This document shows positions 1 to 64,000 of a DNA stretch of 64,000 nucleotides, piece by piece (positions within the stretch are counted from its first letter, which is position 1; every line of letters begins with the position of its first letter). The translations under genes and the position numbers were made by a program. The DNA comes from an uncultured delta proteobacterium (GTDB lineage Bacteria > Desulfobacterota > Binatia > UBA9968): assembly GCA_963840855.1 (NCBI GenBank), contig CAWJBB010000069.1:32001-96000 (forward strand), written 5' to 3'. Below the pieces are notes generated by a model. That model was not told the origin of the DNA. It made no database searches and saw only the letters and a list, made by a program, of their open reading frames with translations.

Positions 1-38
1 TAACCCGAAAAACGATTTAGCCAAAGGAGGAAAAGGAT

Positions 39-1097
39 ATGGCTGGTAGCGAAGCGGGTTGTGAAGTCATCATTTCTTCAGACTCCCACGTCATGGAGCC
101 TTCGGAGATTCTAGTCGAACGGGCGCCGCAGTCTTTCAGGGATCAAGTGCCGCGCTTTCCGAAATTGCCAGTCGGATCGAGCTTTCAGTCTCATCCCGGA
201 GGCTCGGACCCAACGCACCGAATCACAGAGATGGAAACGGATGGCGTAAGTGGCGAGGTGCTTTTCCCGACCTATCTTTTGCCCCACTTTGCGATGGACG
301 ATGCCAAGCTTCAGGAAGTCTCTTTTCGCGCCTACAATGACTGGTTGATCGATTACTGCAAAGTGTCGCCCAAGCGTTTGCTCGGGATCGCGGCAATTTC
401 GGTTTACAACATCGACGAAGGCGTTAAGGAGCTTGAACGCTGCGCCAAAGCCGGCATGTACGGCTCGATTATCTGGCAAGCGCCGCATCCGGATCTGCCG
501 TTCAAGTCAGAGCACTACAATAAATTCTGGGCCGCCTCACAGGATCTGAACATGCCCGTCCATCTCCATATTCTTACCGGCCACGGCTACCACAAGGAGA
601 CCGTTTTCGGGAACAAGAGGACGGGACCCGAGGCCTATCGCGGCAGCGTCAATCTCAAGCTCGCTGAAATCATCAACGCCTTTTTCGAACTGATTTTTTT
701 CGGCGTCATGGAGCGTTATCCGAAGCTCAAATTCGTCAGCGTTGAAAACGAAATCGGCTGGATGCCCTTCATGCTGCAGCAATGGGATTACTATTATAAC
801 CGGTTCAAGAACGAGAACCCGCCGCCGATTACCAAGAACCCGAGCGACTATTTCTCGAATCAGGTCTTCGGCACCTTCTTCCGCGATACCGTTGCGGGCC
901 ATAGTTTCGAATGGTGGGGCCAGGACAACTGCATGTGGTCGAATGACTATCCGCATGGCAACTCGACATGGCCGGAGTCCAAAAAGTACATTGACCGCGA
1001 TCTGGGCCATCTCCCGGCGGAAACGCGGCGCAAGCTCGTTTACACCAACGTCAAGAAGCTCTACGACATCGATATTCCGCATCCGGCGTTGCAATAG
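39..1097 (+). CDS. Amidohydrolase family protein (amidohydrolase_2-like)
   Basis: D-S-H metal motif (SSDSHVME), VHLH, WSNDYPH; GGAGG/AAGGA RBS upstream. Confidence 0.85.
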   Translation: MAGSEAGCEVIISSDSHVMEPSEILVERAPQSFRDQVPRFPKLPVGSSFQSHPGGSDPTHRITEMETDGVSGEVLFPTYLLPHFAMDDAKLQEVSFRAYNDWLIDYCKVSPKRLLGIAAISVYNIDEGVKELERCAKAGMYGSIIWQAPHPDLPFKSEHYNKFWAASQDLNMPVHLHILTGHGYHKETVFGNKRTGPEAYRGSVNLKLAEIINAFFELIFFGVMERYPKLKFVSVENEIGWMPFMLQQWDYYYNRFKNENPPPITKNPSDYFSNQVFGTFFRDTVAGHSFEWWGQDNCMWSNDYPHGNSTWPESKKYIDRDLGHLPAETRRKLVYTNVKKLYDIDIPHPALQ

Positions 1098-1125
1098 CGG
1101 GCGATCAAATCGGGAAGAAACAAAT

Positions 1126-1171
1126 GGCGCGCCTTCGGACGAGATAAAGTCTGACGGCGCGCCTTTTTTTT
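1126..1171 (+). terminator. Rho-independent terminator
   Basis: GGCGCGCC...GGCGCGCC stem followed by T8, just after the amidohydrolase stop. Confidence 0.7.
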
Positions 1172-1220
1172 GGTGCGATGTGGATCTAATGTCTTGTGTC
1201 AGGCATTTATTTCTTCCTCT

Positions 1221-1307
1221 GTCATTCCGGGCAAGCTGGTGATAGCTAGCGCGACCCGGAATCCAGGCGAGATTTGGGGCCTGGATTCCCGCCTTCGCGG
1301 GAATGAC
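1221..1307. repeat. REP-like palindromic element (GTCATTCC...GGAATCCAG / CTGGATTCCCGCC..GCGGGAATGAC)
   Basis: Nested hairpins; related degenerate copy at 40601-40678. Confidence 0.65.
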
Positions 1308-1387
1308 GAGGAGACGTCTCTAACTTTTTTAGCGGCCTGCACAGGAAGAGTGCTCGCAAAAAATAATAACTAGCGATAGGAGGTTTT

Positions 1388-3136
1388 ATGCCAGCCCGTT
1401 ACGGATCAGACCTGATCGTCGATTTAATGAAGGTGCTGGGGATTGAATATGTCGCGTTGAATCCCGGCTCGAGCTTTCGCGGTATTCACGATTCCCTGGT
1501 CAATTATGAAAGCGGAACCAAGCCCAATCCTGAGATCGTTCTCTGCTGCCACGAAGAAATCGCCGTCGCCGTCGCCCATGGCTACGCCAAAGCGACGGGC
1601 AAGATTATGCCGGCCATCGTGCACAATGTGGTAGGCCTGCAGCATGCGTCGATGGCGATTTACAACGCCTGGTGCGATCGCACGCCGGTGCTCGTCATGG
1701 GCGGCACCGGCCCGATGAACTCCAGCAAACGGCGCCCGTGGATCGACTGGATTCATACGGCGCTGGTGCAGGGCAATTTGGTTCGCGACTTCGTCAAATG
1801 GGACGACCAGCCCATCGGCATCGAGGCGATCCCGTCATCGATGATGCGTGGCTATCGCATCGCCATGAGCGATCCAGGGGGGCCGGTCTATCTCTGCTTC
1901 GATGTGACCGATCAGGAGGCGGCAATCGAGAAGGAAATTCCGCTGCCCGATCCGAATCGCTATCGCCCGCCGGCGCCGCTGCAAGCGGAAACCGCAGCGC
2001 TTCAGGAAGCGGCTCGGTTGCTTTCGTCGGCACAGACTCCGGTCATCGTTGCCGACTATGTGGGTCGGAGCAATGACGCGGTTCTAAGTCTCGTCAGACT
2101 CGCCGATCTTTTGTCGATCCCGGTAATCGACCTCGGCGCGCGACTGAATTTTCCCAACACTCATTCACTGAATCTTACCGGCAGAAATCGCGAGCTGATC
2201 GCCAATGCGGATGTCATTCTCGGATTGGACGTGACTGACCTTTACGGCGCCCTGGTGCGCTCGGATCCGAACACGCACGCAACCGTGCCAGCAACCAAGC
2301 CCGGCTGCAAAGTGATTCACGTGACGCTCGCCGACATTTCTATGCGTGGCTGGACCAGCGACTTTCAAGAATTGGCGCCGGTGGATTTGCCGATCGTCGC
2401 CAACACGAGAGTTTTTCTGCCCGCCCTCGAGGAAGAAATCAAAAAACAGGGAAAATTTTCCAAGACTGTGGTCGACGACAGACGAAAGGCCGTGGCCGCA
2501 CAGCATGAGGAAGTCCACGCGCGCTGGCAAAACGATCTAAAGAAGCGGTGGGACGAGCGGCCGATCGCGCCGCCGCGTTTGGCCTATGAAGTCTGGGAAG
2601 CGATCAAGAAAGAAGATTGGCTGTTGGTCGCCGGCGGCTTCCGCGGCTGGCCGAGCCGCCTGTGGACGTGGGACAAACCCGGTCTGTTTCTCGGCGGCTA
2701 CGGCGGCGGCGGGTTAGGTTATGGTCCAGCGGCTTCGGTGGGCGCTTCGCTTCCTTACCGCGGCACGGGCAAAATATGCGTCAACTTGCAGCGCGACGGC
2801 GAGATGCTTTACACGTCGAGCGCCATGTGGACGGCGGCCAACACCGGAGTGCCGCTGCTGACGGTGATGACCAATAATCGTGTTTATTATAACGACGTGG
2901 AGCATCAGGAAAAGGTCGCGATCACGCGCGGCCGGCCGGTGGAGAACAAACTAGTAGGCATGGAAATGGCCAGGCCCCCTGTAGACTTTGCCAACTTGGC
3001 GCGCTCCTTCAGTATCTACGGCGAGGGACCGATCACCGAACCGGAGCAGATTCGTCCGGCGGTGGAACGAGCGATCAAGGTTATTAAAGAAGAGAAGCGG
3101 CCGGCATTGGTCGATGTGTATATGCAACACGTTTAG
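1388..3136 (+). CDS. Thiamine pyrophosphate-dependent enzyme (acetolactate synthase/benzoylformate decarboxylase superfamily)
   Basis: NPGSS, catalytic HEE, C-terminal xDG...NN TPP motif. Confidence 0.85.
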   Translation: MPARYGSDLIVDLMKVLGIEYVALNPGSSFRGIHDSLVNYESGTKPNPEIVLCCHEEIAVAVAHGYAKATGKIMPAIVHNVVGLQHASMAIYNAWCDRTPVLVMGGTGPMNSSKRRPWIDWIHTALVQGNLVRDFVKWDDQPIGIEAIPSSMMRGYRIAMSDPGGPVYLCFDVTDQEAAIEKEIPLPDPNRYRPPAPLQAETAALQEAARLLSSAQTPVIVADYVGRSNDAVLSLVRLADLLSIPVIDLGARLNFPNTHSLNLTGRNRELIANADVILGLDVTDLYGALVRSDPNTHATVPATKPGCKVIHVTLADISMRGWTSDFQELAPVDLPIVANTRVFLPALEEEIKKQGKFSKTVVDDRRKAVAAQHEEVHARWQNDLKKRWDERPIAPPRLAYEVWEAIKKEDWLLVAGGFRGWPSRLWTWDKPGLFLGGYGGGGLGYGPAASVGASLPYRGTGKICVNLQRDGEMLYTSSAMWTAANTGVPLLTVMTNNRVYYNDVEHQEKVAITRGRPVENKLVGMEMARPPVDFANLARSFSIYGEGPITEPEQIRPAVERAIKVIKEEKRPALVDVYMQHV

Positions 3137-3315
3137 CGGACTTTTTTTCTCTTGTTGACACGAATTGAGAGCAGGTGCGGCGTACGGGCGTCGGCTGGGC
3201 AGAAAACCCCTGGACGCCGCCGATCCGCATCGCTCAACTGCGCAGGGCTAACGATGTTACGCGTTACTTTTTGAAGCGCGAAGTTTACGGAATAGCCGGC
3301 CCTTCGCAAAGCGCT

Positions 3316-5997
3316 TTACGCGTGGGCTTCGGCCCAGTTGGCGCCGCTGTGTACTTCCACGGCCAAGCCGCAGCGAAGATCGACGGCTTGGGTCATTTCC
3401 TTCTCGATCAACGCGCGCGCTTGAGCGAGCTTGTCCGCAGGCACCTCGAAAACCAGCTCGTCGTGGACCGTTAGGAGCATTTTGGCGACCGGCTCTTTGC
3501 GCAACGCGGCGTCGACGTCGATCATCGCCTTTTTGAGAATGTCGGCGGCGCTTCCCTGGATCGGCGCATTGAGCGCCATGCGCTCGCCCAGTGCGCGCAG
3601 ACGAAAATTAGATGACTGCAACTCCGGGACATAGCGGCGCCGGCCGAACATGGTCGTGGTGAATCCGTCGACCTTTGCTTTCTCCACCTGGGCGGCGAGA
3701 AATTCTTTCACTTTCGGAAATTGCCCATAATAGGCATCGACGAAGCTGGCCGCTTCGTCCATTTCAACGCCGAGCCGCTGCGAGACCCCGTAAGTCGACA
3801 TGCCATAAGCGATGCCATAGGAAAACTGTTTGACCTGATTGCGCATCTCCGAAGTCACGTCTTTTAAAGGGACGCCGTAGACCTTGGCGGCGATGGTCGC
3901 ATGGAAGTCATGTCCTTGGGCGAAGGCCTGGCAAAAGGTCTCATCCCCGGAGAGATGCGCCAGCACTCGTAGCTCGATCTGCGAATAGTCCGCCGAAAGC
4001 AGCAGGTGCCCGGCCGCCGCGATGAAAGCGCGGCGAATTTGCCGTCCCAGTTCGCCGCGAATGGGAATGTTTTGCAGGTTGGGCGCGGTCGATGACAAGC
4101 GCCCGGTGGCGGCCGTGGTCTGCTCGTAAGTGGTGTGAATGCGCCGTGTCTTGGGATCGATGAGGCCAAGCAGCATCTCGCTAAAACCGTTCTTGAGCTT
4201 CGAGACCTCGCGGTATTCGAGCAACGACGCGACGATCGGATGGCGGCCGGCGAGCTTCTCCAACTCTGCCGCGTCTGTGGAGTAGCCGGTTTTGATTTTT
4301 CGCGTTTTGGGCAACGACAATTTTTCAAAGAGAATGCGCTGCAGCTGGACGTTGGAGTTCACGTTGAATTCCTCGCCTGCGACCTGCTGAATCGTTTGCT
4401 CCAGGCTTGTCATTTTTTGGCCGAAGTCAGAGTTCAGCTGATCGAGATAGTCGCGGTCGACAAGAATGCCGGTGTGCTCCATACGCGCGAGCACGGGGAT
4501 CAAAGGAAACTCCAGGGTAGTCGCAAGCTCCCAGACGCCTTGGGCGCGGAGTTGTTCTTCCACCACCGGCGCCACGGCGCGGATCGCCACAGCTTCCCGG
4601 CACACGCTCTGCTTCTCGTCGGTGGCAAATGAGAGCGTGCCTTGCTCTCCTGATTGCGGCTCGTTCTTCTCTGCATCGAGGGTGACGCCGAGGTGGCGAT
4701 TGACGATGTCGCGCAGTTGGTACCCTGACGAAGAACCGGGTTCGAGGAGATAGGCGGCGATCTTGGTATCACAACGGAGGCCGTAAATTTCGCCGCCGGC
4801 GCTTAGGATAGAGCGGAACAGTGCCTTGGCGTCATGTGCAGCTTTTTGCCGGTTAGGGTCTTTGAGACAACCGGCAAACCGATCCAGCGAGTCGGCGAAA
4901 GGCAAAAAGCGCGCTTCGCCGGCTCGGTCGCTCAGGGCGAGCCAGTCCTCATTCCACGCCAGCGCCACGACTTCGTCCGGATGCAGGTCGGCCTCGGCGG
5001 TGAATTCGGTCATCGAGTTTATTTCGAGCGCAGCCGACACCGCAACGTCGGCGCCATGAAATTTGAGATCCTTCAGCCGGTCATGCAGGGTGCGAAATTC
5101 AAGCGATAGAAAAAGCTTGCGCACCGCCTCCTCGTCCCATGCCTCCAGGCGAAGGTTTGCCGGGTCGAGGTCGAGCCGCACATCGTCAAGCAGGTGGCCG
5201 AGCTCTTTGTTGATCCGAACCTGATCTGCGTGTTTCTTAATGGCATCGCGCAGTTTCGGCGTTAGCTCGTCGGCATGAGCGATCACCTGCTCGATGTCGC
5301 CGTATTTGTTGATCAGCTGAGCGGCGGTTTTGTCGCCTACGCCGGGAACGCCGGGCAAATTGTCCGAAGCTTCGCCTTTAAGTGCGACGAAGTCGATCCA
5401 CTTTTCCGGCGCGACGCCGTAGCGCTCCAGCACCGTCGGAGCATTGTAACGGATCACGTCGGAAATACCGCGGCGCGTCATGATGACCGACACGCCGTCG
5501 CGGACCAGTTGTAGAATATCGCGGTCGCCAGTAACGATCATCACCTCACAACCTTCTTCTCTGGCGTGCTTGGTCAGAGTTGCAAGCAGATCGTCGGCTT
5601 CGTAGCCTTCCAGCTCGACCATGGGAATCCGCAAGCTCTCGAGTACTTCGCGGATCAAAGGCAACTGCTGTTTAAACAAGTCCGGGGTCGCCGCTCGTCC
5701 GGCCTTGTATTCGGCGTAACGGTCGAGGCGAAATTGCGGCGCACCCCTGTCGAAACAAACGACCACGCCCTGCGGCCGCTCGTCGGCGAGAAGCTTGATC
5801 AACATCGCGGTGAAACCGTAAACCGCGTTAGTCACTTGCCCCGAAGACGTGACGAGGGTGTCAGGAAGGGCAAAAAAAGCGCGGTAAGCCAACGAGTGGC
5901 CGTCGAGCAACAGCAGCTTATGTGCGTCTGCCTTGGCCGGCGCCGCCAGCTTGCGCTTAGACTTTTCTTCAGGCTGCTTCTTGGTTCTCTCGCTCAT
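3316..5997 (-). CDS. polA: DNA polymerase I
   Basis: 5'-3' exonuclease LLDGHSLAYRAFFAL and EADD; TGRLSS, DYSQIELR, QGSAAD and VHDE polymerase motifs. Confidence 0.97.
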   Translation of the reverse strand: MSERTKKQPEEKSKRKLAAPAKADAHKLLLLDGHSLAYRAFFALPDTLVTSSGQVTNAVYGFTAMLIKLLADERPQGVVVCFDRGAPQFRLDRYAEYKAGRAATPDLFKQQLPLIREVLESLRIPMVELEGYEADDLLATLTKHAREEGCEVMIVTGDRDILQLVRDGVSVIMTRRGISDVIRYNAPTVLERYGVAPEKWIDFVALKGEASDNLPGVPGVGDKTAAQLINKYGDIEQVIAHADELTPKLRDAIKKHADQVRINKELGHLLDDVRLDLDPANLRLEAWDEEAVRKLFLSLEFRTLHDRLKDLKFHGADVAVSAALEINSMTEFTAEADLHPDEVVALAWNEDWLALSDRAGEARFLPFADSLDRFAGCLKDPNRQKAAHDAKALFRSILSAGGEIYGLRCDTKIAAYLLEPGSSSGYQLRDIVNRHLGVTLDAEKNEPQSGEQGTLSFATDEKQSVCREAVAIRAVAPVVEEQLRAQGVWELATTLEFPLIPVLARMEHTGILVDRDYLDQLNSDFGQKMTSLEQTIQQVAGEEFNVNSNVQLQRILFEKLSLPKTRKIKTGYSTDAAELEKLAGRHPIVASLLEYREVSKLKNGFSEMLLGLIDPKTRRIHTTYEQTTAATGRLSSTAPNLQNIPIRGELGRQIRRAFIAAAGHLLLSADYSQIELRVLAHLSGDETFCQAFAQGHDFHATIAAKVYGVPLKDVTSEMRNQVKQFSYGIAYGMSTYGVSQRLGVEMDEAASFVDAYYGQFPKVKEFLAAQVEKAKVDGFTTTMFGRRRYVPELQSSNFRLRALGERMALNAPIQGSAADILKKAMIDVDAALRKEPVAKMLLTVHDELVFEVPADKLAQARALIEKEMTQAVDLRCGLAVEVHSGANWAEAHA

Positions 5998-6108
5998 CTA
6001 TTGTAGTGTAATCAGAGAATTTGTTGGCGGCAACCTCGCGCTGCAATCCGGGTAGCGGCTGTGCAGGATCCTATTCGTAGTTGCCGCTCATACGCAGACC
6101 AAAACTTG

Positions 6109-6756
6109 CTAGTAACTTTTGCCCTCGTACACCCAGCGATCTAAGTTATCGAAGTACTGCCGCCGTAGTACCAGACTCATCGCCACGGCGCGAGCGGCTC
6201 TCTCCTGCTTCTCTGCCGTCGTTGCGTATTTGACGAGAATCTCGAATGGGTAATTGCCGTGTTCTTCTTCGTCATCGTGGATTTTCTGGTAGGGCGCTGT
6301 TATCCATTTCGGCACGGTGCCGGCCTTTAAACTCTTGGCAATTAAATAGTCTGCCACACCCTCGCCCGCCATTGGAAACGCCGCGATTCTTTCAACCGTA
6401 TCGGTCAATCCTTCAAAAGCGTTAAACATCGCCATCTGCGCCGGCAGCGCTCGGTAATCGTGGGGCACGACGCCTTTAGCGCGCAGCGCTTCTTCGAGAA
6501 AAGTCGCGTGCTCGTATTCTTCGTGGGTCGCCTCCGCCAGGGTTTTCTTGACATCCAGTTCCGGCGTGCTTTTTAGCCAGCCGCCGAAGATCTCACCGGC
6601 GCGAATCTCGTTGAACAACCGGCTCTGCATAACCTTAATGCGCATCTCATCCGTGGTCAGCGGAATGTAGCTGTAGGCAGGGAGCTTGGCATCGAGAGAC
6701 GCGCAGAACTCGGCAACCTGTTTTTCTATCGTCTTGGCAAACTCTCGGCTGTCCAT
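6109..6756 (-). CDS. Ferritin-like (diiron) domain protein
   Basis: Two ExxH motifs (EYEH, EEEH) with helical spacing. Confidence 0.65.
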   Translation of the reverse strand: MDSREFAKTIEKQVAEFCASLDAKLPAYSYIPLTTDEMRIKVMQSRLFNEIRAGEIFGGWLKSTPELDVKKTLAEATHEEYEHATFLEEALRAKGVVPHDYRALPAQMAMFNAFEGLTDTVERIAAFPMAGEGVADYLIAKSLKAGTVPKWITAPYQKIHDDEEEHGNYPFEILVKYATTAEKQERAARAVAMSLVLRRQYFDNLDRWVYEGKSY

Positions 6757-6815
6757 ATCGACCTCTCTTGCCCGAAAGCACTTCCGTACTCGCTATCAAT
6801 AGAACGACCTCGGCG

Positions 6816-7727
6816 TCAAGTCTTTGCGTTTTGATCGTGGCGGTTAAAGGGACGTCTCTCATTTCTCAAAATTTTAGGTCGGGAAACGGCCAGGCCGACC
6901 CCACCCAGAATCACCACAGCCGATATCACGAGACGCAGACTAATCGCTTCGGATAAAACGAATACGCCGGCGAGCGCTGCTAGCACCGGCACCGCTAGCT
7001 GGACCGTCGCCGCTCGTGTCGCCGTCAGGCGAGGCAGTGCTGCGTACCACAGGACGTAGCCTACTCCCGATGTGATGGATCCCGATAGGGCCGCCCAGAG
7101 AAAACCCATAGGAGTTATAGTCAGTGTGGGTAGCCACAATAAGACGACACCGATAGCCAAGGGCACCGTGCGCAGAAAATTGTCCGTAGTGACGCCGACA
7201 GGATCACTGGCGCCGCGGCCTCTGAGAGAGTAAATGCCCCAGGCGATTCCGGCGGTGGCCATAAGAACCGATCCGAGGATGGAGGGGGCGGTGGTCCCGG
7301 GAGATACTAAATAAATCAGACCAGAAATGGCGATGAATAAGCCCAACCACTCCAAAATCTCCGGTCTTTCACCCGTAGAGAGGCCCACCGCGATCATTGT
7401 GATTTGCACCGATGCGAAGAGAATTAGCGCTCCGGTTCCCGCGCTCAAGCTTATGTAAGCGAAAGAAAAGGTTACGGCATATAGAAAAAGCATTGATGCA
7501 GAAATCCAACTGCCGGCGGATTTCCCGAAGGATTCCTTCCGGCGGAAAGCGGCGATTATCCATAGAGTGACCGCTCCGGTGATCAGCCTGACCGCTGTGT
7601 AGCTCGCCGGGTCGATGATCGGCCCAGCCAGTGCCAAACGGCAGAACACGGAATTGCCGGCAAAGGCGATGAGAGCGAGAACTGTAAGAGCCGCCGTGGC
7701 GGATCCTTTCGCAGATGATCTGCGCAT
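6816..7727 (-). CDS. DMT/EamA family transporter
   Basis: About 10 hydrophobic segments; AFAGNS..CRLAL start typical of a DMT subfamily. Confidence 0.85.
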   Translation of the reverse strand: MRRSSAKGSATAALTVLALIAFAGNSVFCRLALAGPIIDPASYTAVRLITGAVTLWIIAAFRRKESFGKSAGSWISASMLFLYAVTFSFAYISLSAGTGALILFASVQITMIAVGLSTGERPEILEWLGLFIAISGLIYLVSPGTTAPSILGSVLMATAGIAWGIYSLRGRGASDPVGVTTDNFLRTVPLAIGVVLLWLPTLTITPMGFLWAALSGSITSGVGYVLWYAALPRLTATRAATVQLAVPVLAALAGVFVLSEAISLRLVISAVVILGGVGLAVSRPKILRNERRPFNRHDQNAKT

Positions 7728-7741
7728 CCCGTTTACATCGA

Positions 7742-8569
7742 TCAGCTCGACAACTGTTGACCGTTGGTGGCTCTTGAGCGCGAGGGTTTGCGGGCGAAGA
7801 AATTGACTCCTTGAACGAAAAGGTCTCTGGACAACTTGGCTTTAGCAGAAGTGCCTTCATAACAGTCGAAACGCTCCACAATCTCACCGTCTGTCAAACC
7901 AACGTCGGCAGTGATCCCATAAAGCTCTGCCTCCGGCAGAGCGCCGCCAATTCAGGCCGCCCAGAGATCGACGTCGCTTCGTGCCGTCAGCGAAAGTTCT
8001 CTTTGAACGACGACATCCGCGAGATACAAGCGTCCTCCGGGACGCAGCACCCTATAGACCTCGCGAAAGGCGCGATCTTTGTCCGGCGAGAGATTGAGCA
8101 CGCCGTTGGAGATAATGACATCCACACTCTCAGTCTCCACCGGCAACTCTTCGGCCATGCCCCGGCGCACCTCAATGCTTTGCCACAAACCAGCTTTTAA
8201 CGCACCGCGCTTGGCCAACTCAAGCATAGAAGGAGTCATATCCACTCCCATCGCGTGTCCCGACGGGCTGGCGCGGCGCGCGGCCAGCAAAAGATCCATG
8301 CCCGCGCCGCAGCCGATATCCAGCACTATCTCCCCTGGTCCGATGGGACCGATGCGATGGGGATTGCCGACGCCGGCAAAAGATGCGGTGGATTCCGCCG
8401 GAATTGTCGCCAACTCGTCCGGATCGTACCGGAGCATGCGGCAAGCATACTCGGGTCCCCGATGAAAATGAAAGTTTCCGTTGGGTTGCCGCGCTACCCG
8501 ATCGTATTCCGCGCGGACCAATTCCCGCAATTTATCGACATTGAACCCTACCGGACATATCGCCGCCAT
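7742..8569 (-). CDS. ArsM-like SAM methyltransferase with in-frame UGA (probable selenocysteine) at 7952-7954
   Basis: VLDIGCGAG SAM motif; reads DLWAA-UGA-IGGAL where ArsM homologs have WxxCIxGAL; frame stays open 69 more codons to TGA at 7742; RBS GGAGA before ATG 8569. Confidence 0.8.
7924..7942 (-). promoter_or_regulatory. Putative bacterial SECIS hairpin
   Basis: Perfect 8-bp stem GCTCTGCC-GGA-GGCAGAGC starting 10 nt after the in-frame UGA. Confidence 0.65.
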
Positions 8570-8606
8570 AGTGATTCTCCCTGGCGCGATGGCTCGTTGC
8601 GCCAAC

Positions 8607-9167
8607 TCATGCTTTATCCAGCTGCACGGAGACCGTCACTGGTTTTGCAATACTATTGAACACCGGTGAGTATTTTTGGGCCATCCGGATAAGTTCCTCT
8701 TTCTGAGTTTCAGAGACATCTGCCTCGATCTTGAAATATAGACGGATATTCTGATATCCCACAGGAACCTCTTCCGATATTCCTAAAAAACCACGGAGAT
8801 CGAGATCGCCCTCATACCTGGATTCCAGTCCTTTTATAGCGATTCCCCGAGCAGCGGCATGGGCGACGAGACTTGTCGTCAGACAACCAGAGAGCGCAAC
8901 GAGAAGATACTCTACGGGATTCGCCCCCAGGTTTTTGCCGCATAGAACAGGCGGTTCGTCTATTTCAAAGACCAATGGGTCCCGCGAGTTGTCTTCCTTG
9001 AGAGCGCCGTAGAAATCTTTAACTGTCGCGCGATTGTAGGTTCCGTCGATCCACCTATTCGTTGCCCGAAATTTGAATTGAGCAACCTCTGGATTCCCCT
9101 TGATTACCTCCATGGTGCTGAACAACTGATCGACATTCACTCCGTTGATAATCTTTTCCTTTGCCAT
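8607..9167 (-). CDS. OsmC family protein
   Basis: DEPPVLCG..GANPVEYLLVALSGC, DLDLRGFLG, SPVF motifs. Confidence 0.88.
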   Translation of the reverse strand: MAKEKIINGVNVDQLFSTMEVIKGNPEVAQFKFRATNRWIDGTYNRATVKDFYGALKEDNSRDPLVFEIDEPPVLCGKNLGANPVEYLLVALSGCLTTSLVAHAAARGIAIKGLESRYEGDLDLRGFLGISEEVPVGYQNIRLYFKIEADVSETQKEELIRMAQKYSPVFNSIAKPVTVSVQLDKA

Positions 9168-9207
9168 TCTCTTACCCTCCTTTGCATTGTTGTTTTCTGC
9201 TTGCTAG

Positions 9208-9861
9208 TTAAACTGCTCCATCCTCAGCTAGATTGGGTATCGCCTTCTGAGAAGGGTAGTCGTTACCCAAAGAGAGTCGCCGCGGTTTCCGGAGCATCGG
9301 AAAAAGGGGAGGTGAAGATCCGACCTGAATCGTGTCGACTAACTCGAACCCGTGCCGCTGATAGAGCGGAACACTTTTTGGGCTCGACGATTCGAGATAG
9401 GCGAGTTTGCCCTCGCCATCGCACCGTTCAAGCGCATGTTTCAACAACGCCGAGCCATAGCCATTGCCTTGTTTGGCCGGGTCTACCCCGATCATGGGCA
9501 AATACCAGTGAGGTTCGGACGGATGGGAGCTATCCATCTGCTCGATAAAGGCAAAGATCTCTTGTTGTTTCTCCTCTGGAATCGTGCGTTGAAGCAACGC
9601 GGTCAGAGCGTTTTCGTCAGGGTGTACGTCCGGCGGAAGCCAAAGTGCCGCGCCTGAGTATCCATCAATCTGGTAAGCGCTCTTGTATTCAAACGCCTTG
9701 CCAGCGAATGCCCGTACGAAGCTCGGTAAATGGAGCAAATATTGATGCGGGTCGGGATAAAACCAGCGGGCCACGGGATCCGCACTAAACGCGAGCACGA
9801 CCGTGCCGACGGCTTGATCCGCATTTGATGGCGTTACGGTTTTGATTATTGGCTTGATCAT
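9208..9861 (-). CDS. GNAT family N-acetyltransferase
   Basis: IGVDPAKQGNGYGSALL acetyl-CoA motif; LYQRHGF. Confidence 0.88.
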   Translation of the reverse strand: MIKPIIKTVTPSNADQAVGTVVLAFSADPVARWFYPDPHQYLLHLPSFVRAFAGKAFEYKSAYQIDGYSGAALWLPPDVHPDENALTALLQRTIPEEKQQEIFAFIEQMDSSHPSEPHWYLPMIGVDPAKQGNGYGSALLKHALERCDGEGKLAYLESSSPKSVPLYQRHGFELVDTIQVGSSPPLFPMLRKPRRLSLGNDYPSQKAIPNLAEDGAV

Positions 9862-10039
9862 AGTCGGTTCTCCTTCATAGACATTTTGTTTTATTCGGCT
9901 CGAAGCTCCAGGCGAAAACGATCACGCACGCTTTGTCGTCCAAATGACTTCGCGCTGGTTCTATGAGTCACCATAAGAAATAGCCACATAGAAAACTACG
10001 AGGGCGAAGAGTAAAAATCCTTCCATGACGACATTCTCT

Positions 10040-11422
10040 TCAAGGTTTGATGTTCTGATTCAAATGAAAAACATTTTCGGGATCGTAGCGTCTCTTGATC
10101 TCCACCAGGCGATCATAGTTGGATCCGTAAGCCGCGGCGACACGGTCGCCCTCCTCCGCGGTCATAAAGTTTACGTAAGCGCCGGCCGACGCATAAGGCG
10201 CACTGGCGTTAAAAAACTCGCGCGCCCACCCAATACACTTCTGGTCATCCTTCGCGTCATCCCATCGCCCGTGGACGTTCAAGACGAACTTCGCGTCCCG
10301 GTGGCCGTAGGCCATTGCGTTGGGAGCGATGCGATTCGGCGCGCCGGCACACAGTCCTATGAAAATCTCGCACTGCGGGGAGGGGAGCTTCCCGGCAAAC
10401 TCGATAACGGAGTTCAGCGCTCCGTCGGCAAGCTCGGTGAAGTTATGGGACTTCCAGTAGTTTCTTGCGCCGGGTGTCAGCAACGGGTCAAATGCTTTTT
10501 GCCAGGCAACATAGGGCTGGGCGCCGATATGCTCACCGTGAGCATTGCCGAAAGCGCGCACAGGGGCGATGAGTTTCTCTGCTTCCGCGACGGCGCCAGA
10601 GTAAAAGATAGGCAGCACAACAACTTCCTTGCCGTGTATATTTTCCGGAAGAAAAGGCAATGGCGGCGCCTTGCGCAGCACAACCCAGATATTGAGCTCC
10701 TCGGGAGCCGAATTTACAAATTGACGATACTTGGTAAGTATCTGTTTTGCCTGGTTGAACGGAAAAACGATCAGGCCGGCGACTATTTCGGGACCCACGG
10801 GGAAAAGCTGGAATTCGAACTGAGTGACGACGCCAAAGTTTCCCCCGCCACCGCGAATCGCCCAGAAAAGATCTGCATTTTCGGTTTCACTTACTCGTAT
10901 TTTCTTGCCTTCGGCGGTGACCAGGTCGACAGAGATGAGATTGTCGATGGTCATGCCGTATTTGCGAGTAAGCCAGCCGAAGCCGCCGCCCAAGGTTAAG
11001 CCCGCAATGCCTGTCGTGGAATTGATCCCTACCGGCGTGGCCAGACCGTGCGCCTGAGTCGCTTCATCCAAGTTCGCGAGGGTCGCCCCGGGCTCGACAT
11101 AGGCGCGCCTTTTCCTGGAATCCACGCGAACGTTCTTCATTCTTGAAAAATCGATCGTAACACCATTGTCGCATAGGGCATTTCCGGCGATGTTATGCCC
11201 GGCGCCGCGAATTGAAATTTCAAGCCCGTTTTCTCGCGCAAACCTGATCACCGGCGGGACATCGTCAGCCTGCGTGCATTGCACGATAACCGCGGGCCGC
11301 CGATCGATCATGGCGTTCCAAATCTGGCGCGCTTCCTCGTAATCGGGCTGACCGGGAACTAAAATGTTCCCTTTGATAGTGCCTCTGAGCTCTTCTCTCG
11401 CTCTCGACGTTTGAGTTGTCAT
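10040..11422 (-). CDS. FAD-linked oxidase (berberine bridge enzyme family)
   Basis: RGAGH FAD attachment motif, GGGGNFGVVT, YVNF...YDPENVF BBE tail. Confidence 0.9.
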   Translation of the reverse strand: MTTQTSRAREELRGTIKGNILVPGQPDYEEARQIWNAMIDRRPAVIVQCTQADDVPPVIRFARENGLEISIRGAGHNIAGNALCDNGVTIDFSRMKNVRVDSRKRRAYVEPGATLANLDEATQAHGLATPVGINSTTGIAGLTLGGGFGWLTRKYGMTIDNLISVDLVTAEGKKIRVSETENADLFWAIRGGGGNFGVVTQFEFQLFPVGPEIVAGLIVFPFNQAKQILTKYRQFVNSAPEELNIWVVLRKAPPLPFLPENIHGKEVVVLPIFYSGAVAEAEKLIAPVRAFGNAHGEHIGAQPYVAWQKAFDPLLTPGARNYWKSHNFTELADGALNSVIEFAGKLPSPQCEIFIGLCAGAPNRIAPNAMAYGHRDAKFVLNVHGRWDDAKDDQKCIGWAREFFNASAPYASAGAYVNFMTAEEGDRVAAAYGSNYDRLVEIKRRYDPENVFHLNQNIKP

Positions 11423-11455
11423 AATTACTTTGCCTCCAACCTTAAACTTGGCGCG

Positions 11456-12367
11456 CTAACAGAACGCCGGCGCCATTTCCTCTATTTGCTTTCTTCCTTC
11501 CGGCTTGATCTCCTCGACGGTTGCGAGAAAGTTCGGATGCGTCATGCCGGTGCCGAGATAGGTCCAGCGCATTCCTTTCAGGACGGCGTTGGTCATCTCC
11601 TCGCGCTCGCTCTTGGAGAGCTTTCTCCCGGTAGCTTGAACGAAGCTTTCCGCTTCGAACTCCGCTTGCTGCTTGATGCCGTTATCGATGAACATGCCGA
11701 TTTCGGCGTACTCTTCAAAGGCCTGATCGATCTCTTTTGGAGTAGAACCCTTCACGACCGACTCGACGATCAAAGTATCGAGCTTGGTATGCTGCGACTC
11801 TTCCAGCCAGTGGTGCTTGAGCAAGCTTTTGAACTGGGGGTCGAGGTTCTGATTATCCCTGACGCCTTCGATGTAGTGCCTCAGGGTGATCCATTCGATA
11901 TGGAGAATCGCAATTCCGACACCCAAAGGACTGTGCGAGAGAACAAAGCGGCTTATGTCTTCGGCGGGACCGATGAAGTCGCATTTGCTGCCGAACCCGC
12001 CCTCGAATTCTTGCCGGAAGCGCTTGAACAGATGAATGTGCTTTGCCTCTTCGCCGGCGAACTGAAGCAGAGCCCGCGCGCGGTAGTCATCTCCAGAGAG
12101 ATGAAGCCGCGCATGATCCACTACGTAGGGGAGAATAAATTCTTCCACCAGACCGAACATGGCGAGATATTCATGGCCGCGAATCTGATTCAAAGTGAGC
12201 TGTTCCTCGGCAGTGAGAAACGAAAGCTGTTTCACCTGCGCCAAGGATTCCGGCATGAACGGTTTGGTGAAGTCGAGCTGCTTGTCGCCGCCAATGATAT
12301 CGTCCACTTTCCAGCCGATTCGTTCAGAGGCGGCGAGCGCCGATTGGTATGAATAACTGTGTTGCAT
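11456..12367 (-). CDS. Ferritin-like diiron oxygenase (AurF-like) protein
   Basis: EE, EEAKH, EESQH diiron ligands. Confidence 0.7.
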   Translation of the reverse strand: MQHSYSYQSALAASERIGWKVDDIIGGDKQLDFTKPFMPESLAQVKQLSFLTAEEQLTLNQIRGHEYLAMFGLVEEFILPYVVDHARLHLSGDDYRARALLQFAGEEAKHIHLFKRFRQEFEGGFGSKCDFIGPAEDISRFVLSHSPLGVGIAILHIEWITLRHYIEGVRDNQNLDPQFKSLLKHHWLEESQHTKLDTLIVESVVKGSTPKEIDQAFEEYAEIGMFIDNGIKQQAEFEAESFVQATGRKLSKSEREEMTNAVLKGMRWTYLGTGMTHPNFLATVEEIKPEGRKQIEEMAPAFC

Positions 12368-12411
12368 TTTCCTTTCCTCCTTCTCAAGTGACGTTGCTGG
12401 AAATGCCTTAG

Positions 12412-12427
12412 AGCAGCCCGCGTGCCA
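12412..12427 (-). promoter_or_regulatory. sigma54 (-24/-12) promoter of the 12367-6816 operon
   Basis: Minus strand TGGCAC-GCGGG-CTGCT, 45 nt upstream of the ATG. Confidence 0.65.
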
Positions 12428-12495
12428 TCTTGTCTACGTCGGATTTATTGAGGAAAACCATTGACTTAGCGAAATCCACCATTATCGGAACAGTT

Positions 12496-12551
12496 GTGAG
12501 ATTTCACGAGTTACGAGATCTCACGTTCATCCCCTGTGAGATCTCGTAACT
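12496..12551. promoter_or_regulatory. Perfect 16-bp inverted repeat plus GTGAGATTTCAC palindrome; probable enhancer (UAS)
   Basis: AGTTACGAGATCTCAC (12509-12524) / GTGAGATCTCGTAACT (12536-12551), about 70-125 bp upstream of the sigma54 promoter. Confidence 0.55.
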
Positions 12552-12669
12552 GAAGACGAAGGAGTTAACCGGGGAAGGTGTCAATCGAATGTCGCCCAAT
12601 GTCAGGACAAAATCTGTGTGAAGGATTATTCCCCTTTCATAACAAGACAAAATTCGGAGGCGTAAGCGA

Positions 12670-14028
12670 ATGCCGACCTTTAAATCCGGGGCCAAAAAAC
12701 CCAAAAATATCGTCGCAGGACTCTGGCTAGTGTGGGTTGCCTTACTGGTTGCGCAGTCATCTTACGCTGACGACAAACTCACTGACATCTACACGTTTCC
12801 GGACATCCCCATCAAAGAATTTCACAACAAGTTGCTTCCCGATAGTGTCGGCGACCATCGCAAAATTCTTCTGGGGTCGGTCGGTAGCGATCTAGGGCGC
12901 GGGCCGAAAGATCCGCGCGATGAGTTTTGGATGGTGACCGACCGCGGACCTAATGGTCAGATCAAAGTGGATGGGACGAGCCGCCGTACTTTTTTGGTGC
13001 CGGAATTCAATCCGACGATCCTCAGAGTCAAAACCCAAGGCAAAGAGGTTGGTATTTTGGAAGCCCTACCCATCGTCGGCCAATCGGGGAAGGCCGTGAC
13101 GGGACTGCCGAATTTGAAAGGGATGAACGAGACGCCATACGACTACTCCGCTCAGGAATTGCTAAATTTCAATCCTAACGGTCTTGATACTGAAGGGCTC
13201 GTCCGCACGACCGCTGGTGACTTCTGGATCGTCGAAGAGTATGGGCCTTCACTTGTCCACGTGGATCGAACCGGCAAGGTGCTGAAGCGCTACATCCCCG
13301 AGGGGCTCAAGATCGAGGATACGGACTATCCCGTCGCCAACGTGTTGCCGGCGATCTATGGGAAGACAAAGATAAACCGAGGCTTCGAGGGGCTGGCGCT
13401 AAGCAACGATGAGAAGACTCTCTATATCGTGCTCCAAAGCCCGCTGCTCAATCCTGACGGAAAGACCGGAAACGCTTCGCGCAACACCCGGGTGCTTGTG
13501 TTCGACATCGCCGCCGAGAAAGTCACAGCCGAGTATACCTATCGATTCGACGCGTCGAGCGAATTCGACTCTAATCCCAGGAACAGCCCTGATGAGATGA
13601 AACTCTCGGGAGTAGCCTTTCTCAACCCAACCACACTTCTCGTGCTTGAGCGGACGGACCGCGTGGCGAAACTTTACAGCGTGGACATGAGTAAAGCGAC
13701 GAACATTCTTAACACTCGATGGGACGACGCGAAGACGGCTCCCGCTCTTGAAGCGCTCCACGATCCGGCGAGTGCGCAAGTGCGCGTTCTACCCAAGTCG
13801 CTCGTGCTCGATTTGAGTTCTCTATCCGGCATGCCCGAGAAGATCGAAGGAATCGCAGTGCTCGACCGGCATACCATCGCCGTCGCCAACGACAACGACT
13901 TCGACAGCGAAGAAAGTAAAGATGATGCTGAAGGCAACGGTATCGGAAAGGCAAAGAAATCTCAGATTTTCGTCATTTCTCTAACCAAACCCCTGCCGCT
14001 CCCTCTAGACAGCGTCGCTGCCCGCTAA
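12670..14028 (+). CDS. Esterase-like activity of phytase family secreted protein
   Basis: Signal peptide; TDRGPN, GLDTEG, EEYGP, NRGFEG, EKIEG, NDNDF motifs. Confidence 0.85.
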   Translation: MPTFKSGAKKPKNIVAGLWLVWVALLVAQSSYADDKLTDIYTFPDIPIKEFHNKLLPDSVGDHRKILLGSVGSDLGRGPKDPRDEFWMVTDRGPNGQIKVDGTSRRTFLVPEFNPTILRVKTQGKEVGILEALPIVGQSGKAVTGLPNLKGMNETPYDYSAQELLNFNPNGLDTEGLVRTTAGDFWIVEEYGPSLVHVDRTGKVLKRYIPEGLKIEDTDYPVANVLPAIYGKTKINRGFEGLALSNDEKTLYIVLQSPLLNPDGKTGNASRNTRVLVFDIAAEKVTAEYTYRFDASSEFDSNPRNSPDEMKLSGVAFLNPTTLLVLERTDRVAKLYSVDMSKATNILNTRWDDAKTAPALEALHDPASAQVRVLPKSLVLDLSSLSGMPEKIEGIAVLDRHTIAVANDNDFDSEESKDDAEGNGIGKAKKSQIFVISLTKPLPLPLDSVAAR

Positions 14029-14061
14029 CATTTTGGAAAACTATCTAACGCGTTTCTCTCT

Positions 14062-14301
14062 ACGCCGCTTCGGCGGGCAAGCAAAGCGCAAAGATCATGG
14101 CGCTCAGCGCAAGGACGGTAATTTCTCTCTTCATGTTTTTCTCTGCCCTCTCTACTCGACACTCGACACTCGCCCCACTTCTCACTTGATCACCTTATCG
14201 GCTCTATACAGCATAGATTGCGGAATGGTCAGGTCGATCTGCTTAGCCGTCTTGAGATTGATCACCAGCTCGAACTTCGTCGGCTGCTCCACCGGCAGGT
14301 C
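14062..14301 (-). pseudogene. Remnant junction of two ABC_sub_bind genes (C-terminus of one plus signal peptide of the next)
   Basis: 14301-14182 encodes [39 protein letters not shown]; from 14134 MKREITVLALSAMIFALCLPAEAA*. Confidence 0.8.
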
Positions 14302-14358
14302 AGGGTCATTGTCCTTGGATCTTTGTGCCTGCTGCCGTACCATGACAATGACCCTGAC
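14299..14358. repeat. Perfect 15-bp inverted repeat, 60-bp element
   Basis: GTCAGGGTCATTGTC ... GACAATGACCCTGAC with a 30-nt spacer. Confidence 0.7.
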
Positions 14359-14404
14359 GGTATTTTCCCATCTGCGCAGGTTGTGCTCAGCTAAAGGTGC
14401 TCCA

Positions 14405-15349
14405 TTAATTTAAAGGCTGTGGCTCGCCGTAGATAAAGTCATCCATCATAACGATGTCGTTCTTCCCATCATCATCCGGCCCCGGAGCAACGTCGCCGGT
14501 TGTGATCCGGACCCGCGCGATGCGCGCATCCTCAAACACGATGCCGAAGAAAGTAAGGCTCGCATCGCCCGGCGAGGCCGGAACGAAACTGCTGAACAAA
14601 AGCTTGCCGTACGCGTCGAAGTACTCCATCAGCGTGCTAGCGCCGCGGTTTCCTTTCTTCTTTCCAGGTCCGCTCCCATCCGGCTGGTCAACGTCTGTGA
14701 AGACCGCGCCGAATCCGGTGATCGTTGCTGGTATAGCTCCATTGGTGCCGGGCACGAAGAACGAAGCTTCGGTGATGTTGCTGCCCACTGGAGTGAACAA
14801 CCGCGACGGGCTGAAGGCGCTGAAAGTGGTGCCGTAGGTCGGATTGTTAAAGAGCGCCTCAAGGCCGCCCTGAGGCCCGCCCGATGCGGGAGCCTGTGAA
14901 AGGCCTATCCCCGGTGTCGTGAACTGACCACCGCGTGTGTTTAAGAACACATTGAACGGCGTTACCGGGGCTGTGGTATCCAGAACATTGGGGGGGTTGG
15001 CGCCGTCCCAGTTGATCTCGCGGCGACCGCTTCTGTCGAGCGGCGGTGGGTTATTGCCGTTGTTGGGATCGCCCAGAGCAGTGCGGAATGCAGCGACCGT
15101 CCCCTGAATCGAGTCGGCCGTTGACCCTGCCGCCTGGAACACAGCCGGCGCAACAAAGTCCTTGGATGAGTTGCCCTGCGCGTGCGCAGCCTGGCGGACT
15201 GGGACTAGCAACGTCATGAACAACAAGCCAAACGCGAGTACGTGAGTTAAAGGTACATGCCTCTTCATGATTGCATGCTCTATCGAGCCCCCTAGGCGGG
15301 GATGGTTATTTTCGACTTCCTCAATTTTCGTTGTAACTATGGTATTCAT
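14405..15349 (-). CDS. Conserved hypothetical secreted protein (true start possibly about 15269)
   Basis: Signal-like segment; [27 protein letters not shown] motifs. Confidence 0.7.
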
Positions 15350-15421
15350 TTCTTCTTCCTTTCTTATTTCATATGGGTTATTCGTGCTTTCCTATTAAAC
15401 GTGAGCGAATGTTCTCGAAGC

Positions 15422-15529
15422 TCATTCGATTCTCCGGCTCGCGATTAAATAATTCTTCTTTGGCTTACTGTAGAGTTGGTTCATCGCTAGATAGATGATA
15501 ACGATCGCAAGCAACAAAAACTCATTCAT
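15422..15529 (-). CDS. Small membrane peptide, 35 aa (MNEFLLLAIVIIYLAMNQLYSKPKKNYLIASRRIE)
   Basis: AGGAG/GAGG RBS, single TM helix, basic tail; below the ORF-track cutoff. Confidence 0.45.
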   Translation of the reverse strand: MNEFLLLAIVIIYLAMNQLYSKPKKNYLIASRRIE

Positions 15530-15603
15530 AAAATTCCTCTATCTCCTAACTAAATCTCATTTTGCAAAATCCATTTTCTCTGCTTTCGACAACTGTTTCT
15601 CGT

Positions 15604-16233
15604 TTACTTGTCCCAACAGCCAGGCGAAACGATATCAGCCGAGTCGTTAGTTTCTTCGACCCAGTTCTTCCCGACGCGCGACAGGACCATGGAGGCGACT
15701 TTGTCCTCCCCAAGCGCTGCAAACGCTTTTGCGACCGCAACAAGCCCTGATCGACTTTGCCTCTTCTCGGCTGCGACCATCGCGCGAAGAAGAAGCGCAT
15801 TTGTCGAGGAATAAGGACCTCTTTCCCTTTCCAGCGTTTTAATCCCATAGGCGGCGGCGAGTAACCCTGCCCAATCGTCGCGCCAGACTGCGAACATCCC
15901 CGCTTGCAAATACAAATGCTTCGCGTAATACAGATCGCCCTTTGCCCCCGCCGCATCCGCGAGTGCAAGAACGGGTTTCCAGTCTGGAATCTCCCGCCCG
16001 CTGAAGTCAGACTGCGACCATGTCAAAGCCGCCAGAACCAGAAGGGTCAGAAGTATTGCTCGATAGGTGACCGCCCACCACGACTTTGCGCGAAGATTCT
16101 CCCCAGAATGAGGTTGCGTAATATTGAGCGTTCCGCTTTCGACGGAACGGTTTTGATCTCGTAAACCCTGATCCGGTCGGGTTTGCCTATAAGGTGAATA
16201 AGTTGAGTGCATTGATTCGTCATTCTTGTTCAT
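15604..16233 (-). CDS. Hypothetical membrane-anchored protein
   Basis: One TM segment then a helical domain; overlaps the upstream small gene. Confidence 0.55.
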   Translation of the reverse strand: MNKNDESMHSTYSPYRQTRPDQGLRDQNRSVESGTLNITQPHSGENLRAKSWWAVTYRAILLTLLVLAALTWSQSDFSGREIPDWKPVLALADAAGAKGDLYYAKHLYLQAGMFAVWRDDWAGLLAAAYGIKTLERERGPYSSTNALLLRAMVAAEKRQSRSGLVAVAKAFAALGEDKVASMVLSRVGKNWVEETNDSADIVSPGCWDK

Positions 16234-16423
16234 GGGTACTTCGAGCCAAAGGGATTTTGCTTCTGACATTGATTTCCTCCGCATGGAGCCGAAGCCTTTT
16301 CGCCGCCATAAAACAGAGGGAGCAAACAATCATATCAAGCAGCCTAATGCCTTCATCTTCGCTCGTAACCCGATAGGCGCTACCTACAATCAACTCCCCG
16401 CAATATTGACAAGAACGTTTCAT
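16220..16423 (-). CDS. Small CxxC...CxxC zinc-binding protein
   Basis: MKRSCQYC...VCSLC; GGAAGGAG RBS before ATG 16423. Confidence 0.6.
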   Translation of the reverse strand: MKRSCQYCGELIVGSAYRVTSEDEGIRLLDMIVCSLCFMAAKRLRLHAEEINVRSKIPLARSTHEQE

Positions 16424-16485
16424 AACTCTCCTTCCAAAAACACGACACTCAATATCAGGAATAGACCAGACGGAACCGACCGATG

Positions 16486-16523
16486 ATGGGAGTCGAACCC
16501 AGACCTCTTGGATGCCATTCAAG
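16486..16523 (-). pseudogene. Degenerate tRNA-Ala(GGC) 3' fragment (anticodon arm plus T arm)
   Basis: Minus strand CTTGAATGGCATCCAAG-AGGTC-TGGGTTCGACTCCCA; no D arm, acceptor stem or CCA. Confidence 0.65.
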
Positions 16524-16681
16524 AATGTATCGTGACTAGATCCACCTGTTTACTGGTGTAGCCTAAGCATTGTGCCCTCGAGCTCCTCGAGGAGGACGGT
16601 GCGGGATTCATCGAACCGAATACGGTCAAAAATCATTCCGGAGAAGCACCACGATTTTTCTAATCATAGGCCCGCCTCTAG

Positions 16682-16697
16682 AGCAACGCGCGTGCCA
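16682..16697 (-). promoter_or_regulatory. sigma54 promoter
   Basis: Consensus TGGCAC-GCGCG-TTGCT, downstream of a sigma54 response regulator gene. Confidence 0.75.
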
Positions 16698-16807
16698 CGA
16701 ATAGAAGTCCGTAAAAATCGCAACTTATGAGTGAAGGGTATTGTCAAGAACCGTCGCAACCTTGCTACCCGGGGAGTAGCAAACTTGATTCAGTTGACAA
16801 CGGGACG

Positions 16808-16894
16808 AGCTAACGAGCTTCGGAACGTCATCGGCTTAGTATCTTTGATCAGCTCCAGAAGCTTTCCGCCGCTCTCCGCTAATGCTCGTTAGGC
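16808..16894. mobile_element. Degenerate attC-like site
   Basis: AGCTAACGAGC ... GCTCGTTAGGC terminal inverted cores; inner L boxes pair poorly. Confidence 0.35.
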
Positions 16895-17086
16895 CAGTGA
16901 TGTTGCCACCGGGTGTGTGGAGCCGCACTCAGAACAGCTTCGCTGCCAAGGTAGTGGCGAGTGCTTGCCTATCCAGTGGCCACCTTCGCCCCTGCGACAA
17001 AGAGCGACAAGGGAACGCGCGAGAAACTTGAGACCCAAGGTCATAGCCGGCGCGCGCGGAATTGCGGAGGGCTGGCGCAACGCCCG

Positions 17087-18523
17087 CTATTCTGGCGGTT
17101 CGGCAGAGAGTTCCGGTTGGTCACGGCGGCGCAGGCGTTTATTTAGGGCTTGCCGCGATACGCCGAGGAGCCCGGCGGCCACGCCCTGATTGCCGTCCGC
17201 TCGGCTCAGCGCCTCAGCGATCAACGCGTCCTCGGCCTCTTTGAGCGTGGGGAGCCGATCAGGAGACCACGCGACCAGCCCGGTGGACGGCTCCTCCGGC
17301 TGCTGGGCCGCGGCGAGGTCCGACTTGCCGGCAATGGCTTCTTTGAAGCTTTGCAGCGACAGGATCGTCCCCTCGTGGCGGGCAACCGCGTCGAAGATCA
17401 ACCCTTCCAACTCGCGCACGTTCCCTGGGAAACTATAGGTCTTGAGCAACTGACAGAGCGCCAGCGGCACCGTCGGCATAGGTTTGCCGAGGACGCGAGC
17501 CGCCTTGTCAACAAAGTGATTGATCAATAAAGAAAGGTCGCCCCTACGGGCACGCAACGGCGGCAGATGGAGATGGTGGGTCCGCAGTCGGTAATAGACG
17601 TCTTTGCGAAACGTCCCTGCGCTAACGCTCCGCGTGATATCACAATTCGTGGCGCAGACGATCCGGGCACAGCTCTGGCGTGGCCGATCCGCGCCGACAG
17701 GATAAAAGGTGCCATCCTGGAGGAGACGCAGCAACTTGACCTGCGAAGAGACTGAAAGGTCGCCGATCTCGTCGAGAAACAGGGTGCCCTCTGCTGTGCT
17801 CGTCATCAAGCCGTCCCGCGCCTGATCGGCGCCGGTAAACGCACCCCTCGTATGACCGAACAAGGTATCCGAGAACAGAGTATCGTCCAGGCCCGCCACA
17901 TTGACGGTGACAAGCTCTCCCGGGCGTGCCGAGAGCCGATGAAGCGCTCGAGCAACCAGTTCCTTGCCCGTGCCAGTTTCACCGGTAATCAAGACCGGCT
18001 GCGGTGACGGCGAAACAGCCTCGATATAGCGAAAGATCGCAAACATTTCCTTGCTCTGCGTGATGATTTCGGCGAAGGCTTCGCGCTGATGCGGCGTATC
18101 CGTCAGGAGACGCTCTTTCAGGGACAACACCTCCGCACGCAACATGCGGATCTCTAATGCGCGCTTAACAGACGATACCAGGCGGTTTTCTTCCACCGGC
18201 TTGACCAGATAGTCGACGGCGCCATCTTGCATACACTGCACCGCGGTCTGGAGATCGTTCGTCGCCGTCATAACAATGACCGGAATATCCGGATGATCTT
18301 CGGTAACTTGCTCCAGGAGCGCATGCCCGGATAGATGGGGCATCGTGAGGTCGAGCAGCAACGCCCCGATGTCCCGTTCCGCCAGTAGCGGCATTACGGA
18401 GCGACTATCGTCGACAGTGAGAACGTGCACCAGGCCCGAAGAGCGCAGCACGATGCTCGCGCTGTGCAGCACCGGGGTATCGTCATCCACCAACAGAACC
18501 GGCATATTGGAAACGTCTTTCAT
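17087..18523 (-). CDS. sigma54-dependent response regulator (NtrC family)
   Basis: REC domain, GETGTGKE, GAFTGA, LFLDEIGD, GNVREL, Fis HTH. Confidence 0.93.
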   Translation of the reverse strand: MKDVSNMPVLLVDDDTPVLHSASIVLRSSGLVHVLTVDDSRSVMPLLAERDIGALLLDLTMPHLSGHALLEQVTEDHPDIPVIVMTATNDLQTAVQCMQDGAVDYLVKPVEENRLVSSVKRALEIRMLRAEVLSLKERLLTDTPHQREAFAEIITQSKEMFAIFRYIEAVSPSPQPVLITGETGTGKELVARALHRLSARPGELVTVNVAGLDDTLFSDTLFGHTRGAFTGADQARDGLMTSTAEGTLFLDEIGDLSVSSQVKLLRLLQDGTFYPVGADRPRQSCARIVCATNCDITRSVSAGTFRKDVYYRLRTHHLHLPPLRARRGDLSLLINHFVDKAARVLGKPMPTVPLALCQLLKTYSFPGNVRELEGLIFDAVARHEGTILSLQSFKEAIAGKSDLAAAQQPEEPSTGLVAWSPDRLPTLKEAEDALIAEALSRADGNQGVAAGLLGVSRQALNKRLRRRDQPELSAEPPE

Positions 18524-20640
18524 AGGATCGGCTTCTCCTCTCTAGCAGGCGACAAGTTGGGGAGACTCGACTTTTCCTCGCTAGGGCAGGGAAAGGCGAC
18601 CCGGGCGCGCGTGCCTTTGCCCGGCTCGGAATCAAAAGTGAGTCGGCCACCGTGCAAGCGGACGAGAGAAGAGGTGATGGCCAAACCAAGCCCTGTCCCT
18701 CCGCTGTCTTGCTTGGTGGTGAAAAAAGGATCGCACAAGCGTGCCAGATGCTCCGGCGGAATGCCGACACCTTCGTCGCGCACCTCGAGTACCACATAGC
18801 CCTTGCTGGCGTCGAAGGATGTCGTCACGGTGATTCCGTGTTTCCTGTCAGGCAACGCCTCCACGGCGTTGGTCAGAAGATTGACGACGATTTGCTCCAC
18901 GTGCTGCGCATCTCCCGGCAAGGACGGCAATCCCTGCGCAAGACCGACGTGCATGCGATCCGTGCGGTTCTTGATCAGATGGGCGAGCAAGCGTAGCGCG
19001 CGCTCGACCGCTTCGTTCAACTGTAAGGCGGTATGAGCCCCTCGTCCGCGCGGTCGCGAAAAATGCTTGAGGTCGTCAACGATGCGCTCGATCCGTCGCG
19101 CGCCGTCGTGTACGTCTCGAACCAGCGTGGGTACGGTGCGGCGCATTTCGCTATAAGGTAATCCGCCAAGTGAAAATGCCCCGTGTTCCTGCGCATAGTC
19201 ATCCAAGTTGCCCATAGCGTCATCCCACGCTTGCGCCAGTACCCTTGAGTTCATCAACACGACCTGGTTCGGATTGTTGATTTCGTGCGCCACGCTCGAG
19301 ACCAGCGTGCCCAAGGCGGTCATCTTATTGGCCTGGATGAGCTGCAGCTCCTGCTGGCGGGTGGTTTCCTGCAACTGTTTTTGGGCGGTCAGGTCACGGA
19401 TAATGCCGGTCACGTAGTTGTCGTGCGCCGTCGACCAGGTTGAGAGTGAAATCTCCAGCGGGAACTCACTGCCGTCTTTGCGGACACCGGAGAATTCCAC
19501 CGTAGTGCCAACCAAGCGAGAAGAGCCGGTGGTAGACCATTGCCTGAAGCGCTCAAGGTGAGCCAAATGGTAGCGGGTGGGTATCAGACGCGTGAAAGGA
19601 GTGCCCAGAATTTCCTCCGCCGTGTAGCCAAAGATCGCCTCTGCCATGGCGTTCCAAGAGACGATGTTTCCCGAGCTATCGGCGGAAATGATGGCGTCAT
19701 TGGCTGATTCTGTGATGGCACGGAAGCGTTCTTCGCTGGCGCGCAAGGCGGCGACAGCCTGCTGGCGCTCCCCCATCTCTCTCTCTAGGTCGGTATTGGC
19801 CCGGCGCAAGTCCCGGGCATTCGAGCGCAGTCGCGCAAACTGGTAAAACAAATAGCCAAGCAGGATGACGGCTACGAGGTACAGCAGCACTCGAAACAGT
19901 TGCGCGCGCGCTTCGACACTGTTGGCATACTGGAGCACGGCATTCTGGAGGGCATCTGCATGGGCCGTCGTGGGGGCGGCGATGATCTGGCGCAAGAGGG
20001 TATCGACTCGAGGAAGCATCTCCACAATCAGCCAACCATGTGCGATTAGCGTGTCGAGACCTCGCTGCATGCGCGGGTTAGCTGACAAACGACTGAGCGC
20101 TGCCTCTGCCTCTTTGCCCGCGCCGAGTTCCGACGTGTGTATGAAGCGCACCAGTACGTGCGAGACGGCAGCGATTTCTGCCGCCACGTTTTGCTCCGCT
20201 TTGAACTGTTTGCCGATGTTCTGCCCGGTATGTGTGAAATACCTCAAAGAGTTTTGCAGCAGGGCGTTGTCTGATTTGAAGTACTCGACCAGAGTTAGCT
20301 TCTGTTGCAACGCGGCCGTCAAGGCCTCCGCGTGCTTGCCCATTTCCTTTGGCGCCGCGCCCGATACGGTCGTAATCTCGGCGCGCAGCGCATCCGCTAT
20401 CTGGGAGAGCTGCTGACCGATCCGCGGCAACGAATCATAATTGGAAAGTAGCCCGGCGCGCGCAAGCAATACGTCGCGGGTCAGCTCCGTGTCATGCAGT
20501 TGCAAATTCTGCAATGCCTCTTGCATGCGTGCCCGCCGAGCGAGGTCTGGGTTCCTGCTCTGGATGAGCAAGTAGGTAAGCAGCAGCAGGAGGCCCGCCA
20601 CGATCGACAAAGGCTTCCACAATCTAACTATACTTGTCAC
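18520..20640 (-). CDS. Sensor histidine kinase (DAHL-like periplasmic domain, PAS, HisKA, HATPase)
   Basis: Two TM segments, NYD and FKSDNALLQNSL DAHL-type motifs, PAS, AHEINNP, GTGLGL. Confidence 0.88.
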   Translation of the reverse strand: MTSIVRLWKPLSIVAGLLLLLTYLLIQSRNPDLARRARMQEALQNLQLHDTELTRDVLLARAGLLSNYDSLPRIGQQLSQIADALRAEITTVSGAAPKEMGKHAEALTAALQQKLTLVEYFKSDNALLQNSLRYFTHTGQNIGKQFKAEQNVAAEIAAVSHVLVRFIHTSELGAGKEAEAALSRLSANPRMQRGLDTLIAHGWLIVEMLPRVDTLLRQIIAAPTTAHADALQNAVLQYANSVEARAQLFRVLLYLVAVILLGYLFYQFARLRSNARDLRRANTDLEREMGERQQAVAALRASEERFRAITESANDAIISADSSGNIVSWNAMAEAIFGYTAEEILGTPFTRLIPTRYHLAHLERFRQWSTTGSSRLVGTTVEFSGVRKDGSEFPLEISLSTWSTAHDNYVTGIIRDLTAQKQLQETTRQQELQLIQANKMTALGTLVSSVAHEINNPNQVVLMNSRVLAQAWDDAMGNLDDYAQEHGAFSLGGLPYSEMRRTVPTLVRDVHDGARRIERIVDDLKHFSRPRGRGAHTALQLNEAVERALRLLAHLIKNRTDRMHVGLAQGLPSLPGDAQHVEQIVVNLLTNAVEALPDRKHGITVTTSFDASKGYVVLEVRDEGVGIPPEHLARLCDPFFTTKQDSGGTGLGLAITSSLVRLHGGRLTFDSEPGKGTRARVAFPCPSEEKSSLPNLSPAREEKPIL

Positions 20641-21791
20641 TGTCTCTTCTTCCCTGGCGCTCCGACAGGCCGTCCTTGATATTCTCCGGTTAAGGTATGC
20701 AAAAACTGTATGATCAACCTAATCTCCTCTGCGGTCAGCGTCCTTCCCAACTGAACTCTGATCATCGTCCTCACGGCGTCCTCAAGCGTCTGCGCGCGTC
20801 CATCGTGAAAGTATGGGCCGGTGGCCGCCACATTGCGCAGGCTCGGCACGCGGAACACCTCCCGGTCGCGCGGCGCCTTGGTCACGGCATAGCGCCCCAA
20901 GTCGACGGGGGCGCCGGGGATTTCCGCGCCACTGGCCTCCGCAAAAACGCCGAATTTCTGGTATATGTTGCCGCCGATATTCATTCCCTGATGGCAGGCC
21001 ACGCAGCCGTAGGATTTGAACAGTCCGTAGCCCTGCTGCTCCGCCTCCGTCAGCGCGTGCCGCTCACCGCGCAGATAGCGATCGAAACGAGCATTGGGCG
21101 TCAACAAGGACCGCTCGAAGGTAGCTAGAGCGGCCAACGCGTTGGCTCGCGTCAGGCCTTCGGGGTAAGCGTTGTTGAACCGGGCAACGTAGTCCGCATC
21201 AGCGCGCAACTTAGTGAGGAGCTCCGGCCAAGTCGTGTTCATCAATCTCGGACTCAACAGAACGATCTCGGCTTGGGCCTCTAAGGTTTGGGCGATGCCG
21301 TCCCAATTAAAAGAGGCATTAAATCCCACATTAAAAATTGTCGGGGTATTGCGAGCGGGCGACGAATCGTTGGCAGAGCTGGCACTGCGGCGGCCGTCCA
21401 TGCCGCCTTGGTCTAACGGATGGCAAGCAGCGCAGGATTTCGTATTGTCGCGAGACAGTCGCACATCGTTAAACAACCGTTCTCCGAGTGCCACCCGTTT
21501 CGGATCAAGATCCACGGAAAGCGGAAGGGGCGTAATGGGCTCTTGTGGCCCCGCAGCGGACGAGCTTGAAACCAGCACGCCGATGCGCCAGACCTTCGCC
21601 GGCTGCTGCGCCGCAACCGGCAAGCTAAGCGCGAAGAGCATGGCGCCTAGACCAGAGATCAGAACTCGGATATCGGAGATCGGTTTAACCACAGAGGAAC
21701 AGAGGGCACAGAGAAAGCGCTCCGTGCCTCGGCGGCGAATTTTTACCCTCTGATTTCTGACTGCTGCCCTCTGATCTCCGACCTCTGTCAT
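20637..21791 (-). CDS. Di-heme cytochrome c peroxidase/MauG-family protein with an SBP-derived N-terminus
   Basis: CAACH and CVACH heme motifs, RNTPT, FRVPSLRNV..TGPYFHDG; N-terminus GAMLFALSLPVAAQQPAKVWRIGVL matches the neighbouring SBPs. Confidence 0.85.
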   Translation of the reverse strand: MTEVGDQRAAVRNQRVKIRRRGTERFLCALCSSVVKPISDIRVLISGLGAMLFALSLPVAAQQPAKVWRIGVLVSSSSAAGPQEPITPLPLSVDLDPKRVALGERLFNDVRLSRDNTKSCAACHPLDQGGMDGRRSASSANDSSPARNTPTIFNVGFNASFNWDGIAQTLEAQAEIVLLSPRLMNTTWPELLTKLRADADYVARFNNAYPEGLTRANALAALATFERSLLTPNARFDRYLRGERHALTEAEQQGYGLFKSYGCVACHQGMNIGGNIYQKFGVFAEASGAEIPGAPVDLGRYAVTKAPRDREVFRVPSLRNVAATGPYFHDGRAQTLEDAVRTMIRVQLGRTLTAEEIRLIIQFLHTLTGEYQGRPVGAPGKKRQ

Positions 21792-22776
21792 CTGATCACT
21801 TTATCCGCTCTATACAGCATAGATTGCGCAATTGTTAGGCCGATCTGCTTCGCCGTCTTGAGATTGATCACTAACTCGAACTTCGTCGGCTGCTCGACCG
21901 GCAGATCGGCAGGCTTGGCTCCCTTCAGGATTCTGTCCACGTAATATGCGACGCGCCGGTAGCTGTCCGCGATGTCCGCCCCGTAGGACATGAGTCCACC
22001 GGCATCTACAGGTGCTCTGGTGCTGTACATCGACGGTAGTCGGCTCTTTAACGCAAAGCCCAGAATCCGTCTCCGGTTCGCATTCACAAGCGGACCCGCG
22101 GGAAAATAGAGTCCGTCCGGGCGCTCCTTGTTTAGCGCAGCGAATACCTTCTCGAAACCGTCCGCAGCTCGTACCTCCCAAGGCTGAATAGTCAACCGCA
22201 GTGCACGCGCCGCGACCGGGAGATCCTCTTTCACCTCGCGTACACTGGTCGGACTGGTCGGATCGTAGAGAACCGCCACACGGCCAAGTTTGGGAACCGC
22301 TTCTTTGAGCAGCTCCAGTCGCTTACCGCCAATTTCCGTGCCAAAGCTCGTAGGGCCGGTTACGTTGCCGCCGGGACGGGCAAGGCTTTCAATGTAGCCT
22401 GCCTCGACAGGATCGATCCCACTGCTCGCCATAACGATGGGAATCGTCTTGGTCGCTTTCTTGGCTGCCCCGATCCCCTGTCCCCTACCGCCACGATGAT
22501 ATCAACTTTGAGACGCACCAGCTCGGCTGCAAGCTCAGGGAAGCGATCGACTTTCCCTTCCGCATATCGGTACTCGATGGCGATATTCTGGCCTTCTATG
22601 TATCCCAACTCGCGCAGAGCCAGCCGAATGGCCTCGGAACGGGCGGACTCACTGGCTGGATTGGTATTCGATAGATAGCCTATTCGCGGGACCTTCTTCG
22701 GCTGCTGCGCCGTGGCGGGAAAGCTAAGCGCAAAGAGCATGGCGCAAAGAGCAAGGACGGTGATTTTTCTCTTCAT
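21788..22776 (-). pseudogene. ABC_sub_bind (Trp/Tyr-type) substrate-binding protein, frameshifted near 22470
   Basis: ORFs 22360-22812 and 21788-22432 join into one SBP ending [25 protein letters not shown]; could be a sequencing indel. Confidence 0.8.
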
Positions 22777-22951
22777 ATTTTTCTTTGCCTCTTCCCACTC
22801 GTCACTCGACACATGACACTCGCCCCCCTCACCTTATTGCGCACCTCATTTCGAGCGTTATGTATCACGCGGATGGAGATAAAGGAAAGTGTGATTTACA
22901 CGGCGAAAGACAACAGGTATTCGTCGAGTGGAAAAACCAGATTTTTAGCCT

Positions 22952-23021
22952 GAGATTGAACTGAACGACGCAAAGGACAAATCTCACAGGATTGAGTAGA
23001 TGGAGAATTCAATTCAATCCT
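22952..23021. repeat. 70-bp SBP-array palindrome, copy A
   Basis: GAGATTGAACTGAACGACGCAAAGGACAAATCTCACAGGATTGAGTAGATGGAGAATTCAATTCAATCCT. Confidence 0.9.
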
Positions 23022-23046
23022 GGCAGCGCAGCTTTGTTTTCTTCCA

Positions 23047-24074
23047 TCACTTAATCACCTTGTCCGCCCGCTCCAGTACCCTGGGCGGAAGGGTCAGTCC
23101 GATCTGTTTCGCCGCCTTCAAGTTGATCACAAACTCAAACTTCGTCGCCTGCTGCACCGGCAAATCAGCCGGTTTGGCGCCTTTCAAGATCTTGTCCACG
23201 TAAACAGCCGCGCGCCGAAAGAGGTCATCGAAGTCCGCCCCATAGGACATAAGGCCGCCCTCATCGACAAACTCCTTCTGGAAGTAAATAGCCGGCAACC
23301 GATGCTTGACGGCAAGCTCGACGATGCGCTTTCTTTCGGCGAAAAAAGTGCGACTGCTGATCGTCATAATCCCGCCCACCTGCTTCTGCTTCGCGGTTTG
23401 AAAGGCGCTCTCTAAACCTTTGGCATCGGGTTGAGTTTCTATCTCCTCCAATTTTAGCTTCAGCGCCAGAGCCGCAGGCCTGATCTCTTTCAGTTGGGGG
23501 CTGATCGACGACGTCCGCAGAAGGCCAACTCGGGCGAGCTTGGGGATCGCGTCCTTGAGTACCTCTAGCCTTTTGCTGTTTAGCTCAGTCCCTAAGGACG
23601 ATGATCCAGTGACATTCCCTCCTGGCCGCGCCAGACTGGCAACATGACCGAACCCACGGGGTCCACAGAGTTCGCCAGCACGATGGGGATGGTAGTAGTC
23701 GCTTTCTTCGCCGCTAACGCCGGTGGGTCCCCTGTGGTCACGATCAAATCAACATTGAGACGAACCAAGTCCGCCGCAAGCTCAGCCAAACGCTCAGCGC
23801 CTTTTCCCTCTGCAAACCGGTACTCGATCGCGATATTCTTCCCCTCTATCCATCCAAGCTTGCTCAGCTCTTGTCGGAACGCCTCCGAGAGGACCGCGAT
23901 ACCAGAAGCAGTGCTCCCATCCAGGAAACCTATGCGAGCGACTTTCGCCGGCTGCTGCGCCTCGGCAGACACGCAAAGCGCAAAGAGCATGGCGCCGATC
24001 AGGATTGCGAATTTGAGATTGCGGAGTGCGGATTTTAGATGAACCTGCAAAGAGTCCATTCGAACTCGTTTCAT
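23047..24074 (-). pseudogene. ABC_sub_bind substrate-binding protein, frameshifted near 23645
   Basis: ORFs 23592-24074 and 23047-23451 join via SLARPGGNVTG in a shifted frame. Confidence 0.8.
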
Positions 24075-24116
24075 TGTTTTTCCCTCAATCCGAAATTCGA
24101 AATCCGCAATCCGAAA

Positions 24117-24161
24117 TTACTTAATGACTTTATCCGCTCTCGCCAGCACATTCGGTGGAAT
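24117..24161 (-). pseudogene. C-terminal stub of another ABC_sub_bind gene
   Basis: Encodes IPPNVLARADKVIK*. Confidence 0.7.
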
Positions 24162-24435
24162 CGAGGTCTCCCATAACAACTACGGACAAGCAATAGGCTC
24201 GCGGACGGCGAAAGCTCAGACGCCACGGTTTATCTCATAGTCGAGATATCGCGTCAATTGCCGCAGCAACTTAGGCCGCAAGTAGGGTGCCAATCTGCGG
24301 ACATGTAATGATCTGCGAGATTTATCGAACACAGAACGCTTTTCCGAGAAGTCGCTCGAGTTTCGGGTTCAGAAGGACAAGAAAAGGTAGCTTTTGTGTT
24401 TTCCGGCGAAGCAAAAATGCTTCGCTCGGATAGAA

Positions 24436-24484
24436 TGAACTACCCCGCAGCAAGCTGCGGGGAATTAGACCCATAGAGATTAAA
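24436..24484. repeat. REP/IS200-IS605-end-like hairpin element
   Basis: GAACTA-CCCCGCAGC-AA-GCTGCGGGG-AATTAGACCCATAGAGATTAAA. Confidence 0.55.
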
Positions 24485-24611
24485 TAACCCGGTCCCGCGG
24501 CCTTCTTGACGGCCAGAGCTACGCCGTAATAAGGAATTCTGTAGCATCAACGAGCAGTTGATTGGAGAGTCTATCGTAGGCCTGGAACCCTTGATCCTCA
24601 GGAGGTAAAGT

Positions 24612-25751
24612 ATGGATGCCAGCTCTTTCAAAAGAGTTAAATCCGGCTTTTTTCTCGGCTTGTGGTTGCTCGCCACGAGTAGCCTGGCCGCTGACATAAA
24701 TCCCTCCCTGTTGAAGGCCAAAAAAGACGCTGAGGCCAAAGGCTACATCTTTGAAACCAGCCGCGATGCAATTGTCGCTAAGGCCAGAAAGGAAGGCCGA
24801 GTTAAATCGCTCAGCAGCTTAGAGAACGATGTACATCCTCACCTGATAGAAAGTTTCAGGAAAAAATATCCCTTCCTCGCCGTTGAAATGGTCGACATCC
24901 AAGGACCCGATGCCGCCCAGCGCTTCGTGATGGAAATGAAGGCGGGCACTGTCCGCGAGTGGGACATTGCCAATGTCTCAACCGATTTCTATCCGGAGTA
25001 TCCTCCTTTTGCAAAAAAGTTTGACATTCTTGGAATGGCAGAGCACGGGATCCTGAAGATTTCGCCCAAGATGATCGACCCGCAGCATCGCAACTTCGTA
25101 TCTCTTACGACAGGTATCAGCGTGCCGGTTTACAACAAAAATCTCATTTCAGAGGACAAGGTCCCTAACAGGTGGGAGGATTTTCTTAAGCCTGAGTTCA
25201 AGGGAAAAAAATTCCTGGTCGATCTCCGTCCCCATGTCTTCGCGGCTTTTCCCGCATGCCCGAAAGAAGGCCTTGGCCCAGAGTGGACGATGAAGCTAGC
25301 GAGAGGGTTACGCGACCAAGAGCCGGTATGGTTTCGTGGCAACAGCAGGGGCATTAGCGCGATCCAGTCGGGAGAATATTCGCTTCACTTTGCCATCCAC
25401 TACCAGTCGGTCGTAAGAGCGATGCAGAAAGATCGCGCGGGCGCGCTGCAGCTCAAGATCATCGAGCCGGTGCCGGTCCGGGACTCTAGCTTTGAGACGA
25501 TACTGAGCTCGGCCCCGCATCCGTATGCCGCGCTGTTGCTCCTCGAGCATGAGGCCAGTCCTGAGGGACAGAATTTGGTCGATAAGTACTACCCCCAAGT
25601 AGCGTCGGTTCATTCGCCGGGAAGCCACCTGTCCAGGTTGCTCAAAGGTAAAAAGCTTTGCGTCAACGACTTCGAGACTTTTCACAACTCCGCGAAGTGG
25701 ATGGCGCAGGCGGTCGAGGCTTTTGGCTTTCCCAATGCAGAGGGGAAATAG
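24612..25751 (+). CDS. Extracellular solute-binding protein (Fe3+/family 1-6 like)
   Basis: Signal peptide, [31 protein letters not shown]; paralog at 52904-53971. Confidence 0.8.
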
Positions 25752-25759
25752 ATGCGGCT

Positions 25760-25846
25760 CTCGCGCGCATCTCCAACCGCATCAGCAACCATGTCCGCGG
25801 CGTCAACCGCGTCGTCTACGACATCTCCTCGAAGCCACCCGCCACG
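25760..25846 (+). pseudogene. guaA: guaA (GMP synthase) 3'-end fragment
   Basis: Encodes [29 protein letters not shown], the GuaA C-terminus lacking the final IEWE. Confidence 0.85.
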
Positions 25847-26180
25847 GAAGCCAGGACTTTCCTATCACTTGTTCGAGTTTGCGAATTTCTCTAGGTGAGC
25901 GGCGATCACGTTAGCCGCCAATTGATTCCCCGCAATATTCCAGTGTGTAGTCGCGCGCGTCTACGAGCAAACCCGTCTTGTTGGCCTCGCAAATATCCCA
26001 GCAGTTGCTTCCCGGGTTTAGGATTCTGTGATCAGTCATGATTTCAGTAACAATACTGAAGTCGCTGCCTGTTTTCCAGCAAGCGACGATAGCCCGAATC
26101 GTATTATCTCCTCATTGAGAGCGGAGGCCAGCGGAGACGGGGCGTGAGCCGGCACCTATTCCGGAGGCACTCTTTAAAAT

Positions 26181-27146
26181 CTAAGATTTCGAGTCTTTTC
26201 GCTCTGATCTCGTCAGCCGTCGCCGCGTCTTTTGTGGGCACAAGAAGGAAATCGAATGAGCCCCGATTCTAACATCGATGATTTTGGACTGCTTCTTTTT
26301 CTTGCGATCGTCATTTGACCACGGCTTATCATCAATGTGAACCGGAGACCCGTCCCATTCGATTTGTAGATGTCGGCCGCGTTGCACGGTAAGCTTCGCA
26401 TCGACATTCCGTCCACGTATGCAGTGCGTGAGATATCGGCTCAGTTTCTTTTCTTCTCCGTGAACAAGCAGAACGACCTCGAGCAGACCATCGTTGGTGT
26501 CCGCAGTCGGAGCGAGATCCAGGTTTGGACCGACATATCGTATATTCAATGCCTGCAGCAGAATGTAATCGCCCGACAGATCCTCATCATCCAAAAGCAC
26601 CGAAAGTTTCTTCGGAGTGTGTTTTTCTAGCCGTTCCTTTAGAATGGCGAGGACTCTCTCAATTTCGTCGTCGCGGCGAACATCAGCTGCCAGGAGGGGA
26701 TGGTTGCGTTGCTCCAGCTTCAACATTGTCGAGGCAAACAGACCGAATCCAAAACCTTCAATGAAGTAATATGAACCCCATGGCCCATCCACCTCGCCTA
26801 CGTCAAAGTTGACTCGGCGCGCAGAATCCCAGTCGGCAATGAGGGGGTCTAAAGCCCTTCCGGTCAACCCCAAGCTGTGACCGACATTATTGGCGGTGCC
26901 CAGAGGGAGAATCGCAATCGGAGTCGGATTGCCGACCATTCGGCGGGCAACTTTTCCAACGGTGCCGTCTCCGCCGGCAACAGCGATAATATCTGTGGAT
27001 TTCTTCAGCGCCTTTTTCCAATCATTGTCTTTAGAAGAATAATATTTGACCTTATGGCCCGCGGCCTGGATCATATCGGTAATCCGATCACCTGTAGGCT
27101 GTGAGTCGTCACCGGCGGATGGGTTATGAATCAATGTAACTTTAAT
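26181..27146 (-). CDS. Diacylglycerol kinase family lipid kinase (probable ATT or mutated start)
   Basis: HNPSAG, GGDGT, PLGTANN; AAGGAG RBS 10 nt before ATT-AAA-GTT. Confidence 0.8.
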   Translation of the reverse strand: MKVTLIHNPSAGDDSQPTGDRITDMIQAAGHKVKYYSSKDNDWKKALKKSTDIIAVAGGDGTVGKVARRMVGNPTPIAILPLGTANNVGHSLGLTGRALDPLIADWDSARRVNFDVGEVDGPWGSYYFIEGFGFGLFASTMLKLEQRNHPLLAADVRRDDEIERVLAILKERLEKHTPKKLSVLLDDEDLSGDYILLQALNIRYVGPNLDLAPTADTNDGLLEVVLLVHGEEKKLSRYLTHCIRGRNVDAKLTVQRGRHLQIEWDGSPVHIDDKPWSNDDRKKKKQSKIIDVRIGAHSISFLCPQKTRRRLTRSERKDSKS

Positions 27147-27180
27147 TGGTTTGCTTCTCCTTCGTGTACAATTTACCGCT

Positions 27181-27250
27181 AGGATTGAACTGAACGACGC
27201 AACGGACAAATCTCACAGGATTGAATCGTCGGAGAATTCAGTTCAATCCT
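27181..27250. repeat. 70-bp SBP-array palindrome, copy B
   Basis: Perfect 14-bp terminal IR AGGATTGAACTGAA / TTCAGTTCAATCCT. Confidence 0.92.
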
Positions 27251-27275
27251 GGCAGCGCCGCTTGGTTTTCTGCCA

Positions 27276-28265
27276 TCATTTGATCAGCCTATTCGCTCGG
27301 GCGAGCACCTCCGGCGGAATCGTCAAGCCTATCTGCTTTGCCGCTTTGAGATTGATGACGAAATCGAATTTCTTGGGCCGATCCACCGGTATGTCAGCGG
27401 GTTTTGTCCCCTTGAGAATCTTATCCACGATCTCAGCGGCGCGCCGGAGCATCTCTGAACGATCCTCTGAGTAAGTCATCAGTCCACCTGCCTCAACGTA
27501 CCGAACGTTGGGATACACGCCTGGAAGCCGATTCTTTGCCGCTAGCTCTACGATCCGTTTTTGGTGAGAGCTGAGGAACCCGCCGCCGCCGCCCAACATA
27601 AGCGCCTGAGCACGCTTCTTTGTTGCAGCTTGAAATGCCCTTTCGATGTCGTCAGGCCCTTTCACCTCTAAGGATTGGATCCCTAACCGTAAATACCGAG
27701 CCACAGTCTCTGTCTCTTTCATCGCATAGTCCGCCTCTGGATTGGTCGGACTCCAGAGATATCCCACCTGCGAGAGTTTTGGAATTATTTCCTTGAGCAG
27801 TTCAAGCCGTTTTCCGTTTAGTTCGGTGTTAATAGAGGTCAGCCCCGTGATGTTTCCACCGGGGTGTGCGAGGCTCGCGATGATGCCACGCCTTTCGGCA
27901 TCCGCGCCGAATGCCATTACAACGGGGATCGTCTTGATCACTTTTTTAGCAACCTCCGCCGCTTCAGTCCCAGTGGTAACGATAACGTCGCAGTTGAGAC
28001 GGACTAGCTCGGCGGCGAGGTCTGGCAACCGATCAACCTTCCCCTCCGAGAACCGGTACTCGATTGTGAAGTTCTGCTCCTCGACGTAACCGATCTCGCG
28101 TAAACGATCACGAAATGGCTTCACGTAAATTGTTTCAGTAGAAGCATTGCTCGCTCCCAGAAAACATATCCGCGCCACTTTCTTCGGCTGCTGCGCCTCG
28201 GCTATGACTGCAACAGCAAGTAGGATCACTACGAACAGGATTGACAAGACACCAGCTTTTTTCAT
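27276..28265 (-). CDS. ABC_sub_bind substrate-binding protein
   Basis: Signal peptide MKKAGVLSIL..AEAQQ, SLAHPGGNITG, GTKPADIPV. Confidence 0.88.
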   Translation of the reverse strand: MKKAGVLSILFVVILLAVAVIAEAQQPKKVARICFLGASNASTETIYVKPFRDRLREIGYVEEQNFTIEYRFSEGKVDRLPDLAAELVRLNCDVIVTTGTEAAEVAKKVIKTIPVVMAFGADAERRGIIASLAHPGGNITGLTSINTELNGKRLELLKEIIPKLSQVGYLWSPTNPEADYAMKETETVARYLRLGIQSLEVKGPDDIERAFQAATKKRAQALMLGGGGGFLSSHQKRIVELAAKNRLPGVYPNVRYVEAGGLMTYSEDRSEMLRRAAEIVDKILKGTKPADIPVDRPKKFDFVINLKAAKQIGLTIPPEVLARANRLIK

Positions 28266-28370
28266 TGCAGACACCATGTGCGCATTACGCGGAAGGTAGC
28301 AGAGAAAAGTGACATTTACGACAGAAGGCGAAAGGTATTCCGTCGAGTGGAAAAACCAGATTTTTAGCCT

Positions 28371-28440
28371 GAGATTGAACTGAACGACGCAACGGACAAA
28401 TCTCACAGGATTTAGTAGACGGAGAATTCAGTTCAATCCT
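28371..28440. repeat. 70-bp SBP-array palindrome, copy C
   Basis: Near-identical to A and B; the preceding ~40 bp are almost identical to those before copy A. Confidence 0.92.
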
Positions 28441-28466
28441 GGCGTCGCTGTTTGTTTTTCCTGGCA

Positions 28467-29453
28467 TCACTTGATCACTTTATCCGCTCTATACAGTACG
28501 GACTGCGGGATGGTCAGGCCGATCTGCTTGGCAGCTTTAAGATTAATGATGAACTCGAATTTCGTCGGTTGCTCGACTGGGAGATCAGCGGGCTTGGCGC
28601 CTTTCAATATCTTGTCGACATACGTCGCGGCGCGGCGGAACAATTCGGGATAGTTCGTGCCGTAGGTCATGAGTCCGCCGGCGTCGACATATTCCGGCCT
28701 GGCATAGGCCGCCGGCAGCCGATGCTTTGCCGCAAGGTCGACAACTTGTTGGCGCTGGAGATTGAGGATGGGATTCCCCAGCACCAGAAGCGCATGGGCG
28801 CGCCCCTTGGCGGCGGCTCGGACCACCGGCTCAATATCCTTGGGATCTTGGACGTCCAGATATCGAAGATAGATGTCGTAGGATCCGGCGGCGAGTACCG
28901 TCTCTCGTAAAACTTGTGCGTCGCCTGGGTTGGTCGAATTGCCGATGATAGCCACACGCGAAAGTTTGGGAACGATCTCTTTCAGGAGCTCCAGTTGTTT
29001 GCCGCTCATCTCCGGTGCCAGAGCCGCCAATCCAGTGATGTTCCCGCCAGGTTTCGCCAGACTGGCGATGAACCCGTTGCCGACGGGATCGGTATCTTGC
29101 CCCATGACGATCGGTATCGTAGAAGTTGCTTCTTTGAGGACACGGGTTATCGTCGGCCCAGCGGAGACGATGACGTCGACCTTCAGACGCACGAGCTCGG
29201 CGGCAAGTTCATTGCGACGCTCGATTTTTCCTTCTGAAGAGCGCCACTCGATGATGATGTTCTTACCTTCAATGTACCCGATCTCGCGGAGACCTTGGCG
29301 GAAGCCTTCGATGCGAGCGGTCATAGCAGAAGCAGGCGCGTCGAGCTGAAATCCTATACGCGGGACCTTCGCCGACTGCTGCGCCTCGGCTATCAACACA
29401 ACACCGAGCAGCGTCACTGCAACCAAGATTAACGACCAACGAGCTTTGATCAT
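28467..29453 (-). CDS. ABC_sub_bind substrate-binding protein
   Basis: Intact 328 aa with the same family motifs. Confidence 0.9.
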   Translation of the reverse strand: MIKARWSLILVAVTLLGVVLIAEAQQSAKVPRIGFQLDAPASAMTARIEGFRQGLREIGYIEGKNIIIEWRSSEGKIERRNELAAELVRLKVDVIVSAGPTITRVLKEATSTIPIVMGQDTDPVGNGFIASLAKPGGNITGLAALAPEMSGKQLELLKEIVPKLSRVAIIGNSTNPGDAQVLRETVLAAGSYDIYLRYLDVQDPKDIEPVVRAAAKGRAHALLVLGNPILNLQRQQVVDLAAKHRLPAAYARPEYVDAGGLMTYGTNYPELFRRAATYVDKILKGAKPADLPVEQPTKFEFIINLKAAKQIGLTIPQSVLYRADKVIK

Positions 29454-29565
29454 TGCTCACCTCGTTCATGAGCAAACTTATCACGCTCGCGGTAATTGCG
29501 AAAACGATTAGTTACGGCATAAGAAAAACCCGATTTGTCGAGGGGAAAAAAGGCAATTTCGACGC

Positions 29566-29635
29566 AGGATTGAATTGTACGACGCAACGAACAAATCTCA
29601 CAGGATTGTGTCGTCGGAGAAATTAGTTCAATCCT
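29566..29635. repeat. 70-bp SBP-array palindrome, copy D (more diverged)
   Basis: AGGATTGAATTGTACGACGCAACGAACAAATCTCACAGGATTGTGTCGTCGGAGAAATTAGTTCAATCCT. Confidence 0.88.
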
Positions 29636-29811
29636 CGCGGTTCCCGCGTCCTCGCGGCGCTCAAAGCCCACGATAATTATTCGTAGAGTTGTCTACTATT
29701 GGACAGTAATCCTTACCCATTGGCTTATGTTAAGGTTAGGAATTGAATAACGTGATTCGTTGGACGGCGGCCTACCAGATTCGGAAGGCCCAGCCTTTTT
29801 GGAGAAACATG

Positions 29812-30069
29812 ATGGACAGAACATGGTCGGTAGAAATTGAAGGCAAGAAACACCTGATCGAAGTTGACTATGGCAGGAATGCCAGCCAGACCGGCAAACT
29901 ATTGGTCGACGGCAATGAATTGCAGACTTGGAAGAATGCTCAGCATTTGGACGTCCCTCCAGAGATTACTTTCCAGGTCGAAGGCAAACCGGCCGTCTTA
30001 CGCGCAAAGGGGTTTTTTAAACCCAGGATAGATTTCTTTTTTGGAGGGCAATTAATAGAACAAGCTTAA
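29812..30069 (+). CDS. Small hypothetical beta-rich protein
   Basis: GGAGA RBS; RTWSVEIEGKKHLIEV...KLLVDG. Confidence 0.55.
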   Translation: MDRTWSVEIEGKKHLIEVDYGRNASQTGKLLVDGNELQTWKNAQHLDVPPEITFQVEGKPAVLRAKGFFKPRIDFFFGGQLIEQA

Positions 30070-30250
30070 TTCAAAATTAGGCATACCGGAGGGCGAGTTT
30101 TAAAGCCCCTCGACTGCCTTCTTACCGAGTCTATTCAATATACAGATTCTTAACTGTTCGGTACAAAGGATTTAGCAGGGATCAGCAGCAAGAGGCTAGG
30201 GCCTGCAAACGTGCACGCGCGCAGTCTTTAGCTGCGAGAAAGGGGATTAT

Positions 30251-30841
30251 ATGGAGAGAATTCTTTTTCTTCTTTTCATTCTCTATTCGCTTTTTGTTGC
30301 TTCAATTATCTCAGCTGCTGAGAGTCAAACATGGATGATACGACCCGGCGACAATCTTGATATCATTGCGACGACTCTGGAAATTCCCAAAGAAGAAATT
30401 AAAAAACATAATCCCGGGGTTTTGGAGAACAGTCTCCAAATCGGCCAGAAGCTGAAACTGCCGCTTCGCTCATATGTAGAGGTTAAGACGCTGGAAGACG
30501 AACTGGGCAAAAAAGTTGAGCGGATTGGAAAGCTCGAAAGAAAAAGCAGTGATTCTGAGCAAAAAATCGCTAGCGCAGAATCGCAGTTGCGCTGGCATCC
30601 CGTTTGGCTTTGGGGATTCTGGATTTCTTTCGGCATTATTGCATTTATAGTTTCCGGCGCATATTGGATTTTTCGTCAAACGCACCCGCAGGTTTTTGAG
30701 CAACCGCATGACCGGTCCATCAGAGACTTAAGAGAAAGCAAAATACGAGCGCGGTCATCATTTCCGCACGACGAAGAAGGTGCAAGCAGCCGCGGAGGCA
30801 AATGGCAGCCGTCACTGAAGCCGCTTCCCGCACACCGTTAG
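30251..30841 (+). CDS. LysM domain membrane protein
   Basis: IRPGDNLDIIA...HNP...LQIGQKLKLP LysM domain, coiled coil, TM helix. Confidence 0.8.
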   Translation: MERILFLLFILYSLFVASIISAAESQTWMIRPGDNLDIIATTLEIPKEEIKKHNPGVLENSLQIGQKLKLPLRSYVEVKTLEDELGKKVERIGKLERKSSDSEQKIASAESQLRWHPVWLWGFWISFGIIAFIVSGAYWIFRQTHPQVFEQPHDRSIRDLRESKIRARSSFPHDEEGASSRGGKWQPSLKPLPAHR

Positions 30842-30950
30842 CGGAAACAGATGAAGCTCAGGTGCCAAGCCGGCAGTTGGCGCTCCTCTAACGAACGAGC
30901 CCATCGCAACACAGCGGCCTTCATGACGCAGACTGTCAGAAGCAGCGTTA

Positions 30951-30980
30951 GGAATGGATTGATGGAGAATTCAGTTCAAT
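30951..30980. repeat. Right half of the 70-bp palindrome (copy F)
   Basis: GATGGAGAATTCAGTTCAAT. Confidence 0.75.
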
Positions 30981-31007
30981 TAGGGGTCTGTTCTTGGGGA
31001 AAACATA

Positions 31008-31994
31008 TTAGCTTGCCGTGGCGGCTACAATAACACTTGCGCGATTTCCTAATGGCCTACGGTCGACTTGGCGCCAACCACTCGTTTGAAGCCAGTTACG
31101 AACTTCTTCCTCGCTATAAATATCGCCTTCTCCGGTTCGTAGTAGGAAGGCGCCAGCCATCAGCGCAGCGAACATCGGTTCTGTGTGAGTGGAATTAGTC
31201 CAAAAGTCGACGAGTAACAGCGTTGCATCATCTCGCACGTTTTGGCGGAGACGCCGAAGGAGTACAAGATTATGCTCCGGTAAAAGTAAATGCATCACGT
31301 TGGCGATAATGATAACGTCGTTATCCTGCGGAATTGGATCGGTAAAGAAATCGCCTTCCACTACGCTGATCCGATTCGCAATGGTTTGAGGTATCCGTCG
31401 CCGAGCAACAGCGGCAACTTGTGGGCGTTCAAACAAAATTGCTTCCAAATGGCTTGCCTGCCTTAACACCGCGCTGAGGAAGGAGCCCGTCCCTCCTCCG
31501 AGATCTAATACGCGATGATGAGAAGTAAAATCATACGTAGCAGCAAGCGCATTCGCAGCCTCCACTGTGAATGATTCTACCCCTTCTGAATAAATTCGTT
31601 GCTCTTCTTCTGTGAGTTTGAGATCCTTGAACACGGGCTTGCCCGTCCGGACTGCTTCTTCTAGTTTCATCCACATGGAATAATTCAGCCGGTCCAAGTA
31701 CCGCAAGAGTGGCCGCAAATCTTCGTTGCCACGGCCGCTCAAGAAACTGAGCGCCGCCGCGCTATTGTGGTATCGCCCGCCGTGATTTTCCACAAAGCCT
31801 AACGCAACCATGGCATCAGTCAGTATTCGCATCGTTCGACCTGGCATCCCGATGCGTTGCGTTAGTTCATCCAAGGTAGCCGGACTATCAGCCAGCTGCT
31901 CAAATATCCCTACCTCATTAGCGACGAATAGGAGTTTGGACGCCATGAATCCGCAGCCAACCTGAAATATCGTGTCGGGTTTTACGTCGTTCAT
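31008..31994 (-). CDS. O-methyltransferase (family 2, with dimerisation domain)
   Basis: LDLGGGTG, GDFF, NVMH motifs. Confidence 0.88.
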   Translation of the reverse strand: MNDVKPDTIFQVGCGFMASKLLFVANEVGIFEQLADSPATLDELTQRIGMPGRTMRILTDAMVALGFVENHGGRYHNSAAALSFLSGRGNEDLRPLLRYLDRLNYSMWMKLEEAVRTGKPVFKDLKLTEEEQRIYSEGVESFTVEAANALAATYDFTSHHRVLDLGGGTGSFLSAVLRQASHLEAILFERPQVAAVARRRIPQTIANRISVVEGDFFTDPIPQDNDVIIIANVMHLLLPEHNLVLLRRLRQNVRDDATLLLVDFWTNSTHTEPMFAALMAGAFLLRTGEGDIYSEEEVRNWLQTSGWRQVDRRPLGNRASVIVAATAS

Positions 31995-32108
31995 GGATCG
32001 CTCCTTCCACGAATTCTAAACAGCTTCAGCTAGGAGTATATTCAACGATCGATATGGCCCGGAGCCTAATTCGATTTCGGGCAACCGTCAAGATTTATCA
32101 TTTACGCT

Positions 32109-32128
32109 AGGATTGAACTGAACGACGC
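32109..32128. repeat. Left half of the 70-bp palindrome (copy G)
   Basis: AGGATTGAACTGAACGACGC, preceded by TTTACGCT like copy B (TTTACCGCT). Confidence 0.78.
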
Positions 32129-32341
32129 GTCAAACCAATCCCAAACAACGTAATGTATTGGCGGCCAAGGTGCCGGAATCACATGAAAATCCCAGCCTTA
32201 GGAGGTAGAGACTAGCGTCACTTTGGAAGCGAGACCGTGAGCACCAAAAATGGTCTATCTATTCGCGCCGTAATAAGGTCTTTTTCCTTGCGCGATGAAC
32301 TACCGGAATTAGGTGCACAGGTGTTGGAAATGATCGGCAGC

Positions 32342-33391
32342 CTAGTTTGCCGAGCGTGGCTCATCAAGAAATAACTGTACTTCGCGAAAAAGATGGATGC
32401 GATTCTTCTCCAGGAAAACTACGTGAGTGCCCTCCCCGATTTGAACAAGACGTTTATAGTGGGTGTTGCTGAGTTTGCCGAAGACCGCCTGCGCCCCTGT
32501 GACCGGGGTAACGTCATCCCACTCTGCGAGCACAATTAAGGTAGGTGCCTTAATTTCGGATGGCTCCCATAGAGGCTTCCCGGCAAACCAGTACTCCTGA
32601 GTATCTTGGACAGTGCCGTTTGGAGTGCGCACAACCGGCGGTGTCTGCTTGGCGCCGACTGGGTCGGTGGCAAGTGTGGCCGCAGACCACGCTTCGAACC
32701 AAGCTGCCGGCATCAAGTCTTTTTTCTTTTCTTCCGGCGCGCCAGTTTGAAGACGGCTCCTCGCTTGCTCCATCGTCCATGCTTGATATGCGCCAAGCCT
32801 TGCGGGGCTACCGCTCGCCGGCGCCTTGCGTATCCAGCCCGGTGCATAGAGCACCAGACGATTGACTTTGTCGCTGTTTTGCGTGGCGTATCGGCCCATG
32901 ATCGCGGTACCCCAAGACCAGCCCATTAAATTGAGTTTGGTCACGCCTCGACGGACCAGGATATGATCAACAGCTGCCCCTACGTCCCTAACTGCAACAT
33001 CGGTTCTGACGATGGGTGGATTGTCAGCGGCCGGCTTTTCCATCTCTAGGGGGCGCGTGGAACGACCGTAGCCCCGCAAATCAACCAGATAAACATCGTA
33101 GCCGCGGCGTGCGATGTAATCCATCCACGAGAAACCATCCAAAGGCAAATCGAATGTACTGCTCGCTGCCTGTGTGGTACCGTGCACATAGAGCAGCGTC
33201 TTCTCCCCGCTGAATTGGGCCATGCCTTCGGGGCGCTTATTCCTGACATACAGTTGAATGCCAGGGTCATGCGATTGAATCATATAGCTCTCTGTAACGA
33301 GCTTGAGTTCTGCTTGAGAGGTGATTCCGGCGCAGCCCATCAACACCAAGAACGAGAGGATGCTGACCCGATTCCATTCTGAATAGATCAT
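32342..33391 (-). CDS. Alpha/beta hydrolase, probably exported (gene cassette)
   Basis: HG, DLRGYGRS, GWSWG nucleophile, GTH; starts just after an attC. Confidence 0.85.
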   Translation of the reverse strand: MIYSEWNRVSILSFLVLMGCAGITSQAELKLVTESYMIQSHDPGIQLYVRNKRPEGMAQFSGEKTLLYVHGTTQAASSTFDLPLDGFSWMDYIARRGYDVYLVDLRGYGRSTRPLEMEKPAADNPPIVRTDVAVRDVGAAVDHILVRRGVTKLNLMGWSWGTAIMGRYATQNSDKVNRLVLYAPGWIRKAPASGSPARLGAYQAWTMEQARSRLQTGAPEEKKKDLMPAAWFEAWSAATLATDPVGAKQTPPVVRTPNGTVQDTQEYWFAGKPLWEPSEIKAPTLIVLAEWDDVTPVTGAQAVFGKLSNTHYKRLVQIGEGTHVVFLEKNRIHLFREVQLFLDEPRSAN

Positions 33392-33424
33392 ATGCTCCTC
33401 CTATAGCTCACCATCCATACTGCG

Positions 33425-33497
33425 GCCCAACCGCACATGTTGACCGGCCGCGGCGAGCGAATGCGAGCCAGAGGACCGGTCGAGCGTGGAGTTGGGC
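33425..33497 (-). mobile_element. Integron attC site
   Basis: Minus strand GCCCAAC-TCCAC-GCTCGACCGG...GCTCGCATTCGCTCGCCGCGG-CCGGTCAAC...GTTGGGC; complementary R''/R' and paired L boxes. Confidence 0.78.
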
Positions 33498-33527
33498 GAT
33501 ACGGTGCGCCTGGCTGATGCGTGCTCC

Positions 33528-34679
33528 CTATTCCGATTCGGCACACGACCACTCAAAGAGATTGTCGTACACCAGTCCCCAAGGCGGCCGCAGAAAGCCG
33601 AGCGCACGAACATCTTCGTACCAGTAGCCGAACGGTGAGGATCGCGAGAACGTCCCTCCACCGATCACCCGACAAATCCGCCCCGTGGCAGACTCCGCCA
33701 ATTCTGCGATAGCCGTTTTCGCCTGCGCCGCCCGGCGCCGCCCTTCGTTCCCCTCCTCGACGGCGCGGAGCATGCCGTCGTACGCTTGCTCAATCAACCA
33801 GCCTTCCATCTCGGCTCTCGACCATTCGACCCGCTCGTAGGCGCGCAAAGTATCGCGCCGCCTGACCATGTGCTGGCGCGCCGACGTGACTGCGGTCTCG
33901 ACGACTCCAACGATGACCGAAGCGAAAGCACATTGGATGAATCCGCCGGTGGCTTCTATCCTTTTCAGAAGGTTCCCCGGGTGGGCACTACGCTGGCCAG
34001 GGAAGTTCGCGAACGCCATCGCGTGACTCTGAGTGGCTACCATTCCATGACCATCCCAGGGTGCTGTTAGAGTCACCCCCGTTGTGCCGTCCCAGGGCAC
34101 GCCCCGCATATCGAGGAAGAACAAGTCGGGGGTTGTCTCTCCCTCTGGGAGAGCCGTCGTGATCATATAGGAGGTTATCCCGGAACCGCTCCCGAACTGC
34201 TTCTGGCCGGTGATCAGATAACGGCCGTCGCTGCCCGCAGGGCGCGCAGTCGCCTTCGTCTTCGCCATGTCGCCACCACTACCAGGCTCTGATGTGATGG
34301 TTCCCCACCAGGCGCCTTCTCTCACCGTTTGGAAAATCTCAGAGCGTTGCGCGACCCATGCCTCCTGAGATGGCGGAGGCACTTCCGGTGAGGTCAGCCA
34401 TACAGCGAGGACCGACGGGTGCATCGCACAAACAAGCGCAACGGAAGGATCCCCGTGCGCCAGAATTCGCAGCGTTTCGCAAACGGGACGTGTCGAACGG
34501 CGCAGGTCCTGCCAGACACCGCCCTCCTCGACCGGGACGCCGGTGAGGAGAAACCCGGCATCCCGCAGCGACGCGAAGTCAGCAGTGACCAATGCGCGCC
34601 GTTGCTGGCGCTCAGTGCGCTCGGCGGCAAAGCGGGACGATATGTCCCCCAGATTCTTGAGGACGGTATGGATGTCCAT
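33528..34679 (-). CDS. Acyl-CoA dehydrogenase family protein (gene cassette)
   Basis: ITSEPGSGGD, GQKQFGSGSG, GG.TF; AGGAGG RBS; bounded by attC sites. Confidence 0.85.
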   Translation of the reverse strand: MDIHTVLKNLGDISSRFAAERTERQQRRALVTADFASLRDAGFLLTGVPVEEGGVWQDLRRSTRPVCETLRILAHGDPSVALVCAMHPSVLAVWLTSPEVPPPSQEAWVAQRSEIFQTVREGAWWGTITSEPGSGGDMAKTKATARPAGSDGRYLITGQKQFGSGSGITSYMITTALPEGETTPDLFFLDMRGVPWDGTTGVTLTAPWDGHGMVATQSHAMAFANFPGQRSAHPGNLLKRIEATGGFIQCAFASVIVGVVETAVTSARQHMVRRRDTLRAYERVEWSRAEMEGWLIEQAYDGMLRAVEEGNEGRRRAAQAKTAIAELAESATGRICRVIGGGTFSRSSPFGYWYEDVRALGFLRPPWGLVYDNLFEWSCAESE

Positions 34680-34715
34680 CGCTTCCCTCCTTGCCAATAA
34701 CTCGTCGGTCAAGTC

Positions 34716-34773
34716 GCCTAACGTACCGCTCAGCCGGCGCTTTTAGTGATCGGTCTGAAGCGAAAAGTTAGGC
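34716..34773 (-). mobile_element. Integron attC site (58 bp)
   Basis: Minus strand GCCTAAC-TTTTC-GCT[T]CAG[A]CCG...CGGCTGAGC-GGTAC-GTTAGGC with two extrahelical bases. Confidence 0.85.
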
Positions 34774-34797
34774 AATTCAAAGTCGAGCAATAACCCT

Positions 34798-35841
34798 TCA
34801 CGTTCGTTGTCTGATGTAGCGCAATACACCAAGGTCACCAGCCCGTGAAGAAGCGCGGAACATATCCGCCGCCTCTTTAGCGAACATAACATCAACGTCA
34901 GCCTTCTCCCGCGTCAAGCCCTGCTCGTAAATATAACGTGCTAATGTTTCCAGCGCCGAGCGATTAGCCTCAACTCCATAGGCGAAAGGGTCTTTCCCGA
35001 AGAAGCGGAAGTTTTCCTCGAGATGCCAGTGAAGCCAAGGCAGGGATGTTTGGTATACGCTCGGATCACCAAGATTTTGATAACAATGCCTCTTGGCGTC
35101 TTCAAACGCCTTCATGAGACTTGCGGCGATCCACTGGTTGTGATCGTAGATGTCTCGCTTGATGGCGATCGTATGCATAATTGGAAAGATTCCAGTTTTC
35201 TTGTAATAGGCCATTTCCACATCTCGATAATTCGGGAAAAGACGGTACACATTGGGAGAGCCGTTCAAAAAAGAGGATGGCGCCAGGGAGGTAATCATTG
35301 CATCCAGCTCGCCGGCTTCAAGCATTCCATTGATTGTTTTACCAGGCGGGATTTCTTGAAGATGGATTCTGGGAGGAAGGTTTAGTTCTACTCGTTCAAC
35401 CGGATCTGGAGCTTCAATCCCGCCTCGGTACCAGGATACTTTCGTCAGATCAACACCATACTCATCCTGCAAGATTCCCCGTGCCCAAACTGCAGCGGTC
35501 TGTGAATACTCTGGTCCGCCGACCTTTTTTCCTTCGAGGTCTTTAGGCTCCCGGATTCCTGAGCGCGCATTGATGTAGATGTCCGCATGCCGGAAAACTT
35601 TGGAGGGGAAAACAGGGATAGCAATGTACGGTTTCGGAATGCGTTCGCGTGTGGTGACGTAACCTGAAGTTGAAATCTCAGTTACGTCAAATTCCGAGTG
35701 ATGGAGCACCCGCCAGAATGTTTCCCAAGGCTTCAGTTGAACGTAATTGAGCTCGATCCCTTCAGGTTGAACTGTGCCATCGATCAACGCAGCAGTGCGG
35801 TCGTAATAACGGAGCGCCATGTTGAGGCGTAGTTTAGACAT
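34798..35841 (-). CDS. 4,5-dihydroxyphthalate decarboxylase-like / SBP-fold protein (gene cassette)
   Basis: YDRTAALIDGTV.PEG, PVFPSKVFRH, Y.QTAAVWARG, GIFPIMH. Confidence 0.8.
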   Translation of the reverse strand: MSKLRLNMALRYYDRTAALIDGTVQPEGIELNYVQLKPWETFWRVLHHSEFDVTEISTSGYVTTRERIPKPYIAIPVFPSKVFRHADIYINARSGIREPKDLEGKKVGGPEYSQTAAVWARGILQDEYGVDLTKVSWYRGGIEAPDPVERVELNLPPRIHLQEIPPGKTINGMLEAGELDAMITSLAPSSFLNGSPNVYRLFPNYRDVEMAYYKKTGIFPIMHTIAIKRDIYDHNQWIAASLMKAFEDAKRHCYQNLGDPSVYQTSLPWLHWHLEENFRFFGKDPFAYGVEANRSALETLARYIYEQGLTREKADVDVMFAKEAADMFRASSRAGDLGVLRYIRQRT

Positions 35842-35912
35842 ACACGCCTCCTACTGTTTTCAGGGTAACTCGAGGAAATGTCCGGCGAGGCATTTCCTTA
35901 AATGAATATTTC

Positions 35913-35978
35913 GCCTAACTATTAGGTGAGCCGCCATAGGCAGCGACAAAGGCCGGTCGGCTCATCTCCGGCGACGGC
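35913..35978 (-). mobile_element. Degenerate attC site
   Basis: Minus strand GATGAGCCGACC...GGCGGCTCACC-TAATA-GTTAGGC; R' intact, R'' decayed. Confidence 0.55.
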
Positions 35979-36126
35979 CTCGACAATGAAATCCAAATCG
36001 GCTGCAATATCCACCAGCTACCCCAATTTGTCAACGTTTCGTTTCCCGACAAAAGCCGCCAGGGCGGCGGGTTATCTCCCTAACGAACGGCCGCTTATCG
36101 CGGCCAGACCATCGCAAAGTTCCCGC

Positions 36127-36196
36127 AGGATTGAACTGAACGACGCAACGGACAAATCTCACAGGATTGAGTCGATGGAGAATTCAGTTCAATCCT
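36127..36196. repeat. 70-bp SBP-array palindrome, copy E
   Basis: Perfect 14-bp terminal IR, near-identical to B. Confidence 0.92.
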
Positions 36197-36220
36197 GGCA
36201 TCGCAGCTTGGTTTTCTGCA

Positions 36221-37201
36221 TCACTTGAGCACTTTATCCGCCCGCGCCAGCACGTTCGGCGGAATCGTGAGACCGATTTGCTTCGCCGTCTTGAGATTGA
36301 TCACCAACTCGAACTTCATCGGCTGCTCCACGGGCAGGTCGGCGGGCTTCGTTCCTTTTAGGATCTTGTCGACATATCGAGCGCCGTCTCGGCCCTCGGT
36401 ACCGTAACCGGGTCCGTAGGACATCAGGCAACCATTGTCCACATAATCTCCCCGAGCGCATATCACCGGCAACCGATTGTGGATCGCAAGGTCCGCGATC
36501 AGTTTTTGGTTAGAATTGGCCAACGGGTTCAGCGTCACGGCGAGAGCGGCGCTACGCGCCTTAATTGCCTCTTTGAACGCATCCGGGTATTTGTCGGCAC
36601 TGTTTACCTCCATAGAATAAAGTTGCAGACCCAGTTCCCGTGCCGGCAGTAGGCTTTCTTTCCATTGTGGTGCAGAGCCTGGAGCCTGGGGATCCCACAG
36701 GACCGCAACTCGGGAAAGCTTTGGAACGGTTTCCTTAAGCAGCTCCAGTCGTTTGCCAGTCAAAATCGCCGCAATGTTGGTGATTCCCGTGCTGTTTCCT
36801 CCAGGTCGCGCCAAGCTTTCGACCAGCCCTGCCACAACAGGATCAGTCACACCCATAAAAACGATGGGAATCGTCTTAGTAGCGTTCTTGGCAGCTAGAG
36901 CAGCATTGGTTGTGACCGCCACGAGTACGTCAATCTTTAGATGCACCAGCTCGGAGGCAAGGTCGGGAAGCCGATCGAACTTGCTCCGCATATCGGGAAT
37001 CAATGGCGATGTTCTGTCCCTCAATATAGCCGAGATCACGCAGACCTTGCCGAATGCCTCCAGACGGGGCGCGTCAGCGGAAGCGGAGACAGCCGCCAAA
37101 TAACCTACTCGCGGGACTTTCTTGGGCTGCTGCGCCGTGGCGGGAAAGCTAAACGCAAAGAGCATGGCGCAAAGAGCAAGGACGGTGATTTTTCTCTTCA
37201 T
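36221..37201 (-). CDS. ABC_sub_bind substrate-binding protein (compensating frameshifts about 36985-37052)
   Basis: The segment GKVCVISAILRDRTSPLIPDMRS reads RQGLRDLGYIEGQNIAIDSRYAE in another frame. Confidence 0.8.
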   Translation of the reverse strand: MKRKITVLALCAMLFAFSFPATAQQPKKVPRVGYLAAVSASADAPRLEAFGKVCVISAILRDRTSPLIPDMRSKFDRLPDLASELVHLKIDVLVAVTTNAALAAKNATKTIPIVFMGVTDPVVAGLVESLARPGGNSTGITNIAAILTGKRLELLKETVPKLSRVAVLWDPQAPGSAPQWKESLLPARELGLQLYSMEVNSADKYPDAFKEAIKARSAALAVTLNPLANSNQKLIADLAIHNRLPVICARGDYVDNGCLMSYGPGYGTEGRDGARYVDKILKGTKPADLPVEQPMKFELVINLKTAKQIGLTIPPNVLARADKVLK

Positions 37202-37368
37202 ATTTTTCTTTGCCTCTCGTCACTCGTCACATGACACTCGTCCCCCTCACCTTATTGCGCACCTCGTTTCGTGCGTTACTTATCACGCGGATAGCGATAA
37301 AGGAAAGTGTGATTTGCGGGCGGAAGCGGACAGGTATTAGTCTGAGTAGGAAAGGCCGGATTTCTCCT

Positions 37369-37381
37369 AAGATTGAACTGA
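37369..37381. repeat. Truncated left end of the 70-bp palindrome (copy H)
   Basis: AAGATTGAACTGA, at the same position as copy A relative to a near-identical SBP leader. Confidence 0.6.
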
Positions 37382-37444
37382 CGCTTCTGTGGAATCCAGG
37401 TCCCAAATATTTGTGATCTCGGATTCAATGGGAGATGGGTAGAT

Positions 37445-39399
37445 TTATTTCGGACGCTGGATGCGCAGCGCCCTGATGCGGGAGTTGAGCGTCGAAGGAT
37501 TCATGCCGAGCAGCGCGGCGGCGCCGTCTTTGCCGGCCACGCGCCACGCTGTGGATTCCAGGGCACGCAGGATATTCTCGCGCTCTAACTGTTGCAGGTC
37601 GCGAATTCGAAGAATGCGGTTTGAAGCCTCCGGCGTCGTCTCTTCTGCTGGCCGCCTTTCAGGAATTGTCTGACCGCCGGCATCCGGTAGAGCGCGGTCG
37701 AGATTGAGACGGCCGTCCCGAGAAGTAATGACCGCGCGCTCGATGACGTTTTGCAACTCGCGCACGTTGCCCGGCCATGAATAAGCCATGAGCCGTCGCT
37801 TGTATTCGTCGGATAACGGTTCGATCTTCCGTCCCAACCGTTGGGCGAACTTGGCGGCGAAAGCGGAGGCGAGCAGAATGACATCATCGCTCCGCTTCCT
37901 CAAGGGCGGCACTTCGATGGGAAAAACGTTCAACCGATAATACAGGTCTTCTCTGAACGCTCCGTCTCTTACGGCTTGGCCGAGATCTCGATTCGTCGCG
38001 GCCATCACGCGAACGTCCACTTTATTCGTATGTGAACTGCCGACGGGCGCGATTTCGCCCTCCTGCAAGACGCGCAGTAGTTTAGCTTGTAAATCAAGGG
38101 ACAATTCGGCAATCTCGTCGAGAAAAATCGTCCCATGATCCGCCAGCGCGAAGCGTCCCTCACGTTTTTGAGTCGCTCCTGTAAAAGCGCCCTTTTCATG
38201 TCCGAAAAATTCGCTCTCCATAAGCGCAGCCGGGATCGCCGCACAGTTGATCGTGATGAGCGGCTTGTCGCGCCGGCGGCTGGCCCCATGGATCGCCCGA
38301 GCGATCAGCTCTTTTCCCGTGCCGGTCTCGCCGAGAATCAGAACCGTCGCGTCAGTGACCGCGACTTGCTCGACGTCTTCCAAGACACGCTTCAGCGCAT
38401 CGCTCTGTCCGAGAATTTCGTCAAACCCGCGGAGGCTTTTGATCTCCTCCCGCAGATACGCCGCTTCCGCCGCCAGCGAATGAATTTTGCGGTCGGCTTC
38501 GAGTCTATCATTGATGTTTCTCAGGATAACGGAGTAGAAGCTCCGCCGCTCAATCTCAAAATGCGACAAGGTCGCCTCGGCTGGAAACTCCTTCCCGCCT
38601 ACGGGCAAGGCTTGAAGCCCGCCTGGAATCCATAAGGACCGGCGTCCTGGGGTGCCGGCGCCAAGTTCGTGAATTAGGGTCGTGAGTTTCCTCCGACTTT
38701 CCTCAGAGAGAAGCGTGCTGAAACTTTCACCCATCACCTGTTGGGCCTCGCAATGAAAGGCTTGCTCCGCGGCGGGATTCATCCGGGTCACCTTCAGGCT
38801 CTCATCGAATTCGATGACGGCATCCATGGCGCTGTCGAACAGCCCGCGTAGTTTTTCTTCGCGCTCCCGAACTTGTTTCTCGGCCCGCAGTCTTTGCATT
38901 TCGGCGGTCGCGCGAGCGGCAAAAATATTGAAAAGCGCAAGCACCCGCGGCTCTTCTGGCATGGGCCGTCGATCGATCACCGCCAAGTGCCCTAAAATTC
39001 TGCCGTCAACGTCCTTTAAAGGCATTCCCATGTAGCTGACGGCGCCGACGTCTTTAATGTCCGGATCATCGGGGTACAGTTCGAGCAAATTGTCAGGGAA
39101 ATGGACAAAGATTGGCCGTGTCGATGACTTGCTCGCACGGTGTTCCGGCGATATCGATCTCGTAATTTTGGATCCATTGCCCGTCCATCCAAAAGGCAAG
39201 CGCCCGAAGCCGGCGGACTTTCTTGGATATACTCCGTGACCCAAGCGCCATGGGTATTCAGCGCTCTGGCCAGATTTTCAACGAGGGCTGCAAAAAAGCG
39301 CTCCCCCGTCTCCTTCGCCGTTCCTTCGAGGATGCTTCGCAGCGCAACTCCTTCATCGAGTCCGCCAAGGGGAAGCGTTATCGGGTGCGTGTCGGGCAT
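37445..39399 (-). CDS. sigma54 enhancer-binding protein, GAF-PAS-AAA-HTH (FhlA-like); two +1 frameshifts near 39107-39215
   Basis: GETGTGKE, GAFTGA, HTH; removing one C and one T in homopolymers restores ...VTEYIQESRRLRALAFWMDG...GTPCEQVI...VHFP. Confidence 0.85.
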
Positions 39400-39609
39400 T
39401 GGAAATAGCTAGTGCATCGCGCCGGGATCGCAGCGATAAACCGGCGACCGTACCATGGTTTTGTACCCGCAATATCCGAGACCGGCAAGCTCATGTCAAG
39501 CGCACAAAACTCGGGAAGCACTGAGGGGATTTTTCTGGAGTGGGGATGGCGGAGCACTCGTTTTTCACAAACTTTTTTTACGGCGCCAGGGGCGATGCGG
39601 CAAGGTCGG

Positions 39610-40533
39610 TTATCGACCGGTAATGAGTACGACGCCGGCGACCATTAAAATCACGCCGAAGATGATGCGCGAGTTGACGGTCTCGAGGTCGCGCAGAAAC
39701 AGCAAACTAAGAAAGACGGTAAACAGCGGCGTGGTATTGAGCAAAGGAATGATCACCGATAATTGGCCGCGTCCCAATGCAATAAAATTAAGAATCTGGG
39801 CCACCACCGCGACCAGGGCGGCGGCAAAAAAGAACCCAAAACTCTTGCGCTCCATGCGGAATTGCCCCGTCCTGCCGGTGGTGAAAACGAACATCAATAG
39901 CAGAATAAGCGACACGGTCGTGACCACCGCCACCGCCACGAACGGATCAGGAATGATTGCCAGGGCTTGTTTGCGCAGGGTTTGCGAAATCGTGGAAATC
40001 AACGCGGCGCTGATGGGAAATGCCGTGTCGATAAGGCGCCAATTGGTGTCACCCTTTTGTTTGCCGGAAATCAGCCAGAGGCTACCAACGATCAAAGTCG
40101 TTCCGAGATAAACCGAAAATCCGGGTTGCTCGTTAAAAATCGTCACAGCCACCAGCGCGGCAAAAAAAGGCTCCACGCCGCGCAGCGGCCCGGCGCGGGC
40201 AACGCCGATGCGGGTGATGCCTTCGTAAAATAGAGCGCGGGCGAGGAGCGGCTGTATACAGCCACTGATCGCGTAGTAGATCATCGCCGGTGACCTGAGA
40301 AAATCCAGGGAGGTGGTCGCAATCAGATAGCTCCACACGCAGAAAATGGAAACGGTGTAGCTCACGAGCATGGCGGCAAAAATATTGGACCGCCGCAGTC
40401 CGAACCGGACCAAAACAGAATCTCCCGCCCAGCCCATGGCGGAACAGATGGCGACGATTTCAGCGAACAAAGGTGACGACTTTCTAAGGATTGTTGGAAG
40501 ATTCAAATAAACTGAGGGGGCGCTATTTTGCAA
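39610..40533 (-). CDS. DMT/EamA family transporter
   Basis: About 10 TM segments, two EamA-like halves. Confidence 0.82.
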   Translation of the reverse strand: MQNSAPSVYLNLPTILRKSSPLFAEIVAICSAMGWAGDSVLVRFGLRRSNIFAAMLVSYTVSIFCVWSYLIATTSLDFLRSPAMIYYAISGCIQPLLARALFYEGITRIGVARAGPLRGVEPFFAALVAVTIFNEQPGFSVYLGTTLIVGSLWLISGKQKGDTNWRLIDTAFPISAALISTISQTLRKQALAIIPDPFVAVAVVTTVSLILLLMFVFTTGRTGQFRMERKSFGFFFAAALVAVVAQILNFIALGRGQLSVIIPLLNTTPLFTVFLSLLFLRDLETVNSRIIFGVILMVAGVVLITGR

Positions 40534-40600
40534 CCTTTGACGTGTTACTCAATAAGACAACGGCTCGTAAAACCTAGTTACCGGCTGTATCACTCGAGGG

Positions 40601-40678
40601 CGTCATTCCCGCGAGAGCGGGAAGGTTGATTTGAAACGGCGTTGGCGCGAAGACCGGATGCCCGCTTTTTGCGGGCAG
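40601..40678. repeat. REP-like element
   Basis: CGTCATTCCCGCGAGAGCGGGAA...CCGGATGCCCGC-TTTT-TGCGGGCA; related to 1221-1307. Confidence 0.55.
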
Positions 40679-40877
40679 GATGGATGGGAGATCACCGACT
40701 GCTTTGGCAATTGTCTGGGACAGATCAGCAGCGCTGAAAAATTCTTTTTACAGGCTGGTCAAAGGGTCTCAGAGGCACGGCGTGGGATACATCAACGGGC
40801 GGAAATCGTACTCTCGTTTCTCGTACTCGTGATGGGGCGAACACAAGCGACGAACACGAACAACGAAAACTACCCGC

Positions 40878-41087
40878 CTAGGCGATGTCGCGAATGCGCG
40901 AAAAGGTGGCTTGCAGCTTGCTCAGCTCAGCCCTAAACCAGCGCTGCGTTCGCTGATGGCGGTTGAGGTGTGGTTTGAGCAAAGACTTGGGGTACATCTT
41001 GGCGCCGCAGGAGTTGCATGTCGCCGCCGAAAAGCTTTTTTTCCTATAAACGATGGTTTTTAAAGCGCCGGCCGATACCGTTTGCAT
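40878..41087 (-). CDS. 69-aa protein with a C2H2 zinc-finger pattern
   Basis: GGAGGAGG RBS; C-x2-C-x12-H-x3-H (CNSCGAKMYPKSLLKPHLNRH). Confidence 0.7.
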   Translation of the reverse strand: MQTVSAGALKTIVYRKKSFSAATCNSCGAKMYPKSLLKPHLNRHQRTQRWFRAELSKLQATFSRIRDIA

Positions 41088-41116
41088 GATCTCCTCCTCC
41101 GTTGAAAGAGGTTTGG

Positions 41117-41132
41117 AGCAAAGCACATGCCA
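41117..41132 (-). promoter_or_regulatory. sigma54 promoter
   Basis: TGGCAT-GTGCT-TTGCT about 30 nt upstream of ATG 41087. Confidence 0.65.
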
Positions 41133-41417
41133 GCCATTACAGCAGGCTGCCAACCTGTGCCAGCCATGATTTTTCTGGTTTCTCGCTCGAGTGAAAGCAA
41201 TGGACGGCGTCGCCTGTGAACTTTGTTGCGACAACGTCGTGCCAGCAGTCATATTTTGTGGCGCCGTGCGATGAAGGACAGCCAATCGAGTGCTTGGCAA
41301 TTTGCAGCCAGTAAGCGGCGCCTTTTTTTACCCCCTTGGCTTGAGAAAGGCGGGCGGAAGTGAATCTCCAAAAAATCTATTTCAGATGGCTTTCTCGTGT
41401 CAATCCGGCTGAGCACG

Positions 41418-42395
41418 CTATGCTTTGCCGAGGGCTTGGCGTGCGGCGTGGATGATTCGGTTCTTATCGGGAACGAAACTCTTTTCAAGCGCCGGGCTGG
41501 CCGGCACCGGCGCCAGCGGCGCGGCGACGCGCAGGATGGGGCTATCGAGATAATAAAACACGGCTTGCTGCGCTTGGGCGATGATCTCGGCCGCTATGCC
41601 TCCTTGCTCCACGGCTTCGTGGACGATGACCAGGCGGCTGGTTTTCTTGACGGACTCGGCAATGGTCTCGATATCGAGAGGGGAAAGGCTGCGCGGATCG
41701 ATGACCTCTACTGAGATGCCCGAGCCAGACAGTTCTTCGGCTGCGGCCAGCGCCGCGCCAAGCATATTGGCTAAGGCAACGATGGTCAGGTCTATTCCTT
41801 CCCGGACGATTGACGCTTTCCCGATAGGCACAACCACGTCACCTTCGGGAACCTGACCGCGCGACCAGTAGAGGCCACGGTGTTCTATAAAAACCACCGG
41901 GTTTTCTTCGCGGATGGCGGACTTGAGTAATCCTCGCGCGTCGGCCGGATTCGACGGCATGACGACTTTTAAGCCGGGCACGTGAGTCAACCATGCCTCC
42001 AAGCTTTGCGAATGGTGCGCGCCCATGGCGCCGCTGATGCCACACTGGACCCTGACGGTGAGAGGAATTTTTAACTGCCCCCCGGACATGTAGTGAAGCT
42101 TCGCAGCGTGATTGACTAACTGGTCCAGCGCCAGCGTGATGAAATCGATGAACATGATCTCGACCACAGGCTTGAGTCCCGCCGTGGCGGCGCCGATCGC
42201 CAGGCCCATGACCGTAGCCTCGCTTATGGGTGTATTCACCACACGGTTAGGGCCGAATTTTTCCGCGAGACCTTTCGTCACGCCGAAGGGACCGCCGAGG
42301 GACACGTCTTCACCGAAGAGGTAAACCGACGTATCGCGGTTCATCTCTTCAGCCAGTCCGGCGCCGATGGCGTCTAAAAAGGTTTGTTCAGTCAT
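41418..42395 (-). CDS. 2-oxoacid/acetoin dehydrogenase E1 beta subunit
   Basis: GEDV, TPISE, EIMF.DF, GAHHSQ. Confidence 0.9.
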   Translation of the reverse strand: MTEQTFLDAIGAGLAEEMNRDTSVYLFGEDVSLGGPFGVTKGLAEKFGPNRVVNTPISEATVMGLAIGAATAGLKPVVEIMFIDFITLALDQLVNHAAKLHYMSGGQLKIPLTVRVQCGISGAMGAHHSQSLEAWLTHVPGLKVVMPSNPADARGLLKSAIREENPVVFIEHRGLYWSRGQVPEGDVVVPIGKASIVREGIDLTIVALANMLGAALAAAEELSGSGISVEVIDPRSLSPLDIETIAESVKKTSRLVIVHEAVEQGGIAAEIIAQAQQAVFYYLDSPILRVAAPLAPVPASPALEKSFVPDKNRIIHAARQALGKA

Positions 42396-42459
42396 AACTG
42401 CTTTGGTTCCAATGGTTCCAGTGGTTTCAATCGTTCCAATCGTTGAACAAAGAGGTGTA

Positions 42460-43431
42460 TCAGTCAGCGGTCACCTGAGTCGCGACTTCCTCGTTCGATG
42501 GCCAGGGAGAGGAAAGAGAGAACGCGGCGGCCTTTTCGGCGCGGGCGCGCGCGTCGTTTTCGAGATCTTCAAGCTCTTTGTCAGATATGATTTTCTTGCT
42601 CTTTAACAGCCGAGATACGCGCGCGATGGGATCTTTCTTTTTCCACTCGGTGAGCTGCGAAAGCTCCCGGTATTTCGCCGGGTCCCCTTCATAGTGGCCG
42701 CGCATGCGGTGCGTGAGGCATTCGACGAAAACCGGTCCTTGACCCTTTCGACAATGCTCGACCGCTTTGCTCATCGCCCGGCGCACCGCCAGCAAATCAT
42801 TTCCATCCACCGTGCTTGCGGGGATGCCGTAAGTCTTGGCATGCTGCGCCAAGCGCTCGATTTTCGTATGAGCCGAGAGCGGCGTGAACTCGGCGTAACC
42901 GTTGTTTTCGCAGACGAAGATGACGGGAAGTTGCCAGAGGCTGGCGATGTTAAGCGACTCGTGAAAATGGCCGGCTTGACCGGCCCCGTCGCCGAAGAAG
43001 ACCACGGCAACCTGGCGTTGTTTCTTTTCCTTGGCGGCGAATGCCGCACCGAGAGCCAGGGGAATTGTGCCGCCGACGACGCCGGTGGCCGTAATGAAAC
43101 CCGCTTCGGCCGCGACGATATGCATTGAGCCGCCTTTACCGCCGCAGTAACCGTTGGCGCGGCCGGCGATCTCGGCCATGAGCCGATTGATGTCGGCGCC
43201 TTTGGCAATGGCGTGGCCATGCGAGCGGTGGCCGCCGAAGACGTAGTCATCGTTGCGCAAGAGGCTGCAAGCGCCCACCGCCACTGCTTCCTGGCCGATG
43301 CCCAGATGGAGCAGGCCGACGATTTCGCGCGCGGCGTAGAGCTCCGAGACTTTCTCTTCAAAAGCGCGGATGAGCCACATGCGGCGCAGTAGGTCGACTA
43401 GCGCCTTCGGAGTTTCTTTTTTAGCCGCCAT
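42460..43431 (-). CDS. 2-oxoacid/acetoin dehydrogenase E1 alpha subunit
   Basis: GKGGSMH, GDGA...ENN, RMRGH. Confidence 0.9.
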   Translation of the reverse strand: MAAKKETPKALVDLLRRMWLIRAFEEKVSELYAAREIVGLLHLGIGQEAVAVGACSLLRNDDYVFGGHRSHGHAIAKGADINRLMAEIAGRANGYCGGKGGSMHIVAAEAGFITATGVVGGTIPLALGAAFAAKEKKQRQVAVVFFGDGAGQAGHFHESLNIASLWQLPVIFVCENNGYAEFTPLSAHTKIERLAQHAKTYGIPASTVDGNDLLAVRRAMSKAVEHCRKGQGPVFVECLTHRMRGHYEGDPAKYRELSQLTEWKKKDPIARVSRLLKSKKIISDKELEDLENDARARAEKAAAFSLSSPWPSNEEVATQVTAD

Positions 43432-43553
43432 AAATTTTTGTTCGCAAGAATCCTGGAACGCGCCATTAGATCAAGGGACTGTTAAAATGCGCCGACCCGT
43501 CCAACTTTCTCTGCCCGAATCAGGGAAACGCGGGACTCCGGACTTGAAATCGT

Positions 43554-44525
43554 CTAAGCCAGGGCCGCGCGAATCGCTTTTGTGATGCGAGCCTCGGTTG
43601 GCCCGATGTATTCTTCCAGCGGCGGGCTGTAGGGCACGGGCACATCCAGCGTCGAGACGCGCCGGATCGCGGTTTTTAGTTTATCGAAGCCGGACTCGGC
43701 GATGCGCGCGGCGATTTCAGCGGCAACGCCGCAACTCTGATGAGTTTCATCGGCGATAACCACACGGCCGGTTTTTTCCACGGAAGATAAGACCGTCGCC
43801 AAGTCGAACGGCACCAGAGTGCGCGGGTCGACGACTTCGACTTCGATTTTTTCCTTGGCAAGCTGTTCGGCGGCTTTCAGACATACTTGAACCGTGTACG
43901 ATGTCGCGATCAACGTGACATCACTGCCCTGGCGTTTCACATCCGCCACCCCGAACGGAATCGGCATATCGTTTTCGGGCACATCGCCGCGGATATCCAA
44001 TAATTTTGTGTGATCGACGAAGATGGTTGGATTGTCACTGGCAACGGCCGTCTTGAGCAGGCCTTTGACGTCGCGCGGCGAGGATGGGATCGCGATTTCC
44101 AACCCCGGGCAATTCCACAGCATGGCTTGGGGGCTGCCCGAGTGTTGGGCCGCGCCGCCGCCGCGAAGACCATGAAATAAATGAAAGACAACGGGAACAC
44201 GAGTCTGCCCGCCGGACATGGAGAAAGCATTGGCCGCTTCGTTGGCGACCTGGGGCCAGGCCTCGTAGATAAAACTGCCAGTGCTGAGATCGACGACGGG
44301 ACGAAGTCCCGCCATCGCCGCGCCCGTCGCCAGGCCGCAGAAACCGAGCTCGGAGATCGGCGGTGAGATCATGCGCTCGCCGTATCTCTGCAACAGGTTT
44401 TGGTAGATATGGCGATGGGGACTCAGGCTCAGAAAGGTGCCGTTGATCAAATGCACTCGCGGGTCAGCGGCCATGATTTCGTCCAATGCCTCGAATTTCG
44501 CTTCGTAGTAAGCAAGTTCTCTCAT
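43554..44525 (-). CDS. E1 beta subunit (divergent)
   Basis: PISE, AAQHS, DPRTLVP; lacks GEDV. Confidence 0.85.
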   Translation of the reverse strand: MRELAYYEAKFEALDEIMAADPRVHLINGTFLSLSPHRHIYQNLLQRYGERMISPPISELGFCGLATGAAMAGLRPVVDLSTGSFIYEAWPQVANEAANAFSMSGGQTRVPVVFHLFHGLRGGGAAQHSGSPQAMLWNCPGLEIAIPSSPRDVKGLLKTAVASDNPTIFVDHTKLLDIRGDVPENDMPIPFGVADVKRQGSDVTLIATSYTVQVCLKAAEQLAKEKIEVEVVDPRTLVPFDLATVLSSVEKTGRVVIADETHQSCGVAAEIAARIAESGFDKLKTAIRRVSTLDVPVPYSPPLEEYIGPTEARITKAIRAALA

Positions 44526-44631
44526 GTAGAATCCTCAGGGTTCCTGGTTTCAAGTTTATGGTTTCTAGTTGGAACTCTTGAGTCGCGGTCTTGATAACCA
44601 GAAACTAGTAACCAGAAACTAGAAACTTTAG

Positions 44632-45651
44632 TTACGCGAAGTAATCCCTTTCGGCTTCTTCCAGTTTCGGGTAGGGGCTGTTGACCGCGAACTCGACGGC
44701 GGCGGCAATCTGGGATTTCACTTGGCCCTCGATGCCGGTAATTTCATCCTTGGTCGCTTGCTCCGTTTCCACCAATTCACGAATAAAGATCAGCAGCGGG
44801 TCGCAGCTGCGATACCACTCGCGGGCTTTTTCCGGAACGCTGCTCACATCCCATGCGAGCGAAGTATCCGTCGGCCGCGGCACCGTCGGCCAGTTCGTCT
44901 CGCTGCCGGGATATCGAACGGTTTGCGCTTCGACGAACTGCGGCCCCTCGCCGCGGCGAATTTTCTCCACCGCTTCGGCGATCGTCGCGTGCACCAGGCC
45001 GGCATCCATGCCGTCGATCTGCTGCGCTGGAACTTTGTAGGCTTTAGGCAGTTCGGTCAGCGGATACGCCGCCATCGTCGATGACTGCGCGGCCGCGACG
45101 GCGCGGCCGGCGCCGTATTTGCCGTTGTTCTCGCAGAGAAACAGCACCGGCAATTTGTAGAGCGAAGCGAGGTTAAACGCTTCCGGCGCGGCGCCTTCTT
45201 CCAGAGAGCCATCGCCGAACAGGCAGACGGTGATGCGCCCATTTTTCTGGGCTTTTGAAGCATAAGCGGTGCCGGTCGAGAGCGGAATGATTCCCGCGAC
45301 AACGCCGGAGCTGTGCAGAAAACCGAGTGACGGCGCGACGGAATGGAACGAGCCGCCCTTTCCCTTATTCAAGCCGTCGGCTCGTCCCAAGATTTCGGCA
45401 TAGAGGTTTTTCGGCTCGACGCCGCGGGCGAGTAGATGACCATGGTTTCTGTGCGTTGTGAAGAGATAATCATCAGAGCGCAGACAGGAAATCGCCGGCA
45501 CGCCGGTTCCCTCTTGCCCGACGTAAAGGTGGTAGTGTCCGCCAAATACTCCTTTGTCATGGAGCGGCACCAGATTCTCTTCAAAGTGGCGGATGACGAA
45601 CATCCGGCGGCACATTTCCAACAACTGTTCTCGCGGCATTCTGGGTATCAT
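44632..45651 (-). CDS. E1 alpha subunit (divergent)
   Basis: GQEG, HRNHGH, GKGGSFH, GDG...ENN; RYPGS in place of RxxGH. Confidence 0.85.
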   Translation of the reverse strand: MIPRMPREQLLEMCRRMFVIRHFEENLVPLHDKGVFGGHYHLYVGQEGTGVPAISCLRSDDYLFTTHRNHGHLLARGVEPKNLYAEILGRADGLNKGKGGSFHSVAPSLGFLHSSGVVAGIIPLSTGTAYASKAQKNGRITVCLFGDGSLEEGAAPEAFNLASLYKLPVLFLCENNGKYGAGRAVAAAQSSTMAAYPLTELPKAYKVPAQQIDGMDAGLVHATIAEAVEKIRRGEGPQFVEAQTVRYPGSETNWPTVPRPTDTSLAWDVSSVPEKAREWYRSCDPLLIFIRELVETEQATKDEITGIEGQVKSQIAAAVEFAVNSPYPKLEEAERDYFA

Positions 45652-45945
45652 GATGATTTGTGACTTAGTTCAATTCAGCGACGTTTGTCAACGTCCCAGG
45701 GAAACGTCAAATTCAGTTTCACTTTACTGAATTGAATTCACAACTGGCGTTTGTCGAAAAATCCTCCCTTCCCCCCTTTTGAAAAAGAGGAGAATAAAAA
45801 GTCTCCTTTTGTAAAGGGAGATTTAGAGGGATTTTTAATCTGCTCAACACGATTTGGACGAGACCCTGGTCAACGTCCATTTGACAATGTTCGGGCGTGG
45901 AAGCTAGATTTCATTCGACGTATCATCTCCAAGGAGGTAACGACG

Positions 45946-46944
45946 ATGCGTAGCCGGTGGTGGTCGATGCTCTGGTTTCTCGGGGTTTCATTGACGCTGC
46001 CGCTTCCCGTATCCGCGCAGGTCAAGGGACTCAAGAAAGTCCACGTGGGGGTGCCCGCCATCAGCATGGGCAACATCATTATTTACTTTTCCAAGGACGC
46101 CAAGATTTACGAGAAGCACGGTTTGGACGCTGAACCAGTATCGATGTCAGGTTCCGGCATCGCCTCACGAGCTCTGATCGCCGGCAGCGTGATCATATCG
46201 CCTATTACCACTCCAGCGGTGATGAGCGCCGTACTTGCCGGTTCGGATATGGTGATTTTGGCCCATACTATGCCAGGCGTGATCCAATCGCTGGTGGTGC
46301 GGCCGGACATAAAACGACCCGAGGATCTCAAGGGAAAAACAATTGGCGTCACGACATTCGGGTCGCTGGGCGATTTCCTTGTACGGCACCTTGCCAGGCA
46401 AAAAGGACTCAATCCGGACAAGGACTTTGCGCTACGTCAAATCGGTGCTGACCCCGAGCGGTTTATTATGCTGCGGCAGGGAAGCATTCAAGCGGCAACT
46501 CTCTCCCATCCGACGTTCATCCTAGCACAACGGCTGGGATTCCAGGTGTTATGGGACTTTTTCAGAGACGTCGAATATCCGTGGAGTGAGATCGCCACCA
46601 CCCGCAGTCTGATTAAGCAAGACCGTGACCTCGTGATGCGCTACATGCGCGCCCACCTCGAAGGCATCGCCCGTTTCAAGCAGGAGCCCGATTTAGCCAA
46701 GAAAGTCATCAAAAAAATGCTCCGACTGGACGACGAGTCGCTGGCGCAAGAGTCCTGGGAGTTGTTCGCAAAACACCGTATCGCCGCGCCCTATCCGAAC
46801 ATCAAGGGAATGAAAACAAGCTACGAATACGTCGCGCAAACCCGGCCTGACGTGTGGAAGCACAAGCCGGAGGAATTCGTCGATTCGAGTTTTGTCGAGG
46901 AATTGGATAAGAGCGGCTTCATCAAGAAACTCTACGAGAAGTAA
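45946..46944 (+). CDS. ABC transporter substrate-binding protein (NitT/TauT, NMT1-like)
   Basis: AGGAGG RBS, signal peptide, DLKGKTIGV, FVDSSFVEEL. Confidence 0.85.
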   Translation: MRSRWWSMLWFLGVSLTLPLPVSAQVKGLKKVHVGVPAISMGNIIIYFSKDAKIYEKHGLDAEPVSMSGSGIASRALIAGSVIISPITTPAVMSAVLAGSDMVILAHTMPGVIQSLVVRPDIKRPEDLKGKTIGVTTFGSLGDFLVRHLARQKGLNPDKDFALRQIGADPERFIMLRQGSIQAATLSHPTFILAQRLGFQVLWDFFRDVEYPWSEIATTRSLIKQDRDLVMRYMRAHLEGIARFKQEPDLAKKVIKKMLRLDDESLAQESWELFAKHRIAAPYPNIKGMKTSYEYVAQTRPDVWKHKPEEFVDSSFVEELDKSGFIKKLYEK

Positions 46945-46979
46945 TCAGCGCGGGAATGGCGCAATTTCGTTGATACGCG

Positions 46980-47414
46980 ATGGACCAGGACGAATATTTG
47001 AAGAATCGCGTCGATGACCAGATCGCCTGGTACGAACGCAAAAGCGCCAGCAATCAACGCTGGTTTCGCCGGTTGCGCATCATCGAGATCGTGGCCGCCG
47101 CTTTGATTCCATTGCTCGCGGCGTATGGCGATTGGGATCCGCTGAAAATCGCAGTCGCGGCGCTGGGCTTAGTGATTGCCGTCATTGCCGGCATCCTCGG
47201 ACTGTTCCAATTTCAAGAGAACTGGACATCTTGTCGCAGCACCTGTGAATCTCTCAAACAGGAGAAATATCTCTTCCTCACGAAAACTGGGTCTTACGAT
47301 CAGAAAGAGCCGTTTCCGCTGTTCGTGCAGCGTGTCGAGGGACTTATGGCCAGGGAACATTCCGCATGGGCGCAATCCGTTCGCACCGCCGGCAAGGAAA
47401 AGAGCCAGGAGTAA
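46980..47414 (+). CDS. DUF4231 / SLATT-type two-TM protein
   Basis: YLKNRVDDQIAWY, two TM helices, ENW...R.TCESLKQEK. Confidence 0.8.
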   Translation: MDQDEYLKNRVDDQIAWYERKSASNQRWFRRLRIIEIVAAALIPLLAAYGDWDPLKIAVAALGLVIAVIAGILGLFQFQENWTSCRSTCESLKQEKYLFLTKTGSYDQKEPFPLFVQRVEGLMAREHSAWAQSVRTAGKEKSQE

Positions 47415-47450
47415 TTATTGAATGATGGATATTCTGGCGCAATATTGGAT

Positions 47451-48444
47451 CTAATCAAGCCCGGTCAAGAGCACCGCAGCGCCTTGGACTTGTCCCGCGC
47501 GCAAGCGCGCTAGAGCTTCATTGGCTTCTTCGAGTCGAAAGGTTTGAACTTCTGTTCGCACCGGGACTTTTGGCGCGAGGGCCATAAATTCCTCAGCCGT
47601 CGCGGCGCGTGAGGTTGGCGACTGAACAGATGGAACGTTCTTCCCACAGGATTGAGTACGGAAAGGACGGGATGTCGCTCATGTGTATGCCGCCGCAGAC
47701 GACGATTCCGCCTTTGCCCACGGCAGAAAGAGCTTGCGGAACCAGCTCGCCAACGGGCGCGAAGATAATTGCGGCGTCGAGCTTCACCGGCGGCGATTCA
47801 TTCGACCCGCCGGCCCAGACGGCGCCAAGTCCAAGCGCGAAACGTTTTGCTTCTTCGTCTCCTGGGCGTGTGAAGGCGTAAATCTCGCGTTTCTGGTAGC
47901 GCGCTACCTGAGCGACGATATGCGCGGCGGCGCCAAAGCCGTAAATTCCGAGGCGCTTTCCTTCTCCGGCTTTGACGAGACTTCGATAGCCGATCAAGCC
48001 GGCGCACAAAAGCGGCGCCGCTTCGGCGTCACTGTATGATTCGGGAATAGGAAAACAATAACGCTGATCGGCGACGGTGTATTCGGCATAGCCGCCGTCA
48101 AGCGTGTAGCCAGTAAATTTAGCGCTATCGCACAGATTTTCCTGCCCCGACCGGCAGTGCGAGCACTCGCCGCATGTCCATCCGAGCCATGGCACGCCGA
48201 CCCGGTCACTGATTCTGAATCGATCGACTCCGTCTCCCAGCTGTTCGACCGTGCCAACGATCTCATGTCCAGGCACAAGCGGCAGTTTAGGCTGAGCTAA
48301 CTCCCCGTCGACAACGTGCAAGTCCGTTCGACACACGGCGCATGCGCGCACACGAATTAAAACCTGCCCCGCGTTGGGCTTCGGAATCGGCGAATCCGCC
48401 AGCCGCAACGGTTGTCCAGCGTCTTCGAAAAGCATCGCGCGCAT
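47451..48444 (-). pseudogene. Zinc-dependent alcohol dehydrogenase with a +1 frameshift at about 47595
   Basis: CRTD, GHE, C..C..C...C; removing one base gives DGEEFMALAPKVPVRT...GAAVL to the stop at 47451. Confidence 0.82.
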
Positions 48445-48641
48445 AGACTAAATGTATTCCTATCGGTCTTACTTACGAAGCCAAATGCATCGCTAGGCGC
48501 GCCTACGAACAGGCCAGCGTACGACAATCGAGTTTTGCGAAGCATACGGGGAGATGTACGCAGACATGGCCGGGCGCGCTGACCCGCTGACACCGCTGCA
48601 TAACCAAGGAGAATCGCTTAGGATTGTGCTTAACGATTTCG

Positions 48642-48950
48642 CTAGTCCAGATCGATATCTTTAAGTGGCTTGGTGATCGGCTCTTCCTTGGCTTTCTTGA
48701 AGAGTTCTTGGAACTTCGCTTCGAGGACTTTTGATTTGTTTTTTTCTGCTTCCACGATTTTCTGATACTTTTCGTCACGGCGGGCCGCTTCACCGTGCAC
48801 CATCTTGACGGCGTCCTTCAAATCCACTGCCATTTGCGGTCTGACCGGCACCTTATGATCGAGAACCACCGCCAGTCCCGGGTCAATGGTCAGCGTGGCA
48901 TCACAGCAGGGGCAGGTAACGGTTATGTTAGAACTGCTATTCTCAGGCAT
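48642..48950 (-). CDS. Small hypothetical protein with a CPCC motif
   Basis: GGAGG RBS; VTCPCCDATLTID, C-terminal DIDLD. Confidence 0.65.
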   Translation of the reverse strand: MPENSSSNITVTCPCCDATLTIDPGLAVVLDHKVPVRPQMAVDLKDAVKMVHGEAARRDEKYQKIVEAEKNKSKVLEAKFQELFKKAKEEPITKPLKDIDLD

Positions 48951-49087
48951 TTGATCCTCCGGGTTTCCACATAGGTATGAGCCCCGTCATTAAGTTTTGG
49001 ATTTTTGATTGCCGATTTTGGATTGAAATACGAATCCGTTTCCGAAATCTCCAATCTAAGATCCAAACTTGAAAATCCAGAAATAGG

Positions 49088-49456
49088 TTAGCCTCTCAAC
49101 TCGATCTGTTCTCCATCCGGACCGCCGAAGACGACGCGGCGCCAGCCTTTCTCTCTCGGCTCGCGCGCGGCAGTGTCATGGGGGGCCCGGATCAATTGTA
49201 CACCGTCTTTCCGAAGTTGGTCTACCGTCTGGTCGAAGCTGTCCGTCTCCAAACAAAAATGGAACCCCTGCATCGCACCATCGGAATGGTGGGTGAGTTC
49301 CAGTACGGTGTCGCCGAGTCTGAGGTAGGCGATCTGCAATCCGCCGCTGGCGGTTTGTTGAAAATAATGCTTGAAACCGAAATGCCTCTCGTAAAAAGCG
49401 ACGGAACGGTTGAGATCGCTGACGTGAATGGCCACATGGTCGATGCGTTTGAACAT
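49088..49456 (-). CDS. VOC/glyoxalase family protein
   Basis: IDHVAIHVSDL, HFC, PDGEQIEL. Confidence 0.87.
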   Translation of the reverse strand: MFKRIDHVAIHVSDLNRSVAFYERHFGFKHYFQQTASGGLQIAYLRLGDTVLELTHHSDGAMQGFHFCLETDSFDQTVDQLRKDGVQLIRAPHDTAAREPREKGWRRVVFGGPDGEQIELRG

Positions 49457-49580
49457 AATCGCAAACCTCGCCGGTTATCGCAGGATGATAGTCCGCGGCG
49501 TCATAGTTTTGCAAGTAGCTCGCAAACATGTGAAATAGAACCACGGGAAGTTTGTTCATGGAGGCGGATCCCACACACTC

Positions 49581-50261
49581 ATGCCCATCTACCGGTTAAT
49601 CCAAGAAGTGGTTTTCCCGCGGCCCGAGCAGGCTGATCCCAGCGGTCTCCTGGCGGTCGGCGGTGACCTCTCCAGCGAGCGTTTGCTGGAAGCCTACCGT
49701 CTGGGCATTTTCCCGTGGTACTCCGGCGACGAACCGATTCTGTGGTGGTCGCCTGATCCGCGCCTGGTGCTCGATCTTGGCGATTTCAAGATCTCCCGGA
49801 GCCTGCGCAAGACCCTCAACAAAGAAATTTTTGATGTGACCTTCGACCGGGCCTTCGGCGACGTTATTCGTGCCTGCGCCTTGGCGCCGCGCGACGGGCA
49901 ACGCGGCACCTGGATCACCGATGATATGCAAGAGGCCTACGTGCGCCTTCACAAGCTCGGGTATGCTCATTCTGTGGAATCATGGTTTGACGGTAAGTTG
50001 GCCGGCGGTCTGTACGGTGTTTCGCTCGGCAAGGCATTTTTCGGTGAATCGATGTTTCACCGGACAGCCGATGCTTCAAAGGTAGCGTTGGCGGCGCTGG
50101 TGGAACGGCTCAAGTTGTGGAAATTTCATTTTATCGACGCGCAAATGACCACTGCGCACTTGTTGCGTCTAGGCGCGAAGGAATTGCCCAGGCGAGTTTT
50201 TCTCAAGCGCCTCGGCGAAGCACTGCGCGGCCCGAGCAAGAAGGGCAGGTGGGATGTATGA
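49581..50261 (+). CDS. aat: Leucyl/phenylalanyl-tRNA--protein transferase
   Basis: AY..GIFPWY, WWSPDPR, AHSVE, GGLYG, FFGESMF. Confidence 0.95.
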   Translation: MPIYRLIQEVVFPRPEQADPSGLLAVGGDLSSERLLEAYRLGIFPWYSGDEPILWWSPDPRLVLDLGDFKISRSLRKTLNKEIFDVTFDRAFGDVIRACALAPRDGQRGTWITDDMQEAYVRLHKLGYAHSVESWFDGKLAGGLYGVSLGKAFFGESMFHRTADASKVALAALVERLKLWKFHFIDAQMTTAHLLRLGAKELPRRVFLKRLGEALRGPSKKGRWDV

Positions 50262-50266
50262 GGTCC

Positions 50267-50788
50267 CTATTCGCTCGTGCGCAGCACAGTTTCCAGACTG
50301 CGCGCCGTGGGAAACTCGAGAGTTAGCAAAATCAAACTCAATGCCGACAGGGCGTACTGATCCGAGAAATAGCGGCCCACGATGGCAAGCACCAAGCCGT
50401 AAACCGCAAGGGCTTCGATGATGGCATAGAGGACAATTTTGCGTGTTACGTAAGTCGATACCAGTAAAGCGGCCTCTTTTTCGTGGAGACCATTGTAGCT
50501 GTCTAAAGCGCGTAGCATTTTAGTTTTGGACGATGCCGCGGCGATCGCGGCTGGCGTCAAATAACGCTTTTTCCAGTATACATAGTAGCCCAAGTCCACG
50601 ATCGCCAGCGCCCAGAAGATCATTCTCGCAGTATCGGCAAACCATAGACCGCCCGCGTATTTCGGGTTTGCCAGAACGTTGTCGGCGATCACGATATAGA
50701 TCACGATGAAAATTGTGAAGGCGCTCCAGAGAATGACTGCGGCGCCGCGCTGGTCCATTAATACTTGGCGAAATTCAGGACGAATCAT
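50267..50788 (-). CDS. Hypothetical 4-TM membrane protein
   Basis: Four hydrophobic helices. Confidence 0.65.
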   Translation of the reverse strand: MIRPEFRQVLMDQRGAAVILWSAFTIFIVIYIVIADNVLANPKYAGGLWFADTARMIFWALAIVDLGYYVYWKKRYLTPAAIAAASSKTKMLRALDSYNGLHEKEAALLVSTYVTRKIVLYAIIEALAVYGLVLAIVGRYFSDQYALSALSLILLTLEFPTARSLETVLRTSE

Positions 50789-50983
50789 TGTCGCTTCTTA
50801 TCACATTTCAGTCCCGCCTGCTGCATGGCAAGCATCTTAGTCTTGAGTCTCGGGGAAATCGTGCTCGTTTTTTCGAACACGAACCACGAACACGAATAAT
50901 GAAAGCTGCGCGCCTGTGAACTTGTTGGTTTCAGCGCCGGATGGTATAGGGGCAGCAGCGACTCAGTTTGGAGGGAAGCAATC

Positions 50984-52576
50984 ATGGCCGAATTCGATAT
51001 CGTCATCCACGGCGGTCGGCTGATCGACGGCACGGGCAATCCCTGGTTCTACAATGACGTGGGGATCAAAGACGGCAAGATCGCGAGCATCGGCAGAATC
51101 AATCCTGAAGCCGGTCAGAGGGCGATCTCGGCCAAAGGCATGGTCGTCACTCCGGGTTATATCGATATGCACACGCATAGCGACCAGCCGATCATCAATG
51201 ACGGCAACGCCGAGAGCAAAGTCCGGCAGGGCGTAACGCTGGACATCATCGGCGAAAGTCAGACGGTGGCGCCGTTGGAAGGCGCGATCTTAGAGGAATA
51301 CCGGTTGGAGCACCGCAAACGCAACGGCATCGAAACCGACTGGAAAACCTTCACGGAGTATTTCGATCGAGTGATGAAAGGCGGCGTTTCGATCAACGTC
51401 GCCTCAGGTGTATCGCCGCAGCAAGTCAAGCGCGTTGTTTGCGGTTTCGACGAGCGGCCGGCCAATCTCGCCGAGCAGGAAGAGATGAATCGTTTTGTCT
51501 CACAAGCGATGGAAGAGGGCGCCCTCGGCCTCACCGCGGCGTGGCACTCCAAAGGGCCGGAATATCCCAACGAAGTGGTTGAGATGGCGAAAGTCGCGCG
51601 CCGTTACGGCGGCTACTATGGGGTGCACGTTGGCAGCGAGGGTTTCGATATTTTTGAAGAGCTGGCCAAGACCTTGCGTATCGCGAGAGAGTCCGGGATT
51701 CCCATTCACGTCTACCACCTCAAGATGCGCGCCAAGAGCAACTGGGGGCGCGTGCGCGAAGTGGTCGAGCAGATCGAGGAGGCCCGCCGCGAAGGACTGG
51801 AGATCACGGCCAATCAATACCCTTATACAGCGATGCAACATCCGTGGCGCCGGCTGTTTCCGCGCTGGGTGCAGGACGCGCCGGTCAATGAGACCATCGC
51901 GCAGTTCAAAATCGCAAGTTTTCGTGAACGCGTGATAAAAGATCCCGAGTTCGATCAATATGTAAACGAGCATGGCGGTTGGGAAGGCATCGTCGCAGCG
52001 CGCCTGGACACGGCGGGCTTGAAGAAATTCGAAGGTATGACGATTGCCGAGATCGCCCAGATCCGAGAAGAAGACCCGATTAGCACCTGCTTTGATTTGA
52101 TCTACGAAGAAGGGGCGTTCATTCACGGCGTGCACCACACGATGAACGAAGAAGATGTGAAAGCCGTGATGCGCGTGCCGTGGGTGTCCATCGGCTCGGA
52201 CGGCAGCGCCTTGAACCTGAAATATCCGGGCAAGCCGCACCCGCGCAGTTTTGGAACAAACCCCCGCGTGCTCGGCAAGTACACGCGGGAGGAACATGTG
52301 CTTCAACTGGAAGACGCGGTGCGCAAGATGACGTCGATGCCTGCGCAAGTGCTCGGACTAAAAGACCGGGGTTTGTTGCGCGAAGGTTATTGGGGCGACG
52401 TGGTTGTCTTGGACCCCGATACGGTGGCGGACACGGCGACCTACGATAATCCCAAACAATATCCTAAGGGAATTCCTTACGTGGTGGTGAACGGGGCCGT
52501 GGTTATCGATAATAACCACCACACCGGCGCGCGGCCCGGACGAGTGGTCTACGGGCCGGGCAAGACGACGCCATAG
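50984..52576 (+). CDS. N-acyl-D-amino-acid deacylase (D-aminoacylase)
   Basis: DGTGNP, PGYIDMHTHSD, QGVT, HLK, HPRSFGT. Confidence 0.88.
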   Translation: MAEFDIVIHGGRLIDGTGNPWFYNDVGIKDGKIASIGRINPEAGQRAISAKGMVVTPGYIDMHTHSDQPIINDGNAESKVRQGVTLDIIGESQTVAPLEGAILEEYRLEHRKRNGIETDWKTFTEYFDRVMKGGVSINVASGVSPQQVKRVVCGFDERPANLAEQEEMNRFVSQAMEEGALGLTAAWHSKGPEYPNEVVEMAKVARRYGGYYGVHVGSEGFDIFEELAKTLRIARESGIPIHVYHLKMRAKSNWGRVREVVEQIEEARREGLEITANQYPYTAMQHPWRRLFPRWVQDAPVNETIAQFKIASFRERVIKDPEFDQYVNEHGGWEGIVAARLDTAGLKKFEGMTIAEIAQIREEDPISTCFDLIYEEGAFIHGVHHTMNEEDVKAVMRVPWVSIGSDGSALNLKYPGKPHPRSFGTNPRVLGKYTREEHVLQLEDAVRKMTSMPAQVLGLKDRGLLREGYWGDVVVLDPDTVADTATYDNPKQYPKGIPYVVVNGAVVIDNNHHTGARPGRVVYGPGKTTP

Positions 52577-52602
52577 AAACAAGAAAATTCACCACAAAGG
52601 AC

Positions 52603-52820
52603 CTAGCGCGGCAAAGCCGCAACCAAAACTAGGAATATCTCGCGCAAAGACGCCAAGGCCGCAAAGGTCGGAGAAAAATGGTGAAGATCGTTTGTAAGAT
52701 TATCAATCTTTCCCTTCCGAACTTGGCGTGCTTTGCGCCTTGGTGCGAGTCAATCCCCGCATTCGAGTATTTCAGGTTACCGGAAAATTTGCGCGAGCCG
52801 CGAAAACTCTTAAACATAGT
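52603..52820. repeat. Intergenic palindromic repeat element
   Basis: CTCGCGCAAAGACGCCAAGG..GCAAAG / CTTGGCGTGCTTTGCGCCTTGG arms with 9-bp periodicity. Confidence 0.5.
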
Positions 52821-52903
52821 AGGACAAAGAACTCATTGAGCGCGAAGAGCGCAAGATAAAAATTTTGTGACAATTGTGTTTTTGAGGTTATATTTCTACC
52901 GCC

Positions 52904-53971
52904 TCAACGGCCTAAGAAAATCTGGCTAAACTCCTTGCCGGTTTGATCCATAATCGGGCCGATAAAGTCGGCGTCGACGAGAAACATTTCCTTCTCCAGC
53001 AATTCCGGGAATCTTTGCTTGACGCCTTTGCGCGCGACGACGCGGCCAAAGGTGGTGATCATCGTTTGGCCTTCCTCCGATAGCGCCCAGTCTGTGAACA
53101 GCGCGGCCGCGTGTGGGTGCGGCGCGTGGCGCGATACCATTAGTTTGTTTGCTTGCCCGAAATAAGGATCCAGCATCACCTGCTCGATAGGCGCTCCTCT
53201 CGCTTTCAAGTCCAACACCGTATGCCCCGACAGCACGATGGCTATCGGCCGTTCGCCCGCGGTCAATAGCTGGCTTTGCCCCGTGCGACCACGGGCGAGC
53301 CGCAGATCCTGTTTGGCGAGGGCGCGCATGTACTGAAGCCCCTTCTCTCGCCCCATGTGCCTCAATAAAATTGCGAACCACTCGTAGGCCTCGTCGTCGA
53401 GATACATGTTCCCTTTCCACTTGGGCTGAAGGAGATCCTCGTAGCTCTTCGGCACGTCGCCGCGCTTGACGAGATTGGTGTTGTAGCCGAGCACGATCGG
53501 GATCACGTAGAGAGAAGTAAAAAATCCTTCTTTGTCCCGGTTCGAACCCGAGTAGAATTCCCGCTGCGGCGAGAGGTAAGGATCGATGGCGCCGATCTTT
53601 TTGAGCGCTGACCCTTGCTCGGCGGAGCCGTTGGTGACATCGAACAGATGATTGCCGGAATTCATCTCGGTTTGGATCTTGATCACCTGGCGGTTGCCGG
53701 AAACGCGGTAGGGATTGACCCTAACGAAGGGATAGCGCTTCTGAAAAACGCGTATGAACGGATCGATCTGCTGCGCCTGCAGAGAACTGTAGAAAGATAC
53801 TTCACCCTCGGCCTTGGCTTTTTCGACAAGGATTTTCTGCCGTTGGTCGGGAGGTAGCTTGTTGAGTTTGGCCAAGACCGCGCCGGCGGGTTCTGGAGCA
53901 GCGCCGGCGAGCACCACGCTTGGTGGAAGAGCGAGCAGGAACGCGAAAACAATCTGAACGAAGCATTTCAT
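52904..53971 (-). CDS. Extracellular solute-binding protein (Fe3+-type)
   Basis: GGAGG RBS, AKAEGEV, YNTNLV, APHPHAAALF. Confidence 0.85.
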   Translation of the reverse strand: MKCFVQIVFAFLLALPPSVVLAGAAPEPAGAVLAKLNKLPPDQRQKILVEKAKAEGEVSFYSSLQAQQIDPFIRVFQKRYPFVRVNPYRVSGNRQVIKIQTEMNSGNHLFDVTNGSAEQGSALKKIGAIDPYLSPQREFYSGSNRDKEGFFTSLYVIPIVLGYNTNLVKRGDVPKSYEDLLQPKWKGNMYLDDEAYEWFAILLRHMGREKGLQYMRALAKQDLRLARGRTGQSQLLTAGERPIAIVLSGHTVLDLKARGAPIEQVMLDPYFGQANKLMVSRHAPHPHAAALFTDWALSEEGQTMITTFGRVVARKGVKQRFPELLEKEMFLVDADFIGPIMDQTGKEFSQIFLGR

Positions 53972-54136
53972 AGAATCTAACCTCCGCCATATTACCGCTG
54001 TAGACGACATATCTATGACTTGTCCGCTTATCGTAGGCGATCTTGCGTGTCAAGCGCAGCGACCCCCTCATTGACAGCATTTTTCGGATTCGATAGCGTT
54101 TCGAACATTCGAGCATCGATGCTTTTCGAGGGGGTC

Positions 54137-54988
54137 ATGGAAGAGCTTCAACCGGTCAAAAGCGGCAAAGTCCAAGTCGACGACGTTAGCCTTTATTACG
54201 AGCTTTACGGCGAAGGCGATCCGCTGGTTCTTGTCGCCGGCACGGGCATCAGTCTGGCGCCCTGGCGCGTGGCTCAGGTGCCGGAGTTTGCCAAGCATTA
54301 TCAAGTCCTCATCTACGACCACCGCGGCCTGGGCCGGAGCGACAAACCGGACATGCCCTATACTACGCAGCTTTTCGCCAAAGACTGCGTTGGCTTGATG
54401 GACGCTCTGGGAATAAGAAAGGCGCACATGATGGGTCATTCGATGGGGGCCCGCGTGTGCCAGTGGATCGCGCTGGATTACCCGGAAAAAGTGCGCAGTC
54501 TCGTGCTGTCGGGGCCGGGGTCGGGGAAATACCATGACAGCCTCGATTATCCGCGCGGGGTGCCCATGGACGCGGCGCTGGAGATGATCGAAAAAGGATA
54601 CGAGAAATACCAGAGCGACCACTGGGGACCGGGTTTTATGTTCAGCGAGCAGTTTCTGAAGGAACACCCGGAAGTCGTGAAAAAGTATCAAGACCTCATC
54701 GTCGACGAAGTGCCGCCGCTGAAATGTTACCTGCGCCATGTGGTCGCGCGTCAGTGCCACGAAACGACGCATCTCATTCATAAAATAAAGGCCCCGACGC
54801 TGGTGATCGTAGGCAGCATGGACACCCACGAGGGCGGTACGGGCAGCCACGTCGAGTCGGCTAAGGTTCTCGCGGAAAAAATACGTAACGCGGAACTTGT
54901 GCTCATCGAGGGCGGCCGGCACGGCTATCTCCGCGAGATGCCGGAGCGGGGCCACCCGCCGATCCTGGATTTCCTGCGGCGTCATTGA
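54137..54988 (+). CDS. Alpha/beta hydrolase
   Basis: DHRGLGRSD, GHSMG, C-terminal His. Confidence 0.88.
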   Translation: MEELQPVKSGKVQVDDVSLYYELYGEGDPLVLVAGTGISLAPWRVAQVPEFAKHYQVLIYDHRGLGRSDKPDMPYTTQLFAKDCVGLMDALGIRKAHMMGHSMGARVCQWIALDYPEKVRSLVLSGPGSGKYHDSLDYPRGVPMDAALEMIEKGYEKYQSDHWGPGFMFSEQFLKEHPEVVKKYQDLIVDEVPPLKCYLRHVVARQCHETTHLIHKIKAPTLVIVGSMDTHEGGTGSHVESAKVLAEKIRNAELVLIEGGRHGYLREMPERGHPPILDFLRRH

Positions 54989-55026
54989 GGCGTAAAATTC
55001 GCCGCGACGACCGATCGAGAGTTGTT

Positions 55027-56313
55027 ATGGACAAAAATGACATTGTCGAAAAGCAGAAAAAGTATCTTTTCTCTTGCGTTTCCACCTACTATGACGAGCC
55101 GTTGGTCGTCGATCATGCCAAGGGTCACCTGGTTTACGACGCCGACGGCAAACAGTACTTGGACTTCTTCGGCGGCATACTTACCGTGAGCGTGGGGCAT
55201 TGCAACGACAAGGTAACCCAAGCCATCGACGAACAGACCCACAAGCTGCAACATATGTCGACGCTTTACGCCAACGAACCGCAGGTGCGGCTGGCGGAGA
55301 AGCTCGCGCAGATCACCCCCGGACGTTTAGAGAAGTCATTTTTTACTAACAGCGGCACGGAGGCCAACGAGACGGCGGTCTTGCTCGCGCAGATTTACAC
55401 CAAGTGCCAGGACGTGATCACCCTGCGCCACAGCTACAGCGGGCGGTCTTATTTGGCTTTGAGTTTATCGGCGCAATCGAGCTGGCGACTCACGCCCAAC
55501 GTTGTGCCCGGGGTTCATCATATCGCCAACGCCTACTGTTATCGTTGCCCCTTCGGCTTGACCTATCCAAGCTGCGATCTTAGATGCGCCAAAGACGCCG
55601 AAGAAGCGATTCAGACGATGACCTCCCAGGGCCGGGTGGCGGCCTTCCTTGCCGAGCCGATTCAAGGGGTCGGTGGCTTCATCACCCCGCCCAAGGAATA
55701 TTTCAAAGAAATCGTCGGTATCATCAAAAAATATGGCGGCTTGTTTATCTGCGACGAGGTGCAGACCGGCTGGGGCCGTACTGGCGGTAAAATGTTCGGC
55801 ATCGAACATTGGGGTGTCGATCCCGACATCATGACTTTCGCCAAAGGTATGGCCAATGGGGTGCCCATCGGCGCGACCATCGCCACGCCCGAAGTTGCCG
55901 ACAGCTTGCAAGGCAACACGATCTCAACGTTTGGTGGCAACCCGGTGACCTGCACGGCGGCGCGCGCGACCATCGAGGTCATCGAAGAGGAAAACCTGGT
56001 GGAGAACGCCCGGATCATGGGCAACCGGTTGCGCGAAGGTCTAAACGCGCTAAAGGAGAAATACCCGATCATCGGCGACGTGCGCGGCATGGGGTTGATG
56101 CAAGGCATGGAACTGGTGGGGGAGAAAAAGCAGCCCGATGTCGAAGGCTCTAAACGGCTTATGGAACTGACGAAAAATAATGGTCTCCTCCTCGGTAAGG
56201 GCGGCACCTACGGGAATGTAATTCGTGTTGCGCCGTCGCTGAACGTCAATCAGGATGAGATCGATCATGCGTTGAGAGTGCTGGATCAGTCTTTCGCGCA
56301 GCTGGGGCTATGA
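55027..56313 (+). CDS. Class III PLP aminotransferase (AGXT2/GabT-like)
   Basis: SGTEANE, EPIQG, DEVQTGWGRTG, AKG, STFGGNP. Confidence 0.92.
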   Translation: MDKNDIVEKQKKYLFSCVSTYYDEPLVVDHAKGHLVYDADGKQYLDFFGGILTVSVGHCNDKVTQAIDEQTHKLQHMSTLYANEPQVRLAEKLAQITPGRLEKSFFTNSGTEANETAVLLAQIYTKCQDVITLRHSYSGRSYLALSLSAQSSWRLTPNVVPGVHHIANAYCYRCPFGLTYPSCDLRCAKDAEEAIQTMTSQGRVAAFLAEPIQGVGGFITPPKEYFKEIVGIIKKYGGLFICDEVQTGWGRTGGKMFGIEHWGVDPDIMTFAKGMANGVPIGATIATPEVADSLQGNTISTFGGNPVTCTAARATIEVIEEENLVENARIMGNRLREGLNALKEKYPIIGDVRGMGLMQGMELVGEKKQPDVEGSKRLMELTKNNGLLLGKGGTYGNVIRVAPSLNVNQDEIDHALRVLDQSFAQLGL

Positions 56314-56430
56314 CGTTTCGTAAAAACACTGATTCGAATTGACAAGATCTCGTATAGTTCACACGGCAAGATGATCAACAGCGAAGCGACGAATCTTTGT
56401 TCCCGTGGCCCACATCAGGGGACCTGAACC

Positions 56431-57432
56431 ATGCACACGCTCGCTCGCAGAATTGTTGGGGCCGTGCCGGTCATCATCGGCATCTCCTTTCTCATTTTTC
56501 TCTTGATGCACATCGCCCCCGGGGATCCGGTATCCTTGTTGCTCGGCGATAACGCCACTCCTGAAGATATTGCGCGCACGCGCCACGAATGGGGACTCGA
56601 CCGGCCGCTGATGGTGCAGTACTGGGAATTTCTTAGCCGGGCTGTGCGCGGTGACTTTGGCCGGTCGCTCAAGTTCAACGAGCCGGTCATGAAATTGGTC
56701 TGGGAGCGGCTGCCCGCGACCCTCGAGCTGGCGTTCGCGAGTTTCCTGGTGGCCATTCTCGTAGCGATTCCCCTCGGGGTCTATTCCGCCATCAAACATA
56801 ACTCCCTACTCGACCACGCGGGCATGAGCGTGGCGCTCATCGGCGTTTCTCTGCCTAATTTTTGGCTTGGAATCATGCTCATCTATTTTCTCGGCGGCCA
56901 GTTAAACCTCTTGCCTGTGGCCGGGCGCATCGAGTATGGCATCGAAGTGCAGCCGATTACCCGGCTATACCTGGTGGACAGTTTGCTTGCGGGAAATTTC
57001 ACGGCTTTTTGGAGCGCTTTGCGGCACCTGTTGATGCCGGCGTTTACTCTCGGCACAAGTCTGGCGGCCATCGTTACGCGCATTGCGCGCTCCAGCGTGC
57101 TCGAAGTCATGCGCCAGGATTTTGTTACCACCGCCCGCGCCAAGGGGCTCAGCGAAAAGGTCGTGATCTGGCGCCATATTCTAAGAAACGCGATGATCAC
57201 GATCGTGACCATCCTCGGCTTGCAACTGGGCGCGCTGCTGAACGGCTCGGTGATTACCGAGACGGTTTTTTCGTATCCCGGCATCGGCGACCTGTTGATT
57301 CAGTCCATCTCAGCCCGCGACTATAAGCTGACACAGGTCCTGATTCTGTTTTTTGCGGTGATGTATTTTGCCGTGAACTTGTTGGTCGATATGCTTTATA
57401 GCTGGATAGACCCACGCATCAAGCTCTCATAG
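56431..57432 (+). CDS. Peptide/nickel ABC permease (DppB-like)
   Basis: PGDP, RLPATLEL, ARAKGL, ITETVF, DPRI. Confidence 0.92.
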   Translation: MHTLARRIVGAVPVIIGISFLIFLLMHIAPGDPVSLLLGDNATPEDIARTRHEWGLDRPLMVQYWEFLSRAVRGDFGRSLKFNEPVMKLVWERLPATLELAFASFLVAILVAIPLGVYSAIKHNSLLDHAGMSVALIGVSLPNFWLGIMLIYFLGGQLNLLPVAGRIEYGIEVQPITRLYLVDSLLAGNFTAFWSALRHLLMPAFTLGTSLAAIVTRIARSSVLEVMRQDFVTTARAKGLSEKVVIWRHILRNAMITIVTILGLQLGALLNGSVITETVFSYPGIGDLLIQSISARDYKLTQVLILFFAVMYFAVNLLVDMLYSWIDPRIKLS

Positions 57433-57529
57433 CGAGAGCCGGCTTGATCGAAGCGCGGGGGAATACTATGAAGAGAAGCGGCTTGTTATTGGACGAACGG
57501 CAATGCCAAACCGGTTGCGGAGTTGACTC

Positions 57530-58372
57530 ATGATGTCCGTTATCCGCTTCCTCAAAATCTGGGTGGGCGGCATGATTCTGATCGTGCTTTTAATCTGCGG
57601 CTTGGGCGCGCCATGGCTGGCTCCCCATGATCCCCAGGCGCAGACCCTAGAGGACCGGCTCAAGCCGCCGCGCTGGATGGACAGTGGTTCGCCGGCGTAC
57701 TTGCTAGGCACAGATAACCTCGGCCGCGATATGCTGAGTCGGATTATCTATGGCTCACGGATTTCGCTGCTGGTAGGAGCGGCAACGGTCATTTTGGCCG
57801 GTTTAATCGGCTGCGCATTGGGCGCCGCGTCGGGTTATTTCGGCAAGGTTACCGACGAAATTGTCAGCAAGATCTCAGAAATTTTCTTGGCTTTTCCTTT
57901 TCTCCTCATCGCCATAGCCATCATGGCCTTCTTGGGACAGGGGCTTTTTAATCTTATTTTTGCGCTAATGCTCAGCCGCTGGGTGCAGTATTGCCGGGTC
58001 GTGCGGGGTGAAGTGCTTTCGCTGAAGGAGCGCGATTTTGTCACTGCGGCCAAAGCTCTGGGCGGCAGAGACTTCTATGTTCTCCTGCGCCATGTCGTGC
58101 CCAATACCTTTTCCAGTATCACCGTCATTGCGACGTTCGCCATGGCGGTCGTAATCATTTCGGAAGCGAGCTTGAGCTTCCTCGGGTTGGGGGTACCGGC
58201 CCATATCGCCACCTGGGGCTCCATGCTGAGCGAAGGGCGGAGCTATATCAATCGCGCGCCCTGGCTGACGATCTTTCCCGGTATGGCGATTTTCGTAACG
58301 GTATTCGGCATCAATTTGCTCGGCGACGGGCTGAGGGATATCTTCGATCCCAAGCTGCGCAGGCAGAGATAG
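57530..58372 (+). CDS. Peptide/nickel ABC permease (DppC-like)
   Basis: LGTDNLGRD, EASLSFLGLG, GDGLRD. Confidence 0.92.
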   Translation: MMSVIRFLKIWVGGMILIVLLICGLGAPWLAPHDPQAQTLEDRLKPPRWMDSGSPAYLLGTDNLGRDMLSRIIYGSRISLLVGAATVILAGLIGCALGAASGYFGKVTDEIVSKISEIFLAFPFLLIAIAIMAFLGQGLFNLIFALMLSRWVQYCRVVRGEVLSLKERDFVTAAKALGGRDFYVLLRHVVPNTFSSITVIATFAMAVVIISEASLSFLGLGVPAHIATWGSMLSEGRSYINRAPWLTIFPGMAIFVTVFGINLLGDGLRDIFDPKLRRQR

Positions 58373-58439
58373 AAAACGAGACAGGCAGAGGGACCGAGCA
58401 CATGAGTTTACGCTTCTGATGTAAACGCAAGGAGGGGCT

Positions 58440-59979
58440 ATGGCAAGAAAGACGCGGGGAATCACCAGACGCGACTTTTTGAAACGGAGCGCAGCGGCGG
58501 GCGTCGGCGCGATGGTTGGAGCGTTATGTTGCGCGCGACGCTTTCGCGGCCACGCGTGATCGCGTGACTATTTACCACTCGAGCGTGGCTGATTCGACCC
58601 ATCCTTATAATCACAGCTCCAGTCCGATCTACGGCAACTGGCAGCATGTCATCGAACCTCTGGTGGAACTCGACTACCAGAAAAAAGATTATGTCGGCGT
58701 GCTCGCCGAGTCGTGGCAGTTTCAGGGAAACAAATGGGTGTTCAAGCTCAGAAAAGGCGTCAAGTTTCATAACGGCGCGCCGTTAACGTCGAAAGACGTG
58801 GCATTTTCCATCGAGAAAATGCGCGACGAAAAGGGCGGCAGCCTGCAAGCGCCGAATTTTAAGGACGTCACCGAGATCCAAACACCCGATGATCAGACCG
58901 TCATCTTTGTCACCAAGCAGCCCTTCGCCGTGTTCCTAGACCGGCTGGAGAATCGTTTTATTGTCAGCAAAGAGGCTGTCGAGAAATCCGGCGACCCGTG
59001 GTACCAGAACCTGATCGGCACCGGGCCTTACAAGTTCGTGAGCCATCAGCGCGGCGGCAACATGGTCTTCACCCGCAACGACGAGTACTGGGGTGGCAAG
59101 GCGGCGATCAAAGAGGTGGTCTTCCGAAAAGTCACGGAGGAAGCGGCGCGCCTCGCCGCCCTCGAATCCGGTCAAGCCGACTTCATCAACAATATTCCGG
59201 TGCATGAGGTGGCGCGGTTGCAACGCCACCCGCGCGTCCGAATCGACCAGGTCGAAGGGCTGCGAATGTTTTTTTTGGCGATGAACTTTGCGATGAAGCC
59301 ATTCGACAACAAACTCGTGCGCCAGGCGGTCAATTATTCCATAGACGCGCCTTCCATCGTGAAAAATATCTTTGATAATATCGGCTATCCCTGCAACGGC
59401 CCGGTGGGCGCCAACGTCATCGGCGCCGATCCGAAACACAAACGCTACCCCTATGATCCGAAAACGGCTAGGGAGCTTCTGGCAAAGGCTGGGTACCCCA
59501 ATGGGTGCGACGTGCAGCTTTACTTTTCAGCCGGACGCTATCCCAAAGACAAGGAGGTCTGCCAGGTCGTCGCCGCGCAAATGGTCAAGGGCGGCTTCAG
59601 AGTCGAACTGATCTCGCAGGAGTGGGCCCTGTTTTGGGACAGGGAAGGCGTGAACGGCGGCAAGCTGCCGTTTTATTACATCGGGCGCGGTTCATTGACC
59701 GATGCGGATACGCTGTATGACCAGTACTTCCGCACGGGCACGACCAAACGAACCAATTACAGCAATCCAAAGCTCGACAAGATTATCGAAGAGCAGCAGA
59801 AGACCGCCGACACTAAGAAGCGGGTGGCATTGCTGCAGCAAGCGGGAAAATTCATCATGGATGAAGCGCTTTTCGTGCCGCTCTATAATCTCGCGGATAT
59901 CTACGGGGCAGCGAAAAATCTCGCCTGGAAGAAGCGGCCGGATGAAAAAATTCTCGGCTGGGAAATGAAAATTCAATAG
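58440..59979 (+). CDS. Family-5 ABC substrate-binding protein, Tat-exported (+1 frameshift near 58524)
   Basis: ATG 58440 gives MARKTRGITRRDFLK, out of frame with the 58516-59979 body; LRKGVKFHNG, GTGPYK. Confidence 0.85.
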
Positions 59980-60069
59980 TAGAAGTGATTCCTTACCGCT
60001 GGGTTTTTAGTTTGCGTGTCCTCGTGGAAGTGCAATAGAGGAACCGATCTCAATCAAGGGAGGTGAGAT

Positions 60070-61602
60070 ATGCGCTTAACCCATGACGGAGTCAATCGGA
60101 GAGATTTTTTAAAGCAAAGCGCCTTGGCCGGAATGAGCCTTGTTGCAAACGCTTCTTTGCCAAAAGCCGGCCACTCGGCTTCAGCAGATCGGCTGACGAT
60201 ATTAACCAGCGTGAGTTTGAGTTCTCTCCATCCCTACAATTATTCGTCAAGCCCGGAATATGGCATCTGGAATCACATGGCCGAGTCTCTAGTGGAAGTT
60301 GATTACGTCAAGATGGGCTACGCCGGCGTGCTCGCCGAATCATGGGAATTTCAAGGTAAGAAATGGGTTTTCAATCTCAGAAAAGGGGTGCGTTTTCACG
60401 ATGGGTCGCCGTTTACCGCCAAGGACGTGATTCATTCTTTCCAGCGGCTCTTGAACGATAAGACAAGCCCGCAGCGTTACGTTTTGACGGATATCACCGA
60501 AATGAAAGCCGGGGACGATCACACTCTCATCTTGACGACCAAGGAACCGACCGCGGTCATGATTGAACGATTGACGAACCGAAACATCCTCAGTAAGACG
60601 GCGGCTGATAAATACGGCAGTGACGTTGATCAGTATCCAACCGGGACCGGTCCGTACAAGTTCGTCAGCTGGCAGAGAGATGGCCAGCTCGTATTGACGC
60701 GCAACGACGACTATTGGAGAGGCAAAGCGGCGATCAAAGAAATCGTAACAAAGAAAGTAGGAGAGGATGCGGCCCGCGTCTCGGCCTTGCTGGCCGGGCA
60801 AGGCGATGTCATTAACAATGTTCCCGTGGAAGAGATCGGACGCATCGAAGGCAATCCGAGGACTCGTATCGAGAGAGCGCAGGGACAGCGGATGTATTTT
60901 CTGGCGCTTAACCCCGTCTTTAAGCCATTCGACAATAAGCTCGTACGGCAGGCCTTTAATTATGCCATCGATCCTTCGGTCATTATCAAGCATATCTACG
61001 AAGGAAATGGCTACGTCATGGACGGGCCGGTGGCGTCGAATGTGATTGGGGCCGATCCCAGTATCAAACGATATCCGCTCGATCCGAATAAGGCGAAGGA
61101 TCTTTTGGCGAAAGCGGGCTATCCGAACGGCGTTGACGTCAAGCTTTACCTGGCCCCCGACCGTTATCCCAAGGCTCGGGAAGTTTGCCAAGTGATCGCG
61201 GATCAGTTGCGCAAAGCGGGAGTTAGAACGGAGCTGGTGACACAAGAGTTTGCCATATGGTGGGGCCAAGAAGGGGTCAACGGCGGTAAACTTCCCTTCT
61301 ATTACGTTGGCCGCCCGGCCGTCGATGCGGACACGCTGTACGAACAGTACTTCCGTTCCGGCGTGACAAAGCGGATTCAATATAAGAATCCTGAGTTGGA
61401 CAAACTCATCGACGAAGAGCAAACCACCGGGGATATGAAAAAACGAATTGAGCTATTGCGACAGGCGGGTCGTATACTCATGGAAGACGTTCCGTACGTT
61501 CCCTTGTATACGCTGGCTGAGATCTATGGTGTCGCGCGGAACGTGATCTGGAAGGCAAAACCGGGAGAAAGTGTTCTAGCTTACGAGATGAAAATCCGCT
61601 GA
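60070..61602 (+). CDS. Family-5 ABC substrate-binding protein, Tat-exported
   Basis: NRRDFLK; close paralog of the upstream SBP. Confidence 0.9.
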   Translation: MRLTHDGVNRRDFLKQSALAGMSLVANASLPKAGHSASADRLTILTSVSLSSLHPYNYSSSPEYGIWNHMAESLVEVDYVKMGYAGVLAESWEFQGKKWVFNLRKGVRFHDGSPFTAKDVIHSFQRLLNDKTSPQRYVLTDITEMKAGDDHTLILTTKEPTAVMIERLTNRNILSKTAADKYGSDVDQYPTGTGPYKFVSWQRDGQLVLTRNDDYWRGKAAIKEIVTKKVGEDAARVSALLAGQGDVINNVPVEEIGRIEGNPRTRIERAQGQRMYFLALNPVFKPFDNKLVRQAFNYAIDPSVIIKHIYEGNGYVMDGPVASNVIGADPSIKRYPLDPNKAKDLLAKAGYPNGVDVKLYLAPDRYPKAREVCQVIADQLRKAGVRTELVTQEFAIWWGQEGVNGGKLPFYYVGRPAVDADTLYEQYFRSGVTKRIQYKNPELDKLIDEEQTTGDMKKRIELLRQAGRILMEDVPYVPLYTLAEIYGVARNVIWKAKPGESVLAYEMKIR

Positions 61603-61855
61603 CGGCACAGGTCCGGTCGGCTCTTTGGCGCAAGGGGGGACAGGCCGATCGGATTATAGGGGGCGGTAACCCACGCTACGCTGAATTCATGGCGCCGATG
61701 TCAAGAATTTGACAACTGAGAAACGTTTTTTGTCTATTTGCTGGCAAATGCATTCCGCTTGAAGAACCATTTGGTAAAAAGAAGCCGTCACGTGAAGATC
61801 TGGCTCCGATCTTCATGAAGATTTTGGCACGCTCGTTGCTTTCTAAAAACGCATT

Positions 61856-62404
61856 GTGACCAACTTGCCCCACCCGATAGAGCTGGCCAGCCGGCCGGCC
61901 AACTACTATTCCTACACATTGCGCTGCGTTGGGCAAAACCTGGAAGGTATGGACCTCAAGTCCCTCGAGGTTAAAACTCAGGGTGACAAGTTTATCGTCC
62001 AGGGGTGCAGCAAGAAAGCCTCAACAAACACGATGGACATCCTGAAGCGCTACGGTCCCGACGACATCAAGAAACTGGATGAAATGGGCAAGGCGCAGCG
62101 AAAACGTGGTTCCCGGCCGTCGAATCTCCTGAGCCTATCCCAAGTGCTCCGCTTCTGCGGGAACTATGTCGACCGGCTCCGCGGGCGCTTGATCCGGGTA
62201 TCCTGGCAGGACCAGAACGACAAGATTCAGTCGATTACAATTCAGTTCGAGCCATACGAAGAGGGCCGAAGCGGAAAAAGCGATTCGCCGGTCACGACCA
62301 TTGAGGAGCTTTGCATCCACGTCTATAAACAGCGGAAAAAGATCACCACCGGCATCGAGAAACCCTGGCAGCGCCACGGCCCCGGTGCGTTTGAGGGATT
62401 CTAA
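61856..62404 (+). CDS. Hypothetical protein
   Basis: Open frame with plausible composition; start uncertain. Confidence 0.55.
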   Translation: MTNLPHPIELASRPANYYSYTLRCVGQNLEGMDLKSLEVKTQGDKFIVQGCSKKASTNTMDILKRYGPDDIKKLDEMGKAQRKRGSRPSNLLSLSQVLRFCGNYVDRLRGRLIRVSWQDQNDKIQSITIQFEPYEEGRSGKSDSPVTTIEELCIHVYKQRKKITTGIEKPWQRHGPGAFEGF

Positions 62405-62457
62405 ATCGCACCACCCATGATCTGGTGCGAACAAAGGCCGCCATCAACTCGGCGGTC

Positions 62458-64000
62458 TCACGCCTGATATTTTATTTCCCCGCCGACAATCGTCATTTCG
62501 ACTTTTAGGTCCTTGATTTTCTCCGGTTGAATCTCGAACGGGTCTTCGGCCAACACCGCGATGTCCGCGAGTTTGCCGGCTTCAAGAGTTCCCTTATCGT
62601 TTTCCTCGAAGCCCACCCATGAAGCGGTGGTTGTGTGCATCGCGAATGCTTCGGCGACGCTGATTCGTTCTTCCGGCACCCACACCTCGCCCCAGCGCAT
62701 CCTGCGCGAGACGCAGGCCGAAATATCTCGCAAGGCGTCCACCGGCCAATAGCCTGGGGAGTCGGAGCCGCCGGCGATGATCACGCCGTTCCTTAGGAGC
62801 GTTCTGAACGGGAAGGCTTTCGTGAGCCGTTTCTCGCCGACGCAATCGAGAATGGCGTCACCGACATAATAGCCAATGGCAATGTTGGGGATCGCCACAA
62901 TGCCCGAGCGCACCATGCGCTGCATCCGCTCCTGTGTCGCCAACCAGTTGCCCATATGCTCGATGCGGTGGCGGTGGTCCTTGCGCGGCGAGTTTTCAAT
63001 GGCGCTCTCATATGCATCCAGCGCCATGTCGAAAGCGCGGTCGCCGATGGCATGCACGCAGCAGCGCAATCCCGCTTCGTGGCATTTGCGCACGGTTTCA
63101 TTCAGTTCGTCTTGCTGAATTCTGATGATGCCGTGATTGTGCTCATCGTCTTCATAGGGCTCGTAAAAGCACGCGTTGCGTCCAGTGATGCCGCCATCGA
63201 TGCTCATCTTGACGCCGCCCACTCTCAGCCACTCGTTGCCGAAACCGGTGATCAGGCCGAGCTCAATCAGACTTTTCGATTCGATCATGGATTCGATGAC
63301 GCGCGGCAAAATGCTCACCCGGGCGTGCATGCGGCCTTCCTTATAAATCTCCTGATAAGCGCGCACAGGATCGGCATAGCGTACGATGTCGTGAACCGTC
63401 GTCACGCCGCGTTCCAGACACTGATTCAAGGCAAAAACAATACCGCTTTTCAGCTGGAGATAGTTGAACTCCGGCGCGACTTTTTTAAGAATTAATTGTG
63501 CGCGCTCGTGCAGCTCGCCGGTGGGTTCCCCGGTCTGGGGATTTTTTGTGATATGTCCGCCGGCGGGGTCGGGTGTGTCGCGGGTGATCTTGGCGGTTTC
63601 GAGGGCTTTACTATTTCCGATAGTGATATGGGCGCCGAAAGAAATCGAAACCGGATTGTCAGGTACGACACCGTCCAGATCGCGCTTGTCGGGAAATCGT
63701 TTATCCGTCAGGCGGAAATCTTGCATCGGGCTGCCATGGGCGACGATCCATGATCCCGTCGGCGCGCTGGCCGACGCGCTGGCGAGCCGTTGCAGAATAT
63801 CTGCGATCGAGTGGACGCCGACGTAGAAGTCGCGGCAGTCGACCAGCTCCATCTCCGCGGTGCCTTTTTCCGAGAGATGGACGTGAGTATCCGTCAGACC
63901 GGGGATGGCCGGGCGGCCATGGAGATCGATGACCTGTGTATCGGGACCCGCGAGCCGGCGCATGTCATCGGAATCTCCCGTCGCGACAATCCGGCCGCCG
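62458..64000 (-). CDS. Amidohydrolase 3 (YtcJ-like) family protein, 5' end outside the window
   Basis: PGLTDTHVH, VKMSIDG, HAIGD, RIEH, GSD, GKLAD. Confidence 0.88.
   Translation of the reverse strand, partial: GGRIVATGDSDDMRRLAGPDTQVIDLHGRPAIPGLTDTHVHLSEKGTAEMELVDCRDFYVGVHSIADILQRLASASASAPTGSWIVAHGSPMQDFRLTDKRFPDKRDLDGVVPDNPVSISFGAHITIGNSKALETAKITRDTPDPAGGHITKNPQTGEPTGELHERAQLILKKVAPEFNYLQLKSGIVFALNQCLERGVTTVHDIVRYADPVRAYQEIYKEGRMHARVSILPRVIESMIESKSLIELGLITGFGNEWLRVGGVKMSIDGGITGRNACFYEPYEDDEHNHGIIRIQQDELNETVRKCHEAGLRCCVHAIGDRAFDMALDAYESAIENSPRKDHRHRIEHMGNWLATQERMQRMVRSGIVAIPNIAIGYYVGDAILDCVGEKRLTKAFPFRTLLRNGVIIAGGSDSPGYWPVDALRDISACVSRRMRWGEVWVPEERISVAEAFAMHTTTASWVGFEENDKGTLEAGKLADIAVLAEDPFEIQPEKIKDLKVEMTIVGGEIKYQA

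What the first reader, a model, noticed from the sequence alone, without database searches (positions are those of the whole stretch)
21788..37381. Cassette-like array of divergent substrate-binding genes punctuated by a conserved 70-bp palindrome
Seen: five full copies (22952, 27181, 28371, 29566, 36127) and three partial copies (30951, 32109, 37369) of a 70-bp element with a 14-bp terminal IR (AGGATTGAACTGAA / TTCAGTTCAATCCT). The element is far more conserved than the ABC_sub_bind genes it separates. Four full copies lie 24-26 nt beyond an SBP stop codon, and copies B, C and D recur at 1190 and 1195 bp. No cognate permease or ATPase genes and no target-site duplication are visible. It has AAC/GTT cores but no attC L boxes. 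Inference: a recombination or cassette boundary (or a conserved RNA element) that drives amplification and shuffling of orphan SBP paralogs. I do not recognise it as a named element.
Basis: partly seen in the sequence, partly recalled or inferred. Interest (0 to 1): 0.82.

Follow-up and report, generated by a model that had tools for sequence, protein, structure and literature searches.

The report
Two-spacer recombination sites shuffling gene modules
The repeated 70-base palindrome is a pair of cutting-and-rejoining sites that divide this soil bacterium's variable DNA into swappable gene modules, most likely moved by a small recombinase whose gene sits between the same two sites in relatives, a gene-shuffling system I could not find described.

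Summary
Observation confirmed. The 70-mer is two dif-like 11-6-11 core sites, 8 bp apart: L (spacer CGACGC) and R (spacer GGAGAA). The genome has 59 L and 71 R cores, co-oriented in each cluster, with 0 in a reversed control.

The sites are swap points. Exchanges between loci map to the 6-bp spacers. 29 of 53 shared-segment ends lie at sites, against 1.7 expected. One 2,045-bp unit is present or absent exactly at an L site.

A Xer-like tyrosine recombinase, fetched by protein alone, is followed by L in 51 of 55 metagenome loci and preceded by R in 43 of 54. This genome holds only a broken copy.

It works like Acinetobacter dif modules but apparently has its own enzyme and two fixed spacer classes. 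It is not an attC, REP or Rfam RNA. An IS91-family element targets the sites (16 of 20 ends). SBPs are the commonest cargo, not the only one. No activity was shown.

The scan noted this element before on other contigs of this genome, and similar systems in other genomes.

The parts
22952..23021 (+). Double site A: L core 22955-22982 (spacer CGACGC 22966-22971) plus R core 22991-23018 (spacer GGAGAA)
   Evidence: a contig of run X1 leaves the window sequence at 22972, right after the L spacer
27181..27250 (+). Double site B: L core 27184-27211 plus R core 27220-27247
28371..28440 (+). Double site C: L core 28374-28401 plus R core 28410-28437
   Evidence: in run X4 a loose end at 28386 matches the IS91-family element's end
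29566..29635 (+). Double site D: L core 29569-29596 plus R core 29605-29632
   Evidence: run X1 shows each side of this site joined to another neighbour (short sides, weak)
30953..30980 (+). Single R core (complete 11-6-11 site)
   Evidence: PWM score 44.1
32112..32139 (+). Single L core; left end of an L-to-L unit that is copied on contig C85
   Evidence: PWM score 42.2; 99.96% identity over 2,352 nt starting at the L arm
36127..36196 (+). Double site E: L core 36130-36157 plus R core 36166-36193
37369..37385 (+). Damaged L half: outer arm present, spacer truncated
   Evidence: sequence; below the PWM threshold
21788..22812 (-). ABC_sub_bind SBP in two frames (22360-22812 and 21788-22432); its leader runs up to L of site A
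   Evidence: contigs of runs X2 and X3 carry a 1-nt insertion at 22474
23047..24074 (-). ABC_sub_bind SBP in two pieces, stop 25 nt from site A
24612..25751 (+). SBP_bac_6-type binding protein (cargo between sites A and B)
26181..27209 (-). Diacylglycerol-kinase/YegS-like gene; a 99% copy of 1,129 nt lies in the C50 array
27276..28265 (-). Intact ABC_sub_bind SBP, R-to-L module between sites B and C
28467..29453 (-). Intact ABC_sub_bind SBP, R-to-L module between sites C and D; TrpX-like but far below the NCBIfam cut-off
29743..30841 (+). R-to-R module: a 108-aa ORF without family and a LysM protein
31008..31994 (-). O-methyltransferase in an R-to-L module laid out like the SBP modules
32342..35841 (-). 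L-to-L unit cargo: alpha/beta hydrolase, acyl-CoA-dehydrogenase-like protein, binding-protein-fold ORF
36221..37201 (-). ABC_sub_bind SBP between R of site E and the damaged L

Best explanation
The 70-mer is an 'empty module': two tyrosine-recombinase core sites (11-bp arm, 6-bp spacer, 11-bp arm) side by side. L carries spacer CGACGC and R carries GGAGAA. All sites point the same way. A dedicated ~301-aa Xer-like recombinase, whose own gene is a module lying between an R and an L site, recombines L with L or R with R. This excises or integrates blocks between like sites and, by two successive exchanges, swaps what lies between unlike sites. SBP genes with their own leaders are the commonest cargo. 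SHOWN here: site anatomy, co-orientation, exchange points in the spacers, gain/loss of one unit at L, tight linkage of the recombinase gene to the sites, and an intact catalytic set. INFERRED: that this enzyme is the catalyst, that spacer identity is required, that circles form, and that arrays in genomes without an intact gene are served in trans or are currently frozen.
For: (1) Arms: the consensus outer arms of L and R are identical (TTCAGTTCAAT) and the inner arms match them at 8 and 9 of 11. The outer arm matches the pdif XerD arm at 8 of 11 (arm from PMC13141974 Table 1). Spacers are near-invariant: 63 of 71 R and 49 of 59 L cores. (2) Exchange points, pairs with >=97% identical flanks: L same-left n=7, L same-right n=21, R same-left n=6, R same-right n=8. 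Polymorphisms up to arm position 11 travel with the left flank and those from position 18 with the right. (3) 29 of 53 shared-segment ends lie within 25 nt of a spacer; random mean 1.7, maximum 7 in 500 draws. (4) Filled/empty pair L183 and L197: a 2,045-bp unit at an L site with flanks of 99.9% (1,276 nt) and 95% (992 nt). (5) Recombinase loci were fetched by protein only. L follows the gene in 51 of 55, 49 of them 9-10 nt after the last codon. R precedes it in 43 of 54: 31 within 90 nt, 12 at 686-840 nt. (6) R154, K178, H246, R249, H272 and Y281 are conserved, with no IntI insertion; the best fold match is XerA. (7) This genome's broken copy lies inside an array with R upstream (C93).
Against: No reaction and no circle junction was seen; the four runs laid were contigs only. 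An intact or near-intact recombinase was found in only 4 of 90 family genomes, whereas the R motif is in 57 of 90. Genomes such as G108 have dozens of sites and no hit. The pairs share sequences and are not independent. Some break the rule, e.g. C50/C69 differ at L arm position 7 despite identical left flanks, and C27/C65 differ at R positions 18, 19 and 22 despite near-identical right flanks. At the 92% threshold the signal is blurrier. Only one filled/empty pair was found among all loci held. The IS91 insertion point lies in the same bracket as the mapped exchanges. Alternation is not strict: 22 R-R and 11 L-L neighbours against 39 R-L.
Confidence: 0.72

Rival explanations
1. The sites are divergent pdif-type sites used by the host's XerC/XerD, with the conserved outer arm as D and the variable inner arm as C. 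The nested recombinase is a passenger or helper.
For: Outer arms are conserved (1.65 bits per position) and inner arms variable (0.56-0.77), like D and C arms. R-L and L-R modules parallel D and C modules. The host has XerC-like (C77) and XerD-like (C46) genes and a dif-like site on C46. Sites far outnumber genomes with the recombinase.
Against: The innermost arm bases are TTCA, not the TTAT of pdif and of the host's dif candidate. The inner-arm consensus resembles the outer arm (8-9 of 11). A passenger would not keep its stop codon inside the L arm in 49 of 55 loci.
Confidence: 0.08
2. The IS91-family element (tyrosine recombinase plus Y2 HUH transposase) creates and rearranges the modules by site-targeted rolling-circle insertion and one-ended transposition.
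For: 16 of 20 distinct element ends, found without reference to the site, abut an outer arm. Insertion is at the spacer/outer-arm boundary of L or R.
Against: The end motif occurs once in G000 against 130 cores and in 14 of 90 family genomes. No IS91 end motif was found in the filled/empty pair L183/L197. The insertion splits the site it enters, as a parasite would.
Confidence: 0.07
3. The 70-mer is an unusual attC hairpin recombined as single-stranded DNA by the host's IntI (a CALIN-like array).
For: It folds as a hairpin (z about -5 for three of the seven strands folded). It has AAC/GTT in the stem. IntI is present on C1. attC-like hairpins abut 27 of 105 non-SBP R sites at a fixed offset.
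Against: An IntI crossover at G|TT would put arm positions 7-11 of L with the right flank; they go with the left in most pairs. The halves occur alone. Stem pairing is poor in copies A and D (z -1.3 and -2.0). The 6-bp spacers are the most conserved part although they are not complementary to each other.
Confidence: 0.05
4. A REP/BIME- or MITE-like repeat (an internal-deletion derivative of an arm-recombinase-arm element) that spreads selfishly. Rearrangements come from homologous recombination between copies.
For: The sequence upstream of the recombinase resembles the middle of the 70-mer (by eye). The copy number is high.
Against: Outer arms travel with the flanking modules, not with the middle. 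There is strict co-orientation and clustering, no TSD, and no empty junction in site-free SBP arrays. None of the 10 Y1 transposase hits lies in an array.
Confidence: 0.06
5. A conserved RNA element or terminator at SBP 3' ends, with arrays made by plain segmental duplication.
For: It lies 24-26 nt after SBP stops and can form a hairpin.
Against: No Rfam match: 3 chance hits far below gathering scores. 90% identity against 31-39% at four-fold sites. The halves assort independently and bound non-SBP genes.
Confidence: 0.02

Closest known systems
Acinetobacter dif modules (pdif sites, host XerC/XerD; PMC13141974 passages, PMC12907356 abstract)
   Same: 28-bp sites with a 6-bp spacer; an arm like the XerD arm (8 of 11); multi-module arrays; two module types; empty modules; crossover in the spacer; replacement of a single module by two exchanges; insertion sequences that target the sites (PMC10132070 passages).
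   Different: Only two fixed spacers instead of many; quasi-symmetric arms with TTCA innermost; all sites co-oriented by spacer; a dedicated recombinase gene inside its own R-L module; about 250 kb of arrays on large contigs of one genome.
Integrons and CALINs (IntI, attC; PMC4889954 passages)
   Same: One-directional arrays of gene units; arrays often lack the enzyme gene; real attC-like hairpins occur inside these arrays.
   Different: Exchange is at the central spacers of double-stranded-type cores, not at G|TT of a hairpin. The enzyme has no IntI insertion and scores 71 against the 265-bit cut-off. SBP modules bring a conserved leader with a -35-like motif. No attI/Pc platform was seen.
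Single-recombinase Xer systems (XerA, XerH, XerS; 10.1101/542381 section 6) and Cre/lox or Flp/FRT cassette exchange with heterospecific sites (recalled)
   Same: Simple two-domain tyrosine recombinase (best fold match XerA); near-symmetric core; two incompatible spacers as in engineered cassette exchange.
   Different: It is not at a single chromosomal dif: there are over a hundred sites per genome. Engineered cassette exchange is a laboratory method.
IS91-family rolling-circle elements with a tyrosine recombinase (NF033538; 10.1101/542381 section 6)
   Same: One such element is found in these arrays and enters at the sites.
   Different: It is a rare visitor to the sites; the sites are not its ends.

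Membership tests
dif modules (pdif/XerCD) | 28-bp site: two 11-bp arms around a 6-bp spacer | tested here: met
dif modules (pdif/XerCD) | Crossover within spacers that are identical or nearly so | tested here: met
   inferred from co-segregation of polymorphisms; not a biochemical test
dif modules (pdif/XerCD) | Arms match the XerC and XerD consensus | tested here: not met
   outer arm 8 of 11 to the XerD arm but TTCA instead of TTAT; no XerC-type arm
dif modules (pdif/XerCD) | Recombined by host XerC/XerD | not testable with these tools
   host genes present; a separate recombinase is linked to the sites
dif modules (pdif/XerCD) | Strict alternation of two module types | tested here: inconclusive
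   39 R-L, 34 L-R (28 close, 6 far), 22 R-R, 11 L-L, plus 2 cores scored as both; some like-like neighbours may hide decayed sites
dif modules (pdif/XerCD) | Located on Rep_3/OrfX plasmids of Acinetobacter (chromosomal islands also reported) | tested here: not met
   arrays lie on contigs of 33-334 kb in a Binatia-group genome; no plasmid match for the recombinase at E 1e-40
Integron / CALIN | IntI with its insertion in the catalytic domain | tested here: not met
   the linked recombinase lacks the insertion; a true IntI is elsewhere, on C1
Integron / CALIN | attC with R and L boxes and crossover at G|TT (definition recalled) | tested here: not met
   exchange maps to the spacers; no unpaired spacer between R and L boxes in the folds; no attC covariance model was available
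REP/BIME with RAYT | A neighbouring Y1 HUH transposase; dispersed, often inverted copies (recalled) | tested here: not met
   10 PF01797 hits, none in an array; sites clustered and co-oriented
MITE / DDE insertion sequence | Target-site duplication and movement of both terminal repeats as a unit | tested here: not met
Tyrosine recombinase (simple, Xer-like) - linked enzyme | R-K-H-R-H-Y catalytic set with CB and CAT domains | tested here: met
   below the XerC, XerD and XerA family cut-offs
Rfam RNA family | Match at gathering score | tested here: not met

The most novel reading that the evidence does not exclude
A self-contained gene-cassette system distinct from integrons and dif modules. 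One Xer-like recombinase, carried as a cassette of its own, acts on two fixed heterospecific sites and performs natural recombinase-mediated cassette exchange. It reshuffles several percent of the genome in abundant uncultured soil bacteria, takes in integron cassettes next to R, has its own site-targeting IS91 parasite, and helps explain the large sets of orphan binding-protein genes in these genomes.
Probability: 0.45. Interest if true: 0.9.

Novelty: new variant of a known kind. Interest (0 to 1): 0.78.

Why it matters
Few systems are known that assemble and reorder arrays of accessory genes by site-specific recombination: mainly integrons and the Acinetobacter dif modules. This looks like a further one with its own enzyme, in a bacterial family with no described example that I could find. 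Its sites would be missed by attC or pdif searches. It offers a testable route for the turnover of orphan ABC_sub_bind genes and other cargo. A single small recombinase with a natural pair of incompatible 28-bp sites would also be a ready candidate tool for cassette exchange. The key experiment is cheap: one gene and two short sites in a laboratory strain.

Tried and rejected
Rfam: nothing.

tRNA-linked phage-type integrases near the ends of some arrays (C50, C27, C41, C10) were considered as the enzyme and dropped. They are unrelated or distant from one another, and I did not see the sites flanking them.

IS-end junction (two inverted repeats abutted across the central 2 nt): rejected, because exchanges map to the two spacers and not to the centre.

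Empty target sites in site-free SBP arrays: none seen by eye. The attC-like reading of 30885-30955 has no folding support (z -0.2 and -0.8).

Viral contigs: 2 matches to the L motif, both lone and judged chance; no recombinase relatives. Plasmids: no match.

Phylum sample: one lone match in 250 other genomes. The search of 251 class genomes with the broad alignment at E 1e-95 gave nothing and had no positive control, so it is uninformative.

Reads: contigs only, from four other runs holding 26-54% of the words. There are joints and loose ends at sites A, C and D, but the short sides are about 30 nt and no circle junction was seen, so this is weak support.

SBP tree: quick method only, mostly unresolved. 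The 'bound' label missed some SBPs with only an L or a weak R.

Cargo scan covered 91 of 181 non-SBP ORFs, chosen by hand from the 150 longest.

Literature searches returned no description of this site or enzyme. The library lacks most subscription journals, and I opened no supplements.
Full report
OBSERVATION. Gaps to SBP stops are 24-26 nt and there is no target duplication. The five 70-mers are 81-96% identical, while the three intact window SBPs are 46-52% identical in protein and 31-39% at four-fold sites. For the 18 site-bound intact SBPs genome-wide the medians are 53% and 39%, against 83% for 23 double sites. Plain duplication does not explain this. Rfam gives three chance hits far below gathering scores. 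The window is G000:C69. Related records are named Candidatus Binatia, so I take the host to be of that group (inference).

ANATOMY. The element is two units. Each is an 11-bp arm, a 6-bp spacer and an 11-bp arm, and the cores are 8 bp apart. L reads ATTGAACTGAA-CGACGC-(inner arm); R reads (inner arm)-GGAGAA-TTCAGTTCAAT. The outer arms are exact inverted copies in consensus. The inner arms match them at 8 and 9 of 11 and are more variable. Information per position is 1.65, 1.79 and 0.56 for L, and 0.77, 1.93 and 1.66 for R. The outer arm matches the pdif XerD arm at 8 of 11 (arm from PMC13141974 Table 1). A weight-matrix scan of G000 finds 59 L and 71 R cores and none in the reversed genome. 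Sites are co-oriented in every cluster. Neighbour pairs are R-L 39, close L-R 28 (plus 2 cores scored as both), R-R 22, L-L 11 and distant L-R 6. The clusters outside the window span about 250 kb. Genes mostly run from L towards R on the opposite strand in the window. A -35-like motif sits 25-27 nt outside L in 50 of 202 sites and in none of 222 R sites at those offsets, largely because SBP leaders are homologous. Cargo includes SBPs (131 of 236 R sites are followed by an SBP-like tail), methyltransferases, hydrolases, GAF kinases, SRAP proteins, a DNA ligase, chromate genes and many ORFs without family (91 of 181 non-SBP ORFs scanned).

DISTRIBUTION. The exact double-site pattern is in 10 of 121 genomes of the order. 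The R motif is in 57 of 90 family genomes and 19 of 23 genera, with no control hits. The L motif matches once in 250 genomes from the rest of the phylum. The collection-wide scan also lists a few bins labelled Pyrinomonadaceae, Blastocatellia, Verrucomicrobiia and Actinomycetota; I did not test whether these are transfers or mis-binned contigs.

THE SITES ARE EXCHANGE POINTS. I compared 275 L and 304 R contexts. Among pairs sharing one flank at 97% or more and unrelated on the other, L pairs with the same left flank (n=7) agree through the outer arm and spacer (one mismatch in one pair within the core) and diverge in the inner arm. L pairs with the same right flank (n=21) differ in the outer arm at about background rate, up to the base beside the spacer. 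R pairs show the mirror pattern (n=6 and n=8). This brackets the exchange to the 6-bp spacers and excludes the centre of the 70-mer and, for most pairs, an IntI-type G|TT point. The pairs are not independent and a few disagree. Of 53 distinct internal ends of segments shared at 96% or more over 400 nt or more, 29 lie within 25 nt of a spacer; random placement gives 1.7 (maximum 7 in 500). L183 (G088) carries a 2,045-bp unit, a YciI-like ORF and a luciferase-like ORF by my reading of the translations, between two L sites. L197 (G067) has a single L with both flanks; it was the only such pair found. In the window, the unit starting at L 32112 is copied on C85 at 99.96% over 2,352 nt, from the L arm on, beside a different left neighbour. 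Contigs from other runs leave the window at 22972 and 28386 and join site D's two sides to other neighbours (weak).

THE ENZYME. An earlier scan note (e1-6736471) said relatives carry a Xer-like gene nested in the site; I tested this. L019 and L041 hold such a gene with L just past its stop and R just before its start. I fetched 80 metagenome loci by protein alone. Of 55 with sequence past the gene, 51 have L, 49 of them 9-10 nt after the last codon; 3 of the 4 misses have a shortened arm at that place. Of 54 with upstream sequence, 31 have R within 90 nt, 12 at 686-840 nt (an extra ORF lies between in the cases printed), 5 are too short and 6 have none. What lies outside the two sites varies freely. 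The 301-aa protein has CB and CAT domains and scores below the XerC, XerD, XerA and IntI cut-offs. It keeps R154, K178, H246, R249, H272 and Y281 and lacks the IntI insertion. Its model (pLDDT 87.5) best matches XerA. It forms a tight family, with 120 listed hits at 62-97%, and other Xer-like proteins at about 35-42%. Against this: only 4 of 90 family genomes have it at E 1e-60, two of them in two copies each within R-L pairs. G000 has one frameshifted copy inside the C93 array, with R intact upstream and no L after it.

MECHANISM. By established tyrosine-recombinase chemistry, and as shown for pdif sites (PMC13141974 passages), directly oriented sites with matching spacers excise or integrate what lies between them, and two exchanges replace one module. 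Here that gives L x L and R x R events. An SBP module bounded by R and L cannot leave alone; it leaves with the neighbouring L-R module, which is either empty (the 70-mer) or holds cargo such as the recombinase gene. The L183 unit has this form: an L-R pair, cargo, then L. Catalysis by this enzyme, the spacer rule and circles are inferred.

VISITORS. An IS91-family element (tyrosine recombinase plus Y2 transposase) is inserted at the spacer/outer-arm boundary of L or R. Of 20 distinct ends found by its own motif in 90 genomes, 16 abut an outer arm. This parallels IS1202-family elements that target pdif sites (PMC10132070 passages). Among 105 R sites not followed by an SBP tail, 27 have YAAC at one fixed offset, at most 5 at any other. 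9 of the 31 sites with AAC there passed my strict hairpin test, and several look like ordinary attC sites (attC rules recalled). Only 1 of 202 L sites shows this. Integron cassettes thus appear to end 5 nt from R; how they get there is unexplained.

SBP AMPLIFICATION. G000 has about 100 SBP-like loci and no PF02653 permease on an array contig. Only 18 of 54 intact SBP ORFs end beside R, and they are not clustered on a quick tree. The system shuffles SBPs; that it caused their expansion is not shown.

COMPARISON AND NOVELTY. It works like Acinetobacter dif modules, including empty modules and chromosomal module islands (PMC13141974 passages; PMC12907356 abstract). It fails their arm-consensus test and appears to bring its own enzyme. 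It fails the integron tests (PMC4889954 passages; 10.1101/542381 abstract and section 6). Nine literature searches (listings and abstract starts only, apart from the papers named) found no description; subscription journals and supplements were not seen. The scan noted the same element on other contigs of this genome with conflicting readings, and two-spacer systems in other genomes, which I did not verify. Verdict: real, most likely an undescribed recombinase-site cassette system; new variant of a known kind; interest 0.78.

Noticed in passing
L045:4627-7260, L021:13900-16600, G000 C35:32238-34690; window 28386 in run X4: An IS91-family element with a tyrosine recombinase targets the L/R sites. 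The four bases before the target differ with the site type (ATCC or similar before G at L; GTAC/ATAC before A at R), which may mean recombinase-type rather than HUH-type insertion.
   Followed up: partly
e.g. L013:2728+, G000 C27:176933+, L045:9831+: attC-like hairpins end at a fixed 5 nt from the R outer arm in about a quarter of non-SBP R sites.
   Followed up: partly
L076, L081, L082, L083 (about 700 bp upstream of the recombinase): A second layout of the recombinase module carries an extra, oppositely oriented ORF of about 130-145 aa; its family was not looked up.
   Followed up: no
L154:8647-9735 (G109:C23): An integron integrase homologue lies about 5 kb from two tandem recombinase modules.
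   Followed up: no
G000 C1:42288-47012: IntI next to a three-recombinase (RIT-like, label recalled) cluster; a second IntI fragment is on C21.
   Followed up: no
G000 C46 (minus strand): Candidate chromosomal dif site on the contig that also carries the XerD-like gene.
   Followed up: no
G000 C50:103519, C61:150528; L122:3026: Single cores in which a perfect outer-type arm stands on both sides of one spacer.
   Followed up: partly
window 24010-24118 and SBP arrays on C6, C32, C34, C68: Short 7-base tandem/inverted repeats (AATCCGA/AATCCAAA-like) fill the spacers of site-free SBP arrays and fall inside SBP signal-peptide regions.
   Followed up: no
window 20637-21791 and 21788: The cytochrome c peroxidase ORF begins with an SBP-like leader and signal stretch and abuts an SBP tail, like a gene set into an SBP shell.
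   Followed up: no
window 22770-22900 and 37200-37320: Two nested SBP leader segments (an operon-type start and the module-type leader) are fused in front of two SBPs; 91-93% identical between the two places.
   Followed up: no
arrays on C50, C77 (L200:317-1519, L201:2886-4298, L214:14335-15513): Three cargo proteins with a Peptidase_S74 (endosialidase chaperone) domain, and three SRAP proteins in other modules.
   Followed up: no
records L019, L027, L028, L032, L039, L043: The same double site, SBP modules and (in L019) the recombinase occur in bins labelled as Acidobacteriota-type lineages; transfer or mis-binning not tested.
   Followed up: no

Follow-up and report, generated by a model that had tools for sequence, protein, structure and literature searches.

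A candidate REP/BIME-like extragenic repeat around an O-methyltransferase gene in the substrate-binding protein arrays of an uncultured delta proteobacterium

An O-methyltransferase (MT) gene of an uncultured delta proteobacterium is flanked by two halves, F and G, of a repeat that otherwise accompanies genes for ABC substrate-binding proteins (SBPs). The repeat is best read as an undescribed REP/BIME-like sequence that marks recombination joints rather than the borders of gene cassettes, and the balance tips slightly towards F and G being degenerate single modules of such a modular extragenic repeat, spread across this bacterial family. The initial annotation had taken the MT gene as the best argument for a cassette system. 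This was not supported, as fixed geometry around non-SBP genes, a recombinase and element halves beside MT orthologues were all lacking. The features discussed lie in the window, the whole stretch of 64,000 nucleotides that was analysed, and are collected in Table 1.

Table 1. Positions in the window of the MT gene, the repeat copies and the segments around them
Feature	Position	Strand	Remarks
O-methyltransferase (MT) gene	31008-31994	-	328 aa; PF00891 + PF08100
F, degenerate R module (box 1 + decayed box 2)	30950-30983	-	24 nt past MT stop
G, L module without R partner	32105-32147	-	box 3 at 32109-32122; 114 nt before MT start
Promoter-like TTGACG-N17-TAGGCT	32063-32091	-	pattern match only; starts 18 nt after box 3
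LysM gene segment, convergent on F	30251-30858	+	93% identical to other-genus genome; 45-47% GC
Copy A, full	22948-23021	-	R+L
Copy B, full R+L	27177-27250	-	25 nt past an SBP stop
Copy C, full	28367-28440	-	between two SBP genes
Copy D, full	29562-29635	-	upstream of SBP 28467-29453
Copy E, full	36123-36196	-	after SBP 36221-37201
H, box-3 remnant	37361-37381	-	leader of SBP 36221-37201, directly after sigma-54 activator gene
Hydrolase + acyl-CoA dehydrogenase segment	32111-34462		99.96% identical to contig C85; ends inside box 3 of G
Continuation of the duplicate	35074-36376		96.3% identity; ends in conserved 3' part of SBP gene

Read in gene sense, the R module of the repeat is a 34-nt palindrome composed of box 1 (AGGATTGAACTGAA), a loop and box 2 (TCAATCCT), and the 36-nt L module terminates in box 3 (TTCAGTTCAATCCT), which is complementary to box 1. 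Boxes 1 and 3 form 14-bp inverted repeats around each unit and are subterminal relative to the L...R units. Searches of the genome with nhmmer returned 83 non-overlapping matches on 15 contigs, bringing the total with F to about 84 copies (52 full R+L, 20 R-only, 9 L-only and 3 partial). All 84 are found between open reading frames (ORFs) and cluster in SBP arrays, and their orientation is strictly that of the genes and uniform within each contig. The 20 R-only copies stand at the end of an array, after its last SBP; every one of them stops within a few nucleotides of box 2, after which 20 different sequences begin, with the end at profile positions 47-52 in 15 of 19. Such sharp ends could also mark the true end of the element.

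The element was found in 12 of 31 related genomes, this one included, at 76-92% identity. These were concentrated in the same family (10 of 18 genomes), with 1 of 5 and 0 of 7 in two sister families. An exact 21-nt match was present on 14 contigs, 7 of which were labelled Binatia or delta proteobacterium; labels on the other 7 were Pyrinomonadaceae or Blastocatellia (five), plus Acidimicrobiia, Dokdonella and Verrucomicrobia. A literature search for this repeat, or for repeats in SBP arrays of this lineage, returned nothing, and the sole match to the box motifs was an unrelated LAMP primer.

The MT gene, the ATG of which is preceded by the Shine-Dalgarno sequence GGAAGGAG, is indeed bracketed by a right half (F) and a left half (G) oriented as in the SBP units. 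Over 30950-30980, 27 of 31 positions of F agree with the R half, and F has an exact 20-mer in common with copy E; its nhmmer E value was 0.088 genome-wide and 1.8e-5 in a 1.5-kb region, and its folding is lost (dG -2.6, z +0.49). G is 85% identical to the L half over 32105-32143 (nhmmer E = 5e-4). The annotated spacing was also reproduced, with 24 nt between stop and element and 114 nt between start and G (SBP starts lie 72-113 nt away), as was the projected F-G period of 1195 bp, equal to that of C-D. Likeness to the SBP units is limited to 31 nt in F, matched by the SBP-trailer profile, and 43 nt in G, matched by the leader profile; around MT, no remains of spacer, leader or SBP coding sequence align beyond these stretches. 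The ORFs of MT and the neighbouring SBP are both 328 aa.

Evidence from sequencing runs consisted of assembled contigs only, metatranscriptomes included. A single 5358-bp contig from an independent run (X3) covers positions 30800-36158 with 38 differences, and the F-MT-G arrangement is therefore no assembly artefact. Contig joints with one short side, e.g. 29549 to 32108 (side 21), probably come from paralogous loci. Contigs from an RNA library fell on MT at 31329-31479 and 31760-31938 and may be DNA carry-over. In run X3, the summed contig word-depth was 122-148 over the LysM segment versus 9-11 over MT.

The slot geometry ascribed to the element did not extend to non-SBP genes other than MT. 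Of 29 SBP genes in this genome with an element downstream, 25 stop 11-27 nt from R, and MT was the only one of 40 non-SBP ORFs upstream of an R-bearing copy to stop at 24-27 nt. As non-SBP stop distances span 6-689 nt, the chance of one such case at 24-27 nt is about 0.2. Such spacing was likewise absent from all 12 non-SBP ORFs in loci of relatives and all 6 in a distant genus, and non-SBP genes show no fixed spacing genome-wide on the stop side, the outcome that the initial annotation had named as speaking against its reading. The lipid kinase was said to start 34 nt from copy B, which requires a non-canonical ATT at 27146; the first canonical in-frame start past the element is a TTG at 27134, 46 nt from box 3. 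What stands of the proposal that the element delimits general cargo is that it flanks non-SBP genes and sits at mosaic joints; fixed geometry and capture do not. In this genome, two full copies enclose a UbiE-like methyltransferase, and multi-GAF kinases, a GFA-family protein and BenE are among the other non-SBP neighbours; a hydrolase, a lipocalin, an aquaporin and a TIR protein are among those in genus g22. Modules in genome G047 flank unrelated genes at 29-459 nt. The combined match of MT to the SBP units (24 nt, 114 nt and the ORF length of the neighbouring SBP) is incompletely explained.

Orthologues of MT were identified in four other genera at 53-63% identity, and none of the four carries element halves. 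One genome (G071) has the gene order SBP, MT paralogue, MT, SBP-like gene. In genus g26, MT adjoins a PF04392 SBP and the same SBP-like gene with no element there, which argues that MT is an old resident and not captured cargo. When the genome contigs were searched with MT for related loci, no relative was found. An empty site of the MT region was sought in four same-genus genomes and in G018; no counterpart of MT, F or G was present, and the matches were confined to the LysM segment, the segment 29657-30095 and short conserved stretches elsewhere.

Recombination joints are strongly enriched at the element. Among the ends of recently duplicated segments, at least 93% identical, 18 of 80 fall within 30 nt of a copy versus 2.8% expected, an eight-fold excess. 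The gene-proximal edge of G is demonstrably one such joint; the 99.96% identical duplicate shared between this contig (C69) and C85 halts there, in the final bases of box 3. The gene that follows the duplicate on C85 is an SBP interrupted by an insertion sequence (IS), and C85 lacks the 612 bp between the two duplicate segments. The lipid-kinase segment has a 99% identical duplicate whose end is 4 nt from copy B, and a segment 91% identical to a same-genus genome begins about 20 nt beside copy D. The duplicate ends vary in position: they coincide with the end of box 3, fall 4-29 nt beyond the element or lie within the 3' end of an SBP gene. Breakpoints in leaders are variable too; in 19 of 61 L copies, homology breaks off no more than about 20 nt past box 3. 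One box 3 is interrupted, next to GTTC, by an IS91-like element that encodes an integrase and a Y2 transposase, and a 98.8% identical empty site was found elsewhere; of the 13 Y2_Tnp matches, 4 are no further than about 250 nt from a copy of the repeat. These Y2/IS91-like elements use the repeat as a target and do not share its ends. L and R were also considered as the ori and ter ends of an IS91 derivative with a rolling-circle origin, which was rejected since the 20 sequences that follow R-only copies lack the GTTC/CTTG target signature.

With 85-95% identity, the roughly 80 copies act as homology patches for ectopic recombination, hence the position of the repeat at the joints of mosaic segments; it also serves as a target of an IS91-like element. 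Copy number would have grown mostly passively, as units built as L - leader - SBP - 25-nt spacer - R were duplicated in tandem. MT would be an old SBP neighbour that now sits between two worn joints, and its SBP-like spacing and 1195-bp period would be coincidence. The element itself may be transcribed with its flanking genes and serve, as a hairpin or a protein-bound site, to modulate mRNA stability or expression; for such a REP/BIME-like role, the arguments fall just short of evenly balanced. A terminator-like canonical hairpin at 36070-36056 comes after copy E, so this copy probably lies within the SBP transcript.

In three full copies, R+L folds as a long hairpin (dG -26.5 to -36.1 kcal/mol, z -2.6 to -5.7), and R alone reached a dG of -13.1 with z -3.9. 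No compensatory change was seen between boxes 1 and 3, where 78.2% of positions were paired versus 78.7% in shuffles (403 of 500 as high), and a selected RNA structure is therefore not demonstrated. Covariation between boxes 1 and 2 was marginal (13 of 500 shuffles), RNAalifold gave no consensus structure for the 52 full copies, and no Rfam family matched positions 20000-40000 at E<=1. The sequence conservation by itself suits a protein-binding site at least as well as an RNA structure.

Conservation of sequence without covariation also favours another explanation, in which a regulator binds the AGGATTGA / TCAATCCT boxes, arrayed just upstream of promoters, and the element serves as a DNA operator or upstream activating site. 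The copies would then mark a regulon of SBPs, kinases, MT and others, with G as the MT control region and F as a relic. Although unlikely, this explanation accounts for several observations. The element is conserved across genera at the identities given above, copies precede histidine-kinase/response-regulator operons and SBP arrays, and the L module is always accompanied by the conserved 150-nt SBP leader, 59 of 61 leader matches beginning in L. In four copies here and at one G003 locus, box 3 is followed after 17-18 nt by a promoter-like TTGAC-N17/18-TAnnnT; the sequence that follows each copy differs, and annotated ORFs (MT, GFA and BenE) follow three of the four here. Most aligned leaders have a fourth TCAATCCT box some 25 nt inside the SBP coding sequence; it is present in 8 of 10 L-bearing SBPs versus 5 of 32 others, all of them related genes and not independent cases. 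Against an operator, no DNA-binding regulator is consistently adjacent, and inspection of the canonical SBP leader by eye revealed no convincing sigma-70 or sigma-54 promoter. A promoter pattern scan returned 11 sites versus 9.4 expected, none recurrent at elements. In addition, the 20 R-only copies stand after the last SBP, where no gene needs control, and many downstream genes are 280-420 nt from the element.

It is distinctly unlikely that the L...R units are non-autonomous mobile cassettes (cf. mobile insertion cassettes, or REPIN-like), cut at the R/L junction and moved in trans, with G-MT-F as a non-SBP passenger. The 14-bp inverted repeats of boxes 3 and 1 around the units, the loss of homology within about 20 nt of box 3 in 19 of 61 L copies, the non-SBP genes between copies, the enrichment of duplicate joints and the agreement of the MT unit with the SBP unit in length and spacing would all fit such movement, but the duplicate ends lie at differing places, the spacing of non-SBP genes is variable and the MT orthologues are devoid of the ends. 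The sharp R-only ends beside 20 different sequences fit it as well, but are equally expected if constrained sequence alone survives between old paralogues. Other than the IS for which it is a target, the element has no associated transposase or recombinase; none accompanies the arrays either, which are headed by kinases, response regulators or a sigma-54 activator. None of 10 Y1_Tnp (PF01797) matches lay near an element match, and the 3 kb around the Y1_Tnp genes contained one match to box 13-mers, the chance level. Target-site duplications were not visible among the 52 aligned copies, and the flanks of the copies are themselves conserved. We give an equally low rating to R and L being the ends of gene-sized units block-exchanged between arrays, by recombination-driven or trans-mobilised cassette shuffling at the R/L seam without a resident recombinase and again with G-MT-F as a non-SBP passenger; IS91-like rolling-circle elements homing to box 3 could supply the mobilising activity.

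That two former SBP units were deleted and left F and G as meaningless debris, the element being unrelated to rearrangement, is very improbable. F is degenerate and unfolded, G is without an R partner, and spacing agreement would arise by chance about once in five, all as expected of debris; the spacer, leader and SBP coding remains also expected of it are, however, absent from the alignment, the edge of G is a recombination joint, and the eight-fold joint enrichment at elements stands against it.

An integron-like system, with the element as an attC-type site and the SBP and MT units as integron cassettes, would fit the co-oriented gene-sized units, the imperfect palindrome near each stop codon and the true integron integrase encoded by the genome, but is refuted for practical purposes, since this only such integrase (TIGR02249, 442 bits, cut-off 265; C1:45987-46880) is on a contig that yielded no element match at E<=10 and one chance-level 13-mer, no integrase heads the arrays, the units own their conserved leaders and the element is broken into halves around its centre rather than at a G/TT core. 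Integron attC sites carry a GTTRRRY / RYYYAAC pair; read by eye, the element copies contain no conserved pair of this kind, and a GTCTAAC-like string was seen in the loop of only a subset of copies. Integron cassettes are promoterless and mostly unrelated to one another, whereas the cargo here is mainly PF04392 paralogues.

Among known systems, REP/BIME sequences of enterobacteria are short, modular, hairpin-forming extragenic palindromes. They typically follow genes closely within operons, the classical case being genes for periplasmic binding proteins, and they serve as join-points of duplications and targets of IS. The element described here is likewise a modular extragenic palindrome with a hairpin, lying downstream of SBPs, at duplication joints and in IS targets. 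Unlike REP/BIME, its sequence is unrelated, its stem is AT-richer and its 14-bp arms surround a 42-nt centre. Also counted against a REP/BIME-like assignment were the copy number (about 84, few for a REP family) with clustering in arrays of one SBP family, the strict co-orientation with genes, unlike most REPs, and the lack of a linked REP-associated transposase (RAYT). MITEs, such as the Correia elements of Neisseria, and mobile insertion cassettes, such as MIC231, are bounded by inverted repeats and are intergenic and gene-sized, respectively. Like them, the element is small and intergenic, with inverted repeats, proximity to gene starts and promoter-like sequence at one end, and gene-sized units are bounded by inverted ends; it differs in having no target-site duplication or cognate transposase, conserved flanks and a fixed orientation. 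REPINs (PMC3337134, PMC3116915) consist of two inverted REPs mobilised by RAYT, form hairpins, leave singlets as remnants and persist vertically. The two inverted arms and spacer that form a hairpin here, and the lone arms, are similar, whereas 0 of 10 Y1 transposase genes are flanked by boxes and most copies are explained by co-duplication with SBPs, not transposition. Reuse of promoters in prokaryotes (PMC3575422) places highly similar upstream sequence before non-homologous genes; the box 3 plus TTGAC-N17-TAGGCT class, which precedes different downstream sequences, resembles this. It departs from reused promoters in that what is shared here is a palindromic repeat found after genes as well, and the promoter is a predicted one.

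If the REP/BIME-like reading is right, an uncultured soil lineage would own a REP/BIME-like repeat that accompanies its orphan ABC substrate-binding proteins, a greatly expanded family, and shapes the rearrangement of their arrays, with duplications, gene replacements and IS insertions concentrated at the repeat. The repeat would be of use as an annotation marker for these genomes and as a handle on the growth of SBP arrays, and it cautions that regular spacing in tandem arrays can mimic a cassette system. Only if block exchange were shown would it be a new class of mobile element; block exchange, if true, would give this lineage a new means of assembling and reshuffling large transporter-receptor gene arrays.

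A profile built on the five full copies (A to E) of a ~70-nt intergenic element in the window was searched against the assembly that contains the window as part of contig C69 (7.1 Mb, 93 contigs, 56% GC), with E ≤ 0.01 and overlaps removed. This search returned 83 non-overlapping copies plus F, the right half that follows the stop of the O-methyltransferase gene (MT), across 15 contigs, and all copies of any given contig share one orientation. The element is modular, being composed of a right module (R) and a left module (L), and the census comprises 52 full copies, 19 with R only (20 with F), 9 with L only, and 3 partial copies. Among the R-only copies, 15 of 19 begin at profile positions 47–52, which is exactly the R|L seam, and 20 different sequences follow them. 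The copies in the window are listed with the surrounding genes, all of which lie on one strand except that for the LysM protein.

Genes and element copies in the window around the O-methyltransferase gene
Feature	Position	Strand	Remarks
Element, full copies A to E (~70 nt)	starts 22948, 27177, 28367, 29562, 36123		
DAGK/YegS-type lipid kinase	26181–27209	−	
PF04392 ABC SBP	27276–28406	−	
PF04392 ABC SBP	28467–29453	−	
LysM protein	30251–30841	+	
F, right half of element	30950–30980		27/31 positions match R half, including an exact 20-mer
MT, O-methyltransferase	31008–31994	−	328 aa; PF00891 + PF08100
G, left half of element	32105–32143		85% identity to L half
Alpha/beta hydrolase	32342–33391	−	
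Acyl-CoA dehydrogenase	33528–34712	−	
SBP-like protein	34798–35841	−	
PF04392 ABC SBP	36221–37201	−	
Sigma-54 activator	37445–39244	−	

In gene sense, R consists of box 1 (AGGATTGAACTGAA), an 18-nt loop, and box 2 (TCAATCCT), and L consists of GTGAGATTTGTCCGTTGCGTCG and, after it, box 3 (TTCAGTTCAATCCT), which complements box 1. A long hairpin is predicted for full copies (−26.5 to −36.1 kcal/mol, z −2.6 to −5.7), and a fold of −13.1 is predicted for the R module by itself; F has no predicted fold (−2.6, z +0.49). Across the 52 full copies, box 1:box 3 pairing was 78.2%, compared with 78.7% with shuffled partners, indicating no compensatory evolution, covariation between boxes 1 and 2 was marginal, and neither RNAalifold nor Rfam returned anything for the element. 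Both arms are therefore kept as sequence rather than as structure. That the element is an operator is unlikely, but this reading keeps an appreciable share of the probability. A fourth TCAATCCT box occurs ~25 nt past the start codon, where the signal peptide is encoded, in most aligned genes for PF04392 ABC substrate-binding proteins (SBPs) that are linked to an element (e.g. window ~28230). It was found in 8 of 10 L-bearing SBP ORFs versus 5 of 32 other SBP ORFs, the genes being related to each other, and gives only a hint of a motif constrained at the nucleotide level.

Both modules are tied to SBP genes. Of 133 matches to the SBP 3′ end, 56 extend into R and about 70 have no R and finish at the stop codon, and 59 of 61 matches to a strongly conserved 150-nt SBP leader begin in L. 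Thirty of these leader matches reach the SBP start, 19 lose homology within ~20 nt past box 3, and the others stop at scattered places. With R linked to the SBP 3′ end and L to the SBP leader, the tandem array has the form (L–leader–SBP–25-nt spacer–R)n, in which a full element is the R|L seam that joins its units. Over their final ~150 nt (e.g. window 36221–36376), dozens of PF04392 SBP paralogues share 75–86% DNA identity, including those of arrays without the element, the remainder of each gene being ~65–70% identical; gene conversion or a strongly constrained C terminus could account for this similarity. Two giant histidine kinases elsewhere in the genome (C85:93744–99683, 1979 aa, 10 GAF domains; C41:191309–194224, 971 aa, 4 GAF domains) each have a full element ~300 nt ahead; after each come a response regulator with a single domain, a further element, and an SBP array. 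The DNA of their GAF repeats matches many places in this genome and its relatives.

The initial annotation had placed MT in an SBP-like slot and proposed that the element delimits or captures general cargo as a cassette system. Its distances were reproduced: the MT stop is 24 nt from where F is projected to end, the start codon is 114 nt from the left half before MT (G), and the projected F–G period is 1195 bp, equal to that of C–D because MT and the neighboring SBP are both 328 aa. The MT start codon has a good Shine–Dalgarno sequence, and the arrangement is not an assembly artifact, since a single 5358-bp contig from an independent public run spans 30800–36158 with 38 differences. Stop-side spacing was examined genome-wide: for every copy that contains R, the closest upstream ORF in the same orientation was taken, counting ORFs of 100 aa or more up to 700 nt away. 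Of 29 SBPs upstream of R, 25 end 11–27 nt from box 1 and 19 at 24–27 nt; the stops of 40 non-SBP ORFs lie 6–689 nt away, with MT alone at 24–27 nt, and the chance of one such stop falling there given this spread is ~0.2. The 23 loci examined in relatives and public MAGs have SBP stops 4–26 nt from R and 12 non-SBP ORFs at 9–963 nt, none of them at 24–27 nt. On the start side, SBPs begin 72–113 nt past box 3, and 21 non-SBP ORFs (≥180 aa) begin 34–420 nt from it, in loose groups at 93–126 nt (6 ORFs) and 283–312 nt (6 ORFs) whose loci are partly paralogous. In a near-complete genome of another genus (G047), R and L modules flank genes for an alpha/beta hydrolase, a lipocalin-like protein, an aquaporin, a TIR-domain protein, a PhoX-like protein, and an unknown ORF at distances of 29–459 nt, and no PF04392 SBP was detected by profile near these modules. 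The element does flank non-SBP genes, as had been claimed, but the fixed geometry claimed for them does not hold.

The flanks of MT match those of SBPs only within the modules. A profile that spans the SBP trailer, from the 3′ coding end through the spacer and R, aligns over only 31 nt, corresponding to F, and an L-plus-leader profile over only 43 nt, corresponding to G; neither the SBP spacer nor the leader aligns. Past box 3, G falls in a small class with C85_119608, C75_17021, C85_115310, and one locus of a related genome (G003), in which a predicted promoter-like pattern, TTGAC-N17/18-TAnnnT, begins 17–18 nt past box 3. The sequences downstream are unrelated and contain annotated ORFs in three of the four copies of this genome (MT, a GFA-family protein, and BenE). 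Orthologues of MT with 53–63% identity were found in four other genera (genomes G005, G007, G071, and G009, unpublished) and in none of four same-genus genomes. No match to the element accompanies any of the four orthologues in the DNA covered (only ~100 nt upstream in G005, otherwise 1.3 to 8 kb per side); the element is present elsewhere in G005 and G007, and there is hardly any in G071. In G071, MT is flanked on one side by a PF04392 SBP and an MT paralogue and on the other by a homologue, at 44% identity, of the SBP-like gene in the window, a neighborhood that points to MT as a long-standing resident of SBP neighborhoods rather than recently captured cargo. A variant in which blocks are exchanged is improbable and keeps what probability it has because the R|L seam is sharp and the triple coincidence at MT is unexplained. 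The cassette system as originally proposed is unsupported, given the variable spacing of non-SBP genes and the MT orthologues without halves.

Element copies are enriched at the joints of duplicated segments. Window 32111–34462 is 99.96% identical to contig C85, and 35074–36376 is 96.3% identical to the adjoining C85 stretch. This identity ends in G, at the final bases of its box 3, past which C85 has a canonical SBP leader and an SBP interrupted by a 2.7-kb insertion sequence (IS), whereas the window has MT; the opposite end of the duplicate lies within the conserved 3′ part of an SBP gene. The interrupting sequence is one copy of a 2.69-kb IS present at C85:105125–107814 and six further places (at least 7 copies, 99–100% identity). 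In the window, the duplicated segment with the lipid kinase (99% identical to C50) stops 4 nt from copy B; on C50 it stops 29 nt from an L-only copy. All four ends of a 647-bp segment common to C46 and C50 lie inside elements, as does the start of a 3.2-kb segment common to C46 and C75, and the 684 bp between two full copies on C50 recur on C58 without any element, with homology ending 9 nt from the element. Among non-IS segments (≥93% identity, ≥250 bp), 80 distinct ends were counted, of which 18 are no more than 30 nt from an element compared with 2.8% expected (nominal binomial 1e-11), reciprocal ends being counted separately, such that these correspond to about nine independent events. The joints differ in position: some coincide with the end of box 3, some fall a few to 29 nt beyond the element, and others lie within the SBP 3′ end. 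This variability fits ectopic homologous recombination among dispersed repeats better than cleavage at a specific site.

Next to copy D, a segment with 91% identity to a same-genus genome (29657–30095) begins ~20 nt from the element. The LysM segment beside F (30251–30858) shares 93 and 89% identity with two loci in a genome from another genus (G018), has 45–47% GC, and shows a summed contig word-depth of 122–148 in public run X3 versus 9–11 for MT. Both segments look like recently exchanged DNA. The sequence beyond F has therefore been replaced, and this accounts for the loss of its L partner by F.

None of the 10 matches to Y1 (RAYT-type) transposases in the genome is near an element. A true integron integrase is encoded at C1:45987–46880 (TIGR02249, 442 bits, cut-off 265), with further tyrosine-recombinase fragments nearby, and contig C1 contains no element. 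The tyrosine recombinase beside copy C35_34658 is part of an IS91-like element (integrase and Y2 transposase, ~2.4 kb; C35:32235–34640) inserted within box 3, abutting GTTC. The empty site is seen in the uninterrupted paralogous C85_117033 (C85:117033–117157), which is 98.8% identical to the far flank of the insertion. The repeat serves this IS as a target, and the IS does not carry the repeat's ends. Of the 13 Y2_Tnp matches, 4 are no more than ~250 nt from an element, and in G047 an R copy has a similar integrase nearby. This pattern suggests homing of the IS to the repeat.

The element was found in 12 of 31 related genomes, including the present one, at 76–92% identity: by family, the count is 10 of 18 in its own, 1 of 5 in one sister family, and 0 of 7 in a second. 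An exact 21-nt pattern also matched 14 public contigs, 7 labeled Binatia or delta proteobacterium and 7 with other labels, of which five are Pyrinomonadaceae or Blastocatellia and one each is Acidimicrobiia, Dokdonella, and Verrucomicrobia. Several of the 14 carry the same SBP arrays, and arrays of SBPs plus element occur on MAG contigs labeled Pyrinomonadaceae or Blastocatellia (L044, L047, L049, L050, L055, and others); these other labels reflect either mis-binned contigs or spread beyond the lineage. No publication describing this repeat was found in a literature search.

By comparison with the properties of REP/BIME, attC, Correia, MIC, and IS91 sequences, F and G are genuine but degraded single modules, and the extragenic repeat to which they belong is modular, REP/BIME-like, and previously undescribed. 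Such a repeat would have multiplied passively, along with the tandem duplication of SBP units, with joints arising through homologous recombination, and it may act on transcripts or bind protein.
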